Both the position numbers and the translations under genes were made by a program. 64,000 nucleotides of DNA from a virus. The DNA lies in IMG/VR virus record IMGVR_UViG_3300027659_000017, positions 1-64,000 of that record. One strand, given 5' to 3'. The number at the start of each line of letters is the position of its first letter. The first letter of the stretch is position 1. Below, one piece after another: positions 1 to 64,000 of this stretch. The notes beneath the pieces were generated by a model, which saw only the letters and a program-made list of their open reading frames with translations, made no database searches and was not told where the DNA came from.

Positions 1-55
1 CATTTTGTTATAGGGTGGGCTGAGGAGATTCAAAATAAAAGACTAACTTAGCTCT

Positions 56-499
56 ATGAAAAAAATAGACATGGGAGACTATGTACTCCTTGCAGGTAGA
101 AATGCTACAGAAATATTTGATCATTACAATGTATCAGAAATGCATGGTCTTAACCTTGCTGATGCCAAGTCAGAAGAAGTAGATAAGACTGTTGGTAATG
201 GGGTTTATATTTATGGATGGACTAACTATGACCCGGCTGATAAGAAACTTACTGCAAAGGATCCATACAAACCATTCCTGTTTATTAACCTTGGTACTTT
301 TACCAAGTATTCCCCTACAGAGAAAGCTACAGCTGTTATGCATGAGACCATGCACATGAGTATCTTACTAAATAACTGGAACATCAAGGATAAGGAAGAA
401 GAGGTTATTGGTTATGCTGAAGAACAAGCTAACAAGATAATTGATAAGTTAGGATTTAGTTTTAAGGAGCAACCTAAGAAAGGGTTTTTTAAAAAATGA
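56..499 (+). CDS. HExxH zincin-like protein
   Basis: 147 aa ORF; VMHETMHMS motif followed by an acidic helix (KEEEVI) that could supply a third Zn ligand. Confidence 0.6.
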   Translation: MKKIDMGDYVLLAGRNATEIFDHYNVSEMHGLNLADAKSEEVDKTVGNGVYIYGWTNYDPADKKLTAKDPYKPFLFINLGTFTKYSPTEKATAVMHETMHMSILLNNWNIKDKEEEVIGYAEEQANKIIDKLGFSFKEQPKKGFFKK

Positions 500-510
500 A
501 AGTATATAAA

Positions 511-543
511 GGTCCCGGGGGTATATTACTCTTGGGACTTTTT
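511..543 (+). terminator. intrinsic terminator hairpin (unit 1 of array)
   Basis: ggtcccgggggta-tat-tactcttgggact stem with G-U pairs, then T-run, just after ORF 56..499. Confidence 0.7.
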
Positions 544-552
544 GTATATTTG

Positions 553-624
553 TAGTGTCACTTATAAAAGATTGTCAATAATTTGACATTGCAAATCCCT
601 TGGTATTTATATCAGGGGATTTTT
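553..624 (+). ncRNA. putative small RNA 1 (promoter-short body-terminator)
   Basis: TATATTTG at 545-552, ~40 nt ORF-free body, hairpin 593-622 plus T-run. Confidence 0.45.
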
Positions 625-633
625 GTATATTTG

Positions 634-702
634 GTTTTGAAAAATTATCGTTACAAGCTAGGTAAGGAAGTGTCCCGGGAAAGTTTTTTCTTGGGACATT
701 TT
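634..702 (+). ncRNA. putative small RNA 2
   Basis: TATATTTG at 626-633, 37 nt body, hairpin 671-698 plus T-run. Confidence 0.45.
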
Positions 703-729
703 GTTTATAGAAAAATGTTTGTATATTTG

Positions 730-795
730 ATCTGTTCAAGTTAAGAATTAAGTTAATTGTTTCTGAAAGTCCCAGGTCTCCCACCTGGGATTTTT
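730..795 (+). ncRNA. putative small RNA 3
   Basis: TTTG 700-703 / TATATTTG 722-729, 38 nt body, hairpin 768-792 plus T-run. Confidence 0.45.
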
Positions 796-820
796 GGTTT
801 AAAAAAGTTTCTTATATTTG
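793..820 (+). promoter_or_regulatory. Bacteroidota-type promoter (TTTG..TAnnTTTG)
   Basis: TTTG 793-796 and TATATTTG 813-820, 20 nt before ATG at 841. Confidence 0.65.
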
Positions 821-840
821 TGATACCAACAAACTGTAAT

Positions 841-1038
841 ATGGAAGAAAAAGTAATGCTCTCTTTGATAGAGAAAGAAGAAGGACTTGAAGTCCGAGTT
901 AATGAAGCTGCCTATGGTAATCTTGCTGTCATAGGTTTATTAGAGAGGATTAAGTTTAATCTTCTGTCTGATCTACCTGAAGAGGTCACTAGTCAGAATC
1001 CTAAGAAGTCTGAGTCTAAGCCTAAGTATGATGCGTAA
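841..1038 (+). CDS. hypothetical protein (65 aa)
   Basis: ATG 841 follows a promoter and A/C-rich leader; the track start 757 lies in the non-coding array. Confidence 0.7.
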   Translation: MEEKVMLSLIEKEEGLEVRVNEAAYGNLAVIGLLERIKFNLLSDLPEEVTSQNPKKSESKPKYDA

Positions 1039-1285
1039 GTATGTAAAGAAACCTGTAGTAGTTGAAGCACTACAATGGACAGGGGAAAATACAAAGGAGA
1101 TTGTGGCTTTCTGTACTGAGTGTTTTAGCTATCAAAAGAATGATGTAAACATTCTGGTGATTAATACTCTAGAAGGTACCATGAAAGCTTCAATAGGAGA
1201 CTATGTGATTAAGGGGATACAAGGAGAGTTCTATGCATGCAAGCCGGATATCTTCTTATTGACCTATGATGATGTAACAAATTAA
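1028..1285 (+). CDS. conserved phage protein, PGDYG-like (KKPVVVEA..TLEG..GDYVIKG..GEFY.CKPDIF)
   Basis: motif string typical of a widespread phage family. Confidence 0.75.
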   Translation: MMRKYVKKPVVVEALQWTGENTKEIVAFCTECFSYQKNDVNILVINTLEGTMKASIGDYVIKGIQGEFYACKPDIFLLTYDDVTN

Positions 1286-1295
1286 AATCAACAAT

Positions 1296-1589
1296 ATGAA
1301 ACCGTTTCAAAAATTAAGAGGTAGAACTATTCTACTTAATGTTCCTAAGAGAAAGGAATCTGCTATCCAGTTAAGTGCTAAGGATGAGGAGGCAATCATG
1401 CAGGAAGCTGTAAAGATGTGGAATAAACTTACAGTGTATGCAATAGGAGACAAGGTAGAGGAAGTAAAAGAAGGTGATGAAGTATACATCCGTACTAGTT
1501 CCTTGAATATGGAGCTTGTAGAAAGAATTGATATTGACGGGGAAGTTAAGCTTGTCCTTAATGAGGGAGATGTAATTATCATCTGGTAA
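1296..1589 (+). CDS. GroES/Cpn10-like co-chaperonin
   Basis: 97 aa; LRGRTILL..AIQL..VYAIGDKVEEVKEGDEVYI..LNEGDVI follows the GroES pattern. Confidence 0.65.
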   Translation: MKPFQKLRGRTILLNVPKRKESAIQLSAKDEEAIMQEAVKMWNKLTVYAIGDKVEEVKEGDEVYIRTSSLNMELVERIDIDGEVKLVLNEGDVIIIW

Positions 1590-1635
1590 CTTTCCCTACA
1601 TAAGGGACTAAACCCCTAAAAAAGACTACAAATAC

Positions 1636-1665
1636 TTGCATTTACAAAAAGCTTTAGTATATTTA
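1636..1665 (+). promoter_or_regulatory. putative promoter TTG-N19-TATATTTA
   Basis: same architecture as other intergenic motifs; upstream of ATG 1686. Confidence 0.5.
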
Positions 1666-1685
1666 CAGATACTAATAGACTCATT

Positions 1686-1886
1686 ATGATGACAAAGCTT
1701 GTAGTTTTAATTGTTGGAATAGCTCTTATATTGTTCTTGTTCTTAGTTAACAATGCAATGAGTAAGCCTATTTACAACAAGATGCATAATATGTGGCAAG
1801 ATGATCCAATTGGTAGACAATATGCTCAGATGACTATTGTTGTTATGTTGATCATTGCCTTTGTCCTCGGTGCTGTTGTTCTCTGA
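1686..1886 (+). CDS. small membrane protein (2 TM)
   Basis: two hydrophobic stretches in 66 aa. Confidence 0.7.
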   Translation: MMTKLVVLIVGIALILFLFLVNNAMSKPIYNKMHNMWQDDPIGRQYAQMTIVVMLIIAFVLGAVVL

Positions 1887-1912
1887 TGTACCTTGTTTTG
1901 ACGCAATAAAAG

Positions 1913-1944
1913 AATCCTCAGAATTATTTCTGGGGATTTTTTTT
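1913..1944 (+). terminator. intrinsic terminator
   Basis: aatcctcagaa/ttctggggatt stem plus T-run. Confidence 0.75.
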
Positions 1945-1993
1945 ATTCAGAAATTTTTTGTATATTATAGTATATCTATTAAAAATAAAAGTC

Positions 1994-2533
1994 ATGGACA
2001 TTTTAAATTTTATCTCTTGGATAAAGGGAAAACGCAGAATTAAAACTGCACCAAAAGGATCATTACTTGCAGTAGGTGTACCTACAGTTGCACGAGATGA
2101 CAGGTATATAACAGGAGCAATGACATTAGGTGATGCTACACAATCAGGTAATATTGGTAATACTAAACATTATGAGTTAGATAGAGCAGCTACTGATACT
2201 GTAGTAGTAGATACTCCACGTGGTATTATTGATATCATACGTATGGGATCATCTGCTCCTTTAACTCCTGGTCCAGCTTATGCTACTTCAGTTTCTTTTC
2301 GTATTGATAATTTAGGTTTAGATCTTACTCTAGCTAATAGAGATAATATATATGTACAGTATTCTGTATATTACAAAAACACTATAACTGACAATGCTAT
2401 TCCACACTTAATTGCTACAGGAGCTACAACTGGATTAGATTTTAATCTTTATAATGCTAATCCTGCAGTAGCCGGTGCTAATAACTGGGATGGTGACTTG
2501 TATGTATACTTTGAACTTTATACAATCAATTAA
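1994..2533 (+). CDS. putative virion fibre/appendage protein
   Basis: ATG 1994 after A-rich leader; beta-rich; N-terminus resembles that of 3002..4222. Confidence 0.6.
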   Translation: MDILNFISWIKGKRRIKTAPKGSLLAVGVPTVARDDRYITGAMTLGDATQSGNIGNTKHYELDRAATDTVVVDTPRGIIDIIRMGSSAPLTPGPAYATSVSFRIDNLGLDLTLANRDNIYVQYSVYYKNTITDNAIPHLIATGATTGLDFNLYNANPAVAGANNWDGDLYVYFELYTIN

Positions 2534-2539
2534 TAAAGT

Positions 2540-2740
2540 ATGGTAAAGTTTTTCCCAGTATCTCCAGATCCATATCTTAAACAAGATAATGATATGGCAC
2601 CAGCAAAGTTTGGGCATTTAAATGCTATACTTGCTAACATACGTAGAGAATTTTCAGACAATTCTGCAGCTATTGCTGGAGGATTAAAAGTAGGTGAACT
2701 ATACAGTACACCGGATGGAACAGTAAAAATTGTAAAATAA
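2540..2740 (+). CDS. small structural/fibre-associated protein
   Basis: FSDNSAAIAGGLKVGELYST motif, recalled from fibre-like proteins. Confidence 0.55.
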   Translation: MVKFFPVSPDPYLKQDNDMAPAKFGHLNAILANIRREFSDNSAAIAGGLKVGELYSTPDGTVKIVK

Positions 2741-2746
2741 ATAAAG

Positions 2747-2995
2747 ATGGCAACACAAGGATTAAACAAAGATTATGTTACTAATAAAGTATATATCTCT
2801 AGTCAGATTATGACTACAGCAGAAGCAAAGGCTGCAGAACTAACTACACTAGTACAAGATATTGCTGCTTTTGGTATTTTTCGTTCAATAGATGAAGCAG
2901 TTGCAGAAGTACCTTCTGGAACATTTGTTCTTGTTGATAAATCAGGAGGTGATTTGTCTGATGTAGTAGTAATGGTAGTACCTGCTATATTTTAA
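2747..2995 (+). CDS. hypothetical protein
   Basis: tightly packed ORF in operon. Confidence 0.65.
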   Translation: MATQGLNKDYVTNKVYISSQIMTTAEAKAAELTTLVQDIAAFGIFRSIDEAVAEVPSGTFVLVDKSGGDLSDVVVMVVPAIF

Positions 2996-3001
2996 GAAGT
3001 C

Positions 3002-4222
3002 ATGTTAAATAACATATCAAACTTTTTCAGCCTGATTACAGGAAGAAGAGTTAAAAAGACACTGGCTCCTAATGATATGATTGCAATTGGTGTCAGAAAT
3101 CCAGTTACTAAACTTGACTTCCAACCATCAGCAATTTTCTTTAAAGACTTAGAAGCTCAAATAGCAAATCAAATTCCACTAGGACCTGTTGGTCCACAAG
3201 GTCCTATAGGTCCACAAGGTGTACCAGGTCCAGTAGGTCCAGCAGGATTGAACTGGCAAGGTTCATGGTCAGCATTAGGAACATATGTAATAGATGATGC
3301 AGTAGGTTACGGAGGAGCTTCTTGGTTTTGTATAGACCCTGTAGGTCCTTCTGCTACTACACCTGACCTAGATCCAACTAACTGGGCATTACTTGCATCA
3401 CAAGGATCACCAGGAACTGCAGGACCACAAGGCGTTGCAGGAGTAGCAGGACCTAATAATATTACTTTGGGTACTACAGATATTATATCTGGGGCTGCCT
3501 ATAGAGTATTATTTCAATCATCTGCAAATAAAGTAGTTTCAGACCAAAGGTTTAGGTTTGATACTACCCGTGGATCATTAATTAGTACAGGTAAATTAAC
3601 AACAACATCTAACACAGCTCTTGGAGATTGGGCATTAGGTAACAATGCAGTGGGTGGTGTTAATAATACAGCAGTAGGTTACCAAGCTTTAAGAAATTTA
3701 TCAACTGCTTCTGATAATGTAGCAATTGGTAATTCAGCTGCATTAGGAATAACAACAGGAAATGCTAATGTAGCCATTGGTAAAAGTGCTATGGGCTTCT
3801 CAACAAGTAATGTATCTGGTCTTGTAGCAATTGGATCAAATGCCTTAGTTAATGGACCTGCTGGATCTGTAGCTGTTGGAGCATCTGCATTATCATTTAC
3901 AACAGGTCAGTATAATACTGCATTAGGTCAAGAGGCTGGTATTAATGTATCAACAGGACTTGGTAATACATTTATTGGACCTCAAACAGGTAATGCAACT
4001 ACTACAGGAGATTACAATATTTTTATTGGTCCTGCAGCTGGTTTTACTGGTAACTTTAGCAGTACTTGTGTTATTGGTCAGACTAATGCTACAGCAAATA
4101 ATCAAATGGTCATTGGAGCAATTGGTGCTGAGTTTGGTACTGTAGCTGCACAAGTAAATACATCTACTAAGTATTGGGAGGTTACCATTAATGGCGTAGT
4201 ACAAAAAATTCTACTAGCCTAA
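3002..4222 (+). CDS. tail fibre-like protein with collagen triplets and NTA(V/L)G beta-roll repeats
   Basis: (GPx)n GPVGPQGPIGPQGVPGPVGPAG; WQGSWS..Y..DDAV.Y.G.SW module; ~14-aa NTAVGYQAL/NVAIG repeats. Confidence 0.75.
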   Translation: MLNNISNFFSLITGRRVKKTLAPNDMIAIGVRNPVTKLDFQPSAIFFKDLEAQIANQIPLGPVGPQGPIGPQGVPGPVGPAGLNWQGSWSALGTYVIDDAVGYGGASWFCIDPVGPSATTPDLDPTNWALLASQGSPGTAGPQGVAGVAGPNNITLGTTDIISGAAYRVLFQSSANKVVSDQRFRFDTTRGSLISTGKLTTTSNTALGDWALGNNAVGGVNNTAVGYQALRNLSTASDNVAIGNSAALGITTGNANVAIGKSAMGFSTSNVSGLVAIGSNALVNGPAGSVAVGASALSFTTGQYNTALGQEAGINVSTGLGNTFIGPQTGNATTTGDYNIFIGPAAGFTGNFSSTCVIGQTNATANNQMVIGAIGAEFGTVAAQVNTSTKYWEVTINGVVQKILLA

Positions 4223-4223
4223 T

Positions 4224-4343
4224 ATGACACCAGAAGAGGCAAAGAAGATTATTGAACAAGCTATTAATGCTGGATCATTAAAGGGTATATACAGCTTAGA
4301 TGATATGAAACTTATCATAGAAGCATTAACAGTAATAAAATAA
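4224..4343 (+). CDS. small hypothetical protein, 39 aa (MTPEEAKKIIEQAINAGSLKGIYSLDDMKLIIEALTVIK)
   Basis: fills the gap between flanking genes; below ORF-track cutoff. Confidence 0.7.
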   Translation: MTPEEAKKIIEQAINAGSLKGIYSLDDMKLIIEALTVIK

Positions 4344-4349
4344 GAAATT

Positions 4350-4721
4350 ATGTCAATAGGTAATTTAAAAGACTACGGGAATAAAGGAAATAACTTTCCT
4401 TGGCAGTTGAAAATGCTTCAAGGGTTACAAGGTATCATTGATAGCAACACTAATTGTTGTACAAAGCTTACCGCTTTATTAGAACCACGAGTAAGAACTC
4501 CACGTGTAGTAAGAACAAGTGGTCCTTTTACAAATGCCGTAGATGTGTATAGTTTTTCTATAGCTAATGTTGGTACTGTAAATGGAACTGCGTTAGGAGT
4601 AACAATTAAGCCAGGGGAAATAGTAAACTTTGATGCCAGTGCAATGAATAACTATTTTGGTATAGGTGCTATAAATGCAGATGGTACAGGTACAGAACTA
4701 TTGATTTCTTATATATTCTAA
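4350..4721 (+). CDS. putative structural protein
   Basis: beta-rich C-terminal half; in fibre operon. Confidence 0.6.
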   Translation: MSIGNLKDYGNKGNNFPWQLKMLQGLQGIIDSNTNCCTKLTALLEPRVRTPRVVRTSGPFTNAVDVYSFSIANVGTVNGTALGVTIKPGEIVNFDASAMNNYFGIGAINADGTGTELLISYIF

Positions 4722-4722
4722 A

Positions 4723-5286
4723 ATGAGTACTACAATCTACTTAGATAAGTACTCACAGAACCCTAATGGATATCTGAGCAGACTGTACACGCAGACTAAC
4801 TCTAGTACTCCTGTAACAGCTACCGCTGTTGAAGGTAGTTTATTAGATGGTGGTTTAGGAACTCTTACTATTCCTGCAAATGGATTTCAAGTAGGGGATA
4901 GCTTTACTGGTGTATTGATAGGTCACTTATCTTGTGTAGGTACAGCTACTTTACAGATTAGAGTTAAAACTGCTTCAGGAATATTACTAGCAGATACAGG
5001 TGCAATGGCAATGAGTGCTGCTACTACTAAGCACTGGAAACTAGATGTTAATTTTACTGTAAGACAATTAGGAGCAGCTACCGTAGCTTCTATAGCATCA
5101 GGAGGATTGTTTGCATATACTAAGAATTCAGGCCTTAACTTTGAAGGAGTAAATTTTAGTCTTGTAAACAACACAACTTTTGATACTACTGTATTAAACA
5201 CACTGGTTATTACTGCTCAATGGAATACTAACAATGCAGGGAACTCTATTTATTCAGAAATATTCACATTAAGTAAGACATACTAA
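4723..5286 (+). CDS. putative structural protein (jelly-roll-like)
   Basis: T/S/G-rich beta protein (LTIPANGFQVGD). Confidence 0.6.
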   Translation: MSTTIYLDKYSQNPNGYLSRLYTQTNSSTPVTATAVEGSLLDGGLGTLTIPANGFQVGDSFTGVLIGHLSCVGTATLQIRVKTASGILLADTGAMAMSAATTKHWKLDVNFTVRQLGAATVASIASGGLFAYTKNSGLNFEGVNFSLVNNTTFDTTVLNTLVITAQWNTNNAGNSIYSEIFTLSKTY

Positions 5287-5747
5287 TGAGTACTCAGATA
5301 TTCATAAATCAGCCTTCAGAATTTACTACACTAGTAGTACCAATTACTAGTGCGCAAATTAAAACCATGGGTACTAGTACTATAACATTATTACCTGCAC
5401 CAGGAGCTAATAAATATTATGTAGTTAATAGAGTAACTTTAGAATACACATTCGGATCTCTTGCTTATATTTTTCCCACATCATTAGCTTTTTATTTAGA
5501 TGGGTGTTTTGATTCTTATATTGATAAGACACTATTAACATCATCAACAAATACTGTTGCTACAATTTCTGGAAATTTAAGAAATACGTATCAAGTAGGT
5601 TTAGGCTCAGGTTCTGTTTTTGTAAAAACAAATAAAGATGTCTTGAATGCAAGTTTAAGTATGGGTACTCAGAATAACGATGACCCTACTACTGGAGATG
5701 GAACTATGAATGTTATAATTGAGTATAAGATAGTAACCTTTACCTAA
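5286..5747 (+). CDS. putative structural protein
   Basis: ITSAQIKTMGTSTITLLPAPGANKYY..GDGTMNVIIEY; start overlaps previous stop. Confidence 0.6.
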   Translation: MSTQIFINQPSEFTTLVVPITSAQIKTMGTSTITLLPAPGANKYYVVNRVTLEYTFGSLAYIFPTSLAFYLDGCFDSYIDKTLLTSSTNTVATISGNLRNTYQVGLGSGSVFVKTNKDVLNASLSMGTQNNDDPTTGDGTMNVIIEYKIVTFT

Positions 5748-5819
5748 CTTTAGTAATGAAAATAAATCTCAAACATATCTTGATCATGGTACGTGCAGTA
5801 AGAACTCATACTTTTTAAT

Positions 5820-6368
5820 ATGAAAACATTACTTTGTAAATTAGTAAGTTCAGCTGGTTATAGAGATGTACATCATTTTATAAATAGTGCATTCCATCCA
5901 CAGATGGCAGGTACATGTGCAGGAGTTAGTGCATTCTTTGCAGGATTAGCATATTACTTTAATGCAGTTTTTGGAATTGTGTTACCTGTAGGTATAGGTA
6001 TTCTATTACTATTTGCTCTTGAGTTTTATACAGGACTTAAAGCTTCTAGAAAAGAAGGTTTAAAATTTGACTCAGAACTGTTTGGTAAAGGATGGTTTAA
6101 GTTGTTTGTATACATGTTGATGATTGGTGTATCACATGCAATGGCTGAAAATATTGTAATAAAACCTATTTTTGGAGTTACATTTAATGTATATGAATGG
6201 CTTCACTATGGCTTTTATAACTATATTATTATAAATTTGTTTTGGTCTAACTTAGAAAACTTTAAAAGATTAGGTTGGACAGAATACATACCTTTGTTAA
6301 AAGCATTATCAAAGCATATTAAAGATGAACCAATAAAACCAATAAAAAATGAAAGACAAGAACCTTAA
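5820..6368 (+). CDS. holin-like membrane protein
   Basis: several TM segments, EFYTGLKAS..K and SNLENF..LG motifs, upstream of endolysin. Confidence 0.7.
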   Translation: MKTLLCKLVSSAGYRDVHHFINSAFHPQMAGTCAGVSAFFAGLAYYFNAVFGIVLPVGIGILLLFALEFYTGLKASRKEGLKFDSELFGKGWFKLFVYMLMIGVSHAMAENIVIKPIFGVTFNVYEWLHYGFYNYIIINLFWSNLENFKRLGWTEYIPLLKALSKHIKDEPIKPIKNERQEP

Positions 6369-6585
6369 AGAAAGGTGGCAAGCAAAGACACCTAAGTTCT
6401 GGAAAAGAGTCCAAAGATGGGCTATTATTACAGGAGCTGTAGCAGGAATTATTATTGCAGCACCGGTAACATTACCAGCAGCTGTCATTACAACAGCAAC
6501 TTATTTGGTAACTGTAAGTGCAACATTAGCTACAGCATCCCAATTAACAGTAGATGACAAAGAAATTGATAACACACAAAAATAA
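6349..6585 (+). CDS. small membrane protein, holin/antiholin-like
   Basis: basic N-terminus (RWQAKTPKFWKR) plus two hydrophobic helices. Confidence 0.6.
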   Translation: MKDKNLKERWQAKTPKFWKRVQRWAIITGAVAGIIIAAPVTLPAAVITTATYLVTVSATLATASQLTVDDKEIDNTQK

Positions 6586-6590
6586 AAACC

Positions 6591-6893
6591 ATGGCAAAGA
6601 AAACCGTAAAAGTAAAAGACATTGAAGTAGAAGTGAAGACTAAGAAAGTCAAAGCTAAAGTAGTTAAGAAAGACAAGAAGGTTGACGTAGTAGTTGATAC
6701 TCCTAAAGTAGATGTAGAAATTCACAAAGATGAAGAAGTAAAAGAGATCATCTTTGACAGTGAGAAACTGGATGTTCAAGTTACAAAAACTGAAGAGGGA
6801 ACAACTGTTAAAGTTGAAGCTGCTAATCCTGCAATGGAAAGACTAGGTAACTGGTTAGGCAAACTGTTTAAAAAGAATCTTGATAAGAAGTAA
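6591..6893 (+). CDS. K/V/E-rich repeat protein
   Basis: three ~19-aa alternating-pattern repeats and amphipathic C-terminal helix. Confidence 0.6.
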   Translation: MAKKTVKVKDIEVEVKTKKVKAKVVKKDKKVDVVVDTPKVDVEIHKDEEVKEIIFDSEKLDVQVTKTEEGTTVKVEAANPAMERLGNWLGKLFKKNLDKK

Positions 6894-6894
6894 G

Positions 6895-7578
6895 ATGGCT
6901 GAATTGGATTTAAGCAAAATCAAACATGTTGCATTAAAAGAAGGTCAGTACTTTAGAGAAGAGATAAAGAAAGTACAGATCGTGTTGCATCATACTGCAG
7001 GAAACTCTTCTGCTCCTGCAACTATTCAGAACTGGAACAATGATGATAGAGGTAGAATAGCTACATGTATTGTTGTATCTGGTAAAGGACAATCTACAGG
7101 AACCTATGATGGAGAGATCTGTCAGTGTTTTAGTTCTAAATACTGGGCATATCACTTAGGTCTTAAACAAGATGTATTCAGAGCTCAAGGTGTTCCTTAT
7201 AAATCTATTGATCCAATTGCAATAGGAATTGAAATTTGCAACTGGGGACCACTTACATTAAAAGGCAACAAGTTTTACAACTATGTAGATAGAGAAGTTG
7301 CTCTCGACCAAGTGTGTGCTTTGGACAAACCCTACAAGGGACATTTGTATTACCATGCATACACAGATGCACAGATTGAATCAGTAAGACAATTGCTAGA
7401 ATACTGGGGAAAGGTACACAACATTCCATTGATTTATAATGAACAAGATATGTGGGGTGTTTCTAAGAATGCATTAAGTGCAGTGCCAGGTGTGTATACT
7501 CATAACTCCTATAGAAAGGATAAGAGTGACATATCTCCACAACCTAAGATGATAGCAATGCTTAAAACTTTGAAATAA
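6895..7578 (+). CDS. endolysin, N-acetylmuramoyl-L-alanine amidase (Amidase_2-like)
   Basis: IVLHHTAG, WAYHLG, IGIEICNWG, YTDAQIES, THNSYRKDKSD motifs; ATG 6895. Confidence 0.85.
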   Translation: MAELDLSKIKHVALKEGQYFREEIKKVQIVLHHTAGNSSAPATIQNWNNDDRGRIATCIVVSGKGQSTGTYDGEICQCFSSKYWAYHLGLKQDVFRAQGVPYKSIDPIAIGIEICNWGPLTLKGNKFYNYVDREVALDQVCALDKPYKGHLYYHAYTDAQIESVRQLLEYWGKVHNIPLIYNEQDMWGVSKNALSAVPGVYTHNSYRKDKSDISPQPKMIAMLKTLK

Positions 7579-7736
7579 TGAAATTTAGAAATAGCTGGAA
7601 AAATCATAAACCTAACTGGAAGACAATAACTATAAGATGTAGACTATCTTTATTAGATATCTTATCCTTAGAGATTGATCCTTCTAGATCATTTTACTCA
7701 ATAACCATTTTAAACTTTACACTTAAAAACAGATAA
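7578..7736 (+). CDS. small hypothetical protein, 52 aa (MKFRNSWKNHKPNWKTITIRCRLSLL...)
   Basis: ATG overlaps amidase stop; ends 1 nt before next ATG; not in ORF track. Confidence 0.7.
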   Translation: MKFRNSWKNHKPNWKTITIRCRLSLLDILSLEIDPSRSFYSITILNFTLKNR

Positions 7737-7737
7737 C

Positions 7738-8106
7738 ATGAAAAATCAGTCAATAAAACCTATTGGTAAATATGAAGTTGGCGGTACCAATGAGGATGAA
7801 TGCATGGAAGTATATACTGATGCAAATGGTAAACCAAAAAAAAGAAGAAAAAAAGGTTGTGGATATGCTGCCTCACAAAGGTATAATAAGAAACAACAAG
7901 GAAAAGCAAAAAGAAGAGAAACAATTGGAAAAGTTGTTGCTGGAGTAGGTGCTGCAGGTGCAGCAACTGCTGCTTATCTTAGTAATATCTTTGGTGTAAA
8001 AGACAAAGTAAAAGCTGCTCTTAACAATAATAAAGTTGGAGGAACCGTAAAAAAGAAAAGTGGAGGTCCTGTTAAAAGAACTCGTACTGCAATCAAAAAG
8101 AAATAA
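7738..8106 (+). CDS. small basic protein with xxxGG tags and one hydrophobic segment
   Basis: K-rich; YEVGG, NKVGG, KKSGG; VVAGVGAAGAATAAYL. Confidence 0.7.
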   Translation: MKNQSIKPIGKYEVGGTNEDECMEVYTDANGKPKKRRKKGCGYAASQRYNKKQQGKAKRRETIGKVVAGVGAAGAATAAYLSNIFGVKDKVKAALNNNKVGGTVKKKSGGPVKRTRTAIKKK

Positions 8107-8124
8107 ATCCACTCAAACTATAGT

Positions 8125-8157
8125 AATCCAGGTATCTTTATTACCTGGATTTTTTTT
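8125..8157 (+). terminator. intrinsic terminator
   Basis: aatccaggta/tacctggatt perfect stem plus T-run. Confidence 0.85.
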
Positions 8158-8160
8158 GTT

Positions 8161-8196
8161 TAAACAATTTGGGTTTAAACTATTATTGTATATTTG
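8161..8196 (+). promoter_or_regulatory. promoter TTTG-N17-TATATTTG overlapped by TAAAC-N7-GTTTA palindrome
   Basis: TTTG 8168-8171, TATATTTG 8189-8196, palindrome 8161-8177. Confidence 0.65.
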
Positions 8197-8218
8197 TCTA
8201 AACATTAATTAATATATT

Positions 8219-8512
8219 ATGAAAAACCAACAAGAAGAACAACTGACACCTGAACAGTTAGAGGCAAGAAGAGATGAAATGAAAAACTTCTATGAGTCAT
8301 CTATTCCTTATCTTGAAGCTCAAGCAAAGTATGAGAAGTTACTTACTGATGTAGAAGAGTCAAGATACAAAAGAGCTACTATGCAAATTCAGTATGCAAC
8401 TATGATGGCTGCAACTCAAGGAGCAGATCTAGATGAAGAAGATGATGACATGCCAGAACAACCAGTTGCACCAGCACCGGCAGCAGGGAATAAAAAGTTA
8501 AAGAGAGGTTAA
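8219..8512 (+). CDS. hypothetical coiled-coil protein
   Basis: 97 aa helical ORF after promoter. Confidence 0.75.
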   Translation: MKNQQEEQLTPEQLEARRDEMKNFYESSIPYLEAQAKYEKLLTDVEESRYKRATMQIQYATMMAATQGADLDEEDDDMPEQPVAPAPAAGNKKLKRG

Positions 8513-8892
8513 TGGCTCTTGTTAATCAAGTACAGAAAAGGGTTAAAATGCCCAAATGGGATATTGTTAAATTTCAGATTCTTACTCATTGTTATATTAA
8601 TCGTATAACAATGAGTGAATCTGATCTTGACTGTCTGACTTTATTGAGTTTTAATCAACCAGTAGAGCTAAGTAATTTTTGTCTTGATGCATCTTCTGAA
8701 GAGGATTGGATTTTTAAGTCTCCTCAAACAGTAAGAAACAGTATTAATAAATCTGAGAAAACTGGATTAATAGTTAAGGATGCCGGTAACAAGAAAGTTA
8801 TTATGCTTAATCCTAATTTAAAAATCCAAACCGAAGGTACCATATTACTAGACTTTAAATTTTTAGGAAATGATACCGAAGAAAGCAAGTAA
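8512..8892 (+). CDS. putative winged-helix DNA-binding protein
   Basis: SPQTVRNSINKSEKTGLIVK..VIMLNP resembles wHTH recognition helix plus wing. Confidence 0.5.
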   Translation: MALVNQVQKRVKMPKWDIVKFQILTHCYINRITMSESDLDCLTLLSFNQPVELSNFCLDASSEEDWIFKSPQTVRNSINKSEKTGLIVKDAGNKKVIMLNPNLKIQTEGTILLDFKFLGNDTEESK

Positions 8893-9277
8893 ATTATACA
8901 AGGAACTTACAAAAGAATTTGACGTTTCAGAGGATTTAGTTGAGAACTTAGTGGAGTTATACTATAAGACATTAAGAAAAAACTTAAGTAGTCTCAGTGA
9001 GCTGAGAATAAATGCAGACGGTCTAGGTCATTTTGTGATCAAGATACAAAAGGTAAAGAAAGCAATACCTCACTATGAGAAGGTTTTAAATAATCATGAC
9101 ACATCAACTTTTGGTGCTTATCATAATAAGAAGAGTGTTGAAGAGAAGTTAGAACTTTTGAATAAGATTAATGAAAAAGTAGAGAAAGAGTTAACTAAAC
9201 GTAAAAACTTTAAGGATGAGAAATACTCTAAAATTAATTTGGAACAACAGGAAGCAGATCCTGGAGGGGATAACTAA
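8870..9277 (+). CDS. HU/IHF-like DNA-binding protein
   Basis: N-terminal helices then INADGLGHFVIK (HU-type I.GLG.F). Confidence 0.55.
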   Translation: MIPKKASKLYKELTKEFDVSEDLVENLVELYYKTLRKNLSSLSELRINADGLGHFVIKIQKVKKAIPHYEKVLNNHDTSTFGAYHNKKSVEEKLELLNKINEKVEKELTKRKNFKDEKYSKINLEQQEADPGGDN

Positions 9278-9515
9278 TACAGTAATTAGAGATGAAACTG
9301 TAGAAGAAATTGCCAGGTTAAGATATTCTATTTGTGACGAATGTCCAAGTAAAGGAAGAAAGTGTGCAGTAAAAGGTACGGCACCATGTTGTAATGAATG
9401 TGGATGTTCACTTAACTTTAAGACCAGGTCACTTGCATCTGAATGCCCATTGGGTAAATGGGAAGCAATTGCTACAGTAGAGGAAGAAGATAAATTGGAT
9501 AATTTAGAAGATTAA
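9216..9515 (+). CDS. Cys-rich Zn-binding protein
   Basis: RYSICDECP..C..CCNECGC..KTR..SECPLGKW. Confidence 0.7.
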   Translation: MRNTLKLIWNNRKQILEGITNTVIRDETVEEIARLRYSICDECPSKGRKCAVKGTAPCCNECGCSLNFKTRSLASECPLGKWEAIATVEEEDKLDNLED

Positions 9516-9518
9516 GAT

Positions 9519-10349
9519 ATGATTGTATTTAATGCAGATGATCACAGCTATAAAAGTATAGATGATGAGAATATAAAATGGATAAGTGTAACTACACTTG
9601 TTTCACATTTTAAGAAACCTTTTGATGCAAAGAAGATTGCAGCTAAAGTTACTAAGAACAAAAATTCTAAATGGTTTGGGATTGATCCGGTTAGCATTCA
9701 GAAAATTTGGGATAGTGAAGCTGATAGATCTATTGTATTAGGAAGTTGGTATCATAATCAAAGAGAAGCTGATTTATGTGCATTAGCATCTATGGAAAGA
9801 GAAGGTGTTACAGTTCCTGTATTCAAACCAAATGAAGTTAAAGAAGGTGTTAAAGTAGCACCTTTACAAAAATTAGAACCAGGTGTTTACCCAGAACACA
9901 TGGTCTATCTTAGGTCTGCAGGTATCTGTGGCCAATCAGATTTAGTAGAAGTAGTCAATGGTAAAGTAAATATCATTGACTACAAAACTAACAAGGAAAT
10001 CAAGAAAGAATCATATGTAAACTATGAGGGAATATCTGATAAGATGGCACCTCCTGTAGATAGCTTAGATGATTGTAATTTCTATCACTATGCACTACAG
10101 CTTAGTATTTATATGTATATTATACTAAAGCATAATCCTAAACTTAAGCCGGGAAGAATATTCATTCATCATATTACTTTTGAAATTGAAAAGGAAGATG
10201 AGTGGGGATACCCGGTAACTAAAAGAGATGTTAATGGAGAACCAATTGTTAAAGAAGTCCTACCAATGGCAGTACCTTATTTAATTGATGAGGTGCTTGC
10301 AATTTTTCATTACATTCAGGACAACAAAGACAAAATAAAAAAGAAATGA
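9519..10349 (+). CDS. PD-(D/E)XK family exonuclease
   Basis: SVTT, GSWYH, GICGQSDL, IIDYKT, YALQLSIY motifs. Confidence 0.85.
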   Translation: MIVFNADDHSYKSIDDENIKWISVTTLVSHFKKPFDAKKIAAKVTKNKNSKWFGIDPVSIQKIWDSEADRSIVLGSWYHNQREADLCALASMEREGVTVPVFKPNEVKEGVKVAPLQKLEPGVYPEHMVYLRSAGICGQSDLVEVVNGKVNIIDYKTNKEIKKESYVNYEGISDKMAPPVDSLDDCNFYHYALQLSIYMYIILKHNPKLKPGRIFIHHITFEIEKEDEWGYPVTKRDVNGEPIVKEVLPMAVPYLIDEVLAIFHYIQDNKDKIKKK

Positions 10350-10864
10350 GTTTTACTAGACTATTTGATGTACAGAATGGAGTAGTTATTCCTACTGAAC
10401 ATTGCTATACACTAAAGGCACTTAAAGATGTAATGGATGAATACCCTGAAGAGTATCTTAAAATATACATGTATTTGTTTTATATGTGTTGTCCTAATCC
10501 CGATCTTAATCCTTTTTTCTTTACTCCGGATATTGATAAAGAAGCACTTATTATAGAACAAATAAATGGGGATTTCTCTACTGAAGATGACACAATCTAT
10601 ACAGCATTAAGATTCTGTGAGAGGATGTATGAAACACCTACATCCAGAGCTTACAAAGGAATTGCATCTATGCTAGATAGATTAGGGAGATATATGGAAA
10701 CTAGTCAGATTACTACGGGTAGAGATGGTAACTTTAACTCTTTAATTGCTGCAGCTAAGAACTATGATGCAATTAGACAATCATTTAAGGGTGCTTACAA
10801 AGATCTTCAAGATGAGCAACAGAGTAAAGTAAGAGGTGGACAAGGACTAGCATATGATATGTAA
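10346..10864 (+). CDS. conserved protein preceding terminase (possible small terminase)
   Basis: position directly before terL; helical; ends VRGG. Confidence 0.45.
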   Translation: MSFTRLFDVQNGVVIPTEHCYTLKALKDVMDEYPEEYLKIYMYLFYMCCPNPDLNPFFFTPDIDKEALIIEQINGDFSTEDDTIYTALRFCERMYETPTSRAYKGIASMLDRLGRYMETSQITTGRDGNFNSLIAAAKNYDAIRQSFKGAYKDLQDEQQSKVRGGQGLAYDM

Positions 10865-13068
10865 TGAGTGAGATTTACCAAGACATACCAACCTATGACA
10901 ACGGAACGTGGACAAAAACTAGTTTTGAATCCAGACAAGACTTCACTGACTTCATCTTTAATTTATTTAAAGAACCAGGTCAGTACAACTTCAACGAAAC
11001 AACCAATGAAGTATTCATATCTGAATCTAAAAAATTCAAACGTGATGGAGTATACTGCACAGCTCCCTTCAAATCAAGAGACTTCATAACTTACTGGGAT
11101 GACCAGAAAGATAAATGTCGAAAAGGTATAATTGTAAAAGATGATAGTAACACATGGTTTGTATGTAGAGAATACTACATGTGGTTAAACTTTCTACCAA
11201 TCTTTGACAAAGAAGAACAGAACTTTGGTTTTGCTAAAATTAGAGATGCTCAGTATCATTTGGCACTCTATGAACTTCTTGCAGAACTAAACTATAAACA
11301 TGCTGCTATATTAAAGAAACGTCAGATTGCATCTTCTTACTACCACATGGGTAAGTTTATAAATCAACAGTGGTTTGAAGCAGGGGTTACTTTAAAGATG
11401 GGAGCCTCACTCAAAGACTACATCAATGAGAAAGGATCATGGAAATTCCTACAAGAATATGCTGCATTTTTAAATGAACATACTGCATGGTATAGACCTA
11501 TGTCACCAGACAAGGTAATGATGTGGCAGCAAAAGATTGAAGTAAGAAAAGGAGACAGAAAAAATGAGGTTGGTCTCAAGGGTACCATACAAGGTATGTC
11601 TTTTGAGAAAGATCCAACAAATGGTGTAGGGGGTCCAGTTAAATACTTCTTCCATGAGGAAGCCGGGATTGCACCTAAGATGGATCAGACATACGAGTAT
11701 ATGAGACCAGCAATGAGATCTGGTTTGATGACTACAGGGATGTTTATTGCTGCAGGATCTGTAGGTGACTTGTCTCAATGTTATCCGTTGAAGGATATGA
11801 TTCAAAATCCAACTGCAAAAGATATCTATGCAGTACATACCAACTTGATTGATGGAAAAGGTACAGAAGGTTACTCAGGTTTGTTTATTCCTGAGCAATG
11901 GTCAATGCCACCGTACATAGATGAATATGGTAATTCACTTGTAGAAGAAGCATTAGAAGCTTTGGAGGATCAGTTTAGACAATGGAAAGAAGAATTAAAT
12001 CCTGAAGACTACCAGCTAAGAATCTCACAGCACCCAAGAAATATTAAGGAAGCATTTGACCATAGAACAGTTTCTGTATTCCCACCACATCTACTTGCTG
12101 CACAAGATAGACGAATTGAAGAAAAGGAATATGGTTATGAATTCCTTGATATATCTACTGATGTAGATGGGAAACCGGTTGTTACTAAAAGCAACAAAAG
12201 TCCAATAAAGGATTTCCCAATTAAAAAGAAAACAGAAGACAAAACAGGATGTGTTGTAGTATGGGAAAGACCAGTGGCAGAACCTACATTTGGTATGTAT
12301 TATGCATCTATTGACCCCGTATCTGAAGGTAAAACAAATACATCTGACTCATTGTGTTCTATCTATGTGATGAAAGCTCCTATTGAAGTAACCAAGGTTA
12401 CCGGTGTAGAGACAGAAACATACATAGAACAAGGTAAGATTGTAGCTGCATGGTGTGGTAGATATGATGATATAAATCAAACTCACAAACAATTAGAGTT
12501 AATCATTGAGTGGTATAATGCATGGACACTGGTGGAAAACAACATCTCATTGTTTATCCAGTACATGATCCAAAGGAGAAAACAAAAGTATCTGGTACCT
12601 AAGAGTCAGATTATGTTCTTAAAAGATCTTGGTTCTAACACTAATGTATTCCAGGAGTACGGTTGGAAAAATACAGGTACTCTATTCAAAGCACACCTTC
12701 TAAGTTATGCTATTGAATTTACTAGAGAGGAATTAGATCAAGAATTAAAACCTGATGGTACTGTAGTAAGAACTACATATGGTATAGAAAGGATTCCGGA
12801 TCCAATGCTTATCAAAGAAATGAGAGAATATGCTGACGGAGTCAATGTGGATAGACTAGTTTCTTTTGCAGCTCTTGTATCATTTATGAAAATACAGCAG
12901 TCTAACAGGGGTTATACTAAAACTGTTATCATGGATGATGTAGCCAAAAACTTGCAAAAGTCAGAAAATTTGTTTAAATTAAATAAGAGTCCGTTTAGAC
13001 ATATGGGTGGTGGTATGAAAAATACAAATGGTGGATTCAAAAGATCTGCATTTAAAAATATTAAATAA
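10864..13068 (+). CDS. terL: terminase large subunit
   Basis: LKKRQIASS Walker A variant, FFHEEAG Walker B, ASIDP nuclease motif, VENN, DRLVS. Confidence 0.9.
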   Translation: MSEIYQDIPTYDNGTWTKTSFESRQDFTDFIFNLFKEPGQYNFNETTNEVFISESKKFKRDGVYCTAPFKSRDFITYWDDQKDKCRKGIIVKDDSNTWFVCREYYMWLNFLPIFDKEEQNFGFAKIRDAQYHLALYELLAELNYKHAAILKKRQIASSYYHMGKFINQQWFEAGVTLKMGASLKDYINEKGSWKFLQEYAAFLNEHTAWYRPMSPDKVMMWQQKIEVRKGDRKNEVGLKGTIQGMSFEKDPTNGVGGPVKYFFHEEAGIAPKMDQTYEYMRPAMRSGLMTTGMFIAAGSVGDLSQCYPLKDMIQNPTAKDIYAVHTNLIDGKGTEGYSGLFIPEQWSMPPYIDEYGNSLVEEALEALEDQFRQWKEELNPEDYQLRISQHPRNIKEAFDHRTVSVFPPHLLAAQDRRIEEKEYGYEFLDISTDVDGKPVVTKSNKSPIKDFPIKKKTEDKTGCVVVWERPVAEPTFGMYYASIDPVSEGKTNTSDSLCSIYVMKAPIEVTKVTGVETETYIEQGKIVAAWCGRYDDINQTHKQLELIIEWYNAWTLVENNISLFIQYMIQRRKQKYLVPKSQIMFLKDLGSNTNVFQEYGWKNTGTLFKAHLLSYAIEFTREELDQELKPDGTVVRTTYGIERIPDPMLIKEMREYADGVNVDRLVSFAALVSFMKIQQSNRGYTKTVIMDDVAKNLQKSENLFKLNKSPFRHMGGGMKNTNGGFKRSAFKNIK

Positions 13069-13074
13069 CAAGTT

Positions 13075-15822
13075 ATGCAAGTATATAACGCATTACAACT
13101 TAAAAAGGGTGCTAAGACTGAACAGAATAGGATGGGTAGTATTACCCAACCTTTACAGTTTCTACCTAAGAAAGATAAGACTGAAGAGTGGGCTGCATGG
13201 AATCTTGACTGGTTAGAATGGCAGGGACTAAAACAGATCCGTAGAAATGCCAGAAGACTTATGAAGAACTATAAGTTGGCTAAGGGTATTATTGATAGAA
13301 CTGACTATATACTTGAAGAGAATAATGAGTACCGGGATATAGTAGAGTCATTAGTAAAAGAAGACTTTTCTGCACTTGAGTTAAAGTTTTATCCTATCAT
13401 CCCAAATGTTATTAATGTTCTAGTAGCTGAATTTGCAAAGAGATCTACTAGATTAACTTATAGAGCAATTGATGACTTCTCATACAATGAGATGCTTGAG
13501 CAGAAACGTGCCCAGGTAGAACAAACATTAATGGCAGATGCATCAGCAAAAATGATGGCTGCAATGTTAGAACAAGGATTGGATCCTCAGTCAGAAGAAG
13601 CACAACAACAATTATCTCCAGATAATATAAAGTCATTACCAGAAATTGAACAGTTCTTCAAAAAAGATTACCGGTCTATGGTTGAACAGTGGGCATCCCA
13701 TCAGCATGCTGTAGATACAGAGAGATTTAGAATGGATGAACTAGAAGAAAGAGGTTTCCGTGATATGTTGATTACTGACAGAGAGTTCTGGCATTTCAAG
13801 ATGATGGAAGATGATTATGAAGTAGAGTTATGGAATCCTGTAATTACTTTCTATCACAAGTCTCCGGATGTTAGATATATTTCTCAATCCAACTGGGTTG
13901 GTAAAACAGACATGTTTACGGTATCAGATGTGATTGACAAGTTTGGTCACGTACTTACTGATGAACAACATAGAGCACTAGAATCAGTTTATCCTATTAG
14001 ATCAGCAGGATATAACATTGGTGGTCTTCAGAATGATGGTTCTTTTTATGATGGTACCAAATCACATGAATGGAATACTAACATGCCTTCATTGGCATAC
14101 AGACAGTACACGTCATTTATGGCAGGTAACATTCTAGATGGTTCAGATGTTATTACTCAGATCTTAGCAGAAGGAGAAGACTACTATGATCAAGGTACAG
14201 CATACTTACTTAGAGTATCTACATGTTATTGGAAGTCACAAAAGAAAATTGGTCACCTAGTTAAGATTACTGAAGAGGGTGAAGTGACAAATGAGATTGT
14301 ATCTGAAGATTATCTTATTACAGATAAACCTATCTATGATACAAGACTCTTTAAGAATAAAACAAAAGACAACTTATTATTTGGAGAACACATTGACTGG
14401 ATCTGGATTAATGAGGTCTGGGGTGGTGTAAAGATTGGACCAAACGTACCATCATTCTGGGGTATGAATAATCCCGGTGGGTTCTCTCCTATTTATATTG
14501 GTGTAAACAGAAATCACATTGGACCACTGAAGTTTCAGTTTAAAGGGGACAATTCTCTCTATGGGTGTAAACTACCTGTAGAGGGAGCTGTCTTCTCAGA
14601 TAGAAATACAAAGTCTACTGCACTACTTGACTTGATGAAGCCATACCAGATTGGGTACAACATTGTAAACAATCAGATTGCAGATATCCTGGTTGATGAA
14701 CTTGGTACTGTAATCATGCTTGATCAAAACTCTTTACCTAGACACTCATTAGGAGAAGACTGGGGAAAAGGTAACTATGCAAAAGCATTTGTTGCAATGA
14801 AGAATTTTCAGATACTTCCTCTTGATACTTCTATTACAAATACAGAGAATGCATTAAACTTTAACCATTTCCAAAAACTGGATCTGGAACAGACAAATAG
14901 ATTGATGTCAAGGATTCAGTTGGCCAACTATTTTAAACAACAAGCATATGAGGTAATTGGTGTAAACCCACAACGTATGGGACAACAATTGTCACAGCAA
15001 ACTGCAACAGGAGTAGAGCAAGCTGTGTCTGCTTCATATGCTCAAACAGAAATGTTCTTCATTCAACACTGTGATTATTTGATGCCAAGAGTACACCAAA
15101 TGCGTACAGACTTGGCTCAATACTACCATAGTACTAAACCATCTGCTAGATTGACATATGTTACTACAGCAGATGAGAAAGTAAACTTTGAAATAAATGG
15201 TACAGATTTACTTCTAAGAGACTTAAACATTGCAGTAAGTACTAATGCTAACCATAGATCTATTCTTGAGCAATTGAAACAAATGGCTCTTCAGAATAAT
15301 ACTACCGGTGCAAGTATCTATGATCTTGGTAAAGTTGTTCAATCTGATTCAATTGCTCAACTCAATTCTGCATTGAAAACTTCAGAAGAGAAAGTAAATC
15401 AAATGAAGCAACAAGAAATGCAGCAACAACAACAAATGCAGGAACAACAAATCCAGTCTCAACAAGAAATTGAAAAGATGAAGATTGATGCTACTGCAGC
15501 TGAGAAAGAAAAAGATAGACAAAGAGATATCCTTGTTGCTGAAATTAGAGCTTCTGGTTATGGTGCTTCTGCAGATGTTAATCAAAATCAAATGTCTGAC
15601 TTCCAAGATGCAATGAAAGATCTTAGAGATACTGAACAATATCAGGAACAAACCAATCTTCAAAGAGAGAAAGAAACAAATAGAATGACAATTGAAAACC
15701 AAAAAGGTCAATTGGAAAGAGAAAAACTTCAGACTCAGAAAGAGATTGCAGACAAACAATTACAGATTGCACAGGAAAATAAAAATAAATTTGATATGAA
15801 ACCCGGTAAGGAAAAGAAGTAG
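13075..15822 (+). CDS. portal protein
   Basis: 915 aa after terL; YPIIPNVINVL, GVNPQRMG motifs; Q-rich coiled-coil C-terminus; crAss-like synteny. Confidence 0.8.
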   Translation: MQVYNALQLKKGAKTEQNRMGSITQPLQFLPKKDKTEEWAAWNLDWLEWQGLKQIRRNARRLMKNYKLAKGIIDRTDYILEENNEYRDIVESLVKEDFSALELKFYPIIPNVINVLVAEFAKRSTRLTYRAIDDFSYNEMLEQKRAQVEQTLMADASAKMMAAMLEQGLDPQSEEAQQQLSPDNIKSLPEIEQFFKKDYRSMVEQWASHQHAVDTERFRMDELEERGFRDMLITDREFWHFKMMEDDYEVELWNPVITFYHKSPDVRYISQSNWVGKTDMFTVSDVIDKFGHVLTDEQHRALESVYPIRSAGYNIGGLQNDGSFYDGTKSHEWNTNMPSLAYRQYTSFMAGNILDGSDVITQILAEGEDYYDQGTAYLLRVSTCYWKSQKKIGHLVKITEEGEVTNEIVSEDYLITDKPIYDTRLFKNKTKDNLLFGEHIDWIWINEVWGGVKIGPNVPSFWGMNNPGGFSPIYIGVNRNHIGPLKFQFKGDNSLYGCKLPVEGAVFSDRNTKSTALLDLMKPYQIGYNIVNNQIADILVDELGTVIMLDQNSLPRHSLGEDWGKGNYAKAFVAMKNFQILPLDTSITNTENALNFNHFQKLDLEQTNRLMSRIQLANYFKQQAYEVIGVNPQRMGQQLSQQTATGVEQAVSASYAQTEMFFIQHCDYLMPRVHQMRTDLAQYYHSTKPSARLTYVTTADEKVNFEINGTDLLLRDLNIAVSTNANHRSILEQLKQMALQNNTTGASIYDLGKVVQSDSIAQLNSALKTSEEKVNQMKQQEMQQQQQMQEQQIQSQQEIEKMKIDATAAEKEKDRQRDILVAEIRASGYGASADVNQNQMSDFQDAMKDLRDTEQYQEQTNLQREKETNRMTIENQKGQLEREKLQTQKEIADKQLQIAQENKNKFDMKPGKEKK

Positions 15823-15857
15823 TTAGCCATATATTACAATTTTTTTTGACGGATCTT

Positions 15858-15886
15858 TAAATTTTTCAAGTTTATTTTGTATATTA
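15858..15886 (+). promoter_or_regulatory. TAAAT-N7-GTTTA palindrome plus TTTTGTATATTA promoter motif
   Basis: intergenic, upstream of head genes. Confidence 0.55.
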
Positions 15887-15911
15887 AAGTATAACATAAA
15901 AAACCAACAAC

Positions 15912-17168
15912 ATGCCAAATGAAAATGAAAACCTGAATGAACAGGTACACGATTCTACAACGGTAGATCAAGTAGATGTAAATATTGATGAGATTTTTGG
16001 AATGCCCGGTGCAGAGAATGTAATGCTGCCACAGGATGAAGACAAACCAAAATCAATGTTTCATAAAGAAACAGTTGACACTACGTTCTTTGACAACCCT
16101 ACTGCTTCCGTAGAAGAAAGAAAAGAAGCTGCTGAAAAGAAAGTTGAAGTTGAAGAAACTATCAATGAACTAGATAATCTTATTTCCCAAGAAGAAGATG
16201 CAGGTAACAAAGGAAGACCAAAGATTGATAAGTCTGGTCTTGCTGAGCTTGCATACAAGATGATTGAGGAAGGGACACTGATGCCTTTTGATGATGAAAA
16301 ACCTCTTGAAGAATATACGACAAAGGACTTCAGAGAATTGTTTGAGGCAAATTTTCAAGAAAGAGAAAATGCAATTAGAGAAAACACTCCTAGAGAATTC
16401 TTTAATGCACTCCCTGAAGAACTTCAGGTGGCAGCTAAATATGTAGCTGATGGTGGAAAAGATCTTAAAGGTCTATTTAGAACTCTTGCTCATGTAGAAG
16501 AGATGAGACAACTTGATCCATCAGATGAATATGATCAAGCTGAGATTGCAAGACAGTATCTTTATGCTACCCAGTTTGGATCACCTGAAGAGATTGAGGC
16601 TGAGATTCAAGACTGGAGAGACTTGAACAGATTGCAACAAAAAGCTAATCAGTTCAAACCAAAGTTGGATGCAATGCAAGAAGAAATTGTTGCAAGACAA
16701 CTAGCAGAGCAAGAACATAAAAAGAATATGCAAGCTGAACAAGCAAAAGCATATCAGGAAAATGTATATACTACTTTAGCTTCAGGAACAATTGGTGGTT
16801 TAAAACTTGACAAGAAAGTACAAGGTTTATTATTCTCCGGATTAGTACAACCAAACTACCCCTCTATTTCAGGAAAACCAACCAACTTACTTGGACACTT
16901 ACTAGAGAAGTATCAATTTGTAGAACCAAGACATGACCTTATTGCAGAAGCACTATGGTTACTTGCAGATCCAAATGGATATAAAAACAAAGTACGTGAT
17001 CAAGGTAGTAAGCAAGCAGTAGAAAAAACAGTAAGACAGTTGAAAACAGAAGAATCAAGAAAACTTAATTCATCTATTTCAACTCCTTATAATGATGATG
17101 AAAGAAGAACATCTACTAAATCTGAACCAAGAAAAATTCAGAAGGGTAGTATGTTCCGAAGATTTTAA
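15912..17168 (+). CDS. scaffold-like head assembly protein
   Basis: acidic, coiled-coil, between portal and MCP. Confidence 0.6.
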   Translation: MPNENENLNEQVHDSTTVDQVDVNIDEIFGMPGAENVMLPQDEDKPKSMFHKETVDTTFFDNPTASVEERKEAAEKKVEVEETINELDNLISQEEDAGNKGRPKIDKSGLAELAYKMIEEGTLMPFDDEKPLEEYTTKDFRELFEANFQERENAIRENTPREFFNALPEELQVAAKYVADGGKDLKGLFRTLAHVEEMRQLDPSDEYDQAEIARQYLYATQFGSPEEIEAEIQDWRDLNRLQQKANQFKPKLDAMQEEIVARQLAEQEHKKNMQAEQAKAYQENVYTTLASGTIGGLKLDKKVQGLLFSGLVQPNYPSISGKPTNLLGHLLEKYQFVEPRHDLIAEALWLLADPNGYKNKVRDQGSKQAVEKTVRQLKTEESRKLNSSISTPYNDDERRTSTKSEPRKIQKGSMFRRF

Positions 17169-17195
17169 TTAGTAACAAACAAAAACAAATAAATA

Positions 17196-18812
17196 ATGGC
17201 AACTCCAGTTTTAAACAATGGTATATTCCTCAGAGATACCGCTTACAATGCAAGTTCCCATGTGGATTCATACCACTTGGTTAACATGCTAAAAGATGCT
17301 GAGCCTATGGATTTAGGTCCAGTTGACCTATGGGCAATGGCTCAGAAAGTTGAAATGCCTCTTTACCAAATGTCTTCTTTTGGTGGGAAAAATGTAATCA
17401 TGGTTGACAATGCTCGTGGAGAGTACAGATGGCAGACTCCTGTATCTGTAGATCTTCCTTACATTATTGAGGACATTGAACCAAACTTAGAATTCAAAGG
17501 TACAGATGGTTCTACTTTCCGTATTAAACTTAACAGACGTGAATTTGGACACGGTGATATCATCACTTATGACAAGTATAACGGAGTTGAGATGTACATT
17601 ACAGATGAAGATATCCTTCCTATGGGAGACGGATTCATCTATACCGTACAATTGGTAAACAATGATAACTTCAAATATCTTGATTCTAAGTATTTGACAA
17701 ATGGTACTAAAGTATTCCGTAAAGGTTCTGCACGTGGTGAGTATGGAGAAAGATTCTCTGACATTACTACAAGAACTGGTTTCCGTGAGTTTTACAACTT
17801 CGTAGGAGGAGCAGAAGCACACGTACATTATTCTATTTCATCTCGTGCTGACTTGATGATCAAAGGTGGAATGAATGCAGATGGTACAGTTCCAGTAACT
17901 GAGATCTGGAGATCATTTGATAAAAACAATGACCCTTCTGTATCTTCATTGGAAGACATGATCAAGATCATGGGTAAAGACAAAGTTAAACGTGCATTTG
18001 ATAACGGTGACTTGTCTAGAACTTTCTTGACTCAAATGGAAGCTGCTCACTTGACAAAAGTTGCAACTGACATTGAGACTTACTTGATGTGGGGACAAGG
18101 AGGTAGAGTTCGTCAAGATGGTCCAGATGACATCAGATTGTCTGTCGGTCTTTGGAGACAGTTGGATAACTCATTCAAAAGAGTATACAACAAGAATAAC
18201 TTTACTCTTGATTTGTTCCGTGGAGAAATCTACAACTTCTTCAATGGTAAGGTTGAGTTCCAAGGTCCAGATCCAAAACGTTCTCTAGTAGTTCAAACTG
18301 GTATGGGTGGAATGAGAATGGTAAATGAAGCTATCAAGAGAGAAGCTGTTGCATCTGGTCTTTTGATTCAGGCTGCTGATATCGGTGCAATCACTGGTAA
18401 AGGAATGGACTTGAACTTTGGATTTGCTTACACTTCTTATGTTATTCCATTCTTGGCTAACGTTAAGTTTGTGTTGAACCCAGCATTTGACAACGTTCAT
18501 ACAAATGATATTGAGAACCCAATCATTGATGGTTTCCCATTGTCATCTTACTCATTCATTATCTTTGATATCACTGATAATACAAATGATAACATCTACC
18601 TATTGAAGTTGTCTTGGGATAACCAATTGAAGTGGTGGTATCAAAATGGTACAATGGACTACATGGGCCGTACACAAGGGTTCCAGTCTTCTGGTCAATT
18701 CAATGGGTACCGTGTAATGATGTCTCAAACAATGCCGGCTATTTGGGTTAAAGATCCAACTAAAGTCTTGAAGATTGTTATGAGAAACCCTGTAACAGGT
18801 GGTTCATTCTAA
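17196..18812 (+). CDS. major capsid protein
   Basis: 538 aa, synteny, biased codon usage (ttc/aac/cgt), downstream terminator; EYRW and GLWRQL motifs. Confidence 0.8.
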   Translation: MATPVLNNGIFLRDTAYNASSHVDSYHLVNMLKDAEPMDLGPVDLWAMAQKVEMPLYQMSSFGGKNVIMVDNARGEYRWQTPVSVDLPYIIEDIEPNLEFKGTDGSTFRIKLNRREFGHGDIITYDKYNGVEMYITDEDILPMGDGFIYTVQLVNNDNFKYLDSKYLTNGTKVFRKGSARGEYGERFSDITTRTGFREFYNFVGGAEAHVHYSISSRADLMIKGGMNADGTVPVTEIWRSFDKNNDPSVSSLEDMIKIMGKDKVKRAFDNGDLSRTFLTQMEAAHLTKVATDIETYLMWGQGGRVRQDGPDDIRLSVGLWRQLDNSFKRVYNKNNFTLDLFRGEIYNFFNGKVEFQGPDPKRSLVVQTGMGGMRMVNEAIKREAVASGLLIQAADIGAITGKGMDLNFGFAYTSYVIPFLANVKFVLNPAFDNVHTNDIENPIIDGFPLSSYSFIIFDITDNTNDNIYLLKLSWDNQLKWWYQNGTMDYMGRTQGFQSSGQFNGYRVMMSQTMPAIWVKDPTKVLKIVMRNPVTGGSF

Positions 18813-18832
18813 CCCTATCATATATAATAAAC

Positions 18833-18862
18833 GGGAGGGAGGTAACTCTCTCCCTTTTTTTT
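18833..18862 (+). terminator. intrinsic terminator after MCP
   Basis: gggagggag/ctctctccc stem plus T8. Confidence 0.85.
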
Positions 18863-18898
18863 AAGTAACCAAAAATCAACAAATAAAAAACCAACAAC

Positions 18899-19915
18899 AT
18901 GGAAAATTTCACAATGGTAGAAGTAGGAGTAGGTAGTATTAAAAAAACATCTATTGCCGTAAGACCTTACTTTGACAAACAAGCATCTAATCTAGGATTA
19001 GAAGAATATGGTATGAGTCTCTTTGATGGAGTAACACATACTGAACAAATTGCATGCTTAGAAAATAATGGAGTAATAAGATACATCACAGGTTTAAATG
19101 AATTTGCACCTGAGATTAAATTACTAACTATGGAAGAAAGAGATGCAAGAGTTAAAGAAATCAGATATTCTGTCTCTGAATTAGAGAAAGAACTTGCTGC
19201 AAATATTATTGATCCTGAAGATAAAGACTTCTGGAATAAAGTAACATTGCTTCAACCAAACAATAAAGAGTTCTGGAATAAAATAGATATGGCATGTGGT
19301 AATGATCCAGTATATCTAGATCCAATTAAACCATTTGATAGAATTAAACTTCATGCTATTGAAGCAGGAGGATTTGCAATGATTGCAAAAAGTTATGATG
19401 ATGCAAGATCAAAAGCAGTTCCACCTAAGTTCTTTTTAGATAAAGAAGAAGAAACTGTAATGGTAAGAACAGAGTACAAAAAACTCCGTAATAAAGCTTA
19501 CTCAGAATTACAGAAATTATTTGACAAGAACAGTACTAAACTATTCTACATTGCTAAAGTTGTAGATGCTAATAGTTCTCAGTATAGAAAATCAACACCA
19601 CTAGACCTTATCTATGAAAATATGGATAGATATATCTCTGGTGAAGGTGCTGAAACCAACAAAGAAAGAGCTGCTAAATCATTTATTGATGCAGTTAATT
19701 TGGACATGGAAACATTAAAAATCAAGTCAATAGTACGAGATTCCAGTTTTTTTAAGTATATTATTAGTAAGCCGGATGGATATATCTATCATAGCAAAAC
19801 AAATAGTTTACTTGGAAGAAATGTATCTGATGTATTAGAGCACTTAAAGAATCCTCTTAATGAAGATATCTTGAAAGATTTGATACTTTCCTGTGAGAAA
19901 TATTGGAATACGTAA
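18899..19915 (+). CDS. conserved post-MCP protein of crAss-like phages
   Basis: 338 aa; synteny. Confidence 0.55.
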   Translation: MENFTMVEVGVGSIKKTSIAVRPYFDKQASNLGLEEYGMSLFDGVTHTEQIACLENNGVIRYITGLNEFAPEIKLLTMEERDARVKEIRYSVSELEKELAANIIDPEDKDFWNKVTLLQPNNKEFWNKIDMACGNDPVYLDPIKPFDRIKLHAIEAGGFAMIAKSYDDARSKAVPPKFFLDKEEETVMVRTEYKKLRNKAYSELQKLFDKNSTKLFYIAKVVDANSSQYRKSTPLDLIYENMDRYISGEGAETNKERAAKSFIDAVNLDMETLKIKSIVRDSSFFKYIISKPDGYIYHSKTNSLLGRNVSDVLEHLKNPLNEDILKDLILSCEKYWNT

Positions 19916-19932
19916 TTTAAATTTAAAATGCA

Positions 19933-20472
19933 ATGAAAGCAAAAACAAAAATGAAAACTGCTAAATATGCAGCAGGAGGTGCAAATGATGATCCTATAAA
20001 GGACTATCTCCAAAAACAAAAGGATAAAAAAAGTAAGATGGGAAGTGATGCTCCTTCTACAACACCAAATCCTAGTAAGTTTGGAACTCCTAAAAAAGAT
20101 AAAAACAATGGATTGGACTATCTTGAGAATGCATCTCAAAATGCTCAGAATGTTAAAAAACCAGGTAAAATTCGTCAGTTGATTGATAAAGTTAAATCTA
20201 ACATGCAACAGAAAAAAACTGAAAAACAAAAGAAACAATTAGCGGCAGGAGTAGGAGCACCCAAAAAGTATGGTACATTACCTCCTCCTCCAATTAAACG
20301 TAAAACAGGTGGTGCGACTATGTACATGACTGGTGGTATGGCTAACTCTAATGCAAAAGTCTTGGCTTCTAAAGTTGCTAAAGGTACTGTTGGTGGTAGT
20401 TCAGTAGCACCTAAAGGGGCTGTTCCTAAAGCTAAGTATGGTACATCTATGAGAGGTAAAAAATCTTGTTAA
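19933..20472 (+). CDS. small basic protein with GG tags
   Basis: K-rich; YAAGG, RKTGG, YMTGG, PKAKYG. Confidence 0.7.
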   Translation: MKAKTKMKTAKYAAGGANDDPIKDYLQKQKDKKSKMGSDAPSTTPNPSKFGTPKKDKNNGLDYLENASQNAQNVKKPGKIRQLIDKVKSNMQQKKTEKQKKQLAAGVGAPKKYGTLPPPPIKRKTGGATMYMTGGMANSNAKVLASKVAKGTVGGSSVAPKGAVPKAKYGTSMRGKKSC

Positions 20473-20473
20473 G

Positions 20474-20812
20474 ATGCCAAAGGATGCTTGCTATACAAAA
20501 GTAAAAGCACAGTATGCAGTCTTTCCTTCAGCAAGAGCTTCTCAAGCAATTGCAAAATGTAGGAAAGGTTCTGGTACTGTGAGAAAAACTAAAGAAGGTT
20601 CAAACCTTAAAAGATGGCAAGCAGAGAAGTGGCAAGATACAAAATCTGGAAAACCTTGTGGGGCCGGTGGTAAAAATGAATACTGCCGGCCAACCAAGAA
20701 AGTATCTAAGGATACACCAAAGACAAAGTATGAACTGACTCCTTCTAAACTATCTGCTAAGAAAGCTGAGAAGTCTAGAGTAGGAATGGGAAGAAGAGTT
20801 AAAAAAGTATAG
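20474..20812 (+). CDS. basic protein, DUF5872-like
   Basis: DACY.KVK..Y.VFPSA.AS..CRK; LKRW..EKW.D..GKPCG; CRP.KKVS..TPKT. Confidence 0.6.
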   Translation: MPKDACYTKVKAQYAVFPSARASQAIAKCRKGSGTVRKTKEGSNLKRWQAEKWQDTKSGKPCGAGGKNEYCRPTKKVSKDTPKTKYELTPSKLSAKKAEKSRVGMGRRVKKV

Positions 20813-20814
20813 TT

Positions 20815-21096
20815 ATGGCAAAGACAGCAGCATGGACCAGAAAAGAAGGTAAGAACCCTACAGGAGGTCTTAATGCTAAAGGTGTTGCATCTTATAGAGC
20901 AGCTAACCCTGGTAGTAAACTTAAGACAGCTGTAACTACAAAACCATCAAAATTAGATCCTGACAGCAAATCTGCAAAAAGAAGAAAGAGTTTCTGTAGT
21001 AGAATGTCTGGGATGAAAAAGAAACTTACAAGCTCTAAGACAGCTAATGATCCTAACTCAAGGATCAATAAGTCTTTACGAAAGTGGAATTGTTAA
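20815..21096 (+). CDS. basic protein, DUF6321-like
   Basis: AWTRKEGKNP.GGLNAKG..RRKSFC.RM.G..DPNSRINKSLRKWNC. Confidence 0.65.
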   Translation: MAKTAAWTRKEGKNPTGGLNAKGVASYRAANPGSKLKTAVTTKPSKLDPDSKSAKRRKSFCSRMSGMKKKLTSSKTANDPNSRINKSLRKWNC

Positions 21097-21108
21097 AATA
21101 ATATAGTC

Positions 21109-21960
21109 ATGGCAAAATGTATGCAATGTGGTGGAATGAAAAAAGCCAAAGTAGGTACTGTTGTAGATAATGAACCTTCTAAAAGAGAGGTAAGAAAGTC
21201 TATGAGAGCAATTAATAAAATGGACCGTGAAGACAAACGGTGGAACAGAAGATATGAAAAACAACTTGCAAAGGACGAAAGAAAAACTAATAAAATAAAA
21301 GCAGAAGAACTTATGAAATCTGATAGATGGAAAACTGCCGGAACAGGTAAAGCCGTACAAATGAAGAAAGGTGGTATTACACAAGATATTGTTGGTATGC
21401 CTGGTTATAATGCAACTTTGTATCCTACCTCCTTTAAAAGCGGAGGAGTTAAAAAGAAAACAAGTTTGAAAAGAGCTAATGACGGCATGATTGTTAAAAA
21501 TAATAAAGTTATTGATAGATCAAAAATTTCTGTAACAAGAGATGATGGAACTCAAGTTAATGCCAAACTTAAAACTGTTTGGGATAACAAAGGTACAAAG
21601 GAACAGCCCTATATGACTAATCAAAAAAATAAAAGTAGAATAACAGAAATTAGTCCTACAGGTAAAAAAACCACTAAAGTTACTAAAACCAATAGTGATG
21701 GTGAAACAAAAACTAGAAAGGCAATAATTCCTGTTAGGAAAACTGGTGGAGCTAAATTACAAAGACGTGACAATGGAGGACCAAATAAAATTCCTATGAT
21801 TGGATCTGCAAAATCTAAAGCTGACAAAGCTACAATTATGAATCCCGAAAATAAATATGCATTAGGGGGATCAAGTTCTCCAGTTAGCCATGGATGTCCT
21901 CCAGGAACAGCAAGATTATCTAATGGTGGTTGTGGCACAAGAGAAAGATTTGGTGGATAA
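21109..21960 (+). CDS. basic low-complexity protein with ~8 GG/AxxG tags
   Basis: K-rich, modular between tags. Confidence 0.7.
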   Translation: MAKCMQCGGMKKAKVGTVVDNEPSKREVRKSMRAINKMDREDKRWNRRYEKQLAKDERKTNKIKAEELMKSDRWKTAGTGKAVQMKKGGITQDIVGMPGYNATLYPTSFKSGGVKKKTSLKRANDGMIVKNNKVIDRSKISVTRDDGTQVNAKLKTVWDNKGTKEQPYMTNQKNKSRITEISPTGKKTTKVTKTNSDGETKTRKAIIPVRKTGGAKLQRRDNGGPNKIPMIGSAKSKADKATIMNPENKYALGGSSSPVSHGCPPGTARLSNGGCGTRERFGG

Positions 21961-21962
21961 TC

Positions 21963-22112
21963 ATGGCTACTAAAAAGAAAGATGATAAGTGGATTCAAAA
22001 AGCTGTGAATCCTAAACATAAGGGTTACTGCACTCCTATGTCAAAACCTACATGTACTCCTAAGAGAGCTGCATTAGCAAGGACTTTTAAACAAATGGCT
22101 AAAAATAAATAA
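21963..22112 (+). CDS. small basic protein (KWIQKAV..RAALARTF)
   Basis: ATG 21963, 49 aa; motif common in aquatic phages. Confidence 0.65.
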   Translation: MATKKKDDKWIQKAVNPKHKGYCTPMSKPTCTPKRAALARTFKQMAKNK

Positions 22113-22113
22113 G

Positions 22114-22734
22114 ATGAAAACAAATAAAACTAAGAAAGGTCCATTGGGTACACCACTTGGAAACCCATTGGGGTATTTCAATTCTCAAAAAGCAAAGAGA
22201 AATGAACCATTGCAGAAAGCTCGTGATGGTAGAATTCAACAACTAAATGATATGAATCCAAATTATACAATGGATCCATCTAATGGTGCTGCAGTTCCAA
22301 GATCTTTTAATCGTCCTGTAAAAGAAGGACCATTATCTGAAGCAACTGATAATGGAGGTACTACAGATCCCAACAAATATGTAATGAACAAAACCAATGT
22401 TTTTGGAAAGCTCAAGCATAAAGAAATTTCTAAAAATAAATTTGATAGAGTTTCTAAAAGATATGGTAAGCAAGAAGGTTCAGAACAATTTGGTAGCAGT
22501 AATTCTATTGGTCAACAAATCATAAGTGGTAAAAAACCAAATAACTCTGTTAGTAGAGAAGATCAAGTAAGACTTGCTGAATTAGAGAAATTTAAAAATC
22601 CTGGTTCATCATTTAAACAAGGAGGTACTACTAAAGCTGCAAAGTTTGCTGCACTGGCTAAACCATTTGACAAAGCTACAGCTGCTGATAGAATTGCCGG
22701 AGCAAACAAGAAGAAGAATAAAAGAAAAAAATAA
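22114..22734 (+). CDS. basic protein with GG tags
   Basis: LQKARDG, FKQGG; KFAALAKPFDKAT.ADRIAGA tail. Confidence 0.7.
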   Translation: MKTNKTKKGPLGTPLGNPLGYFNSQKAKRNEPLQKARDGRIQQLNDMNPNYTMDPSNGAAVPRSFNRPVKEGPLSEATDNGGTTDPNKYVMNKTNVFGKLKHKEISKNKFDRVSKRYGKQEGSEQFGSSNSIGQQIISGKKPNNSVSREDQVRLAELEKFKNPGSSFKQGGTTKAAKFAALAKPFDKATAADRIAGANKKKNKRKK

Positions 22735-22737
22735 GAC

Positions 22738-23436
22738 ATGTTAAATAGTACTATAACCATTAAAATGAAGCAAAGGCTGAACAAGCTTGACAGTCAGGAT
22801 TATGACAACATAAACTGCTGGCAAGTTGTTGAGGCTTTTAATAAAGCTCAGGTAGAATGGGTTAGAAGACAATTACATGGAATTAATGTTGTCAAAGAAG
22901 GTGATGAACAATCAACCCGAAGAAAGGATGACTTGCAAAAATTATTGATTAAAGAACCGGTTTCTTCTGTAAAGAAAGATGGATACTATGAGGGAAATCT
23001 TCCTGAGAATTATTTACAATGGAAACGTGTGGATGTATATGCAAACAAAGACTGTTGTGACAAAAGAAGAATGACAGTGTATCTTGCAGAAGAAGGTAAT
23101 CTTAATCAACTCTTGAGAGATAAAGCAAAACAACCTAACTTTGACTGGGCAGAAACATTTGCCACATTAATCAATAACACAGTACATCTTTATACAAACA
23201 ATGAATTTGAAATTGGAGATTCTTATTTGACATACTACAGACAACCAATTAAAATCCAAATTCAAAACTGTTCGGATCCTTATACCGGGATTACTTCTAC
23301 AGCAGAAGTACAATCTGAATTCAAAGATGATATAATAGAATTAATAATTGATGAAGCAGTAAGTATAATTGCCGGGGATATTGAATCAGGTAATCAGTTC
23401 TCAAGAAACCAAGAAACTGCTGAACGTAACAACTAG
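22738..23436 (+). CDS. putative head-tail connector/ring protein
   Basis: NKLDS..FNKAQ..LP.NYL..YYRQP..IIDEAV pattern of podo/crAss ring proteins. Confidence 0.6.
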   Translation: MLNSTITIKMKQRLNKLDSQDYDNINCWQVVEAFNKAQVEWVRRQLHGINVVKEGDEQSTRRKDDLQKLLIKEPVSSVKKDGYYEGNLPENYLQWKRVDVYANKDCCDKRRMTVYLAEEGNLNQLLRDKAKQPNFDWAETFATLINNTVHLYTNNEFEIGDSYLTYYRQPIKIQIQNCSDPYTGITSTAEVQSEFKDDIIELIIDEAVSIIAGDIESGNQFSRNQETAERNN

Positions 23437-23441
23437 AAGTA

Positions 23442-23942
23442 ATGAATAAACCAAGAATGTTAAAAAGAAGTTCAGAGACAACTTCAATACCTACTCCAAT
23501 GATGCCTAAGCCACAATCCATTAAACCAGAACCTACAGCAAATACAGGTGTAGGAGGTAGTTCATTAGATAACATGGTTGCTGCTTGTGCTATGGAACTT
23601 ATGAATGCAAGAAACAGTTTTCATAAACTTCATCTTAAAGTTACTGGAGAAGGTTCCTATGCTGCACATATTGCTATTGGAGATTTTTATGATGGTTTAC
23701 CTGGGCATGCAGATACTCTTGTAGAAAGTTATCAAGGTGTAACAGAAAAGATTCTTGCATGCAAAGATGTAGCATGTAGAACTCTAGATACTGTAGCAGA
23801 TGGTATTTCCTATCTTAGAGATATATATGCTATGATTACTAAATTACAGGGTATGTTACCATACTCAGAAATTGTAAATAATCTAGATCTTGTAAAAGAT
23901 TCAATTAACTCAACCAAATACAAATTAATTTTCTTGAAATAA
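23442..23942 (+). CDS. ferritin/Dps-like four-helix protein (DUF5856-like)
   Basis: HKLHL..SYAAHIAIGDFYD..D.LVESYQG..TKYKLIFL. Confidence 0.75.
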   Translation: MNKPRMLKRSSETTSIPTPMMPKPQSIKPEPTANTGVGGSSLDNMVAACAMELMNARNSFHKLHLKVTGEGSYAAHIAIGDFYDGLPGHADTLVESYQGVTEKILACKDVACRTLDTVADGISYLRDIYAMITKLQGMLPYSEIVNNLDLVKDSINSTKYKLIFLK

Positions 23943-23944
23943 TT

Positions 23945-23973
23945 TTGATTTCTCGGAAACTTTTGTTATATTA
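23945..23973 (+). promoter_or_regulatory. putative late promoter TTG-N19-TATATTA
   Basis: recurrent intergenic motif. Confidence 0.5.
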
Positions 23974-24004
23974 TAATATATTTATTAATTAAAAAACAAA
24001 CAAA

Positions 24005-25360
24005 ATGAGTTACTTTAATCATGCCTTTAAGAAAACTTTTGTGGCAACACAAGGGATTTCTACATTGAGCGGGGTTCAATTAGGTACATCTACTGCAAAC
24101 ATGTTGAGTGCTGGAGAGATTACCTTTATTAACCCTACAAATTATGAAGTTGAACCAGATCCAACAGATATTGATTGTTGTGATTTGATCTTGGCTGCAG
24201 GATCTTTGATGAGAAATGATAAGATTGGTCCATTTGCTGGAGGTTACCTTGAGTCTAACAAATCTAAAACTGTTAGATCAAAGTATGTAAGCAAGTTGTA
24301 CTATTCTCCAGCTAATGCTGCTCAAAGATATATTACTCACGTTGGATTGACTCCTTGGACAGATGTAAATCCTCCAGTAAGCAGCAATCCTGGTGAAACA
24401 GCTGGTAACTGTTGTAAAAATTTCTTGTGTGGTGAAACTTACTATCTACGTTTAGATGTTAAAGGTTCTCCTGCAATGAGATTGTTGAACCACAACTCTT
24501 ACTTGACTCTTGAAGCTTATACAGGATGTTGTCCAGATTCTCCAGATGATCCCCTTATTGCACCAATTGCAACTGATCCAGTATTGGTTTATATTCAATG
24601 GGCAAATCAAATCTTGAGATCTCCGTTGATGAATGGATTTGTATATCCAGTAGTTATTGATAATAACTTGGATGCATGGTATCCTCCAGGAACTCCAGCT
24701 GCTACAGTACTTGCTTTAGGTGGTGTTGGTACTTGGGATAACTATTCTTCTCCTGTTGGACCATACGATACTAACTGTGGTGGTTTAGTTCTTAACGGAG
24801 CTTACTATGAAACTAAATTTGATAACTGTACTTTCCAAGTTACAGACTTCTATGAAGTTGAGCCACTTAGAGTATATGCTTCTGAAGTAGATTTGAATGG
24901 TGCACCATGTGAATTCCAAGCACTTTGTGTAGGAGTTGAATGTTATGGTCGTCAAGCAAATGGACTTGGAGAAACAGTTGTACGTGATGTAATCTTGTCA
25001 GAATCTTACAGACAAAATCACTTCTCTACTGACTTCCGTATCAGAGAGATCACTCAAGGGTATGACATTCTTAATGCTGCTGGTGTATCTCGTACAGGTT
25101 TGTATGATAGAATCTACTTGCAACATAATGTTCCAAGATTGTACAATCCATCAGGAACATTTGACAATGATCAATACTTGTTAGAGATCATTGTACCAGT
25201 TGGAGATCCAGATAGTGTATTTCGTGTATTGGGAGATTGGTTGACAGCATGTAATGCTGAGTGTTCAATCTTGGAAAATGGTATTGGTATTCCATGTGCA
25301 ACACCTGTAGTTCCAATTCCAGGTGATCCGATTCCGGTTCCACCACCACCGTTACCATAA
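24005..25360 (+). CDS. abundant structural protein (capsid auxiliary or tail)
   Basis: own promoter and terminator, MCP-like codon bias, Cys/Pro-rich. Confidence 0.55.
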   Translation: MSYFNHAFKKTFVATQGISTLSGVQLGTSTANMLSAGEITFINPTNYEVEPDPTDIDCCDLILAAGSLMRNDKIGPFAGGYLESNKSKTVRSKYVSKLYYSPANAAQRYITHVGLTPWTDVNPPVSSNPGETAGNCCKNFLCGETYYLRLDVKGSPAMRLLNHNSYLTLEAYTGCCPDSPDDPLIAPIATDPVLVYIQWANQILRSPLMNGFVYPVVIDNNLDAWYPPGTPAATVLALGGVGTWDNYSSPVGPYDTNCGGLVLNGAYYETKFDNCTFQVTDFYEVEPLRVYASEVDLNGAPCEFQALCVGVECYGRQANGLGETVVRDVILSESYRQNHFSTDFRIREITQGYDILNAAGVSRTGLYDRIYLQHNVPRLYNPSGTFDNDQYLLEIIVPVGDPDSVFRVLGDWLTACNAECSILENGIGIPCATPVVPIPGDPIPVPPPPLP

Positions 25361-25381
25361 TCTGAATAACTATAAACTCAT

Positions 25382-25421
25382 AAAAGGAGAGTGAGAGTCT
25401 AATCTTTCCTCTCCTTTTTTT
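25382..25421 (+). terminator. intrinsic terminator
   Basis: aaaaggagag/ctctcctttt stem plus T-run. Confidence 0.75.
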
Positions 25422-25432
25422 ATATAATTACT

Positions 25433-25975
25433 ATGGCAAATCATGTTTTAAGTTTGGAAATACCTACTGTATCAAATCCTTGTGTATTAAAGATATTTGA
25501 TACAAGTGTATATTCTCCATTAGTGGGATTACAGAATCCAAGATTAGAAGTCGTAGTCCCTGGATTTACATACACGGCTGAATTGCCATTTGTACCAGAG
25601 TCTAGTCCAACATTGACTGCTTGTGACTTAGGTCTACAAACAACAAATTGTGGTACTAGTTATGTAAACTTACCTGATGGTATTTATGGTATTAAATACA
25701 TAGTAGATCCATCATGTCAAGTTTATGTTCAGTATAATCATTTGAGAATTACATGTGCATTGAATACATATGAAAAGATTTTATGCCGTCTCTCTGTTGC
25801 TGATTGTGATCCACCAGCTAAAGTAAAGCAAAAACTAAGAGATCTCAATTTGATTTATATGTACTTACAAGCTGCTAAAGCAAAAGTAGAAACATGTCAT
25901 GAGAATCAGGAAGGTATGACATTATTTAATTACGCAGTCAAACTTTTGAATAAGTTTGAATGTAAGAATTGTTAA
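25433..25975 (+). CDS. putative structural (tail hub/ring) protein
   Basis: DTSVY..LPDGIY.IKY pattern; Cys-rich. Confidence 0.55.
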   Translation: MANHVLSLEIPTVSNPCVLKIFDTSVYSPLVGLQNPRLEVVVPGFTYTAELPFVPESSPTLTACDLGLQTTNCGTSYVNLPDGIYGIKYIVDPSCQVYVQYNHLRITCALNTYEKILCRLSVADCDPPAKVKQKLRDLNLIYMYLQAAKAKVETCHENQEGMTLFNYAVKLLNKFECKNC

Positions 25976-25993
25976 ACCCAAAAAACCAACAAA

Positions 25994-26188
25994 ATGAGTA
26001 AATGTCCAAATTGTGGAGCCCCGTTAAGTTGTGGCTGCCAAAAAAAGAAAGCTTCAAATGGAACATTAGTGTGTGCTAACTGCATAACAAAGTATGAAAG
26101 AACACTTTTAACTGAACCATCTGTACTTACTGATTTAGCAAAGAATGTGGGCCGGTATAAAAACTTAGAAAAGTTTATAAAGAAATGA
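25994..26188 (+). CDS. small Cys-rich protein
   Basis: CPNC..SCGCQ..CANC. Confidence 0.65.
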   Translation: MSKCPNCGAPLSCGCQKKKASNGTLVCANCITKYERTLLTEPSVLTDLAKNVGRYKNLEKFIKK

Positions 26189-28599
26189 CAGTAATAGCTA
26201 CACCAATAGTAACAAATGTTATAAAGTTTGTTGAATGCTGTACAGGAGCAGAAATCTTTTTTAGAGGTTCTATTCCTGTAATAGATAATGTAACTTACTT
26301 TTTTGCTGGAGCTACACCTTTTCCTGGGACAGGTGGAGTATTGATGCCAGATACATGTTATACAGCATACAATCTATATGTAGATAATGCAGTATATCCT
26401 TTTCCACCAGCTATTAGTCAATTCATTAATTCAAAGATTGGTTGTACAGATTTAATGTGTCCATCATGTACTCCTATCGTGATACTACCATGTTACATGA
26501 TTATACCTTGTGATGGTACGGCACCTATTGTTTCAAATAATCAAGACTTTGCAGATACAGTAAATACATTTGCTGAAGTATTTAGTACACTCTATGCAGG
26601 ATGTGCATACATTGTAGAACTCACAGATAATGATTGTGAAGATGCAATTGATGTAGTACTGGTGAATAAAGTATGTAGAGCAGTATGTGATGTAAAATGT
26701 TACTATGTAGATAATAGTAATGGTGTATTATATGTAGATGCAGATGGTGCACTACAACAACTGTCGGCATTAGAAGCAAAACCATATGTAAAGATTTGTT
26801 CTAGTGTATATCCGGTTGTAGATATAAGTTCTGATAACTACCAGATTATAGATCTTGGTCTTTGTGATGTGGATGGTTGTCCTCAATTATGTTTTAAACT
26901 TACTAATTGTGATACTGAAGAAGTAATTTATACTAATTCAGATTCAGTATTACCTTACTTATATAGTCCAAATGCAGTAGTCAAAGTACTTGGAAAAGAA
27001 GGTTGTTGGACAGTATCAAATCTTGAAGAAGGGGATATATGTGATTGTCCAATTGATGTAGTAATAGTATCAAGTTATATTGATTGTCTAGCATGTCTTG
27101 GTTACACTAGTTATAAACTTACAAGCTGTGATAGCACCGATGTAATTTATACTCTAGATGATCTTTCTCAATATCTAACACAAACAATTAAACTTAATTG
27201 TGGTTGTTACACAATTGAACAGTTAGATGTATTACCTCCTAATGTACAGTCTGTATATGTAGAAGATACATTTAAATCATGTACAGAATGTCTTAGAACA
27301 TACTGGAAACTTACTGATTGTACAGGAGTAGCAAATGATATTTATACCTATTCTGATCTAGCCGAATATGATGGTGGAATAATTAAAATAGAAAACTGTG
27401 ATACTTGCTGGAGAGTTCTTCCTACTACAGAACACATCAATCCTACAACGGTAACCGTAGTAGAGTCTTTTGAAGAATGTATTGATTGTATTGAAAATCT
27501 ACTGCCATGTCAGTGTAGTACTATTTCTAACTACTCAATATATACTAAGAAGTATGACTATCTAGATTGTGAATTTAATCAAGGTACAATTACATTAGAA
27601 TCTGGAGAGACAAGTGAAAGAATGTGTGTATTGTATTGGTATCCAAATGTATATTGTGATTGTTTCTTAATAGAATTAAGGGTTGAAATTACTATTGGTG
27701 ACTTTCAATATTTTATATTCAAAGCAGAATCAAATGGAACTTTGTTAAATGGATTCCCAGTATACACAGTATGTCCACCATTTTCAACATGTGGTACAGT
27801 TTCTTTTGATGGAACTACATGGGTACTATATGATAACTTAGGAGTTGCAACTTTTATTCTTTCTGATCTTACTTCTACATCATGTCCTTTTGGTACTTGG
27901 CTTGATCCAAATGGGGAACCTATAGATAATACAGTTATAAGTAGTTATGCATGTCCAGACAGATGTACTTGCATTAACTTAGAAGTAAATGAATCTGGTA
28001 CTATAATAGACTATACTCTGCCAATTGAAGATTATGATGATAATGGTAATCCAATTTATAGTGATGGTACAGTATCATTAACCTATGATACAGATAGCAA
28101 TTGTTGGGGAATATATTATGGATCTAGTCAGTTTCCTACAGCTACAATGTGTGGGATGTTAACTGCATCATGTCCATTAGGAATATTTGTTGGTCAATCT
28201 ACAACTACATATGTAACTACTGACTGTACAGTAACTCCATTACCACCAGCATTAGAAGCTACAGATATTGTAAAGTATTTTGGATTGTGTCAGCAAGGAG
28301 TTTGTCCTCCTCCTGTTTTTGTAAATAACAGAACAGTTAGACCGGGATACAATACTCCAATATGTACACCTGCAAAGTATGATGCAATTACATGCAGTTT
28401 TGCAGATGCAATGTATAGACTGGTTCTTGAAAAAAGATATGGGATTACAAACTGTTGTGCAGAAGAAAATGAAAATGCAATAGTTCAAAAAGAACTTATA
28501 GATCTGCAAGCATTGAGAGATCCAAATTATAAATGTCCAGATTGTCCTTGTCCATGTAACTCTGGAAAAACATGTTCTACTTGCAAGTGTGGAAATTAA
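26185..28599 (+). CDS. Cys-rich repeat structural protein
   Basis: tandem KLTxC..IYT..C(W/Y)..CxxC repeats. Confidence 0.7.
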   Translation: MTVIATPIVTNVIKFVECCTGAEIFFRGSIPVIDNVTYFFAGATPFPGTGGVLMPDTCYTAYNLYVDNAVYPFPPAISQFINSKIGCTDLMCPSCTPIVILPCYMIIPCDGTAPIVSNNQDFADTVNTFAEVFSTLYAGCAYIVELTDNDCEDAIDVVLVNKVCRAVCDVKCYYVDNSNGVLYVDADGALQQLSALEAKPYVKICSSVYPVVDISSDNYQIIDLGLCDVDGCPQLCFKLTNCDTEEVIYTNSDSVLPYLYSPNAVVKVLGKEGCWTVSNLEEGDICDCPIDVVIVSSYIDCLACLGYTSYKLTSCDSTDVIYTLDDLSQYLTQTIKLNCGCYTIEQLDVLPPNVQSVYVEDTFKSCTECLRTYWKLTDCTGVANDIYTYSDLAEYDGGIIKIENCDTCWRVLPTTEHINPTTVTVVESFEECIDCIENLLPCQCSTISNYSIYTKKYDYLDCEFNQGTITLESGETSERMCVLYWYPNVYCDCFLIELRVEITIGDFQYFIFKAESNGTLLNGFPVYTVCPPFSTCGTVSFDGTTWVLYDNLGVATFILSDLTSTSCPFGTWLDPNGEPIDNTVISSYACPDRCTCINLEVNESGTIIDYTLPIEDYDDNGNPIYSDGTVSLTYDTDSNCWGIYYGSSQFPTATMCGMLTASCPLGIFVGQSTTTYVTTDCTVTPLPPALEATDIVKYFGLCQQGVCPPPVFVNNRTVRPGYNTPICTPAKYDAITCSFADAMYRLVLEKRYGITNCCAEENENAIVQKELIDLQALRDPNYKCPDCPCPCNSGKTCSTCKCGN

Positions 28600-28610
28600 T
28601 TTGTATATTA
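28581..28610 (+). promoter_or_regulatory. putative late promoter TTG-N20-TATATTA
   Basis: recurrent motif before ATG 28627. Confidence 0.5.
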
Positions 28611-28626
28611 TAAATAGAAGAAAAAT

Positions 28627-29994
28627 ATGAAGCCTTTAAATTTAGATAATAGACCGTGTTCTCCAATATCATCCAATTGTGTGGTATGGCAAGGACCTAC
28701 ATTAGATTGTATAAATCTATGTACTGGAGATACTGTATCTGATGTAGTAGCTAAACTGGCAACAGAACTTTGTACATTGTTAGATCAAACAAATGTAAAT
28801 AACTACGATCTTACATGTCTTGGAATTGCCGCTTGTGGACCAAAAGATTTTCAAGCATTGATTCAATTACTAATTGAAAAAATCTGTGAACTACAAGGAG
28901 TTACTCCTACAACAAAAGATGCTTCAGGGTGCCCAGATTGTGTTGTAACAGTGGCTGACTGTTTTCAAGTAGGTAATCAGACTACTATGCAATTACTTGA
29001 CTATGTTCAAATGATTGCAGAAAAAGTATGTGCACTAATTGATGAGATAGCTAGTTTGCAAACTCAGATCAATAATTTAGATATAAGAGTAACTGTATTA
29101 GAGAATACACCTCCTCCTACATTTACATTACCAAGTATCCAAACTAACTGTTTGGCCTCATATATGTCTGGTGCTGTATCAGCTACAATTGATCTTGTCT
29201 TAGATACATTACTGAATGATCCTACTATTGGTTATTGTTCATTGATTGGAGCTACTGGTTTACCAGGAGATTTACTTGCTGCAGTAGCTAGTCAATGTAT
29301 TACATCTGGTACTCCAACATTATCTGATAATCCTATTCCATTTGGAACAGTATATAGTGGTTCATGGATTGGATCTCCAGTAACTGTTGCAGATTCAATC
29401 AATAACATATGGATTGCAATTTGTGATATTTATGAAGGAGTAGCTAATTCAGGAGTTACAATTGTAGATGCCGGCCCTGGAATTGATGTTACTTCTACTA
29501 CTGTAGGATTAACAACTACATACACTGTATCTACATTGGGTGCAATGAATGCTCAAAGTCCTCCTCTTGATCAAAATACTTATCCTGGTCCAACAGGAAG
29601 TACTAATTTGTATGATGGGGAAAAACAAATAATGACTGAGATATATGATGATGATAACGCATATGATCCAGCTACTGGTCTTTGGACTTGTCCAGTTACA
29701 GGAAGATACAATCTGAGTTTTTATATTCATATGACTAACAACATTGTTGTTGGATTTGCATCTGGTATGGTGGTAGCAGGAATTGTTGCTGATGGTGTTG
29801 TAGGTTATTATGCTGTTAATACATGTTCTGTAGGTATATCTGTCATAAGACATATTGATATTACAGGTCAAGCATTAGGAGTTCGCTTAGTTCAAGGATT
29901 ACAATTAAAGTTAATGATGTTGAATCTAACAGATGTTAACTACGTATCTTCATCAGGAGACGTTGCTAGATTTGTTGTACAACGAGTAGGATAG
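28627..29994 (+). CDS. fibre protein with coiled coil and C1q/TNF-like C-terminal head
   Basis: SNCVVWQGP N-module, heptads, YDPATGLWTCPVTGRYNLSF C1q-like motif. Confidence 0.65.
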   Translation: MKPLNLDNRPCSPISSNCVVWQGPTLDCINLCTGDTVSDVVAKLATELCTLLDQTNVNNYDLTCLGIAACGPKDFQALIQLLIEKICELQGVTPTTKDASGCPDCVVTVADCFQVGNQTTMQLLDYVQMIAEKVCALIDEIASLQTQINNLDIRVTVLENTPPPTFTLPSIQTNCLASYMSGAVSATIDLVLDTLLNDPTIGYCSLIGATGLPGDLLAAVASQCITSGTPTLSDNPIPFGTVYSGSWIGSPVTVADSINNIWIAICDIYEGVANSGVTIVDAGPGIDVTSTTVGLTTTYTVSTLGAMNAQSPPLDQNTYPGPTGSTNLYDGEKQIMTEIYDDDNAYDPATGLWTCPVTGRYNLSFYIHMTNNIVVGFASGMVVAGIVADGVVGYYAVNTCSVGISVIRHIDITGQALGVRLVQGLQLKLMMLNLTDVNYVSSSGDVARFVVQRVG

Positions 29995-30027
29995 AATTTA
30001 TATATGTATAATTTAAAATAAAACAAA

Positions 30028-31305
30028 ATGGCAACTAATAATTGTTCAACTCCAAATTGCGGATGTTCAAACAGTTACTCTGTAACTGCACCATGTCCAC
30101 CATCATGTCCTGAAGTATTTAATGCTCAGTGTATTGTATACACAGGAACTGATATTATGTGTAATCAAGATGTAGTAATCAAGAGATATGATTACCTTGA
30201 TACAATCATTACTAAACTTGTTAACTACCTATGTAATGTTGAAGCTCCAATTTCAACAGTAGTAGGATCAGAATATATTGATGTAGTATCTAATACTGTA
30301 GCTAACATAACCACTTATACTGTTTCTGTAGATATCCCAGCATTACAAGCATACTTTGATTTAATCATTGCTCAGACTATTGCATCTTCATTCTTTGAAG
30401 GTCCTGGAATTGATGTTTCAGTAAACCCTATTACAAGTGCAGTTACAATATCACATCAAGATACATCAAGTGTAAGTAACTTAAATAGTGATAACTCTGG
30501 CAACAGTTTTATCCAAGATATCTTCTTTACATTTGATACTTTTGGTCACGTAACTGGTGCATCAGTAGTACCGGGAACTGTAATTCCACCAAATGATTAT
30601 GACAGAGCTACAGTTAATCCAGATGTAGGATTTACATGGGGACCTAACAACGACCCTACAAATATACAAATTGCAGAGGCTCCTGGAGATACATTGAACT
30701 TTGTAGCAGGAACAGGTATTACTCTTAATGGAAGTACTGTACCTAGTACAGATGCAATTAGAATTACTAATAGTGATCCAGGTTCTGCTGTAACATTGGC
30801 ATCTGCAGGTGGTACTGAAACTTTGGTTAATGATGGTGTAGGACCTGCTTTGGTAACAAAAGGTTTAACGGCAGGTACAGGAATCTCTTTAACAGGTTCA
30901 GGAACTGACATTACTATTACTAATACAGCACCGGATGTTCCAGTTGTATTAACATCTGCTGGAGGAACTGAGACATTAGTAAATGATGGTACTGGTCCAT
31001 CTTTAGCTACTAAAGGATTGACTGCAGGTTATGGTGTTACATTAACAGGTTCTGCTACCGAAGTAACTATTGCTGCAGCAGTAAACAAGTATACATCAGG
31101 AGGTGTATCAGGAAATGCTGTTATTACTCACAGCTTAAATACAACTGCTATTGTTGTGTCTGTTGTTGAGTCTACATTGCCACCGGCACTTGCATTTTAT
31201 GCAGGAGTAGATTATACATTCTCTATTGATTCTTTGAATCAAATTACAGTAAGTGAAATAGTACCTGGAGCTCTGGGGAATTATAAAGTAACTGTTATAG
31301 GATAA
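30028..31305 (+). CDS. fibre protein with AGTGI repeats
   Basis: AQCIVYTG N-module like 28627; 51-aa internal duplication; ITHSLNT C-module. Confidence 0.65.
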   Translation: MATNNCSTPNCGCSNSYSVTAPCPPSCPEVFNAQCIVYTGTDIMCNQDVVIKRYDYLDTIITKLVNYLCNVEAPISTVVGSEYIDVVSNTVANITTYTVSVDIPALQAYFDLIIAQTIASSFFEGPGIDVSVNPITSAVTISHQDTSSVSNLNSDNSGNSFIQDIFFTFDTFGHVTGASVVPGTVIPPNDYDRATVNPDVGFTWGPNNDPTNIQIAEAPGDTLNFVAGTGITLNGSTVPSTDAIRITNSDPGSAVTLASAGGTETLVNDGVGPALVTKGLTAGTGISLTGSGTDITITNTAPDVPVVLTSAGGTETLVNDGTGPSLATKGLTAGYGVTLTGSATEVTIAAAVNKYTSGGVSGNAVITHSLNTTAIVVSVVESTLPPALAFYAGVDYTFSIDSLNQITVSEIVPGALGNYKVTVIG

Positions 31306-31375
31306 TTGTTACAGGTTTGTTGGTTTCTGTGACAACAACGGCAAAGCCCCTACACTTGTAGGGGTTTTGTTTTTT
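31306..31375 (+). ncRNA. 3'-end structured RNA: 10-bp hairpin with TTTGTTGGTT loop plus terminator
   Basis: ttgttacagg/tctgtgacaa stem (31306-31335); caaagcccctaca/tgtaggggttttg terminator (31342-31375). Confidence 0.5.
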
Positions 31376-31415
31376 GGTTACATTTGTTAATGTCATTTAT
31401 TTTTAGTATATTAAT

Positions 31416-31997
31416 ATGAAGGAATTTAATAAACCTGATGTAAAATCTTCTAGGTATCGACCTGAAGCACACACTATTTTGACCAAAGAGTTCTTTGATA
31501 ACTTTAAAAAAGCACATCCTAAATACAAGGATATGGATAACAAACTTCTTAGAAAGATCATTAAGAGATTTAATCAGATAGTTTATCAGTCCGTAATTGA
31601 TACAAGAGATGGAGTGCAGTTGCCTGAACAGTTAGGCTGGTTATTTATTGGTACCTGTGATAGAAGTAAAAAGGACAATATTGATTTTGCTAAGTCTAAA
31701 AAGTACGGAGTAAAAGTTACTAATAACAACTGGGAAACAGATGGTAAGCTAGCTAAAATATTCTTTACTAACTATGCACCAAAACACAAAATGAAGAATA
31801 GAGAATTTTGGGGTTTTACAGCATGTAGAGAATTTAAAAGAGCAGTAGCCAAGTCATATCCAGAAAACTGGAATATGTACATTCAAGTGGTACCAAAGGC
31901 AAAGATTGATAAAGTTTATAATAGTGTAATTTACAGAGACCATTTAGATAAAGTGAACAAAAAGGCTTTAGAAAGTTATAATGAATTTGACATATGA
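31416..31997 (+). CDS. IHF/HU-like protein of crAss-like tail module
   Basis: GVQLPEQLGWLFIG..NIDF.KSKK..F.ACREFKR; synteny before ring genes. Confidence 0.55.
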   Translation: MKEFNKPDVKSSRYRPEAHTILTKEFFDNFKKAHPKYKDMDNKLLRKIIKRFNQIVYQSVIDTRDGVQLPEQLGWLFIGTCDRSKKDNIDFAKSKKYGVKVTNNNWETDGKLAKIFFTNYAPKHKMKNREFWGFTACREFKRAVAKSYPENWNMYIQVVPKAKIDKVYNSVIYRDHLDKVNKKALESYNEFDI

Positions 31998-32656
31998 CAA
32001 CAATTGGGGAAGCAATATCAAGAGTAAGAAACACACTGAAAGCCGTAAAGGAAGATCCGTTTCTTACTGACAGAACAATATACTTTACAATAACAAAGTA
32101 TGGTCAATCTCTATTGAAGAGAGAAGACAATCAATTTAGATTGATGAAGATTAGTTCTGCATTCAATGTTCTTCCCTATGCCGAGTTAATTGATGTAGAT
32201 AAAGTAGAGGCTGGTTGTGCTGGTGTTTATTCAGGATGTTATTTTAAGAGAACTAAAGATAAGATCCCTACAGTCTTTGATGGAGCAATGGGTCCTATTA
32301 TACGTACTGTATCTTCAATAGATGGTTCTATTGAAATGTTCCGTACAGACCCAGGGACCTGGGTATCAATTACTAGATCTACTACATTCAAATATAATAA
32401 GAGACCATACTTCTGGTTCCTTAACGGATACTTATATTGCCCTAACATAGATTGGGATGCAATTAGAGTAGAAGCTATATTCAAAGATCAAGTAGAATCA
32501 TGTACTACAGATCCTTGCACAATTAGACAAGATGATCCACTACCTTTTCCAGAGTACTTGTTTTCTGAAATAGAACAGTTTGTAGTGAAAGAATTAACCA
32601 TGGCTATGCAGATTCCAACTGATGGATCTGATGATAGTCAAAATGTACTTAGATAA
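31994..32656 (+). CDS. tail ring/tubular protein
   Basis: synteny; YFWFLNGYLY..VEAIF..P pattern. Confidence 0.55.
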   Translation: MTTIGEAISRVRNTLKAVKEDPFLTDRTIYFTITKYGQSLLKREDNQFRLMKISSAFNVLPYAELIDVDKVEAGCAGVYSGCYFKRTKDKIPTVFDGAMGPIIRTVSSIDGSIEMFRTDPGTWVSITRSTTFKYNKRPYFWFLNGYLYCPNIDWDAIRVEAIFKDQVESCTTDPCTIRQDDPLPFPEYLFSEIEQFVVKELTMAMQIPTDGSDDSQNVLR

Positions 32657-33654
32657 TGGATTTTAACTACACACTCAAATATAGAACATTTGACCAGTTG
32701 CTGGAAGATGTTACTATTGACTTACACACGTTTGCTCTTGAGAATATGATTGAGCCTCAAACATTGATCAAGCTAGCACGTAAGTTAAATTATGAACTTG
32801 GATTGAGAATTAATCAAACTAAAGAAGCTGTATTAGATGTGACACATCATAAGGTAAAGCTACCGGATGATTTTTATACATTCAACTTTGCAATGATATG
32901 TGGTGACTTTCAAGAAGTTATTGGATATGATGGATATGCCGGTGGTACTAATATACAAGAGGTACCATACAGAGAATTTCCTTCTCAGGTATACACATGT
33001 GGGGCACCAGTAAATCAACCATGTTGTTCTAATGGATTAGAGGGTATATGTGTAACACATGATCCAAACAATCCTTATGGAGATACATCTGTAAAACCAC
33101 GTGTATTCTTAAACTGTAAGAACGAAGCCTATGAACTTGTACAGGTAATTAATCCAAGTACTACAAGATTGTTCCGTTTTCTAAGACCTCTTAGAATGAA
33201 AGCCAGTCAAGAGATTGAAGGTGATTGTCCTAACTTGTATTACAACACAGCAGATGAGGCTTGGATTAAATATGGCTTCCTGAATACTACATTTGAATCT
33301 GGAAAAGTTTACTTGAACTATCAAGGAGACTTGACTGATGATAATGGTAATTTACTTGTACCAGATCATGAACTTTTGAATGAATACTATGAGTATGCAT
33401 TTAAAGCAAGAATCTTAGAGAACTTGTTTTTGAATGGAGAAGATGTTGGTCAAAGAATACAACTCATTGAATCAAAACTCAGACCTGCAAGAAATCAAGC
33501 AATCAGTCTAGTTAACACTCCAAACTTTAGAGAGATGGAGAAAATGTGGTGGACTAATAGAAAAGCAATGTATGGTAAGTATTACTACATGTTTGAAAGT
33601 CATTCTCCTAATACTCCTTATACAAGAAGAAACGTTTCAACTAGAGTTATTTAA
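32656..33654 (+). CDS. tail ring/tubular protein
   Basis: KVKLPDDF..TTFESGKVYLNY..DDNGNLLVPD pattern. Confidence 0.6.
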   Translation: MDFNYTLKYRTFDQLLEDVTIDLHTFALENMIEPQTLIKLARKLNYELGLRINQTKEAVLDVTHHKVKLPDDFYTFNFAMICGDFQEVIGYDGYAGGTNIQEVPYREFPSQVYTCGAPVNQPCCSNGLEGICVTHDPNNPYGDTSVKPRVFLNCKNEAYELVQVINPSTTRLFRFLRPLRMKASQEIEGDCPNLYYNTADEAWIKYGFLNTTFESGKVYLNYQGDLTDDNGNLLVPDHELLNEYYEYAFKARILENLFLNGEDVGQRIQLIESKLRPARNQAISLVNTPNFREMEKMWWTNRKAMYGKYYYMFESHSPNTPYTRRNVSTRVI

Positions 33655-33656
33655 TC

Positions 33657-36600
33657 ATGGCAAAAGATCAAGGTATACAAGACACTAGTAAGGTTTTAAG
33701 TAACTCCTTTACAAAAGGATTAAATAAAGATTCTGACCCTTCATTTGTTTCTGAAGGTATGTGGACACATGCCCGAAATGTTGTAAATAACACAATTGAA
33801 GGTGACGTAGGTACATTATCAAATGAGATCTCAAATGTTCTTTGCGGAACCACAGGAAGAACAATGCCGGCAACAGTGACAGATAAATATATCATTGGTG
33901 CTATCTATCTTTATTCTGATAAATGGTTAGTATTTACGGCAGGACATGGAAACACTGGTCAAAGAATAACATCAGAGATTGGTTTGTACGAAGAAGACAT
34001 CTGTAAGTATAGAGAGATTGTACAGGATCCTTGTTTGAATTTTGATAAAAGATATCTTATCTCTGGTGCTTCTAGAGAAAAAGAAGATTGTACTTGGCAG
34101 GTATACTGGGTAGATGCATTTAATCCAGATAGATTTTTAAATGTTGGTGACCCACAGACATGGCCAGATGCAAGTTACAACTGGGTAGGTGGTGGAGCAA
34201 ATAGTATGAACTATTATTCAAATGGTAGTGATAGTACATTTCTATGGCCGGGTGTTAATTGGAATAAAAACATAACAGTAATTAACGACTGTGATTTTGT
34301 TACTAATACAAATACATTAAATTGTGATCATATAAGACTTGCTAGGTTAATGGAGACACCATGTCTTAATTTGACTTTAGGACAATCTGGTGGGACCATG
34401 GCCAATGGTACTTATTTTGCAATGATTGCATATTGTATCAAAGGCCAGAAAGTAACTGACTGGTTTTCCCAAAGTAATTTTCAGTTTATATACAATGTCA
34501 ATGATTTGTCAGGTTCATTAACACTTGAGGTTAATGCTGATTCAGAAAACTTTGATGAGTTTATTTTAGCAATTGTTGAAGCTACTAACCAACAGACAGT
34601 TGCTTCTCAAATGGGATTCTATTCTACTAAGACTACAAGAATTGCAATTGATCAAATTAACATTGCTACAGTTAAAATTCCATTAGAGCAGTTACCTATT
34701 ACTACACCGGTATATGAAACATCAGATCAGATGACTGATGTAAATGGATATCTATTGAGAGTTGGTCCTAGATCAAAATTTGACTTTAACTATCAACCAC
34801 TTGCCAATATGATCAGAGCAAAATGGGCAAGTGTAGAATACCCAGCTGATTATTATATGAAGGGTGGGAATAAAACAAACTATCTGAGAGACGAAGTATA
34901 TACATTTTACATCAGATGGGTATATGATACTGGAGATAAGTCTGCATCATATCATATTCCAGGTAGAGCACCTAGAAGTTTTAATGTACCTGGTATAGGT
35001 TCTAGATTTGAAACAGAGGCTTTAATAGATCCAAATGCTTTAACTATAGATGATCAAGTATTTGAAGTTTACAATACGGCTTCTATTACCCCGGGAGGAT
35101 TAACTGGTACAACTACTGATGATGGAGGTACTGTAATTGCAGTAGGGGATATGGGTTACTGGCAGTCTTCTGAAAGATATCCTGACAACAGACCTGACAT
35201 TTGGAATCCAAGTGAATATTGTTGGACGGGTGCTGCAGCACAAAATGGTTCTTTTGATTTATGTGGTAAGAATATCAGACATCATAAGTTTCCAGAAAAC
35301 TTTATTGCTAATAGTACTTCTACAGATGCAGTACACTTTAGACCAAATGCAAACATCCCGACCAATGGTCAAGATTTTGCAATCAGGTTAATGGGTGTAT
35401 ACTTTGAAAACATTACTCTTCCAAAAGATCAACAAGGTAAAGACATCCCTGGTATTGTGGGTTATGAAATTCTAAGAGGTTCTAGAGAAGGTAACAAAAC
35501 TATTGTAGCAAAAGGTATGGTCAACAACTTCCGTACTTTCCAATTAAGAGGAAAGCTGGCACAAGGAAGAACTGGACTTTATGCTAACTACCCATACAAC
35601 ACAATTGTACCAATTGGAAGTTCTACAGATCCTGATGACCACAACTACTTGTATAATGATCCTTACATAAAGAATGAGGACTCAGATAACAATGTGGTTA
35701 ATCAATCTATACCGTCAGATATCTTTACATTCCATTCCCCGGATACAATGTTCCGTACACCTTATTTATCTACTACAGAATTTAAGTCTTATGGAATCTT
35801 GAGTGGATATGCTGACTTAGAATTCCAGGAACCAAATGGTCATCCTAATTGGAAATTGTTAGCAAATGCTGTTGTATTTCCTATGATTGTAGGTGGAGTT
35901 GCTGAAGCTATTATTTCTATGTTAGGTAAGAGAACAGTCAATACTCCAAAAGTTTTAAGTTATACAGAACAATATAGAGGTCTTGCTGGAGTTGGTCCAA
36001 TTATTTTTGCATCAGGTTCTAGTACTATTCAGAGTTCAACAGCACAAAATACAGCACTAGGTTTAATTGGAACAGCAGCAACTGCATACAATACTTTTGT
36101 AAATAACTATTACAATGGTCCTGCAACACTTGATGTTGGTTTAATGTTGGCTTTGGGATATTCAGGTACATTATATGAAGGTGCACTATCAAACTACGTT
36201 AATGTAGTAAATACTAATGCTAATTCAGCAGGTATTCCAAAAATTGCAAAATTAGAAGGCTCATTTGAATTTCCAAAATGGGCATATTTAGATCCAGTAA
36301 CAAGACTACTTGGTGCAGCAAATCAAATAGCATATTACTTTGCAGAAGGAGCAGACATTGCACTAAAAGTGTTTTATGCAATAACACCATATAGACAATA
36401 TGCTCTACAACAAGTAAGTCATGGGTTCTATGGTAATATGTTTCCAACTTCAGCTAATGCTCTAAAAAGATTTGACATAGATGATAGTTTTTATATCCGT
36501 GATAATATACAAGAGGTGAGTAAATACCAAGATGTAGTTTCCGGAGTATACCGTACCTATTCAATCAATAATTTAAAGAGATCAGATGCTGTAGTAGTAA

Positions 36601-39101
36601 GAACTAAATCCGGACCATATTATAATCCAGCATATCCAACAGGTGTTAATATAGGTCCTAATCTTATTACATCTGGTATGAGAGATGTTTCTTTGATTAC
36701 ACTTGGTGGGGTAGTTCAATATGATTCAAGTGCGGCATTTTTAACAAATGATCTTCCAACATTTGATGATGACAAAAAAGATATACCATTCAGTTTATCA
36801 ATTGCAAGTCATTACGGTGGGTTAAAGACACGAGTAAGAAATCAATATGGACAGGTAGGAAGTGAAAATGAAATTGTAATTACTACATGTGAGCAAAGAT
36901 TAAAAGACTATACTTTAGCTGAGACTTCATGGACATGTCCTATTGATTCAATATTCTATGAATCTAAAGTAATCATCAGAACTCCATTAGTATTTGGGGG
37001 AGATACTTATATCAATAGATATACAGAAAAGAATAATATGATGTTCTTCTATGACTGGTTGTATGGACAGCCTGATGGATTTGAATACAACTATTATTTA
37101 AGAAGCATGATTCCTCAAGCAAGATTTAAAGCAAATAGTATTGCATATGATACTGGCTACTTGTCTGAGGTATTTAATTTTGGATCACCATCTATACCTG
37201 GTACCGGTGCATTCCCTGGAGCTTTTTATAATTTGGATTACTATGTTAATAGCAATAGGTTCTATAATTATACAAATGATGTTTCAGAAGGTAACTGGAT
37301 TGGTGACAGGTACAGAGGTTTGTGGTCTGTAAAGGAAGCATATTTCTATCTTGCTAATTCTGGTATCAGAGATTTCTTTGTTGAATCTGAAGTTCTAGTT
37401 GACTTTAGAAAACAAAGTATATACGAAGGAGGAAAACATTATGATCCGTATAGATATACGGACTATGTTGCAATGTTTAACATGAATCCAGACGTTATGG
37501 GAAAATTGAGTGAGTACATTTATGATTACTCACTTAGTGTATCTAAACTTTACAACCAGTATTTTTCTGCGGGAAGTACTCAAGGTAAGTACTATGATCC
37601 TAATGTAGCCAAGTTATGTTACACATACTATCCAGATAGAATTATCTATTCATTGCCTCAACAATATGAAGCAATAAAAGATAGCTGGTTCATTTACTTA
37701 ATCAATAACTACAAGGAATTCAAAGGACAAATCTCTGGAGTAAAGGCAATCAACAAAAGTGGTATATTCATTACTTTCAAAAATGAAAGTCCTTTGATGT
37801 ATCAGGGTGTAGATACACTTGAAACAGATTTGAATACTAAGATTACTATTGGTGATGGAGGATTATTCTCACAACCACAACAAGCAGTAATTAATGCTGA
37901 CCGTGCATATGAATATGGTTCTTCTCAAAATAGATTGTCTGTAATATCTACTCCGGTAGGTATATTCTACATGTCTCAAAATCAAGGAAGGATATTCTCG
38001 TATGGTAGTAATCTGGATGAGATTTCTCAGGCCGGATTGAAATGGTGGTTCATCTTGTACATGCCTTATAGGCTTACACAAGACTTCCCAGACTATCCTT
38101 GGAAAGATAATCCAGTAGCAGGTATTGGATGTCAAGCAACCTATGACAGCACAAGTACCATTTTATACTTTAGTAAGAAAGATTATCACTTAAGGGATGA
38201 GTATAAAGGACGTGTGACTTATCAGCCTATGACGGCAAATGGTTCAGGAGATTACTTTATACTTGATGGTCATAAAAACTTGAGATATAACTTGGGAGAT
38301 CCTCTTATATTTGAGGATGCATCATGGACTATTAGTTATGACCCTAAGAATCAGTATTGGATTAGTTTCCATGACTGGCATCCGGATCTAGTTATTCCTA
38401 CTAAAGATATATTTATCAGTTCTAAGAAGAATACTCTGTGGAAACATAACTATATCTGTGATGGCTACTGTAACTATTATGGTGTACAGTATGGCTTTGA
38501 ACTTGAATTCCCAGTTGTATCCGGTCAAACAGTAATGACTGCTAGATCTATAGAATACATATTAGAGTGCTATCGTAGAAATGGTAATAGTTGTATTGAC
38601 CAGCACCATGTGTTGGATTACAACTTTGACCAGGCTGTGATATACAACTCTGAACAAGTATCCGGCTACCTTAACTTGAATCTATATCCTAAGAATGATA
38701 TAAACCAGTCATTGCAATATCCTAAACTAAACGGGAACCTGAGCTCATATGACATCCTTTTCTCTAAAGAAGAAAACAAGTATAGGTTTAACCAGTTCTG
38801 GGATATAACAAAGAACAGAGATGAATTCCCTATTGGTTCAAACTATCCACCAACGGGACCAGTAATTCCAGGAACGACAATACTACAAGGTTCGTACTCT
38901 TCTGAGAATACTTGGATCACATCTCAAGATGGTTTTACACGTATACTAAATCCTAACAATATGGATTACGGGAAACCTGAATTAGAAAGAAAGAAGTTTA
39001 GACATTACTTAAATTTCATAAATTTAAGGAGAGATAAGTGTGACAATGTAAACATGATTCTTAAAATGTCAAGTAGTAAAAATCAATTTTCTCCTAGATA
39101 A
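33657..39101 (+). CDS. tail stabilization/muzzle protein
   Basis: 1814 aa; F.KGLNKD..ARN N-terminus, RDEVY.FYI, FGGDTYI, WTISY..WISFHDWHP. Confidence 0.7.
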   Translation: MAKDQGIQDTSKVLSNSFTKGLNKDSDPSFVSEGMWTHARNVVNNTIEGDVGTLSNEISNVLCGTTGRTMPATVTDKYIIGAIYLYSDKWLVFTAGHGNTGQRITSEIGLYEEDICKYREIVQDPCLNFDKRYLISGASREKEDCTWQVYWVDAFNPDRFLNVGDPQTWPDASYNWVGGGANSMNYYSNGSDSTFLWPGVNWNKNITVINDCDFVTNTNTLNCDHIRLARLMETPCLNLTLGQSGGTMANGTYFAMIAYCIKGQKVTDWFSQSNFQFIYNVNDLSGSLTLEVNADSENFDEFILAIVEATNQQTVASQMGFYSTKTTRIAIDQINIATVKIPLEQLPITTPVYETSDQMTDVNGYLLRVGPRSKFDFNYQPLANMIRAKWASVEYPADYYMKGGNKTNYLRDEVYTFYIRWVYDTGDKSASYHIPGRAPRSFNVPGIGSRFETEALIDPNALTIDDQVFEVYNTASITPGGLTGTTTDDGGTVIAVGDMGYWQSSERYPDNRPDIWNPSEYCWTGAAAQNGSFDLCGKNIRHHKFPENFIANSTSTDAVHFRPNANIPTNGQDFAIRLMGVYFENITLPKDQQGKDIPGIVGYEILRGSREGNKTIVAKGMVNNFRTFQLRGKLAQGRTGLYANYPYNTIVPIGSSTDPDDHNYLYNDPYIKNEDSDNNVVNQSIPSDIFTFHSPDTMFRTPYLSTTEFKSYGILSGYADLEFQEPNGHPNWKLLANAVVFPMIVGGVAEAIISMLGKRTVNTPKVLSYTEQYRGLAGVGPIIFASGSSTIQSSTAQNTALGLIGTAATAYNTFVNNYYNGPATLDVGLMLALGYSGTLYEGALSNYVNVVNTNANSAGIPKIAKLEGSFEFPKWAYLDPVTRLLGAANQIAYYFAEGADIALKVFYAITPYRQYALQQVSHGFYGNMFPTSANALKRFDIDDSFYIRDNIQEVSKYQDVVSGVYRTYSINNLKRSDAVVVRTKSGPYYNPAYPTGVNIGPNLITSGMRDVSLITLGGVVQYDSSAAFLTNDLPTFDDDKKDIPFSLSIASHYGGLKTRVRNQYGQVGSENEIVITTCEQRLKDYTLAETSWTCPIDSIFYESKVIIRTPLVFGGDTYINRYTEKNNMMFFYDWLYGQPDGFEYNYYLRSMIPQARFKANSIAYDTGYLSEVFNFGSPSIPGTGAFPGAFYNLDYYVNSNRFYNYTNDVSEGNWIGDRYRGLWSVKEAYFYLANSGIRDFFVESEVLVDFRKQSIYEGGKHYDPYRYTDYVAMFNMNPDVMGKLSEYIYDYSLSVSKLYNQYFSAGSTQGKYYDPNVAKLCYTYYPDRIIYSLPQQYEAIKDSWFIYLINNYKEFKGQISGVKAINKSGIFITFKNESPLMYQGVDTLETDLNTKITIGDGGLFSQPQQAVINADRAYEYGSSQNRLSVISTPVGIFYMSQNQGRIFSYGSNLDEISQAGLKWWFILYMPYRLTQDFPDYPWKDNPVAGIGCQATYDSTSTILYFSKKDYHLRDEYKGRVTYQPMTANGSGDYFILDGHKNLRYNLGDPLIFEDASWTISYDPKNQYWISFHDWHPDLVIPTKDIFISSKKNTLWKHNYICDGYCNYYGVQYGFELEFPVVSGQTVMTARSIEYILECYRRNGNSCIDQHHVLDYNFDQAVIYNSEQVSGYLNLNLYPKNDINQSLQYPKLNGNLSSYDILFSKEENKYRFNQFWDITKNRDEFPIGSNYPPTGPVIPGTTILQGSYSSENTWITSQDGFTRILNPNNMDYGKPELERKKFRHYLNFINLRRDKCDNVNMILKMSSSKNQFSPR

Positions 39102-42100
39102 TGTATAATAAAAAAGTTCTTATTGATGCTCTCAAAACTCTGGGTACACCTTCTACACCTAAGAAGTATAACTTCAATGATGGAGGTGCAAAAAATACTG
39201 GATTAAATGAGGTACCATACAAACAAGTTAGTGTTAAGCCATCAAATGTTGCAGGTAAAGGTTTGTTTGCAGATGAGCCAATTAAGGCCGGAGAAATAAT
39301 TGGTCTTTCTCATATCAAATCTTTTTATGAAAGAGGTGGTCAGAATTATATGAAGAGTCAAGAGACACCGGTTGTAGGTAAGTATTATAATCACTCTGAT
39401 GATGCATTTAATGCTGGTTCTATTATTGAAGGTAACAAAAGATATTTAAGAGCTCTCAGAGATATTGAAGCTGGAGAAGAGATACTTGGTAATTACCGTG
39501 AAGATGATGATCCTTCATTGGAAAGTCCAGATGATTTTAAGAGAGGTGGTTCTTTACCAAGAATGCCTAGAAAGAAAAACTCCAGAGGGTATTCTAGAAG
39601 TTTAGAAGCTACAAATAAGTTCTTTACTGAAAATGCATTCTTTGCCAAACCTAAGTCAAGAAAGAATAAAGTATATGATCCTAATTCAAAATACTATAGA
39701 AAAGGAGGAGCTTCTTCTCCAGAAGAATGGGAACAAGAAATTAGAGCTATAGAAAGTCAAATAGGAAATCCTAAAAACTGGACTCTAGAGGATCGTAATC
39801 TTTTACAAGATAAACTTAATGCTTATAAAAACTGGAGAGAAACAACTCCAGAAGGACAAGCTGTTAAAGATTCTCATAATGTACCAGGTGAGTATGAGGC
39901 TTTTATACCTGAGCATTTAAACGGAGCTCCTTATAATACATCAGGTCCAAGATACATAGAAGAATCTATGGAACAATATCCTGTTGGTAGTGCACCAAAA
40001 GTATATGGGAATGAGCCGGAAGATTATCAAAGATTTTTAGATTACAATCAAACAGCTCCTGAAAACAGAAGAGGTTATGAAGAGTATAGATATGGAGATC
40101 CAAATTCATATGATCACTATGGTATGTGGGATGCTCTTGGTAAACCAAAAGATTTTCAAGAAGCTCTTCAAATGAATCCTGATTGGACACCAGATGAATA
40201 TGATGGATCATATCATGGATTCAGTGTTAATCCTAACACAGGTGTGTTTCTTAAATCTGGTAAACCTGGATTAAAACCTGGAGATACTACCTGGATGGAA
40301 ATAGCTGGACATTATCTTAGCCCTAGAGCAGATATAGACACACCAGTATTTGATCCAGAGATAGGTAGATTTAAATATGTTCCTAATGAAGAATATATTG
40401 AAACAAAACTTTCACCAGAAGACATAGACAAGTACGTAAAAGGAGGTTATATTGTTGAAGACATTTCTGTACCTAAACTTACTAAAGCTAGAACTGGTTT
40501 AGAAGTTATTAAAACAGCTTTACCTTTTCTTAAAAAAACTGCACCAACTATGTTAGATTTAAAAAATCTTCCAGTTGGTTTTAATCCATCTGAACTTTCA
40601 TTTCCATTATTAATTAATGGTTCAAGTGGTTTTATACATACTGCACCTAACAGAAAACTTAATGATAATCTTTTTCATTTTGCAGCTAGCATGAAAAACC
40701 CATTGGAAGCAGGAAGAGCATTCAATATAATCAATCAAGCTTTTCCGTTTGCCAATCCCTCAATATTAGAACCAGCTAGTTTAAGTCTTGACTCTTTGAA
40801 TCTTTTATTAAACATGGGTCAGAAACGTGATTGGGATATGAGGTATGCTGATCATCATATTCCATTAAACTTCTTTTCTGAACATAATGATTTATTTGGT
40901 GATCTTGGTAGTACTAGAAGTGCACTACATCAAGCAATAGGTTCACAGTCTAAAAAAACTGGTAATGAAATGGTAGATAGACTGAATGCATATCTAAATG
41001 GAAGAGGGATACAACAGAAAGCATATCTACAATCACATGCTCCAGGATTAAGACAAATCATGATTCCTAACTTTCAACTAACTAGAAAATATGCTAAAGG
41101 AGGAACTAAGAATAATCCACCTGTATTAGGATCTTTACTTAAAGCTGTTACAAGATCTAACTATAATCCATTAAGTATACCTATTAAGTTAGCTGGTGAA
41201 AAAATTGCTAGAATAGGTCCTTTACCTTATAGAACAAAAGATGAAATAATAAAAAGTTTAACAGGTAAAATGGAACCGGCTTATTTTGGGCAAACTGGTA
41301 TTTATGGTTCAGATTCATCATTATTTTGGAATGACCCAGATGGTCCATTAATGAAGGATATATATGGTCTAGGTAAAAGAGATTTAATAGCTAACTATTT
41401 TAGAGGTATTGATACAGGATTCAAACCAATTGAATATGACTTTAATAATGATCCTGGTCTACAAGCTGCCATAAAACAGTATGGTCCTTTAAAAGCTTAT
41501 GAACTTTTATCTCAACAAGCTCATGGTGAACCATTAGAAGATGGTCGTATTGGTTATGCATTACGTGTGCATAATGATGCTATGAAAAAGTATGGTTTTG
41601 ATCCAGCTTTGTTTATTAAATATAATGATTGGGACTTTCATAAATTTAATCCTCTTGGATCTCCAGAATTTATAAAACAAAGTTATCATGATTTGTTTGA
41701 TAGATATGGACAAGAAACTATTCCAATTGAAATTCAATCTGATGCTTCAAAAGGAAATCCTGAATTTATGATGGCAGGCAATCCAGTAACTCCAGCAGAT
41801 AATATTGGAGGTCATATGGGTTTCTTACAAAGAACACCTGAGGAAGAATTTAATTTTACCACAAGAGATTTGTGGGGATTCAGACCAGAAGCATACAATA
41901 GCAAATGGAATATGGATACCAAAATGAAACAAGGCCAAACACAATTGATGGATGCTTTTGGTAAACCCTTTGTTCTTACACAGACTAATCCTATTCAATT
42001 TAACACATATAAGAACTTTAAGAAGAAGTTCTTTAAGAAGGGTGGTGCTAAGACTAATCCACCACTTCTTGGTAATATGGCTAAGGCTATACAAAGAGGA

Positions 42101-44968
42101 TACAGCCCTAACTTAGTAAAGTCAATATTTGAGTTAAGTCAGAATGGTCAGAACTTGCAAGCATTAAATTATCTAAAAAATAATTACCTACGAAATATGG
42201 GTTCTTTAATGGATCTACCTGGAGCTGTGCAAGGTTCTACATTAGACTTACCACAACTTAATGCACAACAGATAGAAGCATTACTGCATCAGAAACCTAT
42301 GTTAGAAAGTGATTTTCTAACTCAATACAGTGGGTATAATCCTATACAATATGATGGAGGTTTACCAATTGTTACTGGGGGATTGACAGGTCATAAAACT
42401 TCATTCCAAAACTTTGACAGAAACTTTAGAGGAACAGGTTTTGGTAATCAAACGGGTGGTGTATATTTTACTACACAACCAACTGTTGCTGCTGAGAATG
42501 CTCAAATTAGTAGTATGGGTGGCTATGGATTTAATCCTAATACACCAACATTTACACCTCATATTTCAGAAGCTATATTTAAAAATCCTGATAAATTTTT
42601 ACAGTATAATGCACCCATAACAGAAGAATTGGCTAAATCTATTGGAATGATTAATGGCATAGATCCAAGAAATAGTGACACATTAGGACAGCTTGAAATT
42701 GATCTGAGAAAAAGTTTTTCAAAAACTGATGATTATAGTGATTATGATTTTGCTATGAAATCAGCTGCTGATGCTTTAAGAGAAAAAGGAATTGCAGGTT
42801 ATTTTGATCCAAGTGGTCGTATCCAAGAAATAGTGGCTTTTGATGAAGGTGATGTAAATAAAATAAAACAGTTTGAACTTTACAAAGATCTTGATGATGC
42901 TTTGATTATGGGATATCTGAAAGCAATTTCTAAAACTCCATCAACACAAACTGATGCAGAGAAAAAATTGGTTGCTGCATTTGAAGAGTATCTGAAAACT
43001 GGTAACAAACAACAACTAATAGATAGAAAGAAAGGTGGTGCACTACCACCATCTCTATTGAAGACTCTCAAAGGAGTTAGTAAATTGACTCCAGGTAATG
43101 CTTTAAGATCTACATTGTACTCTGCTGTTAATCCAGCTAGTTATAACATTCTAAAAAAAATAAAGGCTGCACCTCTTGAGCTATACAATAACATGATGTA
43201 CAATGATACTCGTCCCTTTAGAGTAGGTATGAGTTTAAAACATGGGGCTCCTGAATTAAGAGACAACATGTTAGAACATGTTCGTATGGATTTAAACCAG
43301 TGGAATAAAACTTCATTGGCAGATCAAATGGCTGCAATAAAAAATGCATATGGTAGCAAGCATTTGAACACATTAGAAGATATTGGAAGAAGAAGATTAG
43401 ATTCCTGGGCTGTAGGTTTGAAAAGACCACAGGAGCATAATACTTTAGAACAAGTGGGTGACAATACATTTAGAATGGTTGACACAGAATATACTCCTAT
43501 GTACTTAAATGAACTTTACAATGATCTATTAGCTACAAAAATTGAATCTGATCCTATGGCCAACGGCTTTGGTTCTGTTGTTGATGATGGACAATTCAGT
43601 CCACTAGAACAACTTAGTAGAGATCAGTTTAGAGTTAAGACACAATATTTTGCTTCTAATCCAGCAACAGTTCCGTACAGATTATCAGAAAAAGATAAGA
43701 TAGGATATCCAAATTGGAATAGAACAAGACATGCACAAGTTGATCCTATGGGTCTTTTATCTAAGATGACTACAGGTACGGTATATGACAATGACCGTTA
43801 TGGAGTAATGGGTGGTTACAATTGGAAAATTAATGAACATCCAGAAGGAATGGTTTTTCAAACCAATGACCTATGGGATTTAAATCCGTTTGAAAAAAGA
43901 ATAGATCCTATGTTAAATACTGATGCTCTTAAAAATAAGTATCTAAACATGCACTATTACAAACCATTCCAAAACTTTGAAGCACTTCGTGCAGTGGGTG
44001 GTAAACCATTTAACATACAGAACAATTTCTTGGTAGATCCTGATTCATTTAATGTACTAAGACAATGGGCAGAAGGTGGACCATTAAAAGGGGGTCCAGA
44101 AGAACCTATAACAGATTGTCCAGAAGGCTACACATATGATCCAGATAAATTGGGTTGTGTACCAATGTCAAGTGATGTACAAGATCCTGCTCAACAACAT
44201 ATTTCCAACTGGTGGATGAATAGAGAAATAAAATGGCCTGAGAATAATAAAGATTATCAAAACAATATGGAACAGATTCTTCCTACATCAAATCCAAATT
44301 CTCCTGTTATAGAGCAATTAAACAATTGGCCGGGTTATGTTTATACTGATAATTTACCAAGACCAGATGCTGGAGGTACATATGACACTTCAAAAAAAGA
44401 ACCAAGAATATTTGTAAGGAAAAGTTTTAGTCCTGAAATGAGATTGCAAACTGAAATACATGAAGGAACTTCACATGCCAATGCTCCAGTAGCAGATCAA
44501 TTATTTGATATGCATAATAGGATTATGAAACAAAATCTTATTCCAATAAATAAAGATTGGTCACCAGCACAAAAAGATTTTTACAATTATGTGACAGCAC
44601 CAGATGAAGATAACTACCACTCTTATCTTATGAATGCCAGAAAGATATTTAATGTAGATCCTAAACAAGTTGTAACTGAATCTGATATAAATAAATGGAG
44701 ACAACAAGCTGAAGAAAGTGGAATGATGGATAGAGAGAGTCCTAACTTTAATGAAGAGATTTACATTTTATTTAAATTCGCAAAAGATCCAGCATCATTG
44801 ACCAATATATTTAATTACATGGCAGAAAATAAAAATGAATCTGCTGAAGAAGGTCCACAGTATACTAAAGATGGTGGTAGTATTGACTACGAATTAGGTG
44901 ACACAGTAGATAAAGCTACTATGGAAAAATTAAAAGAATTAGGTTATACCTTTGAACAAATTAAGTGA
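39101..44968 (+). CDS. giant modular protein A, putative virion cargo (SET, ART-like, zincin-like, 2 x unknown domain)
   Basis: 1955 aa; modules separated by xKxGG tags. Confidence 0.7.
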   Translation: MYNKKVLIDALKTLGTPSTPKKYNFNDGGAKNTGLNEVPYKQVSVKPSNVAGKGLFADEPIKAGEIIGLSHIKSFYERGGQNYMKSQETPVVGKYYNHSDDAFNAGSIIEGNKRYLRALRDIEAGEEILGNYREDDDPSLESPDDFKRGGSLPRMPRKKNSRGYSRSLEATNKFFTENAFFAKPKSRKNKVYDPNSKYYRKGGASSPEEWEQEIRAIESQIGNPKNWTLEDRNLLQDKLNAYKNWRETTPEGQAVKDSHNVPGEYEAFIPEHLNGAPYNTSGPRYIEESMEQYPVGSAPKVYGNEPEDYQRFLDYNQTAPENRRGYEEYRYGDPNSYDHYGMWDALGKPKDFQEALQMNPDWTPDEYDGSYHGFSVNPNTGVFLKSGKPGLKPGDTTWMEIAGHYLSPRADIDTPVFDPEIGRFKYVPNEEYIETKLSPEDIDKYVKGGYIVEDISVPKLTKARTGLEVIKTALPFLKKTAPTMLDLKNLPVGFNPSELSFPLLINGSSGFIHTAPNRKLNDNLFHFAASMKNPLEAGRAFNIINQAFPFANPSILEPASLSLDSLNLLLNMGQKRDWDMRYADHHIPLNFFSEHNDLFGDLGSTRSALHQAIGSQSKKTGNEMVDRLNAYLNGRGIQQKAYLQSHAPGLRQIMIPNFQLTRKYAKGGTKNNPPVLGSLLKAVTRSNYNPLSIPIKLAGEKIARIGPLPYRTKDEIIKSLTGKMEPAYFGQTGIYGSDSSLFWNDPDGPLMKDIYGLGKRDLIANYFRGIDTGFKPIEYDFNNDPGLQAAIKQYGPLKAYELLSQQAHGEPLEDGRIGYALRVHNDAMKKYGFDPALFIKYNDWDFHKFNPLGSPEFIKQSYHDLFDRYGQETIPIEIQSDASKGNPEFMMAGNPVTPADNIGGHMGFLQRTPEEEFNFTTRDLWGFRPEAYNSKWNMDTKMKQGQTQLMDAFGKPFVLTQTNPIQFNTYKNFKKKFFKKGGAKTNPPLLGNMAKAIQRGYSPNLVKSIFELSQNGQNLQALNYLKNNYLRNMGSLMDLPGAVQGSTLDLPQLNAQQIEALLHQKPMLESDFLTQYSGYNPIQYDGGLPIVTGGLTGHKTSFQNFDRNFRGTGFGNQTGGVYFTTQPTVAAENAQISSMGGYGFNPNTPTFTPHISEAIFKNPDKFLQYNAPITEELAKSIGMINGIDPRNSDTLGQLEIDLRKSFSKTDDYSDYDFAMKSAADALREKGIAGYFDPSGRIQEIVAFDEGDVNKIKQFELYKDLDDALIMGYLKAISKTPSTQTDAEKKLVAAFEEYLKTGNKQQLIDRKKGGALPPSLLKTLKGVSKLTPGNALRSTLYSAVNPASYNILKKIKAAPLELYNNMMYNDTRPFRVGMSLKHGAPELRDNMLEHVRMDLNQWNKTSLADQMAAIKNAYGSKHLNTLEDIGRRRLDSWAVGLKRPQEHNTLEQVGDNTFRMVDTEYTPMYLNELYNDLLATKIESDPMANGFGSVVDDGQFSPLEQLSRDQFRVKTQYFASNPATVPYRLSEKDKIGYPNWNRTRHAQVDPMGLLSKMTTGTVYDNDRYGVMGGYNWKINEHPEGMVFQTNDLWDLNPFEKRIDPMLNTDALKNKYLNMHYYKPFQNFEALRAVGGKPFNIQNNFLVDPDSFNVLRQWAEGGPLKGGPEEPITDCPEGYTYDPDKLGCVPMSSDVQDPAQQHISNWWMNREIKWPENNKDYQNNMEQILPTSNPNSPVIEQLNNWPGYVYTDNLPRPDAGGTYDTSKKEPRIFVRKSFSPEMRLQTEIHEGTSHANAPVADQLFDMHNRIMKQNLIPINKDWSPAQKDFYNYVTAPDEDNYHSYLMNARKIFNVDPKQVVTESDINKWRQQAEESGMMDRESPNFNEEIYILFKFAKDPASLTNIFNYMAENKNESAEEGPQYTKDGGSIDYELGDTVDKATMEKLKELGYTFEQIK

Positions 44969-47900
44969 TGGCAAAATATAGAATAACAAGTATTCCTCAA
45001 TCATTACCACAAGCTCGTAAAGGAGGGTCATTAAAGTACAAGAAAGCAAAATCTGGTAAATTAAAAAATTTCTTCTTTGGTAATGAAGGTGATTATGATA
45101 ATATTGCCATGGATATGTTCAATACGGATATGATGAATGGATCTCCTAGAACTGCTGCCGGTAATCAACCTATGGTAGAAGTAGAAGGTGCACCACAACC
45201 ATCATACTGGAATATGCAGCAAGGATGTCCTCCTGGAAAATTCTCTTACAATGGTCAATGTTTTACAGAAGCCGAGTATGTAGAGTATTCTAAAAGAGAA
45301 ATGGAAGAGTACGAAAGAAGTATGAACCAGAAGAAAGCTGCTAGTCAACAAAGATTTGAAGGTATAGTTCAAGAAAACCAACAACGAGCACAAGAACAAA
45401 GTACTAGGTTAAATCAAGAAGAAACTGAAAGATACTATACTAATTTCAAAAACTCAAAGAAGTCTGATAAGATAGATCCATACATGTCCATTCCTAATTT
45501 GAATATGGATAGAATGGTGGATATGGTTGATCCAGAAGGTAATCCTGTTTTAGGGGAGGATGGTAAGCCACAGCAAGAAACTTTAGGAGATCAATTAAAG
45601 AAATCTTTTCTTATTAACGTTACAGAGAATGGATATACACAACTGTATCCAAAAGATATTGTCCATGACAGAATCGTTAAGCATGGTTTTCAAGCCGATC
45701 AGTTTAAGAATATCTGGGGATTAGATCCTAAACAAGTTAAAGAACAACTTGGAGATATAATGAAACTGGCTGATGAACAGTACACTAATACTGTTTTGAA
45801 CAAGGTTGCTAAAACTGCTATAGAAGAAGGTAAGTCACCGGAAGAAGTAATCAAATCTTTACCTACATCATGGGGAGGAAGTGAATTGACTAAATATATT
45901 AAGCCATCTCAAGAAGAGGTTGATAAAATCTATTCTGAATTTGTTAAACAAAGTTTAGAAGGTCTTCAAAAACAAATAGGTGTTAAGGAAGAGGATGGAA
46001 TGCTGCGGTATGACAGAAGTAAAAAAGCAGATAAACCAAAACTTGATTTTGATTTTGAAAGTGATATCTATTTAAATGCATATGATGATGATGGTACTTT
46101 AACAGCACAAGAAGTAGATCCTGTAAAAGCATATGCTCAGAAGTGGATAGCTTCAGGAAAGACTGCTAAAGAAAGATATGAAAGACAAATGCAAGTTGAT
46201 GCTATCAACCGTAAAGATTATTCAAAAACATATGATGAAGCAGTTAAAAATGATAAAACATTTAAAGAAACATTTAATATAGATGATATTAATTTAAATG
46301 CATCCGGAGAGGATATAAATAATATGCCTCCTTCAGATAGAATGCAAACACTTAAACTTAATGAGACACGTAGACTTAATGAGATCAATCAAAGCAATTC
46401 TGAGAGAGCTGAAGAAAATATAGGAGATAATGCTGTACAAACTAAACGTACTGAAGATTTAATAAAACTTACAGGTTTTACAGATGACTTTAATAAATTT
46501 ATGCAAGAACGGCAACGTTTAACTATGTATGGTGTATATAAAAATGCATTAACAGATTCAGGAATATCCTATGCAGATAAAGCTAAAGTTCTACAACATC
46601 TCAATGACAACAAAGGTGACTTAGCATATAACTATTTGTTTGACAGAAGCCGTGATGCTTCTGATCCCTTATCACAAAATAATTATAATTCTGAACTAGG
46701 TAGCTTAATGGGTGGAGAAGGTTATGGAAATCTTTTGACACAGCCAAAAATTCAACAAGGAAAAGCTCCAGGTGCCGATATTGGTGTAGGTGCTAAAACA
46801 TGGGATGTCTTAACCAATTGGGGTGATGCTGCTTATCATGGATTAAATGCTTTTATAGGTAATAAAGATTTTAGTGATAACATGTGGAGTATTCCAGGTA
46901 AATCTTTAAATGAAGTAAAAGCTGATGAAGAAAGATTAGGTATAGATCTAAGAGGTAACGATCAATTTAATGCTTCACTTGTACCTGAACTTTTAAATAA
47001 GTTAAATCCTTTGCATGCAGTAGATGAAATCTATAGAGGTTATAAAAGAAATGGACTTAAAGGAGCTTCATCTAAAGCAAGTAAAGCAGCATGGGATGCT
47101 ACTGAAACTGCAGCAATGTTTATTCCAGGGGGTCAAGGAATTAAATTACTACGTCAAGCATCTCTATTAAACAATACTCTAAATAAAGGTAGTCTATTAA
47201 ATAAAATTTCTAAAGGTTTTAATGGACTACAAAGAGGAATTAATAGTCTAGGTTTGCCTGGACAATATGTAACAAACTACTTTAACAAAAGTCTACCAGC
47301 ATTTGCTTTTGATGCAGTAAGACCATATGGTGAATTTCATGAAGGTTTTGAAAATTTAACAGAAGGAAAAACAACAGAAGGTTTAAAAAACTTGGGATGG
47401 GGAACACTTGGTATAACTCCATATATAAGTAAAATACCACGTATTGAATACCAAACTCCATCAGGTAGAACATTTGGTATTGGTAATACAGGAACAACTT
47501 GGACTACTGCACAAAATGAAAAACAATTTGCAGACTTAATGAAATCTAGTACACTTGATGATTTAAAAAAAGTTTATTCAGAAGAAAATCAAATTGCAGA
47601 AGCTGAACAAGCACTTAATAATGGAACAGCATTTCCAAATTATACATTTACACATCCGTTAAAAAGACAAGCTCAACTTTCTGATGATTTTCAAAATATG
47701 ACTAATCAAGAATTTGCTTTCAAAAATTTAGGATTTGCTCCAAAACCAGGAGGACCTTTTCAACTTGGAACTTTCAATAGCCCATTAAAATATTCAGGAA
47801 AACTCGGACAGTTACAATTTGGTACAGGAAAATTTTTTCCAGCTAAACTTCAGGGAATAGAATACAGACCTAATATACAGTATGATACTGCACCTATGAC

Positions 47901-50900
47901 TATTGGTTTTAGAAATGGAGGTTCTATTCCTAAAGCTAATGTAGGTATGATTGTTAGTGGACTGCAAAGTTTAGGTAACCCTACAAAGATGAAAACTGGT
48001 GGAGCATTACCACCACCTAACTTAGGTAAGATAGTAAAGGTAGCAAACAGTTTAGCAATTCCTACAAAACAGATGGTAAAGTCGTTACCAAGTATGGGTA
48101 ATCAACCTGGTTTAGAATGGTTACAAAGGTGGTATTCAAGTCCAGAGTTAGCAACAAGAATTTCAAACACTATTGATCCATCTTCTGCTTTTGATCTTAA
48201 AAAACATAGTGTTTCTTTAGAAAAGTTAATGGCAGCACAGCCTAAAACATATTCTCAATTAGCAGCAAAAAACGGTTTACTACAAACTATTCCTTATTAT
48301 ATAGGGACAGGTGGTTTGTACTCAGGTGGTAATTTATATATCAATCGTCTTTTATCTAAAGCAAATCAAGAGTCTTTTACAGCTCATGAAGGAACTCATT
48401 TATATGATGATCCAAGACATGCTGTAACCCAACCAACGGTAACACAAGAATGGATAGGACCTGATGGACAGAGAAGAGTTCAATTTGATGAAAATTCACT
48501 TGTCCAAGATGATTATCATTTAGATGCAAATGGAAGACCTACCTTTTTTAATCAAAAAGAAACCGAAATGTTATTAAAACCTTTTGGTCTTTCTAAACCT
48601 CCTTTGTATCCAAACAAAATGGATCTTTTTGGTAATGATTATTTTAGAAGATACTATACACATCCAGATGAAATTCATGCTAGAATGAACCAAGGTAGAT
48701 TTATGCTTAATAAATCTCCAGAAGATCCTTTTACATTAGATGATTTTAATAAAGTACAAACTTTAGAGGACTGGTTTGGAATGGGTAAACATATAACAGA
48801 TAAAAATGCTTTTCTGGATTTGATGAATAAATTCTATGGAGTTGTCCCTGCTGCAATAGTAGGTTCTCAACTACTAGATGAAGACACAGAACAAAGAAAA
48901 AAAGGAGGATCTACACCAAAAGCTAAAGCAAATCCACCAAGAGTATTGGGAAGAACAGTTCAAAGTATTAGTAGTATGTTGAAACCTACTTCTCAATTTA
49001 GAACTACCATGAATGCATTAGAAAATTTTGGAAGTACTTTACCTACAAATATGTCTCTTTTGAATTCAGTTGCTAAACCATTCCAAGGTATTAATAATCC
49101 TGTCATGGATTTAAATGTACAAGGCTTACTGAAGTCTCCAACTGATTTGGGTGGTACAGGAATAATAGGTTATGGAGATGACATACATAAAGGTGATCCA
49201 TGGTATCAAATAGATCCTGCAGATTATGGAGGAAGTGAGACATGGAGACAAGAAGGAAGAACTGATGCTGAAGGATCTATAGAAAGATATCTTGGTAATC
49301 TAAAACCATATGGACCGGATGCATTTAATAATATAGGAAACTTTGATTTTGAGATAGGATCAGATGGATGGAAAGCAAGAAATGCAATGATGGGAATGGC
49401 CAGTCCACTGTACCAACCTCAGAAAACTCTAGGCACAGGAGATTTTTATACATTTGATGAGTTCAGTAATTTAGTTCAAAAACAAACACAGTATTTAAAT
49501 GATAGAGCTGCTTTTGATGAAATGTATCCTGAAGACCCAGGTATGAGAATGTGGAATGCTTTACGTGGTGATACACAAAGAGATGAAATGTTTGCTAATT
49601 TATTTCCCAATTCTGGTATACAAAACTTTAAACAAAAGTTTTATACTCCAGAACTTTTAGATCTTATGAAAAAAACAGATCGAGATGAAAAAGGTAGAAA
49701 TTTATATGATCAATTGGTAAGTAATACAAACATGGGTGATAATAAAATGTTAAACATGAGGTCTTTAAATAGTGTAACAAAAGGAGAAGATACTTTACCT
49801 TCTACATACAAAGACTTAGTTGAGTACTTAAAACCTGATAGTTATTTATATACGGCTCCAGCTAAAGAGGTTGTTGGTGAAATGAGAGGAAGTCTTGGAC
49901 TAAAATTAGAAGACATTAATAATGCTACACCAGAGCAACTTGAAAAATGGAAACAAGAAATTATTAAAAAAATGTATGAACAAGCTAAAGAAAGATGGGA
50001 CAAAGATTCAACTATTCCTTTATCTGGTTATGATGCATATGAAAAATTCTTTAGTAGGTCAGGTTCTAAGAATAAACTTGGAGGAGCTATACCAAAAGCA
50101 CGACTGGGGTTAAGTGTAATTGGAAAGAATGTAAATAACATAGAAAACATTCTTAATGGTACAGCTAAATCAACAAATCTATTAAGACTAGTTGATAGAG
50201 CTATTACTCCGGTTGGTTATGGAATAGTTGGAAAAATGTTAGCATCTCCATTTACTTATATTAAACCTTATGTGCCGCAAACTTATGGTCTTAAGAATAG
50301 ATATGATGCATGGAATCTATATAATCAAATACAACCAAAATATGGAGGCCTGAGTCTTAATGAAGATGGTACAGTTGCGGTAAAAAACTTTGATATTTCA
50401 AAACCTATATTAGATCAAATAAGAAATTCAGAAAGAAACTCTTTTGAAACTGAAGAATTCAATAAGATGAATGGACATTTGGCAATTAACTTTGGTGGTG
50501 TTCATGGAAATGGTCTTGTAGCTAAAGGAGTTGATGATACTGGAAGACAGTATATGGATTTTACTGATACATGGGATTTACACCCTTTACAAAGATTTGG
50601 TAATTTGTTACCCAAGCCAATAAGAAATATTGAAGTTGGTCAAGTAACAGGTGGTAAACCTTTTGATCTTCGTAATAGAATTTACTTTGATGGAGAAGGA
50701 AATTATTTTAATCAAGATGGTACTCCATTAATTACATATAGTAAAGAAGTACCAGGATTTGACTATACAAATGGAGCATTACAGGTACAGCAAAATGCAT
50801 CAACAAGAAATATAAAAGAAATTGAATTACCAGATAATAAAAATGTTGAGTTTGTTGCAAGTTCAGGTGTACCTGAAAATGAATTTCAACAAGTAAATGA

Positions 50901-51219
50901 AGAATTTAATGATGCTTATCACCAGTCTAATTTAAACAAATTAGCTACAATAGGTATTGGTTTGGGAATAGGTGGTATTAATTCATTTATTGATTATCAA
51001 AATAACAAACCTATGCTAATGATTGATGTAAGAACTGGTAAGGTTGTTACTGTTACAAAAGCTGAGATGGAAGCAAACCCAGGTAGATACATTAGTACCA
51101 AAAATCTAAAACGTGGTGGTGCTATTTCCAAAAAGAAAACAGGTGGTGTAGTAACTGAGCTCACTAAAAAAGAAATAGAGCAATATGTTAAAGATGGCTA
51201 TATCATTGAAGATTACTAA
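44968..51219 (+). CDS. giant modular protein B, putative virion cargo (hydrophobic region, HExxH zincin, unknown domains)
   Basis: ATG 44968 overlaps previous TGA; HEGTH; GG tags. Confidence 0.7.
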   Translation: MAKYRITSIPQSLPQARKGGSLKYKKAKSGKLKNFFFGNEGDYDNIAMDMFNTDMMNGSPRTAAGNQPMVEVEGAPQPSYWNMQQGCPPGKFSYNGQCFTEAEYVEYSKREMEEYERSMNQKKAASQQRFEGIVQENQQRAQEQSTRLNQEETERYYTNFKNSKKSDKIDPYMSIPNLNMDRMVDMVDPEGNPVLGEDGKPQQETLGDQLKKSFLINVTENGYTQLYPKDIVHDRIVKHGFQADQFKNIWGLDPKQVKEQLGDIMKLADEQYTNTVLNKVAKTAIEEGKSPEEVIKSLPTSWGGSELTKYIKPSQEEVDKIYSEFVKQSLEGLQKQIGVKEEDGMLRYDRSKKADKPKLDFDFESDIYLNAYDDDGTLTAQEVDPVKAYAQKWIASGKTAKERYERQMQVDAINRKDYSKTYDEAVKNDKTFKETFNIDDINLNASGEDINNMPPSDRMQTLKLNETRRLNEINQSNSERAEENIGDNAVQTKRTEDLIKLTGFTDDFNKFMQERQRLTMYGVYKNALTDSGISYADKAKVLQHLNDNKGDLAYNYLFDRSRDASDPLSQNNYNSELGSLMGGEGYGNLLTQPKIQQGKAPGADIGVGAKTWDVLTNWGDAAYHGLNAFIGNKDFSDNMWSIPGKSLNEVKADEERLGIDLRGNDQFNASLVPELLNKLNPLHAVDEIYRGYKRNGLKGASSKASKAAWDATETAAMFIPGGQGIKLLRQASLLNNTLNKGSLLNKISKGFNGLQRGINSLGLPGQYVTNYFNKSLPAFAFDAVRPYGEFHEGFENLTEGKTTEGLKNLGWGTLGITPYISKIPRIEYQTPSGRTFGIGNTGTTWTTAQNEKQFADLMKSSTLDDLKKVYSEENQIAEAEQALNNGTAFPNYTFTHPLKRQAQLSDDFQNMTNQEFAFKNLGFAPKPGGPFQLGTFNSPLKYSGKLGQLQFGTGKFFPAKLQGIEYRPNIQYDTAPMTIGFRNGGSIPKANVGMIVSGLQSLGNPTKMKTGGALPPPNLGKIVKVANSLAIPTKQMVKSLPSMGNQPGLEWLQRWYSSPELATRISNTIDPSSAFDLKKHSVSLEKLMAAQPKTYSQLAAKNGLLQTIPYYIGTGGLYSGGNLYINRLLSKANQESFTAHEGTHLYDDPRHAVTQPTVTQEWIGPDGQRRVQFDENSLVQDDYHLDANGRPTFFNQKETEMLLKPFGLSKPPLYPNKMDLFGNDYFRRYYTHPDEIHARMNQGRFMLNKSPEDPFTLDDFNKVQTLEDWFGMGKHITDKNAFLDLMNKFYGVVPAAIVGSQLLDEDTEQRKKGGSTPKAKANPPRVLGRTVQSISSMLKPTSQFRTTMNALENFGSTLPTNMSLLNSVAKPFQGINNPVMDLNVQGLLKSPTDLGGTGIIGYGDDIHKGDPWYQIDPADYGGSETWRQEGRTDAEGSIERYLGNLKPYGPDAFNNIGNFDFEIGSDGWKARNAMMGMASPLYQPQKTLGTGDFYTFDEFSNLVQKQTQYLNDRAAFDEMYPEDPGMRMWNALRGDTQRDEMFANLFPNSGIQNFKQKFYTPELLDLMKKTDRDEKGRNLYDQLVSNTNMGDNKMLNMRSLNSVTKGEDTLPSTYKDLVEYLKPDSYLYTAPAKEVVGEMRGSLGLKLEDINNATPEQLEKWKQEIIKKMYEQAKERWDKDSTIPLSGYDAYEKFFSRSGSKNKLGGAIPKARLGLSVIGKNVNNIENILNGTAKSTNLLRLVDRAITPVGYGIVGKMLASPFTYIKPYVPQTYGLKNRYDAWNLYNQIQPKYGGLSLNEDGTVAVKNFDISKPILDQIRNSERNSFETEEFNKMNGHLAINFGGVHGNGLVAKGVDDTGRQYMDFTDTWDLHPLQRFGNLLPKPIRNIEVGQVTGGKPFDLRNRIYFDGEGNYFNQDGTPLITYSKEVPGFDYTNGALQVQQNASTRNIKEIELPDNKNVEFVASSGVPENEFQQVNEEFNDAYHQSNLNKLATIGIGLGIGGINSFIDYQNNKPMLMIDVRTGKVVTVTKAEMEANPGRYISTKNLKRGGAISKKKTGGVVTELTKKEIEQYVKDGYIIEDY

Positions 51220-51260
51220 ACTTTATAAGTTTATCCATTAAATTAAATTTTAGTATATTT
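51217..51260 (+). promoter_or_regulatory. TAAAC-N7-GTTTA palindrome plus TTTAGTATATTT promoter motif
   Basis: palindrome 51217-51233 in intergenic gap. Confidence 0.55.
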
Positions 51261-51276
51261 ATATATATAAGAAAAT

Positions 51277-54200
51277 ATGAAGAAGCAAGTAAGGATTAGA
51301 AAAGCCCTTCCAGGAGAGACCCCGGGTTACTATAACAAGACTGCTAAGTTTTTAAAAAAGGCAGCCATGGGTATGGAAGTTTCTACTACACGTACAGATC
51401 CGGCTAGAATAAATCAAATATATGATCATGTATATATCTCCTTAAAGAATGATGGAGATGCAGATACATTATATTACCAACTACTTAATCAGTATGCATT
51501 AGATAACAATACAGCATCAATGCTTATTGATTCTGCTATGGCTAAACTTGCTGATGAAGGATATGTTGATCCTGATACTGTTAAAACTGAAGATACAGAA
51601 GGAGCAGAAGGACAACCACAGGATCCTCAGAAAAAAGCAAATGAAGATGCAGAAAGAGCAGCTTCAGATGCTGAACAAGAAGAGTTGGCAATGTCCAATG
51701 ATATTTATGCTGAGGATGAGGAAAGAATGAATGATACCTCACACTTAGAGACTGAACAAGCCCAACAAGAACAAGGTTTTAAAACAGGTGGTTATTATGA
51801 TGAAGGTGGTGAAAGTGAGGAAGATGATTCTCAGTATGTTGATCCTGAGCAAGCAGCATTAGATCAATACTACTATCCGGGTACTCAGATGCAGAGACCT
51901 TTCTCTATGGAAGAGTTACTAGCTAACACACCAGGGGTGCAGAATAATGAGATTCCAGACATACGTTATTACATGCCTGACTATAATCCTGTGTCTAGTT
52001 ATTATCAAGCAGAAGATTACTTACCTACAGGAGCAGAGGGAGGAGTCACTCCTCCAATAAAAAATCTTTTTTCTGGATTAGGTTCTAAACTTACATTACC
52101 TATTATTCCAACAGGTAACCCATTAACAAACCTTTCAGCAGCTCGTAAGATAATTTCTCCTTTTACATTACTTGGAGAAGGTATGACAAGATTGCCATAT
52201 CTAGGAGCTAAGTTTACACCAAAACTAACAACTCCATTTACTCAGAATAGAACTGAGTTATGGAATGTTCTTAACGGTGCTACCCCTAAATTAGGAACAT
52301 TCAGTCAGAATGGTACTATGATTGGTGGAGCTGATGGAAGTTTGCAAGCAGATAGATTGTTATTGTATCAGGATGACGTTAAGAAAATAACCGAGAAATT
52401 AAAATATGGTGAGAATAACTTTACATTAGGTGACATATATCCTACTGCTGAACAAGATGGTTTAGTTAGTGGTATATATCCAATGGAAACAAAAATCATT
52501 GGTGGAGTAGATGACAATGGTAATCAGTTTTTTGAACTCAAGCATGGATTTGGACCAAATCAAAAGTTACCTTTTGGAACAACTTCTACTAAAGCTAAAG
52601 AAGTTACATTTAAGAATAGGTTCTATTATAACACAGATCCTGAAACTGGTGGTCTTAAGATTTTTGATCCTCTTGGTAATGAGTTAATGGCAGGTGTACA
52701 AACTAAGTCACATGTTAATAGAGGAGTATTACCTTCTTGGCTTAGTGCAAACCGTGATGTTGTAGGAAGAGACATGAACTTAAGTGGAGAAGGTACACCA
52801 TTTCCTAGTTATTTTGATTCAGTTGGAAAATTTGGACGAACAAATAATATAACAGGACTTCCTCCACTTACATGGAATGATCTCAGCACTAGAGGAAAAA
52901 TTGGTAGAGGTATTGAAACATTTGCAACTACCGGTCTAAATCAATTCTTTAGAACAGGTGCAAAGAACATACAGCAAGTAGACTATCCTGTATATGGATA
53001 TGCAAATGCTGCATTGGGTCCAAACATTCAGAACCCGGCATCTATTCCTTTTTCTCAAACAGCATCTGATATTAAGAATGCTATTAACTACAAGTACAGA
53101 TTAGGATTAAAAACAGCATTGTATGCTGGTATTCCATCTTATTTAGGCTATCAGATATATGACTCATTTGCAAATCCATGTCAATGTGATGATGCTAATG
53201 AACCTAACTTCATGGCCAAGGATACATTTGGTAAATGTCCATGTGGTACAGATGTGGGACCAACAAGAGTCTTAGATCCAGAAGCTATACCGGTAGAAGA
53301 AAATACTGTAGAACCAAGTGACTTGGAAAGACCTGATAGTATTCAATTCTTAGAAGGCCAACATCCATCTGACTATAATTACTACAGATACAATGATTCA
53401 AATATTGTTAATCCAAATATTCAAAATGAAGCTATAGGAGATGACTTTAAGAAAGGTGGTGTAACTAAGAACAGATTCATTAAGAAAATGGTTGAGATGT
53501 ATGCCGAAGGTGGTGATACTGATTTAGGACTATTTGGTCAAGGTAAACGTACAGATACCTTAACTGATGATGTTACAAATAGAAAGACTTCTTTCTTAAA
53601 TACATTAAAGAATAATTCAAACAAAGCAGTATCTGCAGATATCTATAAAAATGCCCAAGGAAATCCACAGGTTCTAAACATGTTGATGAAAGATGGTCCT
53701 AAAGAAAATCTTGCAGAAGATGCATTTGAAACAAATAAGTTAAGCACTGATCCTACTGCAGCATATGGGGGATTCATTGATATGGATTCTGATGATCCTC
53801 TTACAAAATTTATTTATGGAGGAGATGAGACTGAGTACTATGAGCCATATGGATTAACTCAAGCAAGAGATGGTATTACTATTCAGAATAGAGCAGGAGA
53901 TCTAAGAGGTGTGCAAGGTCAAATGGACTTTGATGAATGGTCTCAAGGAGAACAAGAAGATTGGGAAGCTGCAAATCCAGGTGAAGATTTTGAAGCATGG
54001 AGAAGCAGTCCAGAAGCACAGGATTCATATATTAATTACATTAATTTTTATAATGATTCTTTGGATGAGTACTTTAATGAGGGTCAGAGAACAAGAACAT
54101 TTGATCCTAATGCACCTGGTGTAGTGTCTGATACTTTTAATCCTTGTGGTCCGGGTACAGTTTGGAGTAAAACATACCAAACATGTGTCCCAAAAGCTAC

Positions 54201-55386
54201 AATAAATCCCATCCCTACACCAGTAAGAATGCCTCAAGGTTTATTCAGAACACTAGCTCCTTGGAATCCAGCATTAACTGCAGCTGGATCATGGGTAAAA
54301 CAAAAAGGTACTCCATACTATATCAATGATGGTCAATCATACAATGGTCTAATGCCTTCAACACCTGTAGCTAGTTATACTACCAAAGCAGGTAGAAATG
54401 GTGAACGTAAGAAATGGCTTGATATCTATGAAGTAGATGGTGATGGTACAGGTACTGAAGTTCCTATGGAAGATTTAAGTCAGTTTGAACAGATGATGAG
54501 ACATCGTCCTAATAAAGCTGGTAAGAAACCTAGCCGTAAAGAATATCTTAACTCAAAGTTGAGAGAAGATTCTTGGAACAATGAAAATTGGGATCAATTA
54601 TCTGAAAGAGATAAGAGAGCAGCTAGAAATACCTACACATTTGAAAATGAAGATGAGAGAAACTTGTGGGATAATATAAGATATAGAGCTCAAGGAACTA
54701 GATATAGTGAATCTGGTAGAACCAAAAAAGTAAAAGAAAGAAGATTGGGTGGTGAAAGTGAATCCACTAATGGCTTTGGTAACAGTTCTAATTCATCTGT
54801 ACTAGACCCATTCTCTGCATCAGGAAATCTATCTGCAAATCAGTCTCAAGCAAATTCATTAGGTCAGCCCCCTATTAATTATAACCCTATGGGAGATAAT
54901 CCTTTTTCTTTTGATAAAGAACAAGGACATACCCTAGGTAAATCTGAAAATGCTGGAGATAAAAAATATGTAGGTGTTGAACGGAAACGAAAGGATATCT
55001 ACAATCTTGACCCTGAAGGTATGATCAATGTTGGTAATAATGCTGCCAGAGGTGTATTAGGTGCCTGGGATAGAATAAAGAATGCAAAGATTGAGTTCAA
55101 TAACACTCTAGACATCACAGATCCGTATAATAACTATGCATCATCTTATGATATTAGAAAAGGAAACTGGAATGACACTGGACATAAAGCAGGTTCATTG
55201 AATTATGATCAAAAAGGTTCTGATAGAAATAGTCAATCAACCTTTGGTAGTGGTAAAAGATATGGTGGTTATATGGCCTATGGTGGTTATACTGAACCAG
55301 GATATGAAGATGACGAAGAAGTTTACATGACTCCAGAAGAACTAGAACAATTCTTAGCAGCAGGAGGACAAGTTGAATATTTATAA
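51277..55386 (+). CDS. giant protein C with ~12 GG tags, putative virion cargo
   Basis: 1369 aa; acidic/low-complexity, one TM-like segment. Confidence 0.7.
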   Translation: MKKQVRIRKALPGETPGYYNKTAKFLKKAAMGMEVSTTRTDPARINQIYDHVYISLKNDGDADTLYYQLLNQYALDNNTASMLIDSAMAKLADEGYVDPDTVKTEDTEGAEGQPQDPQKKANEDAERAASDAEQEELAMSNDIYAEDEERMNDTSHLETEQAQQEQGFKTGGYYDEGGESEEDDSQYVDPEQAALDQYYYPGTQMQRPFSMEELLANTPGVQNNEIPDIRYYMPDYNPVSSYYQAEDYLPTGAEGGVTPPIKNLFSGLGSKLTLPIIPTGNPLTNLSAARKIISPFTLLGEGMTRLPYLGAKFTPKLTTPFTQNRTELWNVLNGATPKLGTFSQNGTMIGGADGSLQADRLLLYQDDVKKITEKLKYGENNFTLGDIYPTAEQDGLVSGIYPMETKIIGGVDDNGNQFFELKHGFGPNQKLPFGTTSTKAKEVTFKNRFYYNTDPETGGLKIFDPLGNELMAGVQTKSHVNRGVLPSWLSANRDVVGRDMNLSGEGTPFPSYFDSVGKFGRTNNITGLPPLTWNDLSTRGKIGRGIETFATTGLNQFFRTGAKNIQQVDYPVYGYANAALGPNIQNPASIPFSQTASDIKNAINYKYRLGLKTALYAGIPSYLGYQIYDSFANPCQCDDANEPNFMAKDTFGKCPCGTDVGPTRVLDPEAIPVEENTVEPSDLERPDSIQFLEGQHPSDYNYYRYNDSNIVNPNIQNEAIGDDFKKGGVTKNRFIKKMVEMYAEGGDTDLGLFGQGKRTDTLTDDVTNRKTSFLNTLKNNSNKAVSADIYKNAQGNPQVLNMLMKDGPKENLAEDAFETNKLSTDPTAAYGGFIDMDSDDPLTKFIYGGDETEYYEPYGLTQARDGITIQNRAGDLRGVQGQMDFDEWSQGEQEDWEAANPGEDFEAWRSSPEAQDSYINYINFYNDSLDEYFNEGQRTRTFDPNAPGVVSDTFNPCGPGTVWSKTYQTCVPKATINPIPTPVRMPQGLFRTLAPWNPALTAAGSWVKQKGTPYYINDGQSYNGLMPSTPVASYTTKAGRNGERKKWLDIYEVDGDGTGTEVPMEDLSQFEQMMRHRPNKAGKKPSRKEYLNSKLREDSWNNENWDQLSERDKRAARNTYTFENEDERNLWDNIRYRAQGTRYSESGRTKKVKERRLGGESESTNGFGNSSNSSVLDPFSASGNLSANQSQANSLGQPPINYNPMGDNPFSFDKEQGHTLGKSENAGDKKYVGVERKRKDIYNLDPEGMINVGNNAARGVLGAWDRIKNAKIEFNNTLDITDPYNNYASSYDIRKGNWNDTGHKAGSLNYDQKGSDRNSQSTFGSGKRYGGYMAYGGYTEPGYEDDEEVYMTPEELEQFLAAGGQVEYL

Positions 55387-55394
55387 GCAAACCA

Positions 55395-58300
55395 ATGATA
55401 AAAGTTAGAATTAAAAAATTGCCGAAGGCAAAAACAGGATACCAACTTCAAGGAGCTTTGGTTAATGATGTTCCTGCAATGGGAGGAGCAGATTACAATG
55501 CATACATTGGTAAAGAAAAACTTAGAGAGAGTAAATATATTACTGCTGTTCCAAGAGATAAAGCTAATCTAGAGGCTGAGGGAGGTGAAACTGTTTACGG
55601 TGACATCAATGGAGATGGAATGCCGGAACATAAAATCATCAAAGGACCAAGACACCATGCTGGTGGAGTACCACTAAGTCTTCCTGAAGATACATTTATC
55701 TTTAGTGATACAAGAAGTATGAGAGTTAAGGACCCGACAATACTTGCTATGTTTGGTAAGTCTCCTGGTAAGTCTTATACCCCAGCTGAATTGGCTAAAC
55801 AATATGATATCCAGAAGTACAGAAAGATTTTAGAAGATCCTGATACAGATGCAATAGAAAGAAAGTCTGCTGAGTTGATGATCAAAAAGTATGTTATTAA
55901 GTTAGGATGTCTTGCTCTTGCACAAGAGTCAATGAAAGGATTCCCACAAGGGATTCCTGTTGTTGCTAAACCATGTATGGAAGCAAGAGGTATTACAGAA
56001 GAACAAATCTTGCCAAGTAAAGAAATCTCTGGTTTGAATGATCAGCTGAAGAAACAAATGGAGCAGCAACAGAATTCTGAAGAGACAATGGAATCAGAGA
56101 ATCAGCAGAATCCTATGGAAGAAGCTCAGGAGATGAACCAAGGTCAACCAGTAGCTCAAGCACAACAAAGTCCATCACCAGAAGCAATGATGAGATTTGG
56201 TGGTATGAGAAGATTGAGAAGAGCTGCAGAAGGAATGATGCAACCATCTCCAGAAGAGATGGCTATGATGCAACAACAACAGCAACAACCACAACAAGGT
56301 GGGGGTGATGAGATGATGCAAATCATGCAAGAGGTTCAGGCTGCACTACAAAGAGGTGCACAACCTAATGAAGTTGTTATGAGTTTATTACAGAATGGTC
56401 TTCCACCTGAAGCTATAGTACAGATATTTACACAACTTGGTGCTTCACAAGAAGAGGCTGTGGGTATTATCCAACAAGCTATGTCTCAACAACAAGGTGG
56501 TGGAGAAGATCCAATGATGGCTCAAGGTCCTCCAATGTCTGAGCAAGAAATGATGCAGCAACAAGGAGCTCCAATGGCAATGTATGGTATGTCTATGGGA
56601 GGGTATGATATGCCTTTCTATGATATTCCACAAGCTGAGTATGGTATGGCAATGGGTGCTAACCCACAAAACTATCAAGGAAGACAAGGTAGAGTACCTT
56701 CTACAGGTCCTATGTACAATTTAGCTAAAGCACAAAATGGTGTAGAAACACCTGCACCAATTGTCATTGATGGTACTGCAATGACTGATGCACAAATTGA
56801 ACAAGAAATTTGGAACATTAAACAAAAAGACCCAAATGCTGTAGTACATGTTAAACGTAAGGATGAAAAAGGAAATGTTAAAACACAAGTATTAAAACAA
56901 TCTGGTTTTACAGTTCCTACTGGAAAAGATCTTGATGCTGCTGGTTTAGAGGGGTTCCCTGATACACCAAATGGTAGAATGGCAGCTGCACAGTATTTAT
57001 TGATTAAAGAAAATATGTCTAACCCAGCGGTTAGAAAAGAAATGATTGCTAATACAAGATCAGTTGTTGAAAATCCAGAAGCTTGGAGAGGAAAAGGTTC
57101 AACAAGTGCCGATCCAAATGATAAATGGTCTGTTAAATACGGTACTGAACCAACTGATGAGGAAATCATTAATGCTTCTTTGATGTTAAATAAAAGAAAC
57201 TTGATGTTCCAAGCAAATGATGTGGATCCTCAATTGTTTTCTGACGTAGGTAATAAATTAGATGACCCAGCTACTGTAGTTAGTGAAGGTTATATAAATC
57301 CTAAAACACAAAAACCTTATACTACAACAGAGGCAACAGCTGCTATTAATGATTTAAGAAGTAAAGGTTTTACAAGTGTAGCCACAATGGCACAAAATCT
57401 TGGAGTTCCATTGGATCCAAGAGGTAAAGACAGAGTACTTCAACAATCTACAATGCATGCTTATGCACTTTCACATAAAAACTTTAGTGAAGGTAAATAT
57501 GATAACGACCCTAATACAAAGTATGCAATGGATAACTTCTTGGGTAATGTTAATCAAGTACAATCCGGAGCTGGTGATGAATCTACTATGGGAGGTTTAT
57601 ATGGTGCATTAGGTAATAAGATTTCACCTCTTGATGACGAGTATGATTATTCAAATAACAATTGGTATCAAACAAATTCAAGAGGTAGTCTTCAAAGAGG
57701 TAAATATACAACTTGGGGTGATACTCAAGCTGGTGAATACTTTATGGTAGGTAAAAGAAGTCAAGTTTATGACGATTTACCAGCAGATCCAAACTGTCAA
57801 TGTGAAGATCAAAGTAAACCTAACTATAGTACATACAAAGATGACAAAGGAAACTGTACATGTACACCACCTACTGAAGTAAAGAATTGTCCTTGTGTTA
57901 AATCAGATGGTACTGAGATAAACATGACACCTAATCCGGATAATACATGTCCTCCTTGTACTGAAGATAAGCAAGTTCCAGTTCCTAAACCTCCTGCTGA
58001 GTTTTGGTTGCAAGATACAATCAAGACTGCTGGTGCATTTGGGGATTTGATGGGTGTTAAAAAATACATGGGATGGTCACCGGGAATGGATTACAAAAAT
58101 CCACGACCTACATTCTTAGATCCTACAAGAGAACTTGCTGCCAATTCAGAACAAGCAGGTATTCAATCTCAAGCATTAGGTCAATTTGCTGGGTCACAAG
58201 CATTGTCTGCAAGATCAGCAGGTATTCAAGGTCAAGCTGGCAAGAATGCTGCAGATATACTTTCTAAGTATAACAATGCTAATGTCAACATAGCAAATCA

Positions 58301-58838
58301 ATTTGAGTTAAAAGGTACTGATATTGCAAACCAAAACACTGCATTAAGACAAGCAAATGCTTCTAAACTTTATGACCAGAATACTATTGCAAATCAGCAG
58401 TTTGATAATTCTAAGTTGGCATTGAGAAACAACTTGAGAAACTACTATACTAATGCTATTACTAATAAATGGAAGACAGATGCATTAAATCAAATGTATC
58501 CTAACTATGCAGTAAGACCTGGTAATGGTGGTGAGATGGGATTCCAACCAACACCAAGATCAGTAACTGGTCAAGGAGCTGGTAGTACTACAGGTAGTTG
58601 GCAAAAAGCAATGGATGAATGTAAAGCAAACAACCCTGGAGCAAGTGAAGCAGTATTGTTAGCTTGTGCTAAATCTTCAACAGGTTCATATGGTTCACAA
58701 CCAAGTACAGGAGCTAATGCAAATGCTGTCAATACAATGTATGGTTCTCAACAACCTCAACGTGAAAGAGATGGAGGAGAAATATATGATGATGGTGGTT
58801 ATGTTCACATTAACTCATGGCTTCCATTTATCTTGTAA
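55395..58838 (+). CDS. giant protein D (EAEGGE..GPRH..GG..IFSD domain; M/Q-rich region; A/N/Q coiled coil), putative virion cargo
   Basis: 1147 aa; N-terminal motif recalled from Bacteroidota phage virion proteins. Confidence 0.65.
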   Translation: MIKVRIKKLPKAKTGYQLQGALVNDVPAMGGADYNAYIGKEKLRESKYITAVPRDKANLEAEGGETVYGDINGDGMPEHKIIKGPRHHAGGVPLSLPEDTFIFSDTRSMRVKDPTILAMFGKSPGKSYTPAELAKQYDIQKYRKILEDPDTDAIERKSAELMIKKYVIKLGCLALAQESMKGFPQGIPVVAKPCMEARGITEEQILPSKEISGLNDQLKKQMEQQQNSEETMESENQQNPMEEAQEMNQGQPVAQAQQSPSPEAMMRFGGMRRLRRAAEGMMQPSPEEMAMMQQQQQQPQQGGGDEMMQIMQEVQAALQRGAQPNEVVMSLLQNGLPPEAIVQIFTQLGASQEEAVGIIQQAMSQQQGGGEDPMMAQGPPMSEQEMMQQQGAPMAMYGMSMGGYDMPFYDIPQAEYGMAMGANPQNYQGRQGRVPSTGPMYNLAKAQNGVETPAPIVIDGTAMTDAQIEQEIWNIKQKDPNAVVHVKRKDEKGNVKTQVLKQSGFTVPTGKDLDAAGLEGFPDTPNGRMAAAQYLLIKENMSNPAVRKEMIANTRSVVENPEAWRGKGSTSADPNDKWSVKYGTEPTDEEIINASLMLNKRNLMFQANDVDPQLFSDVGNKLDDPATVVSEGYINPKTQKPYTTTEATAAINDLRSKGFTSVATMAQNLGVPLDPRGKDRVLQQSTMHAYALSHKNFSEGKYDNDPNTKYAMDNFLGNVNQVQSGAGDESTMGGLYGALGNKISPLDDEYDYSNNNWYQTNSRGSLQRGKYTTWGDTQAGEYFMVGKRSQVYDDLPADPNCQCEDQSKPNYSTYKDDKGNCTCTPPTEVKNCPCVKSDGTEINMTPNPDNTCPPCTEDKQVPVPKPPAEFWLQDTIKTAGAFGDLMGVKKYMGWSPGMDYKNPRPTFLDPTRELAANSEQAGIQSQALGQFAGSQALSARSAGIQGQAGKNAADILSKYNNANVNIANQFELKGTDIANQNTALRQANASKLYDQNTIANQQFDNSKLALRNNLRNYYTNAITNKWKTDALNQMYPNYAVRPGNGGEMGFQPTPRSVTGQGAGSTTGSWQKAMDECKANNPGASEAVLLACAKSSTGSYGSQPSTGANANAVNTMYGSQQPQRERDGGEIYDDGGYVHINSWLPFIL

Positions 58839-58852
58839 ACTTTAGAGGTTTA
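58836..58852. promoter_or_regulatory. TAAAC-N7-GTTTA palindrome
   Basis: taaac-tttagag-gttta at start of intergenic gap. Confidence 0.5.
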
Positions 58853-58894
58853 TTAAACTTATAAAATTTTAATAGTTTTACACAAACATAAATT

Positions 58895-61800
58895 ATGGCA
58901 ACGTATTTACAAGGAGTCACAGATTATATACCAGATTATCAGCCGTTTCAACCTGATTTAAATTTCTATGGTAATTTACTACAAGCTAAGCAAAATCAAT
59001 ATGATACTAACTGGCAATCATTAAATAATTTATATGGTCAACTTTACGGTGCAGATTTAACTCACGAGTTAAATATTAAAAAGAAAGATGAGCTTCTAAA
59101 ACAAATTGATTTCAATGTTAAAAGAATAACAGGTCTGGATCTTTCCCTAGAGCAGAATGTAACTCAAGCTATGCAAGTATTCAAACCATTCTATGAGGAT
59201 AGGTATCTTATGAAAGATATGGCCTGGACTAAGAACTGGAAGAATACATATAACTCAGCTAATGCATTAAAGAACTCACAAGACGAGAAGCAAAGAAAAC
59301 AATGGTGGTCTACAGGTGTTCAGGGACTAGATATTAGAAGACAAATGTTTAAGGATGCTACATTAGATGAGACCTTAAATATGGGTAATGCACAGTATAC
59401 TCCATTTGTAAATGCAGTTACTGAGTATTTAGATCTTGCAAAGAAGTATGATGTTGGTGCCGTAACACAGTTACCTGATGAGTCTGGTTTGTATTTGGTA
59501 CGAAAGAAAAATGGTGAATTGATTTTACCTACTCTACAGAATATGTTCTTGGCTGAATATACTAATAGACCTGACATACAGGATATGTATAGAGAGCAGG
59601 CATTTGTAGAAAGAATGAATTATTCTTATCAGAATGCTGAGAAGTTTGGTGGTAGTAAATTAGAAGCTGAGAAGGATTACATCAAAGCAAAATATGATTG
59701 GTTGCAGAAATATTCAGAAAGTAAGAATGTTAAAGCACAAGATGAATTAAATACTACTAAGAACTTACAAGGACAGCTTGAACAAGATATCAATAAAGGT
59801 AATGTGAATCCTCAACAGTTATCTTATGCAGAAAGACTTAATCAAGGTCTCAAAGTAAATAGTGCTATTGCTGAAGATGCTCAAAAGTTAGATGATCAAA
59901 TTAATGATAAGCAAAATACTGTTGCTACTCAAGGTTACAATGAAGATATCTTAAGTGATATAGAACTTGCAAGATTAAAAGTAGACTCAGGATTTGCTTC
60001 TGTGGCAGCTGAACAAGATATTATGAGAGCTGCCAATGATTATGCTATGACTAACTACGAAGTTGAGTACAAAGCTAATCCTGTTGGTCTAGAGTTCTTA
60101 AGAGATAAACAAGCAAGAGCAAGACAAAGACAAGGTCACACGGATAGATTGGAAGAAATCCAAGCTCAAAGTGATGCTAGAATGTGGGAAAAAGCTGTTG
60201 ATTACAATGTTGGAAAGAACTATTGGAGTTTTGATAAAGATGGTAAGATAAATACCAATCCTCAAGTAAATGGATTTGGTATTACGTTTACTACTCCTGA
60301 CGGAACATCATCTGGTGAAGTTATGTCTATAGATGCAGCAAATCAATTGATGAGAACTCAAATGATTAGTGAGCATGCTACTGAACCAGTAAGTAACTTG
60401 ATGAAGTTTGTGCAGAATGGTGTTAATTCTAATTCATTTACTGCTGCACAGATTGCTCAGTTTGTATTGAAACTTAACCCAAGTGATCCTCTGGCAAAGA
60501 AGATTATGAAAGAAGGTAGTAAAAATTACAGACCGGAAATCATTAAAGTATGGAATAGTGTATGGCAAAGTTATAATGCAGATCCAACTGGCTTTACTCA
60601 AAAAACTGTAAACTCGGGACAGATTTATAACATCAATGAGTTGATGCAAAGTTGGGCTACTAAACATGCTGGAAGTGAGTTGTCTAAAACATATTTTGGA
60701 GATCAATCAATGGTTAAGTTGAACCAACTTGCACGAACTGATGATGCATTGAATAGTGTAAGAAATAAAAACTACGATAAGATCCGAAATAAGTTTACTA
60801 CTGACTTGAATTATATTGTTCAGAATGTAAAAAGTAAAGATCCGGAAACTTATGCTAATGTTACAGATGCAAAGGTTCAACAAGCTGTAGAACTAATGAT
60901 GACAAGATATATCTTAGATGGTAAAGGTAATACAGATGATTTTGAAAAAATTGCACCTGAAGTAGATAAGCAAGTTGCAGCTATACTAGGTTTCAATATT
61001 GGTAAGAAAACAGACCAAAAGGCAGATATGAACTGGTATAACTATGTATTCCCATTAACCAATGTTCCTAAAATAGTTAATTCTGGTAGAGAAGTAGTAA
61101 GAGATGAGGCTTCTTGGGTAAAAGATGTATTTGATAATTCATTTGAAGAACTTGCTATGGATATGAATCCTGAAACAGGACTTCAAACATATCCTAATAA
61201 TGCCACTAAAAGATCTGGTGACAAAGTATCATTAGCTACTGAAACTGGAAACATGATGGTAGCTCCAGGTATTAGATGGGATCCAGGAAATCAGTCTGCT
61301 TCTCAAATGTTTACAACTATCATGGGTACTAACTGGGGCCAAGATGAGTATAAATATAGAATTACTACTAATGGTAACATACTTCCAGGTTCTGAAGAAG
61401 AATGGGAAGATACAGGAGTTTCTCAAAGTGAAGCCGTTGCAATTGTTAGAGAACTACAGATGAGACTTAACACAGATAAGGAGCTTTCAAACTTTATGAT
61501 TGGTGCCACTACAATGTCTATGGAAAGCAATGGTTTGGGTTCTATGAAAGTAAATGCTCCAAGAGACCTGATTGAAAAGGTTATTAAAGGAATGGCTGGT
61601 GAAGATGCAAAAGAAAATGATCTTAAAAATAAGATTGACAAAATCTACCAGAACGGTATTACTTTTATTGCACCTAAAAATGTATGGGAAAGTAACAAAC
61701 TATTTGGTATGCAGTTCCCGTCTCCTACTGAAATTCTCCTAAGACAGGGTCCTATTGAATATGAAGATCCTGCTGGAAATGGTTTTTACAAAATTGAAAA

Positions 61801-62083
61801 AACAACTGGTAGCGGTGATTACATTGGTAATGGAACATTTTATGAAATGTTACCTGATGGTTCTAAGAAAGAACATCAGAGATACTTTGATAATAATGTA
61901 ATGAGTGGTAGGACTATTGAAGAGAAAGAACAATTGTTTCACAACATACTTACGAAAACATTAACTCTAAACTTTGATATGTTTAGAAAGATCCATCAAT
62001 CAGGGAATCAAGAAGCAATTCAAAGAGCACAGGATAATTTTGGTGCAACAGTTACAAATCCTTTTTGGAAATATAATAAGTAA
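58895..62083 (+). CDS. large helical virion/cargo protein
   Basis: 1062 aa; YQPFQPD..KQNQYD N-terminus; lacks GG tags. Confidence 0.65.
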   Translation: MATYLQGVTDYIPDYQPFQPDLNFYGNLLQAKQNQYDTNWQSLNNLYGQLYGADLTHELNIKKKDELLKQIDFNVKRITGLDLSLEQNVTQAMQVFKPFYEDRYLMKDMAWTKNWKNTYNSANALKNSQDEKQRKQWWSTGVQGLDIRRQMFKDATLDETLNMGNAQYTPFVNAVTEYLDLAKKYDVGAVTQLPDESGLYLVRKKNGELILPTLQNMFLAEYTNRPDIQDMYREQAFVERMNYSYQNAEKFGGSKLEAEKDYIKAKYDWLQKYSESKNVKAQDELNTTKNLQGQLEQDINKGNVNPQQLSYAERLNQGLKVNSAIAEDAQKLDDQINDKQNTVATQGYNEDILSDIELARLKVDSGFASVAAEQDIMRAANDYAMTNYEVEYKANPVGLEFLRDKQARARQRQGHTDRLEEIQAQSDARMWEKAVDYNVGKNYWSFDKDGKINTNPQVNGFGITFTTPDGTSSGEVMSIDAANQLMRTQMISEHATEPVSNLMKFVQNGVNSNSFTAAQIAQFVLKLNPSDPLAKKIMKEGSKNYRPEIIKVWNSVWQSYNADPTGFTQKTVNSGQIYNINELMQSWATKHAGSELSKTYFGDQSMVKLNQLARTDDALNSVRNKNYDKIRNKFTTDLNYIVQNVKSKDPETYANVTDAKVQQAVELMMTRYILDGKGNTDDFEKIAPEVDKQVAAILGFNIGKKTDQKADMNWYNYVFPLTNVPKIVNSGREVVRDEASWVKDVFDNSFEELAMDMNPETGLQTYPNNATKRSGDKVSLATETGNMMVAPGIRWDPGNQSASQMFTTIMGTNWGQDEYKYRITTNGNILPGSEEEWEDTGVSQSEAVAIVRELQMRLNTDKELSNFMIGATTMSMESNGLGSMKVNAPRDLIEKVIKGMAGEDAKENDLKNKIDKIYQNGITFIAPKNVWESNKLFGMQFPSPTEILLRQGPIEYEDPAGNGFYKIEKTTGSGDYIGNGTFYEMLPDGSKKEHQRYFDNNVMSGRTIEEKEQLFHNILTKTLTLNFDMFRKIHQSGNQEAIQRAQDNFGATVTNPFWKYNK

Positions 62084-62088
62084 TAGAA

Positions 62089-64000
62089 ATGGCTGAGGAA
62101 ACATTAAACAATGTAGAGAATTTAGAAAATCAACCTTCTGGAGTTAGTCAATTGATGGCTCAGAGTAATTTTCTAAATCCGGCAAGTATTGAACAACCAC
62201 TTGCCCCACAAATTAATTGGCCAGACAATTTTGTTAACACTACAAATTATATTAAAGATAATACATCCGGAGTATCACCAGACTATCCTCCTTCTCAAGT
62301 AAGAGCTGATAGATCAAATGGTGTTTCTCAAGGTGGATTTGGTGCAATGCTGGACAGAGAAATGGCTCAGATAAATAATTTATCTGATGTCAGTAGATAT
62401 GCTGAACCTTATGCATATGATTCATCTCCTAAAGGTACATTTAGAGCAAGATATAAAGCTTATGGTCAGGATACTTTTAACAAAGTAGGTTTCCATCCTT
62501 TGATTGATAACGAGACATTCTTCAATCAGAATACAACCTTTGGTGATGACCTACAAAGATGGGCAACACATTCTGCATGGCCTATGTTGTCTAAAGGATT
62601 TATGGATCCTATTAGATCATATAAGAGTATCATGGATGGTAATGGTTTGTTTGATGCAGATCCTGAAAGTGCACGAGACTATGAATACTACAATGCAATT
62701 GGTGCATCAAGTAAAGGTGGTTTAGGTGGATTTACAGTAAACTTGTTGAACTCTGCTTCATACTCTATGGGTATTCTTACAGAAGGTGCTATGGAAGGTG
62801 CCTTGATTGGAAGTTTATTTAGTGGAGGAAATGCTGCTACCGGTGCTATTGAAGGTAGTACAACTTTCTTAAACAAATTGGGAGCTCTACCTAAAGCATT
62901 GATACAAACTACCAAAGCTACAGGAGAACTTTTAACTAGTGTAAAGAACTATTCTAATCTGAGTAGAGCAAAAGAATTGTATGCTGCGGCAGGTAGAAAC
63001 TTTGGTAACTTTATCAATCCTCTACATAATACTACCCAAGCATTTCATGAATTAAAGAATACAGATAACCTTACAAACTTGGCAAGGAGTGCAACCACTG
63101 CTGGTGCATTGTGGCATGATGTAATGGTTATGAATATGGCTCTTTCAGAAGGTAAACTGGAAGGAGGTTTTACAAGATATCAAACATATGATAGATTGTA
63201 TAACCAACATTTACAAGACAATAATGGTAAGGCACCAACTCTTGATCAACAAGAGTCTATGATGAGACAAGCATCAAAGGGTGCTTGGTGGAATACCCTT
63301 AACAATACAGCATTGATATACTATTCTAATAAGTTAGTATTCCCTTCTATTACCAATGCTAGCTTCCTGAAAGGGATGCCTAAGTTTGGTTTTGGTAAAG
63401 TGGTTACTAATGTAGGAAAGGAATACCAAATCTTATTTCAACCGGGAAAGAATGCAATTGAGGGTGCCTTTACTAAACAAAGAGTAAGTTTTGTTAATGC
63501 AATTAAGTCATTGGCTAAACCTGCCACATATGGAAGAGTAGGTCTTAATTATTTTAAGGCAAACCTTGTTGAAGGTACACAAGAGGTATTACAAGATGTA
63601 TTACAAGAGGCAACTCAAAACTATTATGTAGATACTTTTAAAAATCCTGATGCTAGAAACTTTAGATATGCTTCTGGATTACTAAGTGAGTCAATAGGAA
63701 AACAATGGAGTTCACAAGGACTTGAAACGTTCCTGTCTGGTTTCTTAATGGGTTCTATATTACAAGCTCCCGGGGCAATTAAAAAGTATGCAACTGTTGG
63801 ATACAATGATTACCTACAAAAGAATCCTGAATATCAAACATACCTAAAGGATAGAGAACAACTGGCTGATACAGTGGTAGAGCAAATGAATACCATGTAT
63901 AAGAATGGGCAGTATTTCTTTGACCCAAGAATAAGCAACTATGCTAATATTGGTTTGTTAGGTAGAGTAATTGATGATCCAGATAATCATACTACCAAAG
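62089..64000 (+). CDS. giant virion protein, 3'-truncated by window (MAEETLNN..., >637 aa)
   Basis: open frame from ATG 62089 to window end; G/A-rich hydrophobic helices and EGTQEVLQD motif; absent from ORF track because no stop. Confidence 0.8.
   Translation, partial: MAEETLNNVENLENQPSGVSQLMAQSNFLNPASIEQPLAPQINWPDNFVNTTNYIKDNTSGVSPDYPPSQVRADRSNGVSQGGFGAMLDREMAQINNLSDVSRYAEPYAYDSSPKGTFRARYKAYGQDTFNKVGFHPLIDNETFFNQNTTFGDDLQRWATHSAWPMLSKGFMDPIRSYKSIMDGNGLFDADPESARDYEYYNAIGASSKGGLGGFTVNLLNSASYSMGILTEGAMEGALIGSLFSGGNAATGAIEGSTTFLNKLGALPKALIQTTKATGELLTSVKNYSNLSRAKELYAAAGRNFGNFINPLHNTTQAFHELKNTDNLTNLARSATTAGALWHDVMVMNMALSEGKLEGGFTRYQTYDRLYNQHLQDNNGKAPTLDQQESMMRQASKGAWWNTLNNTALIYYSNKLVFPSITNASFLKGMPKFGFGKVVTNVGKEYQILFQPGKNAIEGAFTKQRVSFVNAIKSLAKPATYGRVGLNYFKANLVEGTQEVLQDVLQEATQNYYVDTFKNPDARNFRYASGLLSESIGKQWSSQGLETFLSGFLMGSILQAPGAIKKYATVGYNDYLQKNPEYQTYLKDREQLADTVVEQMNTMYKNGQYFFDPRISNYANIGLLGRVIDDPDNHTTK

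Follow-up and report, generated by a model that had tools for sequence, protein, structure and literature searches.

A short peptide ending in Gly-Gly recurs at module boundaries and protein ends in two gene blocks of an uncultured crassvirus, and our analysis supports regarding it as one shared, selected signal. We tentatively propose that C1-type crassvirus cargo has this tag as its standard joint, an element that would act as an uncut hinge and a docking handle; the new evidence leans towards that role rather than towards a protease cutting site. The window analysed is a stretch of 64,000 nucleotides (IMG/VR record IMGVR_UViG_3300027659_000017, positions 1 to 64,000), and its features are collected in Table 1. 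We found no published description of a conserved Gly-Gly joint peptide on swappable crassvirus cargo, and our literature search returned no paper on this tag or on cargo cleavage in Crassvirales.

Table 1. Tagged genes, joints and neighbouring genes in the window; genes are named in the text by their start positions
Feature	Coordinates	Strand	Details
Small basic protein, marginal member	7738..8106	+	122 aa; three GG, zero strict-pattern fits
Small basic protein	19933..20472	+	22% K+R; YAAGG, RKTGG, C-terminal V-P-K-A-K-Y-G box
Small basic protein	20815..21096	+	
Small basic protein	21109..21960	+	four GG tags, one K-A-x-x-G-M box; C-terminus ...R-F-G-G
Small basic protein	22114..22734	+	FKQGG and N-terminal Q-K-A-R-D-G box
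Muzzle protein	33657..39101	+	1814 aa; Pfam PF25731 crAss_MUZ, E 5e-19; 12 GG, zero tags; start of cargo block
Tagged modular cargo-position protein 1	39101..44968	+	1955 aa; SET domain, conserved domain, junction cassette, tag-led modules, C-terminal mini-module
Fused junction cassette in 39101	40367..40501	+	mini-module aa 423-455 (51 bits), then L-T-K-A-R-T-G-L box aa 460-467
YAKGG tag heading Pro-Pro / L-G amphipathic helix	41090..41104	+	codon choice at expectation
Same tag and Pro-Pro / L-G helix arrangement	42032-42046, 43025-43039, 47989-48003, 48895-48909		
C-terminal mini-module of 39101	44858..44962	+	29.5 bits; protein end directly after
Tagged modular cargo-position protein 2	44965..51219	+	2084 aa
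N-terminal leader of 44965	44965..45030	+	terminates in L-P-Q-A-R-K-G-G
Minimal joint	47908..47949	+	FRNGG, then directly I-P-K-A-N-V-G-M
Similar minimal joints	50089-50112, 56190-56237, 21433-21489		
C-terminal mini-module of 44965	51103..51216	+	40.7 bits
Tagged modular cargo-position protein 3	51277..55386	+	1369 aa
Leader of 51277	51277-51375	+	aa 1-33; terminates in L-K-K-A-A-M-G-M
C-terminal mini-module of 51277	55270-55383	+	40.1 bits
Tagged modular cargo-position protein 4	55395..58838	+	1147 aa
Leader of 55395	55395-55442	+	aa 1-16; M-I-K-V-R-I-K-K-L-P-K-A-K-T-G-Y
Conserved tag-free protein closing the variable cargo block	58895..62083	+	

One motif in two gene blocks

The original prediction described two patterns, [FYMR][KAR]xGG and a variant [LI]x[KQR]AxxG[MLI], on eight otherwise unrelated proteins. 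Every example it quoted is present in the gene named, and the enrichment it expected over shuffled controls is real: the first pattern has 22 sites in the window against 3.1 +/- 1.7 expected (2000 per-protein shuffles, maximum 11), and the second has eight against 0.32 (per-protein shuffles, maximum 4). In the whole 98-kb genome there are 24 and 8 sites, with 4.4 and 0.6 expected from shuffles within 10-residue blocks; because the excess survives such local shuffling, it reflects a non-random order of residues and not composition alone. A homologue set that is independent of the motif definition (n=89) likewise holds 143 sites against 18.2 +/- 4.0 expected. The estimate of about 50 copies requires a looser pattern (x[KARQ]xGG together with [KQR]AxxG), which occurs 63 times in the eight listed proteins (0.86 per 100 aa) and 26 times in the remaining proteins (0.11 per 100 aa). 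Strict tags are confined to seven of the eight, the protein at 7738 being a marginal member since its YEVGG and KKSGG fall outside the two patterns. There is no strict tag in the terminase, portal, MCP, tail genes, muzzle, 58895, 62089, 69599 or 80472, in agreement with the near-absence noted originally for terminase, portal, tail, 58895 and 62089.

The two variants proved to be a single motif in a single register, (S)-V-P-x-L-(T/N)-(K/Q)-[Y/F/A/M]-x-x-G-[G/M], whose profile has hydrophobic residues at P5, P8 and P11 upstream of G-G. The 11-residue pattern upstream of G-G is kept over 915 protein clusters with mutual identity below 50%, and in an alignment of 39101 from six phages G150, G202, G448 and G466 are invariant while the flanking sequence diverges. 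Conservation ends sharply at G-G, with none in the downstream residues of the profile; a stop of this kind is typical of leader-type cleavage signals and counts against an uncut hinge, as do the C-terminus of 21109, which is itself G-G, and a relative's protein (L022) in which the sequence matching window gene 20815 begins two residues past a tag.

Tag-bearing genes form two blocks: one follows the capsid gene and encodes small, very basic proteins, and the other follows the muzzle gene and encodes large modular ones. A BLAST comparison of the eight proteins with one another gave only two short matches, and paralogy was rejected as the source of the tag; the proteins are thus unrelated by BLAST, as had been claimed, but all lie within two hypervariable blocks. 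Within the window genome, identical tag residues share codons no more often than expected, which indicates that the copies are not recent DNA duplicates, and recombination linkers acting at the DNA level were rejected on the same grounds. The placement noted at protein ends holds in a large set for C-termini (63 tags against 30 expected) and fails there for N-termini (12 against 25).

Mini-modules, joints and gene boundaries

The genes upstream of 39101 encode ring proteins R2 and R1 and then the muzzle (PF25702 at 31994, PF24228 at 32656 and PF25731 at 33657), so that 39101 lies directly downstream of the muzzle gene, in the position of a C1-type cargo gene; the tagged proteins of this phage are most likely carried in the particle. 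Pfam identifies the SET domain in 39101, and homologues carry differing sets of domains drawn from SET, ART-PolyVal, Kinase-PolyVal, LysM, YkuD, SLT, VanY and lysozyme. Relatives without SET retain their tags, and we rejected the idea that the tags are SET-domain substrates. By Pfam there are no peptidase domains in the four giants, nor in 59 relatives except the cell-wall enzyme VanY. The conserved domain of 39101 (aa 300-430) had no Foldseek match (best VIA Z 3.4) and no tblastn hit in 50,697 phage records, a collection that thus yielded no cultured relative, and the tagged proteins have no PHROGs match. Fpv1 and phi17:2 have the muzzle in common with the window phage and lack the tag.

The tag is often found beside a mini-module some 35 residues long (strand, helix, G-G turn, strand), and the commonest tag is the turn within this conserved unit. 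The mini-module, which has no match in Pfam and no sequence match in the PDB, terminates 112 of 145 independent relatives, and its profile matches the 915 clusters; natural C-termini sit after its second strand and not at G-G. A further 223 mini-modules are internal among the 145 representatives; these have GG at fixed offsets after them, and a K-A box follows them 12 times more often than random positions. In AF2 models the joint is predicted at low confidence and the mini-module shows a local helix and nothing more (pLDDT 77-86, pTM 0.25), the behaviour expected of elements that become ordered on a partner. Tandem mini-modules did not pack against each other, and a complex between the C-terminal end of 51277 and the N-terminal end of 55395, predicted with alignments, scored 0.14, a value that speaks neither for nor against docking.

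Among relatives MCPs are 85-93% identical, while the cargo is just 31-52% identical and differently partitioned; the cargo block is highly recombinogenic, and its gene order is kept. When fused and split forms are compared, gene boundaries shift between close relatives exactly at tag joints, which, together with the flanks of the mini-module, bears out the location noted at domain boundaries. The junction cassette of 39101 is orthologous in four relatives (L001, L003, L005 and L007), and the counterpart of 55395 is fused to a 51277-like protein in L001 and L003. In the capsid-side block, the entire 20815 sequence corresponds to the C-terminal half of the 180-aa L022 protein, beginning two residues past M-K-S-G-G.

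Comparison with the cargo protein gp45 of PhicrAss001

The cargo protein C1 of Bacteroides phage PhicrAss001 is gp45 (PMC10172136; PDB 7QOG and others), and its gene, like the tagged giants of the window, directly follows the muzzle gene. It is the sole GG-dense protein of PhicrAss001 and carries [hydrophobic]-x-x-G-G tags; in their high density of such tags relative to the phage's other proteins, gp45 and the window's cargo-position proteins are alike, as they are in having a short basic N-terminal leader that terminates in a tag. Tags, among them those at 206-210, 260-264 and 559-563, bracket both gp45 segments resolved by cryo-EM, the tail-barrel helix (214-245) and the portal-bound domain (425-552). 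The latter is one segment that interdigitates with the portal wing loops (PMC10172136); it is modelled continuously in mature virions and holds three tags, so that the chain is uncut at those tags. The paper describing the structure makes no mention of the tag (PMC10172136).

The two systems also differ. Neither jackhmmer with gp45 nor Pfam PF25725 (crAss_CARG1, at E 0.01) linked gp45 to the window proteins by sequence; the strand-helix-strand mini-module that characterizes the window clade is missing from gp45 (best score 1.5 bits), a single protein of 842 aa, whereas the window clade has four, with 6555 aa in total and enzyme domains. In published PhicrAss001 MALDI peak lists, which we re-analysed, gp45 peptides were not above chance in bands from about 58 to >300 kDa, while the 12-copy portal was detected; since the bands are mixed over that range, this null is weak evidence. 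Fragments of gp45 running from one tag to the next are predicted at 19 kDa or less. Both the missing homology and the MALDI result count against the hinge. A sequence scan found no tag in the packaged PhicrAss001 proteins gp46, gp47, gp49 and gp50, which argues that the tag is not a general packaging address. What stands of the original idea of a virion-cargo tag is accordingly a shared signal on genes in cargo-like positions, and not a general addressing code, as giant proteins without the tag also indicate.

Hinge, cutting site, spacer or coupler

The joint that we tentatively favour would consist of a conserved peptide anchor, about 12 residues long, with a Gly-Gly hinge at its end, (S)-V-P-x-L-(T/N)-(K/Q)-[Y/F/A/M]-x-x-G-G, often paired with a mini-module that would be ordered only conditionally. 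The tag would be left uncut, at least partly, and the joints would split long cargo chains into beads that fold, unfold and thread the portal and tail singly, with the short tag handles, which would dock on a partner, becoming ordered on inner surfaces of the particle such as the portal wing and tail barrel. Modules could be exchanged, fused or split between genes without harm because every module would end in the same joint, and such interchangeable joints would explain a hypervariable cargo block on a conserved chassis. A bolder version, which we consider unlikely, is that the tag is a true positional code inside a tailed phage: anchor and hinge would dock either on a specific 12-fold surface (tail rings or portal wing) or on whichever cargo chain follows, giving a megadalton train of exchangeable effector modules that is loaded, stored partly unfolded and ejected in fixed order.

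The original prediction gave protease release of modules as one of two options, and it is conceivable, if on balance rather doubtful, that a maturation or post-injection protease cuts after G-G, freeing modules and chopping the small basic proteins into peptides. The asymmetric conservation ending at G-G, the tags at module boundaries and natural gene ends, the basic leaders that terminate in a tag and the failure to detect intact gp45 in the bands of 58 to >300 kDa all fit cutting, and T4 gp21 with its capsid-targeting sequences and the prohead proteases of phiKZ and SPN3US are precedents. Yet S78, C5 (PF00770), C39 (PF03412) and JAB (PF14464) were not found in the window genome (an estimated 82% complete) or in two near-complete relatives (G003 and G004), the S78 search having working controls and the S77 search no positive control, and the gene lying between those for the portal and the MCP encodes a scaffold-like protein (15912). 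The sole peptidase-like gene of the window genome, a DUF2201 metallopeptidase that is also missing in Fpv1 and phi17:2, lies in a replication-side module; it was rejected as the tag protease, since the window clade has it but the tagged PhicrAss001 does not. PhicrAss001 in turn has gp77, a JAB-like protein unrelated to DUF2201 whose gene adjoins a ThiF/E1-like gene and which could favour cutting, but the window clade has neither a JAB-like nor a ThiF-like gene; no protease therefore co-occurs with the tag. Moreover, the chain in the model of the mature virion runs unbroken through three tags of gp45, natural C-termini fall after the second strand of the mini-module, and a cut at the commonest tag would destroy the mini-module around it. 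A further point for cutting is that polyvalent proteins have been predicted to undergo processing (PMC5512222).

Flexible joints in a highly recombinogenic block would also be expected if the tags were passive spacers, with no recognition role, that spread with their modules by recombination; this seems very unlikely given the upstream pattern kept across such divergent clusters, glycines invariant amid diverging flanks, codon choice at expectation, the lack of detectable paralogy among the eight proteins and the same box in two unrelated gene blocks. An equally improbable alternative is head-to-tail coupling, in which a C-terminal mini-module binds the N-terminal leader of the next protein so that separate proteins act as one chain and exit in order. 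Split junctions do carry a C-terminal mini-module plus an M-x-K-V-R-I-K-K-L leader where the fused orthologue has just two short boxes, and the conserved gene order fits; against coupling stand 43 internal mini-modules in 89 homologues with no such leader after them, the 223 internal ones among the 145 representatives, and the unpacked tandem models.

Relation to known systems and significance

Several systems resemble the uncut joint proposed here in part. Short recurring peptides mark head-internal, ejected proteins in T4 (the capsid-targeting sequence and gp21) and in phiKZ and SPN3US, and there cleavage is demonstrated, at sites ending in Glu and by a dedicated protease encoded in the head module; the window tag, by contrast, ends in Gly-Gly, and no prohead protease was found. 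The adenovirus protease has the consensus (M/L/I)-x-G-G-x, and bacteriocin double-glycine leaders are cut by C39 peptidases. These sites share with the tag a Gly-Gly after periodic hydrophobic residues and specificity confined to the upstream side, but their hydrophobic positions differ (P4 for adenain and -4, -7 and -12 for C39 leaders, against P5, P8 and P11). Encapsulin cargo-loading peptides, usually single and C-terminal, bind the shell protein; by analogy, both they and the tag, as short Gly-containing peptides, would tether cargo inside an HK97-fold shell or portal, although the window tags are repeated and lie within the chains, and gp45, the only case with a structure, contacts the portal. 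Polyvalent proteins are large, packaged and multi-domain, with swappable effector and cell-wall enzyme domains (PMC5512222), and the window proteins are alike in their domains and probably in being packaged: 39101 and its homologues combine several unrelated domains per chain, variable among relatives. Iyer et al. 2017 predicts processing by embedded zincin-like peptidase domains (PMC5512222), a trait (zincin-like MPTase, assemblin-like) that is missing in the window proteins, and that paper, in which the word 'linker' is absent, gave us no account of a conserved peptide at module joints.

Crassviruses rank with the most abundant phages known and have several megadaltons of protein to load and eject. 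One joint peptide, found in >900 protein clusters and in the sole structurally solved crassvirus cargo protein, offers a concrete, mutable handle on loading and ejection; if the tags are cut, they would point to a Gly-Gly-specific protease yet to be discovered. Should the positional code hold, the tag would be the phage counterpart of encapsulin cargo-loading peptides, and adding it could send any protein into the host cell; if tags are docking handles, foreign proteins could be loaded into phage particles. The tag joint accounts for a highly variable cargo block on a near-constant particle, and it supplies module boundaries with which thousands of giant phage proteins that lack annotation could be annotated.

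Distribution of the tag

The short conserved tag ending in Gly-Gly was predicted in two forms, [FYMR][KAR]xGG and [LI]x[KQR]AxxG[MLI], and every example quoted in the original prediction is present in the sequence. Against composition-shuffled controls, the check named there, the two patterns occur at 22 and 8 sites in the window where per-protein shuffles give 3.1 +/- 1.7 and 0.32. Across the whole genome (a contig of 97,955 bp at an estimated completeness of 82%, from a deep-branching crAss-like phage that has not been cultured, with the window as its first 64 kb) there are 24 and 8 sites against 4.4 and 0.6 expected from shuffles within 10-residue blocks, so that local composition does not explain the tags. 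Strict matches are confined to genes 19933, 21109, 22114, 39101, 44965, 51277 and 55395 (named by start coordinate), seven of the eight proteins originally listed; the eighth, 7738, does not fit. None is found in the terminase, portal, MCP, tail genes, muzzle or the four giants from 58895 on, and the count of about 50 copies was fair, a looser pattern giving 63 sites in the eight proteins at a density eight-fold above that elsewhere. Because the pattern was defined post hoc on the window, independent data were tested, and 89 homologues yielded 143 sites against 18.2 +/- 4.0 expected. At orthologous positions in six phages the glycines are invariant, while the adjoining linkers have diverged, with indels. 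The observation holds up and gains precision: a single motif, within a junction cassette (a mini-module of about 35 residues plus a K-A box), marks two hypervariable blocks, whose proteins are probably virion-internal.

Features of the phage genome and of PhicrAss001 (window coordinates unless stated)
Feature	Position	Remarks
Lysis pair	5820-7578	holin (PF05105) and N-acetylmuramoyl-L-alanine amidase (PF01510); upstream of head module
Terminase	10864
Portal	13075	best match among cultured phages merely 33.5% identity
Scaffold-like protein	15912
MCP	17196	followed by tail genes
Basic-protein block	19933-22734	also in L022-L026 (relatives' loci); 3' of MCP and a conserved 338-aa protein
Ring protein 2	31994	downstream of tail genes
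Ring protein 1	32656	downstream of tail genes
Muzzle	33657	downstream of tail genes
Four large proteins	39101, 44965, 51277, 55395	after muzzle; 6555 aa summed
SET domain of 39101	39254-39496	aa 52-132, N-terminal; PF00856, 30 bits
Most conserved domain of 39101	about 39998-40390	aa 300-430
Conserved protein	58895	after the four large proteins
Three giants	genome 62089-86813 (window part 62089-63999)	2502, 3623 and 2113 aa; tag-free; 3' of 58895
DUF2201 putative metallopeptidase-VWA protein with adjoining MoxR-like AAA gene	genome 94002-96394 (-); L016:13603-15995	replication-side module, outside window
PhicrAss001 gp76-gp77	L027:46395-48793	ThiF/E1-like gene (59.6 bits) adjoining JAB-like metalloprotease gene (23 bits; H-x-H-x7-S-x-x-D)

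Nature of the tagged proteins

The large tagged proteins occupy the same genome position as gp45 of PhicrAss001 (cargo protein C1, PMC10172136). Their homologues carry SET, ART-PolyVal, Kinase-PolyVal, LysM, YkuD, SLT, glucosaminidase, VanY and lysozyme domains in shifting combinations, a mix that is the hallmark of the polyvalent packaged proteins described by Iyer et al. (PMC5512222) and is shared with ejected proteins that breach the cell wall. In 39101 a SET lysine methyltransferase domain, found also in the relative L007 and several database homologues, takes the place of the G-Q-W-K-Y-P-G...I-T-M-x-G-V domain typical of most relatives. The most conserved domain of this protein (motifs Y-D-H-Y-G-M-W-D and Y-H-G-F-S-V-N-P-N-T-G; AF2 pLDDT >90) has neither a Pfam match nor a relative in structure searches (Foldseek E > 0.6; best VIA Z 3.4). 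The three tag-free giants, in which Pfam matches are limited to DUF7831 (second) and LysM (third), presumably make up the set of virion RNA polymerase proteins.

Architecture of the joint

The tags are parts of a larger joint, which we defined from the termini of window proteins and of relatives on seven viral contigs. Many proteins end in the mini-module (G-G and a brief alternating strand, followed by L-T-P-E-E-I-x-x-Y-(R/K)-x-G-G, Y-I-V-E-(E/D)-(I/L) and the stop codon), and the following gene often starts M-x-K-V-R-I-K-K-L-P-K-A-x-x-G-(G/M). Both halves are fused internally at aa 423-467 of 39101 and in many relatives, and such fused copies score far above the shuffle maximum with a module HMM. 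Among the 89 homologues the module forms the C-terminal end of 39, and each of 43 internal copies is followed by S-(V/I)-P-x-L-(T/N)-(K/R)-(A/F)-x-x-G-G. Searched with a profile, 1.84 billion representatives gave 915 matching proteins at E <= 1e-3, most with 2-5 copies; in the 145 proteins retrieved, 223 internal copies have GG downstream at fixed offsets, and a K-A box lies downstream of 30% of them, against 2.6% of random positions. In tandem modules the Ala of K-A-x-x-G holds the same position as the Phe/Tyr/Met of the G-G form, so that the two predicted variants are one motif in one register. The conserved stretch begins at -9 and ends abruptly at the second Gly. No Pfam family and no solved structural relative was found for the mini-module, and the junction cassette appears to be previously undescribed.

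In AF2 models, the conserved domain before the joint exceeds pLDDT 90, whereas the joint itself gets just a short helix (pLDDT about 62) and confidence falls below 50 after G-G; a natural 130-aa protein of two tandem modules has locally confident helices (77-86) with no tertiary packing (pTM 0.25). The joint elements look conditionally ordered in these models.

Variability at the joints

MCPs of relatives are 85-93% identical to that of the window; despite this conservation, the cargo proteins share 31-52% identity over their alignable part only, and their genes are partitioned differently (801+938+1769, 972+1274+1392 and 1339+1602+735 aa, among others). In L001, a relative's locus, a single 1769-aa protein corresponds to 51277 plus 55395 and has at the equivalent point only a GG doublet and a P-K-G-R-T-G box, the split forms having an added C-terminal module and N-terminal leader. 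Gene 20815 is the C-terminal half of a longer L022 protein, beginning 2 residues past M-K-S-G-G. The predicted placement of tags at protein ends and domain boundaries is borne out in part: the module closes 112 of the 145 retrieved proteins, and gene splits coincide with joints. Codon choice shows no DNA-level conservation, so that it is the peptide on which selection acts. In the block after the MCP, the small proteins vary in number and size among relatives, contain 22-30% Lys+Arg, and carry dense (M/Y)-(K/Q/A)-x-G-G and a C-terminal P-K-A box.

Cleaved or uncut

A general cargo-addressing code, as first proposed, is not supported: in PhicrAss001, gp45 has 20 GG in 842 aa and all other proteins are GG-poor, including the packaged gp46, gp47, gp49 and gp50, so that the tag characterizes C1-type cargo. 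That at least some tags are cleaved is a serious, though less likely, rival reading. Pfam scans of the larger ORFs in the window and of most other parts of the genome gave one candidate protease, the DUF2201 protein, whose gene adjoins a MoxR-like AAA gene; two relatives keep the pair, the untagged phages Fpv1 and phi17:2 lack it, and it is missing from tagged PhicrAss001 too, so this candidate was rejected. In PhicrAss001, gp76-gp77 is a putative ubiquitin-type activation and deconjugation pair, neither gene of which was found in the window clade; searches for S78, C5 and C39 peptidases in this genome and two near-complete relatives were negative. None of these peptidase families, then, follows the tag.

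In gp45, tags flank both segments resolved by cryo-EM (206-210 and 260-264 around 214-245; 424-428 and 559-563 around 425-552). Residues 425-552 have clear density as one segment that interdigitates with the portal wing loops (PMC10172136), and three tags fall within it in our numbering, at 424-428 (of which the model includes residue 425 onwards), 431-435 and 444-448; these are accordingly ordered and not cleaved in mature virions. We also fingerprinted the MALDI peak lists published in 2018 for the PhicrAss001 gel bands above the three of low mass (SDS-PAGE, about 58 to over 300 kDa; PMC6235969, supplement file 14). Bands 3-9 were re-identified as gp50+gp47, gp49+gp44, portal, gp26+gp22, gp22+gp25, gp25 and gp23; for bands 1-2, at more than 300 kDa, the best matches are gp44 and gp34, which suggests SDS-resistant aggregates. 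In these mixed bands gp45 (90.7 kDa) never exceeded shuffled expectation, even beside the 12-copy portal, a weak indication that keeps partial processing alive. The most likely reading, which we hold tentatively, is that the tag serves as a joint in C1-type cargo that stays uncut and acts as hinge and handle.

Follow-up and report, generated by a model that had tools for sequence, protein, structure and literature searches.

The window analysed here is the first 64 kb (64,000 nucleotides) of a 97,955 bp virus (IMG/VR record IMGVR_UViG_3300027659_000017). Its large genes all lie on the + strand and its gene layout is crAss-like, with the capsid gene (phrog_11589) at 17196-18812 and giant ORFs from position 33657 on. 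DNA of this phage is present in freshwater and lake-water metagenome runs. Bacteroidota-type -7 boxes (TAnnTTTG, the consensus quoted in PMC7366714) were found upstream of several window genes, which suggests that Bacteroidota is the host phylum.

Genes 30028 and 31416 are separated by a hairpin, an intrinsic terminator and a promoter-like region. The first-pass annotation had described a stem directly after the stop codon of gene 30028, followed by a terminator, and all of the coordinates were confirmed. The features are listed below.

31303-31305, + strand: stop codon TAA of gene 30028 (30028-31305), directly adjoining the hairpin stem
31306-31315, + strand: hairpin 5' arm UUGUUACAGG (RNA fold, covarying stem in 50 distinct sequences, stem haplotypes)
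31308-31314, + strand: core of the 5' arm kept in relatives, GUUACAG
31316-31325, + strand: hairpin loop UUUGUUGGUU, the exact complement of AAACCAACAA
31317-31324, + strand: loop core UUGUUGGU, nearly invariant (50 distinct sequences and near relatives)
31326-31335, + strand: hairpin 3' arm UCUGUGACAA (RNA fold, covarying stem)
31327-31333, + strand: core of the 3' arm kept in relatives, CUGUGAC
31336-31345, + strand: A/C-rich single-stranded spacer CAACGGCAAA, 4-10 nt long, between hairpin and terminator, with a semi-conserved ACAA in the alignments of relatives
31340-31375 (stem 31340-31371), + strand: intrinsic terminator with a G+C stem, a 4-nt loop and a U run (fold, covariation in relatives)
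31379-31415, + strand: promoter-like region of gene 31416, in which TACATTTG fits TAnnTTTG, plus a conserved TTTTTAGTATATTAAT box (reading of the sequence, relatives)

The hairpin-terminator element in the window

The hairpin stem in the window is 10 bp long and pairs 31306-31315 with 31326-31335. The 90-nt stretch that holds the hairpin and the terminator folds with a ΔG of -32.3 kcal/mol and a z-score of -4.5, and none of 200 shuffled sequences folded as well. A covariance model built from near relatives matched 31303-31380 only, so that the element is single in the window. The other terminators of this genome have no comparable companion hairpin. Because the stop codon abuts the stem, the hairpin cannot have a promoter of its own in this lineage, and a conserved promoter further upstream is likewise impossible because the upstream gene varies among relatives.

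Rfam 15, including the C4 antisense RNA, gave no match in the window at gathering thresholds. The best sub-threshold local Rfam match to the element scored 28.8 bits against a threshold of 55 and is at chance level. The loop resembles the D-loop sequence AGUUGGUU; a tRNA or tRNA-like identity was rejected, as ARAGORN found no tRNA or tmRNA in the window. A pseudoknot between the UUGUU of the loop and the AACAA just past the stem was judged sterically implausible because both segments adjoin the 7-10-bp stem without a connecting loop.

The gene upstream of the hairpin, 30028-31305, is modular. Its residues 1-251 are 82% identical in two relatives (L012 and L013) and divergent beyond, and other relatives (loci including L016) have unrelated genes at this position. 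From its sequence, gene 30028 looks like a swappable fibre or receptor-binding cassette with the hairpin-terminator-promoter block as its 3' boundary. The downstream gene, 31416-31997, encodes a basic protein of 193 aa, for which Pfam, PHROG and PDB gave no match. It belongs to a very large, strongly conserved family of 2261 clusters at 90% identity (645 at 50%), in which many K, R, W, F and Y residues are invariant. Upstream of several genes (31400-31415, 15877-15892, 28601-28615, 51250-51262 and others) the box TTTT(A/G)GTATATT(A/T)A recurs, with hardly any variation ahead of the 31416 orthologue in all relatives, and it is a candidate for a phage-specific or late promoter. The box sometimes abuts the ATG, suggesting that some genes have very short or absent leaders.

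Conservation of the hairpin in relatives

Relatives were gathered in three ways: with the upstream protein, with the downstream 193-aa protein, and with a profile led by a distant family representative. The element was carried by more than 130 distinct relatives in the same arrangement throughout, and it persists to neighbouring-protein identities of about 30-40%. Hairpin and terminator were present in all 85 distinct near relatives, in which the downstream protein is 52-88% identical. In the distant set, the loci examined have a downstream protein with 40-50% identity to the lead query, P0121; P0121 in turn is just 42% identical to the window protein. The hairpin stems of this set have no sequence in common with the window stem. 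Examples are GCUGUGA/UCGCAGC, GUCACG/CGUGAC, AUCACAA/UUGUGAU and UGUCAG/CUGACA, as well as AGUCUAGCUU/AAGCAAGACU, GUUCUGUGU/AUACAGAAC and CAGAAAUGG/CCAUUUUCUG. About 18 unrelated stem sequences were found with pairing kept, including G.U pairs that work on the + strand only.

Covariation was quantified in a structural alignment of 50 distinct sequences fitted to the covariance model, in which 96% of cells pair and both-side changes occur in 14 of the 15 pairs. The covariation score was 0.62, compared to 0.30 for shuffled alignments (0/500 reached 0.62) and 0.04-0.11 for slid partners. An independent RNAfold tabulation agrees. The terminator stem (helix 2) covaries as well, with 96% of cells paired and both-side changes in 7 of its 8 pairs. 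The covariance model found one + strand copy of the element per 20-kb locus. The fold of the + strand was more stable than that of the - strand in 85/85 relatives (mean -8.0 versus -3.6 kcal/mol). Since G.U pairs become A.C on the other strand and the + fold is the stabler in every case, the element is a structure of the sense-transcript RNA and not a DNA operator.

While every stem column varies among the 50 distinct sequences, the loop columns U, G, U, U, G, G and U (U-GUUGG-U) are identical in all 50, and the U's that flank the loop core are the same in 43-47 of them. The loop was conserved in 61/64 and 18/20 near relatives. Its invariance extends to relatives whose neighbouring protein has an identity of only about 30-50%. 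Scanning viral contigs with a pattern anchored on the stem and free in the loop returned mostly unrelated matches, and the standard loop was present in 23/23 real relatives. Conserved leaders facing an unconserved loop, a case that the first-pass annotation had raised, is not what was found: the loop is the most conserved part of the hairpin.

Relatives have widely differing genes upstream of the hairpin, and in seven distant lineages the hairpin-terminator is separated from the usual downstream gene by an extra one. The hairpin always adjoins a terminator, in the extra-gene lineages too. The hairpin is therefore tied to the terminator, or RNA 3' end, rather than to either neighbouring gene. 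Together, these results show that the element is an RNA structure of the + strand, located where a transcription unit ends. The hairpin was absent from Cellulophaga phage phi4:1 and phage csAssE-Sib, whose capsid proteins are ~25-29% identical to that of the window over part of their length.

The element was also found at the syntenic place in a cultured phage, Leptolyngbya phage Lbo-JY46 (L621; PP438436.1, region 75001-125000), whose capsid protein is 29% identical to that of the window. Its stem is AUAUAAA/UUUAUAU and its loop UUUGUUGGUUG, followed by a terminator. Here the element is free-standing: it lies in an intergenic region of 410 nt, past a terminator that belongs to the upstream gene itself, and no homologue of the downstream 193-aa protein was found in this phage. 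The gene order around the capsid gene and the tail module is that of the window. The recorded host is cyanobacterial, yet the genome has Bacteroidota-like boxes (cgTATATTTGtg, cgTATCTTTGtatt). Many TTTGTAAA motifs lie upstream of its genes, and a long run of tRNA genes extends from 118.6 to 123.2 kb. A literature search found no paper on Lbo-JY46.

A leader motif complementary to the loop

The first-pass annotation had reported the complement of the loop, AAACCAACAA, just before the ATGs of genes 15912, 18899 and 25994 and in codons 2-5 of gene 8219. These exact matches were confirmed. The copies at 15901-15910, 18888-18897 and 25983-25992 each end 1 nt before the ATG. The sites are as follows.

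823-839, + strand: leader of gene 841, ATACCAACAAACTGTAA, complementary to the loop and the 5' arm with one bulge
8224-8233, + strand: AAACCAACAA in codons 2-5 of gene 8219, with nucleotide-level conservation in two relatives (L031, L039)
15901-15911, + strand: leader motif AAACCAACAAC before the ATG of gene 15912 (418 aa, upstream of the capsid gene), kept in orthologues
18873-18882, + strand: degenerate second copy of the motif, AAATCAACAA, in the 18899 leader
18888-18898, + strand: leader motif AAACCAACAAC before the ATG of gene 18899 (338 aa, downstream of the capsid gene)
25983-25993, + strand: leader motif AAACCAACAAA, 11/11 complementary to the loop, before the ATG of gene 25994, kept in orthologues

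Further copies of AAACCAACAA occur at two internal coding sites (19653 and 45375) and as the complement of the loop. With up to one mismatch, AAACCAACAA had 30 matches compared to 11.1 expected, and 0/100 shuffles reached 30. The cores were less striking in number: the + strand holds 4 copies of TTGTTGGT (3.8 expected) and 8 of ACCAACAA (5.1 expected). Five of these eight ACCAACAA copies lie at -16 to +7 of start codons, a range that makes up ~2% of the genome. Thus the bare 8-mer is not over-represented genome-wide and its position at start codons is far from chance. The copy of TTGTTGGT that is invariant across the clade is the one in the hairpin loop.

Across the clade, the motif (A)ACCAACAA(A) was found in 1-3 copies, 0-5 nt before the starts of the same few genes. 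These are the orthologues of 15912, 18899 and a zinc-ribbon ORF (25994), and the motif is also found in the early codons of the 8219 orthologue. Among 56 distinct leaders of the 18899 orthologue, 54 have one or two exact copies of ACCAACAA ending 0-5 nt before the ATG, within an A-rich and otherwise variable stretch downstream of the covarying terminator of the capsid gene. Tandem leader copies number up to three in relatives and are often 11-14 bp apart. Leader variants within the clade include ACCAACCA and ACCAACAU. The motif was kept at the orthologous genes in distant hairpin-bearing genomes (G011, G017-G020), which marks it as a functional leader module rather than generic A/C richness. 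A literature search for the motif returned primer matches only.

The 63-aa ORF at 25994-26185, whose leader is the best match to the loop, has CxxC...CxC...CxxC spacing and is conserved across the clade. Its matches to zinc ribbons (Elf1-like) are weak and below threshold. This ORF shares its terminator-bounded transcription unit with the hairpin. A head-assembly role, as proposed in the first-pass annotation, would be a possibility for 15912 and 18899, which flank the capsid gene; no PHROG, Pfam or PDB assignment was obtained for the target proteins, and 15912 has a sub-threshold Atlas lead to scaffolding proteins with a score of 0.83.

The capsid terminator (18812-18898; loci L234-L313) has many compensatory stem changes among relatives, and the tandem ACCAACAA leader follows it directly with no visible promoter. 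The 18899 gene may depend on read-through of this terminator. At 511-840, four TATATTTG boxes of the Bacteroidota -7 type alternate with TCCC..GGGA hairpins and T runs, a layout that looks like tandem short promoter-to-terminator units ahead of gene 841. No connection of their short bodies with the loop or with the leader motif is apparent. The first-pass match between the 841 leader (825-839) and the reverse complement of 31309-31324, with one bulged C, is present in the window. The extended match was not found in five relatives (G001-G004, G010), and we therefore treat it as lineage-specific or due to chance.

The loop core UUGUUGGU is the exact complement of the leader core ACCAACAA, and the U's flanking the former match the A's flanking the latter. 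Loop and leader motif are retained together throughout the freshwater clade. The loop varies in the clade by U3->A/G and by loss of the 3' U's. Where one side of the loop is mutated, the opposite side is kept, and at least 8-9 contiguous nt complementary to AAACCAACAAA are retained in every variant. Compensation of the substitutions in the leaders was inconsistent. The change U3->A (L434 clade, G006-G008; also L486, G020) has no matching change in any leader. For the change U3->G in one relative (L466, G019), a matching change was found in the zinc-ribbon leader (AAACCAACCAA) and in none of three other leaders, and another relative (L472) has the leader variant AAACCAACCAA alongside a normal loop. 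Of the loop-leader covariation that the first-pass annotation had named as a check, co-retention was observed and consistent compensation was not. In Lbo-JY46, the orthologous leaders have no ACCAACAA and just 6-7 nt of complementarity to the loop. Since its loop is kept without the leader motif, the loop must also be constrained by something beyond these leaders.

In the window, eight start regions (seven distinct genes, 25994 twice) had duplex energies of -12 kcal/mol or lower with the loop, compared to 2.8 (maximum 9) for shuffled loops. Hybridisation energy discriminates poorly because U/G-rich loops pair loosely with any A/C-rich leader. In the distant set, a start region with at least 9 complementary nt was found within ±10 kb in 21/48 loci, compared to 1/48 for a reversed control; these intervals include the zinc-ribbon leader and exclude the capsid-flanking genes. 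As a rough estimate, based on the 8-mer frequency and on the assumption that a genome has one to two dozen hairpin loops, the chance of a coincidental loop-leader match is 1e-3 to 1e-2. Pairing of either partner with rRNA, or mimicry of the rRNA by the loop, was considered and rejected, as 120 Bacteroidota rrn loci had no conserved TTGTTGGT or ACCAACAA; TTGTTGGT occurs in 11/120 of these loci, ~75 nt before the probe site in the 16S gene. Collectively, these sequence comparisons make a clade-wide seed-target relationship between loop and leaders plausible.

Possible roles of the loop

The best reading, to which we give an even chance, is that the element is an antisense anti-leader RNA that blocks leaders lacking Shine-Dalgarno (SD) sequences. 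We infer from the complementarity that loop and leaders pair, that a discrete small RNA exists and that its effect is repressive. The element would form the 3' terminus of the late mRNA whose last gene is 30028. The hairpin loop would present a seed of 8-11 nt, (U)UUGUUGGU(UU), next to the intrinsic terminator of the operon, and the hairpin would either stay on the 3' end of the late mRNA or be released. The seed is predicted to pair with (A)ACCAACAA(A) 0-5 nt before starts, sometimes in tandem or within the first five codons. Pairing may occur in trans or, for 25994, in cis, since this gene lies on the same transcript. Hosts with Bacteroidota-type promoters use no SD pairing and need unstructured A-rich leaders. 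In Bacteroidota, the leader sequence and its lack of structure matter for translation, and SD pairing does not (PMC6847099). A duplex over -1 to -12 would keep the 30S subunit off the leader and would lower translation, because such hosts rely on unstructured SD-less leaders. As the late transcript accumulates, less protein would then be made from the zinc-ribbon gene, the genes flanking the capsid gene and a few more. The mode of action has precedents in the Bacteroides sRNAs GibS and FopS, which work independently of Hfq and repress their targets by base-pairing around the start codon (PMC7366714, PMC11697453). Counted against this reading are the inconsistent compensation of loop substitutions, the Lbo-JY46 loop without its leader motif, the poor discrimination by hybridisation energy and the distant loci without a start region of at least 9 complementary nt. 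It is also not yet obvious why a late RNA should repress late genes.

A broader form of this reading is a two-part RNA switch in a very large crAss-like phage clade. The ACCAACAA leader module, single or tandem, would drive a small virion-associated regulon in SD-less hosts, and the anti-leader loop of the late operon would titrate it. We put this forward tentatively and rate it somewhat below an even chance.

Alternatively, the hairpin may be a sequence-specific site for a phage or host protein or RNP that sets the stability, processing or termination of the late transcript, with the leader complementarity secondary or coincidental. Candidates would be an RRM-type RNA binder, a nuclease or a 3'-end protection factor, and Bacteroides has global single-stranded-RNA binders such as RbpB (PMC11697453). 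An invariant loop on a freely varying stem is also a protein-recognition signature. The constant link to a terminator, the uncompensated loop substitutions and the retention of the loop in Lbo-JY46, where the complementary leaders are missing, are consistent with such a site. However, a protein site does not account for a loop that complements, exactly and over 10-11 nt, the leader motif most specific in position, nor for the survival of 8-9 contiguous complementary nt in every loop variant. No candidate protein was found, and the adjacent 193-aa protein is missing from Lbo-JY46. We consider a protein site rather unlikely, although it is the alternative that survives best.

If the pairing is real, it may be intramolecular only, between the 3' loop and the 25994 leader of the same polycistronic transcript. 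The translation of 25994 or the stability of the mRNA would then be coupled to the completion of transcription, and no trans-acting sRNA would be involved. The 11/11 match at 25994 within the shared transcription unit, the zinc-ribbon leader being the sole one to follow a loop change (in L466), and the lack of room for a promoter of the hairpin's own in the window lineage all fit this view. It is weakened by the motif at the capsid-flanking genes, which is at least as well conserved there, and multiplied, and which belongs to other transcription units behind their own terminators. In addition, the Lbo-JY46 element stands alone like an independent RNA gene, and 27/48 distant loci have no start region with at least 9 complementary nt within ±10 kb, zinc-ribbon leader included. 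An exclusively intramolecular role therefore appears improbable to us.

The hairpin could also be just an accessory stem that aids 3'-end stability or termination, its match to the leaders being due to chance. The 8-mer TTGTTGGT is at chance frequency in the genome, and the loose pairing of U/G-rich loops with any A/C-rich leader would favour such a match. An accessory stem does not account for a loop that stayed invariant over deep divergence while the stem was replaced about 18 times, nor for the lack of companion hairpins at the other terminators of the genome, and we regard this explanation as very improbable. Finally, a DNA-level site (an inverted-repeat operator or cruciform, or a reverse copy of a ACCAACAA site bound by a phage DNA-binding protein) would suit the spacing of leader copies by about one helical turn (11-14 bp) and the occurrence of the motif in both orientations, but can practically be dismissed, as the arms are not conserved as half-sites and vary in every stem column, G.U pairs turn into A.C mismatches on the - strand, whose fold is the weaker one in 85/85 relatives, and the leader copies keep a fixed short distance to the start codon even after terminators with no visible promoter.

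The anti-leader RNA would have several known counterparts. Enterobacteria have 3'UTR-derived base-pairing sRNAs that share the terminator of the parental mRNA, such as CpxQ, SroC, DapZ and MicL. Similarly, the hairpin directly follows a stop codon, uses the intrinsic terminator of its operon and has a short conserved seed complementary to the initiation regions of several mRNAs. In contrast to these sRNAs, it is phage-encoded, has its seed in a hairpin loop rather than in a single-stranded 5' stretch, has no known Hfq/RNase E context, is only putatively released, and appears free-standing in Lbo-JY46. The 3'UTR-derived sRNA proposed in the first-pass annotation is supported in part, by a covarying + strand hairpin at a 3' end with an invariant loop complementary to conserved leaders. 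Its release as a discrete RNA of ~70 nt, its action in trans and its control of translation would be predictions, and Lbo-JY46, in which the leader motif is missing, is at odds with it.

In Bacteroides thetaiotaomicron, 21 UTR-derived sRNA candidates have been reported (PMC7366714). GibS and FopS belong to the host phylum suggested for the window phage, and they share with the proposed RNA the independence of Hfq, pairing at the start codons of SD-less mRNAs and a Rho-independent terminator (PMC7366714, PMC11697453). Unlike the hairpin, they have long unstructured 5' seeds and are encoded by chromosomal intergenic genes. The hairpin has no sequence or Rfam relationship to them.

The c4 antisense RNA of phages P1 and P7 (Rfam C4) is cut from an operon transcript, and its loops pair with the ribosome-binding regions of phage genes encoded elsewhere in the genome. 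The hairpin is likewise a phage RNA with a loop complementary to the start regions of distant phage genes, although pairing is here predicted. Whereas c4 carries two loop elements, is encoded upstream of its targets and serves in the control of immunity (ant), the presumed targets of the hairpin are several late genes, and the hairpin has no Rfam match. The plasmid antisense RNAs CopA/CopT and RNAI/RNAII are loop-seeded, cis-encoded and fully complementary to their targets. They share with the hairpin a loop on a stable stem as the start of recognition, whereas the hairpin is encoded away from its presumed targets and has 8-11 nt of complementarity. The hairpin lies outside every Rfam family and is a new RNA family that resembles known kinds of sRNA.

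To our knowledge, essentially nothing is known about RNA-based regulation in crAss-like phages and their relatives, or about post-transcriptional control in hosts without SD pairing. The element is among the most conserved non-coding features of a very large group of uncultured phages, and the hairpin is a convenient marker for the clade of the window phage. Even if its partner is a protein, it is a structured RNA family that is new and well supported and that merits an Rfam entry. If the loop pairs with the leaders, a phage regulon of genes around the capsid gene would be defined, and ACCAACAA would be a translation-initiation module for SD-less hosts, useful in expression design for Bacteroidota. 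Should the two-part switch be true, a phage-encoded RNA would run a post-transcriptional regulon that has been kept over deep divergence, and the cultured phage Lbo-JY46 is available for tests.

Follow-up and report, generated by a model that had tools for sequence, protein, structure and literature searches.

A trimmed SET domain as an exchangeable module of a giant protein at the cargo position of a freshwater crAss-like phage

Introduction

Directly behind the muzzle gene of an uncultured phage lies an open reading frame for a protein of 1,955 residues (P0001) with a SET domain close to its N terminus. The locus raises the questions of whether this domain is genuine, how it is joined to so large a protein, and whether it could be delivered to the host as a lysine methyltransferase. 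The window that we analyzed comprises positions 1 to 64,000 of IMG/VR record IMGVR_UViG_3300027659_000017, a genome of 97,955 bp that is estimated to be 82% complete. We find a trimmed SET domain that behaves as an accessory module, and we give a probability of roughly 0.5 to the whole reading that it is a SET lysine methyltransferase on a virion cargo protein, injected into the host and acting on host proteins.

SET enzymes, a packaged viral SET enzyme, and polyvalent phage proteins are already known; a trimmed SET domain as a module of crassvirus cargo-position proteins did not appear in the literature that we could search. Legionella RomA/LegAS4 and Chlamydia NUE are SET effectors that bacterial secretion systems deliver to eukaryotic cells, where they methylate histones, and Alt of phage T4, a virion-injected ADP-ribosyltransferase, is the textbook protein-modifying enzyme in phage particles. 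P0001 would resemble all of these as a protein-modifying enzyme delivered by an invader to reprogram its target cell, and differs from Alt in that the chemistry of the latter is other than methylation. We know of few protein-modifying enzymes that travel in phage particles and, to our knowledge, bacteria have no histones.

Two published systems are among the closest. The minimal SET enzyme vSET is carried in the particles of Paramecium bursaria chlorella virus 1 (PBCV-1; PMC7019647), a precedent for a packaged SET domain. Polyvalent proteins, described by Iyer, Burroughs, Anand, de Souza, and Aravind in 2017, are very large, multi-module proteins encoded in the late or structural block of phage genomes, whose enzymatic modules are freely shuffled and which have been proposed to accompany the DNA into the host (PMC5512222); SET domains are not mentioned in the text of that paper. 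Our literature searches found nothing relevant on SET domains in cargo proteins of crAss-like or other phages and no description of a phage-injected or phage-delivered lysine methyltransferase, and the available part of the report on crAss001 mentions no methyltransferase (PMC10172136). The database copies that we looked up are all labeled hypothetical.

Results and Discussion

A genuine SET domain at the N terminus of a giant phage protein

The features on which the argument draws are as follows (residue numbers refer to P0001, and conservation to 189 relatives).

33657..39101, + strand: muzzle protein gene, 1,814 aa; matches crAss_MUZ (PF25731) at E = 5e-19, its 68 bits exceeding the cut-off of 27, and a PHROG of virion structural proteins
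39101..44968, + strand: giant ORF P0001, 1,955 aa, carrier of the SET module, at the crassvirus cargo position by synteny
39101..39187, + strand: N-terminal tag, aa 1-29, ending in F-N-D-G-G; its alignment is variable across relatives
39230..39496, + strand: SET catalytic core, S44-Y132, 89 aa, from Pfam, AlphaFold2 (AF2), and Foldseek and VIA matches to SET structures
39254..39262, + strand: GxG motif, G52-K-G54, of the SAM-binding loop; G54 is 100% and G52 92% conserved
39311..39313, + strand: H71, 100% conserved, at the site of the canonical E-Y-x-G segment in the alignment with MLL1
39326..39361, + strand: insert of 12 aa (76-87) where the SET-I region has been lost, from column occupancy and the model
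39389..39397, + strand: N97-H98-S99 motif for SAM binding; N97 and H98 are 100% conserved
39476..39496, + strand: E126-E-I-L-G-N-Y132, with the catalytic Tyr inside; E127 and Y132 are 99% conserved
39497..39550, + strand: acidic C-flank, aa 133-150, ending in F146-K-R-G-G150, a conserved part of the module
39551..39709, + strand: basic linker, aa 151-203, ending in Y-R-K-G-G, with 15 K/R in 53 aa

Residues 44-150 of this post-muzzle protein are a genuine SET domain in trimmed form. The initial annotation had proposed an intact SET domain with all canonical motifs, and the peptide that it quoted is the exact translation of the plus-strand frame 39101-44968. It had also named a Pfam search as a check, and PF00856 matched above its cut-off of 22.4 bits, both on aa 1-200 (E = 4.4e-9, 37.1 bits, which is not chance) and on the whole protein (30 bits). 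Across the 97,955-bp genome, a Pfam scan found this SET domain (26.5 bits) and no other. A family profile matches the SET domain of MLL1 at E = 8.5e-12 and vSET at E = 5e-9. The borders given in that annotation hold, since F25-N-D-G-G starts at 39173 and F146-K-R-G-G at 39536, with G125-E-E-I-L-G-N-Y132 ending at 39496 between them, and only its start of the domain shifts: position 39224 falls on Q42, whereas the run SVKPSNVAGKG begins with S44 at 39230.

The Pfam match, the predicted fold, and the conservation of GxG, NHS, and E..Y together bear out the claim that the catalytic and SAM-binding motifs are complete. Among 189 homologous segments, with identities down to ~35%, there is no variation at S48, G54, H71, N97, or H98, and conservation at G93, E127, and Y132 reaches 98-99%. 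The spacing of E126-E-I-L-G-N-Y132 equals that of E-E-I-T-I-S-Y in vSET, and the "PN" of the NH(S)xxPN motif is F103-N104 in the window protein, with P in 80% of relatives. In characterized SET enzymes, the GxG, NH, and E..Y positions serve SAM binding and catalysis. Because the invariants of the family are these cofactor and catalytic residues, we read their conservation as selection for catalysis, and the motifs make it likely that the module is an active SAM-dependent protein lysine N-methyltransferase.

Fold and departures from ordinary SET domains

An AF2 model built from an alignment of window aa 30-160 with 25 short relatives has a mean pLDDT of 79.6 and reaches 89-97 over the core (aa 40-129), while its first 10 and last ~20 residues are disordered. 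The top Foldseek matches in the PDB are all SET or PR domains, SET lysine methyltransferases with probability 1.0, including SETD8, vSET, MLL1, and EZH2. The SET beta fold is thus present in the model, as judged by AF2, Foldseek, and VIA.

The domain departs from ordinary SET domains in several ways. Some 33 MLL1 residues stay unmatched in the profile alignment; they make up the SET-I insert, which forms one wall of the substrate groove in typical SET domains and is nearly gone in the phage family, and the 12 residues at its site (aa 76-87) are modeled as the tip of a beta-hairpin, with strands at aa 66-78 and 81-88. This insert is occupied in only ~35-45% of relatives, most of which have almost nothing there. 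The near absence of SET-I is the loss of a family-typical feature, and SET-I is not universal among SET domains. This loss takes away one half of the groove in which SET enzymes normally hold the substrate; the enzyme could therefore be weak or dependent on a partner.

There is likewise no Cys-rich Zn post-SET region: aa 133-150 contain no Cys and form an acidic flank instead. A Zn post-SET is also absent from vSET and SETD8, so its lack still allows membership of the SET family. The flank follows the consensus P-E-L-E-x-P-E-D-F and then K-K/R-G-G in the 189 relatives, with L140 at 92%, E141 at 93%, P143 at 92%, F146 at 96%, and G150 at 72%, and 7 of 13 residues are acidic in the window protein, a composition that would suggest basic substrates. 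Its low pLDDT in the model probably means that it becomes ordered only with substrate or cofactor bound.

The closest characterized viral enzyme, vSET (A612L of PBCV-1, PDB 3KMA/1N3J), is a free-standing protein of 119 aa from a eukaryotic virus that methylates histone H3K27. The phage domain, in contrast, is shorter (an 89-aa core), has nearly lost SET-I, has the invariant H71 and an acidic flank ending in F-K-x-G-G, and is fused into a 1,955-aa protein of a phage of bacteria.

An exchangeable module between GG joints

We searched 1.84 billion cluster representatives (clusters at 50% identity) with the SET piece using HMMER, which matched 398 clusters at E<=1e-3, of which 128 reach E<=1e-10; among the best 150 of the 398, nearly all are proteins of 500-2300 aa. 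Most of 92 full-length giant homologues contain PF00856, and others carry an ART-PolyVal (PF18760), histidine phosphatase (His_Phos), or chitin-binding domain. The SET domain usually lies within the first 160 residues, and is also found at aa 445-545, 760-853, and 872-967. Internal copies start 7-25 residues past an F-R-K-G-G motif and end in F-x-K/R-G-G. In a FastTree phylogeny of the SET core, the domain changed between N-terminal and internal positions at least 10-12 times, a rough figure from a poorly resolved tree.

These borders are recurrent. Of 188 relatives, 145 have a GG no more than 30 aa past the catalytic Tyr (background 22%), and 124 of the 145 have it at +15 to +17. A GG also lies within 44 aa upstream of the SET domain in 38 of the 41 relatives that have an upstream module. 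P0001 itself contains seven copies of the joint motif [FYW]-x-[KRD]-G-G where 0.23 are expected, a number that none of 5,000 shuffles reached, and across 163 giant relatives the context [YF]-[QK]-[KD]-G-G flanks every module and both terminal tags. The joint resembles the GG sites of ubiquitin-like or adenain-type proteases, and it might be cut by a protease, act as a hinge, or mark a point of recombination. A 1,658-aa homologue (P0106) has two SET modules in tandem, with a basic stretch and an F-R-K-K-G-G joint between them.

Most of the IMG/VR relatives with the order ring, muzzle, and giant protein have no SET domain. In such syntenic relatives, an unrelated module of ~70 aa sits at the same joint, and behind it come the basic linker and the highly conserved core, as in P0001. 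The SET domain is absent while joint, linker, and core are kept, so it is an optional, exchangeable payload. The initial annotation had called the domain a cassette, and its GG-joint borders, its movement between N-terminal and internal positions, and its replacement by an unrelated module in syntenic phages bear this out; an accessory module joined via x-K/R-G-G joints within a giant multi-module protein is a well-supported reading of these comparisons. The replacement module has the pattern G-Q-W-K-Y-P-G ... I-T-M-x-G-V-P-Y-P ... M-M-Y-P-G-x-E-Y-x-F-P-G and ends in K-K-G-G (IMG/VR loci L009:7737-8030, L010:1495-1790, L011, L013, L016, and L018).

The same comparison bears on what the domain would methylate, for which the initial annotation had offered host proteins or the K-rich tagged proteins of the phage itself. 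The main rival to delivery into the host is self-modification, in which the SET domain acts in the producing cell on lysines of its own cargo or virion, in K-rich linkers and x-K-G-G joints, and tunes, for example, protease sensitivity, packing, or ejection. SAM is found in the producer cytoplasm and not in the virion or periplasm; the domain is covalently attached next to the x-K-G-G joints and to a strongly basic linker in which 15 of 53 aa are K/R, segments that its acidic C-flank would attract. However, SET-less syntenic relatives keep the basic linker, the tags, and the GG joints, and many relatives have the SET domain beside other modules, which argues that methylation is not integral to the function of linker, tag, or joint. 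This weakens self-modification, which we regard as unlikely. Since K-rich linkers and tags persist in the SET-less relatives, methylation of the tags is not essential to tag function, making the phage's own tagged proteins the weaker of the two proposed substrates. Delivery to the host remains the reading that we prefer, and that the substrates are host rather than phage proteins is, overall, tentative, falling a little short of an even chance.

A giant protein at the cargo position

The window belongs to a freshwater crAss-like phage, with terminase, portal, capsid, ring, and muzzle genes; several studies have its DNA in their freshwater metagenomes. Genes for the large terminase, portal, and major capsid protein were identified by PHROGs upstream of P0001 on the same strand, and P0001 is thus encoded among late and packaging genes, as polyvalent proteins are. 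The stop codon of the muzzle gene and the start codon of P0001 share 1 nt (TAATG), which suggests translational coupling, and the order ring, muzzle, giant protein is conserved in all IMG/VR relatives examined.

This order corresponds to gp43, gp44, and gp45 of Bacteroides phage crAss001, of which gp43 is annotated as tail tubular protein and gp44 as virion structural protein; from its adjacency to gp45, we take gp44 to be the muzzle. P0001, directly 3' of the muzzle gene, therefore occupies the position of gp45, the cargo protein C1. According to the crAss001 report by Bayfield et al. (2023), C1 is found in virions, with its N-terminal part in the tail barrel and thought to exit first (PMC10172136). 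With 842 aa, gp45 is far shorter than P0001 with its 1,955 aa, and it has a transmembrane helix by prediction but lacks an enzyme domain such as the SET domain of P0001. Between P0001 and gp45 we found no similarity (hhalign probability 0.1%; best BLASTP E = 0.16), nor did P0001 match a Pfam cargo family at E<=1, so its cargo status is proposed from synteny. Judged by gene position only, packaging of P0001 in the virion and its ejection into the host would be reasonably probable.

An unpackaged late enzyme would offer another explanation, in which the giant protein acts only in the cytoplasm of the infected cell and being encoded among structural genes says nothing about ejection. The lack of similarity to the proven cargo protein gp45 agrees with this, as does the very large cargo space that 1,955 aa and eight giant ORFs of ~48 kb would demand. 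Against it stand the one-base overlap with the muzzle gene and the coupling that it suggests, the order ring-muzzle-giant in all relatives examined, and crAss001 itself, which packs ~5.5 MDa of cargo encoded at the post-muzzle position (PMC10172136). We consider an unpackaged enzyme improbable and retain packaging as the preferred reading.

Cultured relatives were sought in GenBank. Megablast of positions 38000-46000 against GenBank phages gave no match, and tblastn found no cultured relative of P0001 among 50,697 phage records: the whole protein gave one weak, unrelated match, and for the SET piece the matches were confined to one record of a marine virus and a small hypothetical protein encoded by Prochlorococcus phage P-SSM7. 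No carrier of a P0001 relative was therefore found among GenBank phages.

Pfam searches with seven sub-segments of P0001 gave no significant match, leaving SET as its sole recognized domain. Residues 303-446 (40007-40438) form a conserved core with 50 invariant positions in relatives that are only 40-50% identical elsewhere; the invariants include Y-D-H-Y-G-M-W-D-A-L-G-K-P and Y-H-G-F-S-x-N-P-x-T-G-V. This core has no Pfam match, its profile matched nothing in the PDB, and its AF2 model (mean pLDDT 47.9) is unusable for a comparison of folds with gp45. Within P0001, the core may serve as a conserved anchor or have an enzymatic role.

A candidate effector for the takeover of the host

If the preferred reading holds, P0001 would be packed in the tail or capsid, would be driven into the host together with the DNA or before it, and would refold in the host cytoplasm, where SAM is available. 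The SET domain would then methylate lysines of basic host proteins (nucleoid-associated, ribosomal, transcription, or defense proteins) and so aid takeover. The optional and shuffled distribution of the module is the pattern of conflict effectors and fits the polyvalent-protein model (PMC5512222), which favors an accessory effector. P0001 homologues bear ART-PolyVal (PF18760) or histidine phosphatase domains as polyvalent proteins do; unlike in polyvalent proteins, SET alone is recognized by Pfam in P0001, and the 97,955-bp genome has no ART-PolyVal (PF18760) or MPTase-PolyVal (PF18818) hub detectable at E<=1.

Silent SET folds exist among some PR/SET pseudoenzymes, and P0001 could carry one as a binding or plug module, for instance docking in the tail barrel, as the near deletion of SET-I, the disorder modeled for the C-flank, and its exchange for a small, unrelated module at that site would allow, but the invariants are exactly the cofactor and catalytic residues (G54, N97, H98, E127, and Y132), which a structural role would not fix in 189 divergent sequences, making this the least probable of the explanations weighed here.

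A lysine methyltransferase acting in the host is thus the reading that we carry forward. The presence of the module in ~400 clusters of proteins (50% identity) encoded by uncultured crAss-like phages, together with the strict conservation of catalytic residues, points to a probably common and selected function. If the enzyme is active and ejected, lysine methylation would be in use in the conflict between phages and bacteria, and enzymology would gain a very small SET scaffold of ~90 residues. The x-K-G-G joints, for their part, would make the giant proteins a natural system for the study of effector-module swapping by phages. A more specific proposal, speculative and rather unlikely, is that this would be the first phage-injected lysine methyltransferase, freed by cleavage at x-K/R-G-G and methylating lysines of host nucleoid or defense proteins, with the possible effect of blocking defenses that conjugate to lysine; were it true, protein lysine methylation would join the known chemistries of phage takeover.

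Downstream giant proteins and cellular relatives

P0001 is the first of eight consecutive giant ORFs (39101-86813) of 1955, 2084, 1369, 1147, 1062, 2502, 3623, and 2113 aa, which together span ~48 kb or roughly half of the genome. Pfam and PHROGs searches of the seven giants after P0001 found only DUF7831 and LysM, the former in the 3,623-aa ORF (69599-80470) and the latter in the 2,113-aa ORF, and PDB sequence searches with four of the downstream proteins gave nothing. The 3,623-aa ORF also contains S-G-G-D-F-D-I-D-K at aa 2420, which resembles an RNA-polymerase metal-binding motif. In the ORF at 44965-51219, H-E-G-T-H occurs at 48385 (aa 1141) with an Asp three residues past the second His, a pattern that has been described for phage-type MPTase zincins (PMC5512222); no Pfam peptidase matched this region. 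Further HExxH motifs lie at aa 849 of the 3,623-aa ORF and aa 340 of the 2,113-aa ORF, and throughout the genome HExxH occurs as a bare motif only.

Bacterial genomes contain only distant relatives of the SET domain (26-39% identity), which are stand-alone proteins with a median length of ~156 aa, and a single-sequence scan of viral contigs likewise found only distant, stand-alone SET proteins. Because the bacterial relatives are distant and stand-alone, the cargo-fused SET clade looks specific to phages. Many of the distant bacterial relatives are in Saprospiraceae metagenome-assembled genomes (MAGs): of 80 bacterial loci (L022-L101), about one-third or more come from Saprospiraceae, Haliscomenobacter, or Lewinellaceae MAGs, lake and wastewater Bacteroidota. 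This skew could be a clue to the host group or to where the domain came from, or it could reflect a bias of the pattern-based scan.

Follow-up and report, generated by a model that had tools for sequence, protein, structure and literature searches.

The window analysed here covers 64,000 nucleotides (positions 1 to 64,000 of IMG/VR record IMGVR_UViG_3300027659_000017). Four very large genes, A to D, lie in it directly after gene Z, which forms the upstream edge of the block. The five genes are as follows.

33657..39101, + strand: Z, 1814 aa, homologue of the crAss muzzle protein (gp44), from PHROG virion structural protein matches and the gp44 alignment
39101..44968, + strand: A, 1955 aa, first putative cargo protein, with a SET domain (residues 52-132), one internal joint, a C-terminal tail and no basic head
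44968..51219, + strand: B, 2083 aa, hypervariable putative cargo protein with several internal K-x-G-G + P-K-A-x-x-G leaders
51277..55386, + strand: C, 1369 aa, with the head in its first 28 residues, the tail in its last 23 and seven invariant GG pairs
55395..58838, + strand: D, 1147 aa, the last head-bearing protein, with a conserved end of its own (GG ... P-F-I-L) that is not a tail

The stop codon of Z overlaps the start of A, and the ATG of B overlaps the TGA of A. The N-terminus of Z matched crAss001 gp44 with 27% identity over 147 aa (E 1e-4). PHROG matches in the window were obtained for terminase (1.2e-56), portal (3.9e-97) and major head protein (1.1e-31), and tblastn with the portal retrieved crAss-like portals at 22-33% identity. 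The window contains the portal, large terminase and major capsid genes of a crAss-like virion module, with a muzzle gene followed by the cargo genes. Judged from sequence and gene order, A to D fill the cargo (gp45) slot in the virion module of a distant crAss-like phage, in line with the initial annotation, which had called them cargo proteins. They are probably carried inside the particle of this uncultured phage and ejected as cargo. The low G+C content hints at a host among the Bacteroidota. Searches of PDB sequences with phmmer gave no match for Z, F, G and H, and no tblastn match to B, E or the N-terminal domain of D was detected in 50,697 deposited phage genomes. The only catalytic domain recognised by Pfam in A of this window was SET, and B to D had no Pfam domain. 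The bodies of 40 family members carried SET, VanY, SLT, lysozyme, ART-PolyVal and YkuD domains (Pfam), and domain content varied between relatives, as did body length (933-1955 aa for A and 863-2083 aa for B).

The proteins A, B and C each end in an acidic element of about 22 residues (the tail), which we read as strand-helix-GG-strand, and B, C and D each begin with a basic strand, after which comes a P-x-A-x-x-G element (the head). There are n-1 tails and n-1 heads, at inner junctions only: the head is missing from A and the tail from D, whose end is a different conserved sequence (GG ... P-F-hydrophobic). The elements mapped around the junctions are the following.

40397..40498, + strand: unsplit joint in A (residues 433-466), a tail module followed directly by I-S-V-P-x-L-T-K-A-x-x-G
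44894..44965, + strand: tail of A, a divergent type ending L-G-Y-T-F-E
44968..45027, + strand: head of B, basic strand and L-P-Q-A-x-x-G-G
51145..51216, + strand: tail of B
51218..51276, + strand, non-coding: conserved B/C spacer, with a short hairpin right after the stop codon and then an AT-rich promoter-like box
55315..55383, + strand: tail of C
55395..55502, + strand: head of D (residues 1-36), a basic strand with L-P-K-A-K-T-G, continued by a conserved stretch

The joint is made of three pieces: the acidic strand-helix-GG-strand module, a short spacer and the glycine-ended P-x-A-x-x-G element. It runs unbroken inside proteins, and at A/B, B/C and C/D a stop codon and a start codon interrupt it. 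Since unsplit joints exist, the tail and head halves are contiguous parts of one module. AF2 modelling of the unsplit joint of A (85 residues, 8 sequences) gave a pLDDT of 58, with the helix alone predicted and no strands, and yielded no stand-alone mini-domain. The termini quoted in the initial annotation were found at genes A to D, and D indeed lacks the tail. Of its strand-helix-G-strand reading, the helix was recovered at low confidence but the strands were not. A profile of the four tails, run against the six-frame translation of the window, recovered just the four copies on which it had been trained, with the next best match below 6 bits. The head pattern (M, 1-3 residues, V/Y-R-I, then basic/polar) matched 3 of 78 ORFs in the window, namely B, C and D. 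Leave-one-out profiles built from three tails missed the fourth, and the window by itself gives weak statistics.

The same tails and heads were found at the same junctions in 13 + 80 related IMG/VR loci (about 90 contigs). With C alone as the query no IMG/VR match was obtained; the relatives were retrieved with alignment-based queries. Identity across relatives was concentrated at the ends of the proteins: 66% at the N-terminal end and 56% in the tail of A (whole protein 19%), 79% in the head and 69% in the tail of B (whole protein 16%), 90% in the head and 82% in the tail of C (whole protein 43%) and 82% over the first 20 residues of D. Among 84 homologues of C both ends were near-invariant while overall identity dropped to about 31%. 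The internal joint of A formed an island of 55% identity in a protein of 19% and was kept in eight relatives in which its flanks were not conserved. The fraction of identical codons was 0.56-0.77 at the ends and 0.60-0.67 in conserved columns of the bodies. Synonymous variation at the ends is therefore normal and selection acts on the protein; this codon test ruled out an element of DNA or RNA within the coding ends. The tails at the three junctions and the basic heads of B, C and D are thus real features, tied to the junctions in relatives and selected at the protein level. Fusion of A to B or of C to D by read-through or frameshifting was also considered and rejected; the A frame stops again a few codons past its TGA, and no slippery site was seen.

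The tail is not restricted to the ends of proteins. A joint/tail profile matched 847 protein clusters in a library of 1.84 billion proteins, usually with 2-4 copies per protein, and in the best 150 family members 214 copies were internal and 109 were not, so that about two thirds lie inside a protein. Some internal copies are followed by x-D-Y-K-x-GG and not by the leader. Gene borders fall within the tail/joint module. Since most copies are internal, the tail has a role in cis beyond the linking of gene products. The internal copy in A, proposed earlier to be a fused junction, is one of hundreds in the family and is a true unsplit junction. As to whether relatives split A at about position 40465, a check named in the same annotation, none of the eight relatives with the internal copy does so, although much shorter A proteins that end at the first joint do exist (L072).

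In D, residues 1-36 were predicted to be unstructured alone (pLDDT 41-46). A strongly conserved head that is nevertheless predicted to be disordered is as expected for a peptide that folds on a partner. The head is followed by a folded domain.

55527..56009, + strand: N-terminal domain of D, residues ~45-205, pLDDT above 90

An HMM of this domain matched csAssE-Sib (E 3e-8). Alignment of the model with chain 7qog_M (VIA-align; tested region 425-552) gave Z 5.0 and rmsd 5.4 over 92 residues with 22% identity; it ranked fourth, and many other helical matches had the same Z. The domain is possibly related, as far as the model goes, to the portal-bound domain of crAss001 gp45. Neither Foldseek against the PDB nor a profile search of PDB sequences returned a match to it, and hhalign against the gp45 family alignment was not significant (probability 0.17%). 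With PF25725 (crAss_CARG1, threshold 27 bits) gp45 scored 222 bits, D, C and the csAssE-Sib protein had no match at E up to 10, and no match was found in the whole 98 kb record.

Of 245 unique junctions between large ORFs, taken from 79 loci, 86 scored positive for both a tail and a head. Most of the discordant junctions appeared by eye to be threshold artefacts, and no clear tail was seen before a non-basic head. Proteins in which C and D are fused have neither the tail nor the basic strand, and their junction reads K-x-G-G-P-K-x-K-T-G. In a tree the fused lineages L062 and L066 form one clade nested among split forms; a third set (L077, L089) lies outside the tree and is placed nearest to L062/L066 by BLAST. 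In one other clade the tail lacks its last strand and the head of D lacks its strand, and in L081, compared with L090 and L092, an E-to-K change in the tail coincides with R-to-Q in the following head. In these alignments the co-loss of tail and head elements in two lineages fits head-to-tail docking, the events being few (two or three).

The rule that an acidic end is followed by a basic beginning, as the initial annotation had it, did not hold. Basic heads also follow basic ends of the GG-D-x-x-K-L-x-K-F type (L028, L035, L038/39, L062/66) and yet other kinds of end (L055, L083), and the close relatives L028 and L032 share one head while only L032 has the tail. Similar basic heads were observed in csAssE-Sib and crAss001 gp45-like proteins, whose upstream genes have no tail. 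Such heads show that the head does not depend on the tail. The mutual information between ends (top-5 sums) was 1.03 and 1.44 for adjacent pairs, 0.78 and 1.02 for non-adjacent pairs and 1.24 for tail against tail, in values dominated by gaps of the forced alignment. When D 1-240 and C 1300-1369 were modelled as a complex from separate alignments, the score was 0.03, which speaks neither way on binding.

The reading that we tentatively put first is that A to D are cargo proteins of swappable bodies and a conserved joint, whose cut halves re-associate in trans and fix the order A-B-C-D. The tail of one protein would pair with the basic head of the next, most likely by strand pairing aided by charge, and separately translated proteins would thereby be held in order. 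D may anchor at the portal through its N-terminal domain, and A to D together would act during packaging and ejection as if they were a single long cargo protein of the gp45 type. It is possible, though doubtful, that this amounts to a non-covalent cargo train, anchored at the portal through D, which determines in what order the cell-wall enzymes, effectors and channel-forming proteins exit the capsid ahead of the DNA.

Another possible explanation, which we consider somewhat doubtful, is that tail and head act independently as address or anchor peptides, each for a shared virion component (the portal, the lumen of the tail barrel, the inner face of the capsid or the packaged DNA), or that they prime N-to-C ejection, without binding each other; gene borders would then coincide with joints merely as flexible module borders. 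Heads without upstream tails, and tails that are mostly internal at two to four per protein, are readily accommodated in this way, as is the predicted lack of structure in the isolated joint and the D head. In crAss001, moreover, gp45 is docked on the tail-barrel rings through short segments and on the portal through a domain (PMC10172136). Independent addresses leave unexplained why A has no head and D no tail, and why tail and head vanish jointly in the fusions and in the strand-less clade.

That the joints are maturation sites appears unlikely. A protease would cut at or near the glycine pairs, and the gene ends would mimic processed ends, so that mature fragments share similar termini. The GG pairs are strikingly conserved, with seven invariant in C. 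A and B contain repeated instances of K-x-G-G with P-K-A-x-x-G after it, and the fused C-D junction is K-x-G-G-P-K-x-K-T-G. The helix-GG part of the joint bears what we take to be a resemblance to double-glycine leader peptides, and the core polyproteins of adenovirus and ASFV are cut at GG. However, a search of the 98 kb record (about 82% complete) for C39, C48 and C5 peptidases returned no match at E up to 1, and Pfam detected no protease in the virion genes and giant proteins scanned. A cut behind the GG would remove just five or six residues from a terminal tail, and mass spectrometry of crAss001 virions gave peptides across gp45 (PMC10172136).

Less probable still is a cassette arrangement in which the conserved ends are constant regions, serving mainly as homology arms for the exchange of variable bodies, and the peptides have no binding role. 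The bodies between the conserved ends are indeed hypervariable in sequence and length, and their domain content differs among relatives. Against this, synonymous sites at the ends vary as elsewhere, and the peptide motif is kept in very distant relatives with different DNA. Chance likeness of a handful of C-termini that are acidic and N-termini that are rich in lysine, in a genome of high AT content, which the failure of the leave-one-out profiles of the window might suggest, is highly improbable and is refuted by the comparative data, the motifs being kept at the orthologous junctions of about 90 loci and the joint profile matching 847 clusters.

Docking of cut joints, if it forms a cargo train, would be a mechanism, so far undescribed in phages, that sets order at the level of proteins. 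The crAss001 structure paper states that ejection order is likely set by packing and mutual interactions and says no more (PMC10172136). The heads of crAss-type podophages store megadaltons of protein that is ejected in order before the DNA, and the end peptides give a testable handle on this process. They are small enough for binding assays and occur in hundreds of uncultured phages, in which natural fused and split forms provide controls. Joints that act as address or docking tags could be used to load foreign proteins into such capsids, while joints that are cleavage sites would mean that a phage lineage not known to use polyproteins has such a strategy.

Several known systems share part of this organization. 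In the parts of Iyer et al. 2017 consulted (PMC5512222), polyvalent proteins are likewise giants encoded beside virion genes that combine effector with lytic domains; those parts describe neither a conserved joint nor matching motifs at protein ends, and they do not mention crAss-like phages. One member of the present family matches the ART-PolyVal Pfam model. Polyvalent proteins have several unrelated domains per polypeptide, whereas in A of this window SET is the only catalytic domain recognised. The internal proteins of T4 carry a short conserved N-terminal capsid targeting sequence on variable bodies, are packaged in the head and injected, and lose the signal to the prohead protease. The likeness lies in a short conserved terminal peptide on highly variable packaged proteins; the T4 signal is N-terminal only, whereas here there are N- and C-terminal elements and internal copies, and no prohead protease was recognised among the virion genes. 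The docking domains of PKS/NRPS systems offer an analogy, as they are short C- and N-terminal elements on successive polypeptides, colinear with gene order and with fused and split relatives. They serve an enzyme line, whereas the putative docking here would serve a virion, no relation in sequence or fold is expected, and the tail here also occurs many times inside proteins.

The closest comparison is with crAss001 gp45 (PF25725, crAss_CARG1), the cargo protein C1, one polypeptide reaching across tail and portal (Bayfield et al. 2023, PMC10172136). It shares with the present proteins the slot directly after the muzzle gene, a lysine-rich N-terminus and a sequence punctuated by GG pairs, and its layout of head, long N-region and then domain is that of the fused C-D relatives and of the csAssE-Sib protein. 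It differs from A to C in that tail profiles detected no tail module in it, and the slot that holds one protein of 842 residues in crAss001 is filled here by four, with about 6500 residues in total.

The termini quoted in the initial annotation for A to D, four neighbouring giant proteins and putative virion cargo, were all present in the sequence, as was the internal tail copy in A (residues 433–466, nt 40397–40498). A profile of the tail, the acidic strand-helix-GG-strand C-terminus of A, B and C, found four copies within the window and no others, and the pattern of the head, a basic-strand N-terminus, occurred among the 78 window ORFs in B, C and D only. D, the last tagged protein, had no tail, as had been noted, and A had no head. 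Since leave-one-out tail profiles built from the window did not recover the left-out copies, the window-only case is statistically thin, and the evidential weight for the motif lies in the relatives. A search with C gave 84 homologues with overall identity down to ∼31%, in which the first 28 and the last 23 residues were almost letter-perfect. This chain of genes, bearing these ends, recurred in the 13 IMG/VR loci retrieved through the C alignment and in 80 of the 223 loci found through the N-domain of D.

Identity to the window protein, mean over relatives
A: first 20 residues, 66%; last 20 residues, 56%; whole protein, 19%
B: first 20 residues, 79%; last 20 residues, 69%; whole protein, 16%
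C: first 20 residues, 90%; last 20 residues, 82%; whole protein, 43%

The internal joint of A (tail, spacer and P-x-A-x-x-G element, unsplit within the protein) formed another conserved island with 55% identity. Where residues were identical, the codon was identical too in a fraction of 0.56–0.77 at the ends versus 0.60–0.67 in conserved body columns, which indicates constraint on the peptide rather than on an element in the DNA or RNA. Synonymous changes in the aligned C/D junction were of the ordinary kind. In L023 (9100–10003) and, for the B gene, in L009, L011, L020 and L021, C or B was found in two frames with the tail-coding end kept; these broken frames are probably frameshifts or assembly errors.

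The tail comprises ∼21–25 residues and consists, in order, of a strand of hydrophobic and acidic residues, an L-T-x-E-E-I-x-x-Y type helix, a G-G or G-Y turn and a Y-I-V-E-D type strand. Internal tails were directly followed by one of three elements, I-S-V-P-x-L-x-K-A-x-x-G (the commonest), L-P-x-A-Q-x-G or x-D-Y-K-x-G-G, and at gene borders the next protein started with M-x-K-V-R-I-K-K-L-P-x-A-x-x-G or a variant. This border head aligned residue by residue with the internal I-S-V-P-x-L-T-K-A, basic residues replacing S, P and E; the P-K-A-x-x-G leader was also repeated within A and B, behind K-x-G-G. A joint profile built from 33 internal joints and searched against 1.84 billion proteins matched 847 cluster representatives with an E-value cut-off of 1e-3, and 485 of these passed a cut-off of 1e-10. 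Among the best 150 matches two copies per protein were usual (111 proteins), with three or four in 31, and 109 copies were located at the extreme C-terminus and 214 internally. Because the module is widespread and mostly internal, the 'fused junction' proposed in A is real and represents its normal unsplit state; the gene borders are located inside the joint module. It is a firm conclusion that the joint module is conserved and under selection at the peptide level, and that in a large, uncultured clade of crAss-like phages it punctuates and caps the cargo proteins. In C (51277–55386) seven GG pairs, at positions 177, 727, 745, 831, 848, 1336 and 1363, were invariant in 19 diverged homologues. 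Aromatic-x-GG motifs punctuate crAss001 gp45 too.

The IMG/VR virus record has 97,955 bases (completeness ∼82%), and the window is its first 64 kb. The record contains the following genes, the nine giant ORFs being consecutive:

10864–13068, large terminase (PHROG match)
13075–15822, portal (PHROG match)
17196–18812, major head protein (PHROG match)
from 33657, plus strand, giant ORF Z, 1814 aa
39101–44968, plus strand, giant ORF A, 1955 aa
44968–51219, plus strand, giant ORF B, 2083 aa
51277–55386, plus strand, giant ORF C, 1369 aa
55395–58838, plus strand, giant ORF D, 1147 aa
plus strand, giant ORF E, 1062 aa
plus strand, giant ORF F, 2502 aa
plus strand, giant ORF G, 3623 aa
plus strand, giant ORF H, 2113 aa

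The portal showed 22–33% identity to crAss-like portals, and the nearest named genomes by portal were Leptolyngbya phage Lbo-JY46 and phage csAssE-Sib. B, the domain of D, and E had no match in 50,697 deposited phage genomes; the clade is known solely from metagenomes. Z and gp44, the muzzle protein of crAss001, are 27% identical over 147 aligned residues at the gp44 N-terminus (E 1e-4), and A to D therefore occupy the position of the crAss001 cargo protein gp45. F, G and H (L094, L095 and L096; 62089–86813 of the full record, G000, extending beyond the window) had no PHROG match and no PDB sequence match, their sole Pfam matches being DUF7831 in G and LysM in H. Presumably F, G and H represent the clade's virion RNA polymerase-associated proteins; no polymerase signature was found in them. 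A 455-aa tail-region protein (28627–29994), with a weak C1q-domain match (20.5 bits, under cut-off), may be a receptor-binding tip.

The domains found between joints in 40 A-family members were SET (6 members), VanY (5), SLT, phage tail lysozyme (Phage_lysozyme2) and phage lysozyme (3 each), PG-binding (2), and ART-PolyVal and YkuD (1 each), a set of domains typical of internal virion proteins that are ejected and of polyvalent proteins (PMC5512222). The A protein of the window has a SET domain (PF00856, 30 bits) near its N-terminus (residues 52–132, 39254–39496), and this predicted methyltransferase is a candidate for an injected host-modifying enzyme.

The junctions along the block were of different types:

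51218–51276, conserved spacer with a short hairpin directly past the stop of B
58837–58894, conserved spacer with a short hairpin directly past the stop of D
58794–58835 (end of D) and 58895–58970 (start of E), D/E junction of another type, conserved in all relatives

The hairpin (AAACTT, 4–6 bases, AAGTTT) is followed by an AT-rich box ∼25 nt ahead of the next ATG; the spacers measure 46–65 nt, mostly 55–60, with length and motif kept in some 20 relatives checked. The Z/A and A/B junctions are overlaps, and 8–10 nt separate C from D. The hairpin and AT-rich spacers, as opposed to the overlapping or tight junctions, suggest that Z-A-B and C-D are each transcribed as a unit and that a further unit begins with E. 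D ends in a motif of its own (GG, about ten residues, P-F-I-L), and the N-terminus of E, M-A-T-Y-L-Q-G-V-T-D-Y-I-P, is almost invariant and faintly resembles the start of crAss001 gp46.

The initial annotation had proposed that tails and heads dock. Of the junctions between large ORFs 245 were unique; 86 of these were positive for both tail and head, and no clear tail preceded a non-basic head; most of the 22 discordant rows were threshold artefacts on reading by eye. Fused C-D proteins (L062/66/68, L077/78, L089) had neither the tail nor the basic strand, their junction reading K-x-G-G-P-K-x-K-T-G. In the tree L062 and L066 formed one clade nested among split C/D forms; L077 and L089, absent from the tree, were nearest by BLAST to other fused forms. 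In the clade of L043, L050, L051, L061 and L067 the C tail lacked its last strand and the D head its strand, and L090 and L092, compared with L081, combined E-to-K in the tail strand with R-to-Q in the head strand. We tentatively propose, as the likeliest reading but at somewhat less than even confidence, that tail and head come together again in trans and so hold the A-B-C-D order.

Against docking, basic heads were also found after proteins ending in a basic GG-D-x-x-K-L-x-K-F type motif (several clades) and after other ends in L055 and L083; the close relatives L028 and L032 have the same head, with a tail in L032 only; crAss001 gp45 and a csAssE-Sib protein have basic heads behind upstream genes without a tail; and the majority of tail copies are internal. 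Mutual information gave no decisive difference between adjacent and non-adjacent ends. Tails and heads could instead each serve, independently of one another, as an address or anchor peptide for a shared partner in the virion, a doubtful reading in its own right and nearly as likely as docking. Processing at the glycine pairs is unlikely: no protease was found among C39, C48 and C5 in the 98-kb record or by Pfam on the virion genes and giants. A purely recombinational role of the conserved ends, disfavoured by the codon test, is less probable still. A basic C-terminus of the K-K-G-G-D-x-P-K-L-x-K-F type replaces the acidic tail before C in several separate clades (L028, L035, L038, L039, L056, L062 and L066), and resembles the joint's second half in C-terminal position.

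If tails and heads do dock, A-B-C-D, re-associated through the joint halves, would together behave as a single long cargo protein of the gp45 type. In the predicted fold of D, residues 45–205 had pLDDT >90 and the conserved first 36 residues 41–46. Foldseek with this domain gave no match. The VIA all-against-all comparison matched it to the portal-bound domain of crAss001 gp45 (7qog chain M, 433–552) at Z 5.0 (92 residues, 22% identity), alongside many helical matches of equal Z, and hhalign of the domain against the gp45 family alignment returned the same colinear alignment at a probability of just 0.17%. The PF25725 model matched neither D nor any other part of the 98-kb record. D as a gp45-type portal anchor is a lead, not a result. 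The profile of D also matched (E 3e-8) one protein of csAssE-Sib, a phage that, to guess from its name, may belong to the epsilon group:

L108 24509–27349 (OR575929.1 79508–82348), 946-residue 'hypothetical protein' with a D-type domain

This protein has the gp45 layout, with a basic head, a glycine-rich membrane-like hydrophobic stretch and then the D-type domain. The crAss001 structure paper reported a gp45-type cargo protein as undetectable in the epsilon group (PMC10172136); the csAssE-Sib protein is likely to be that cargo protein.
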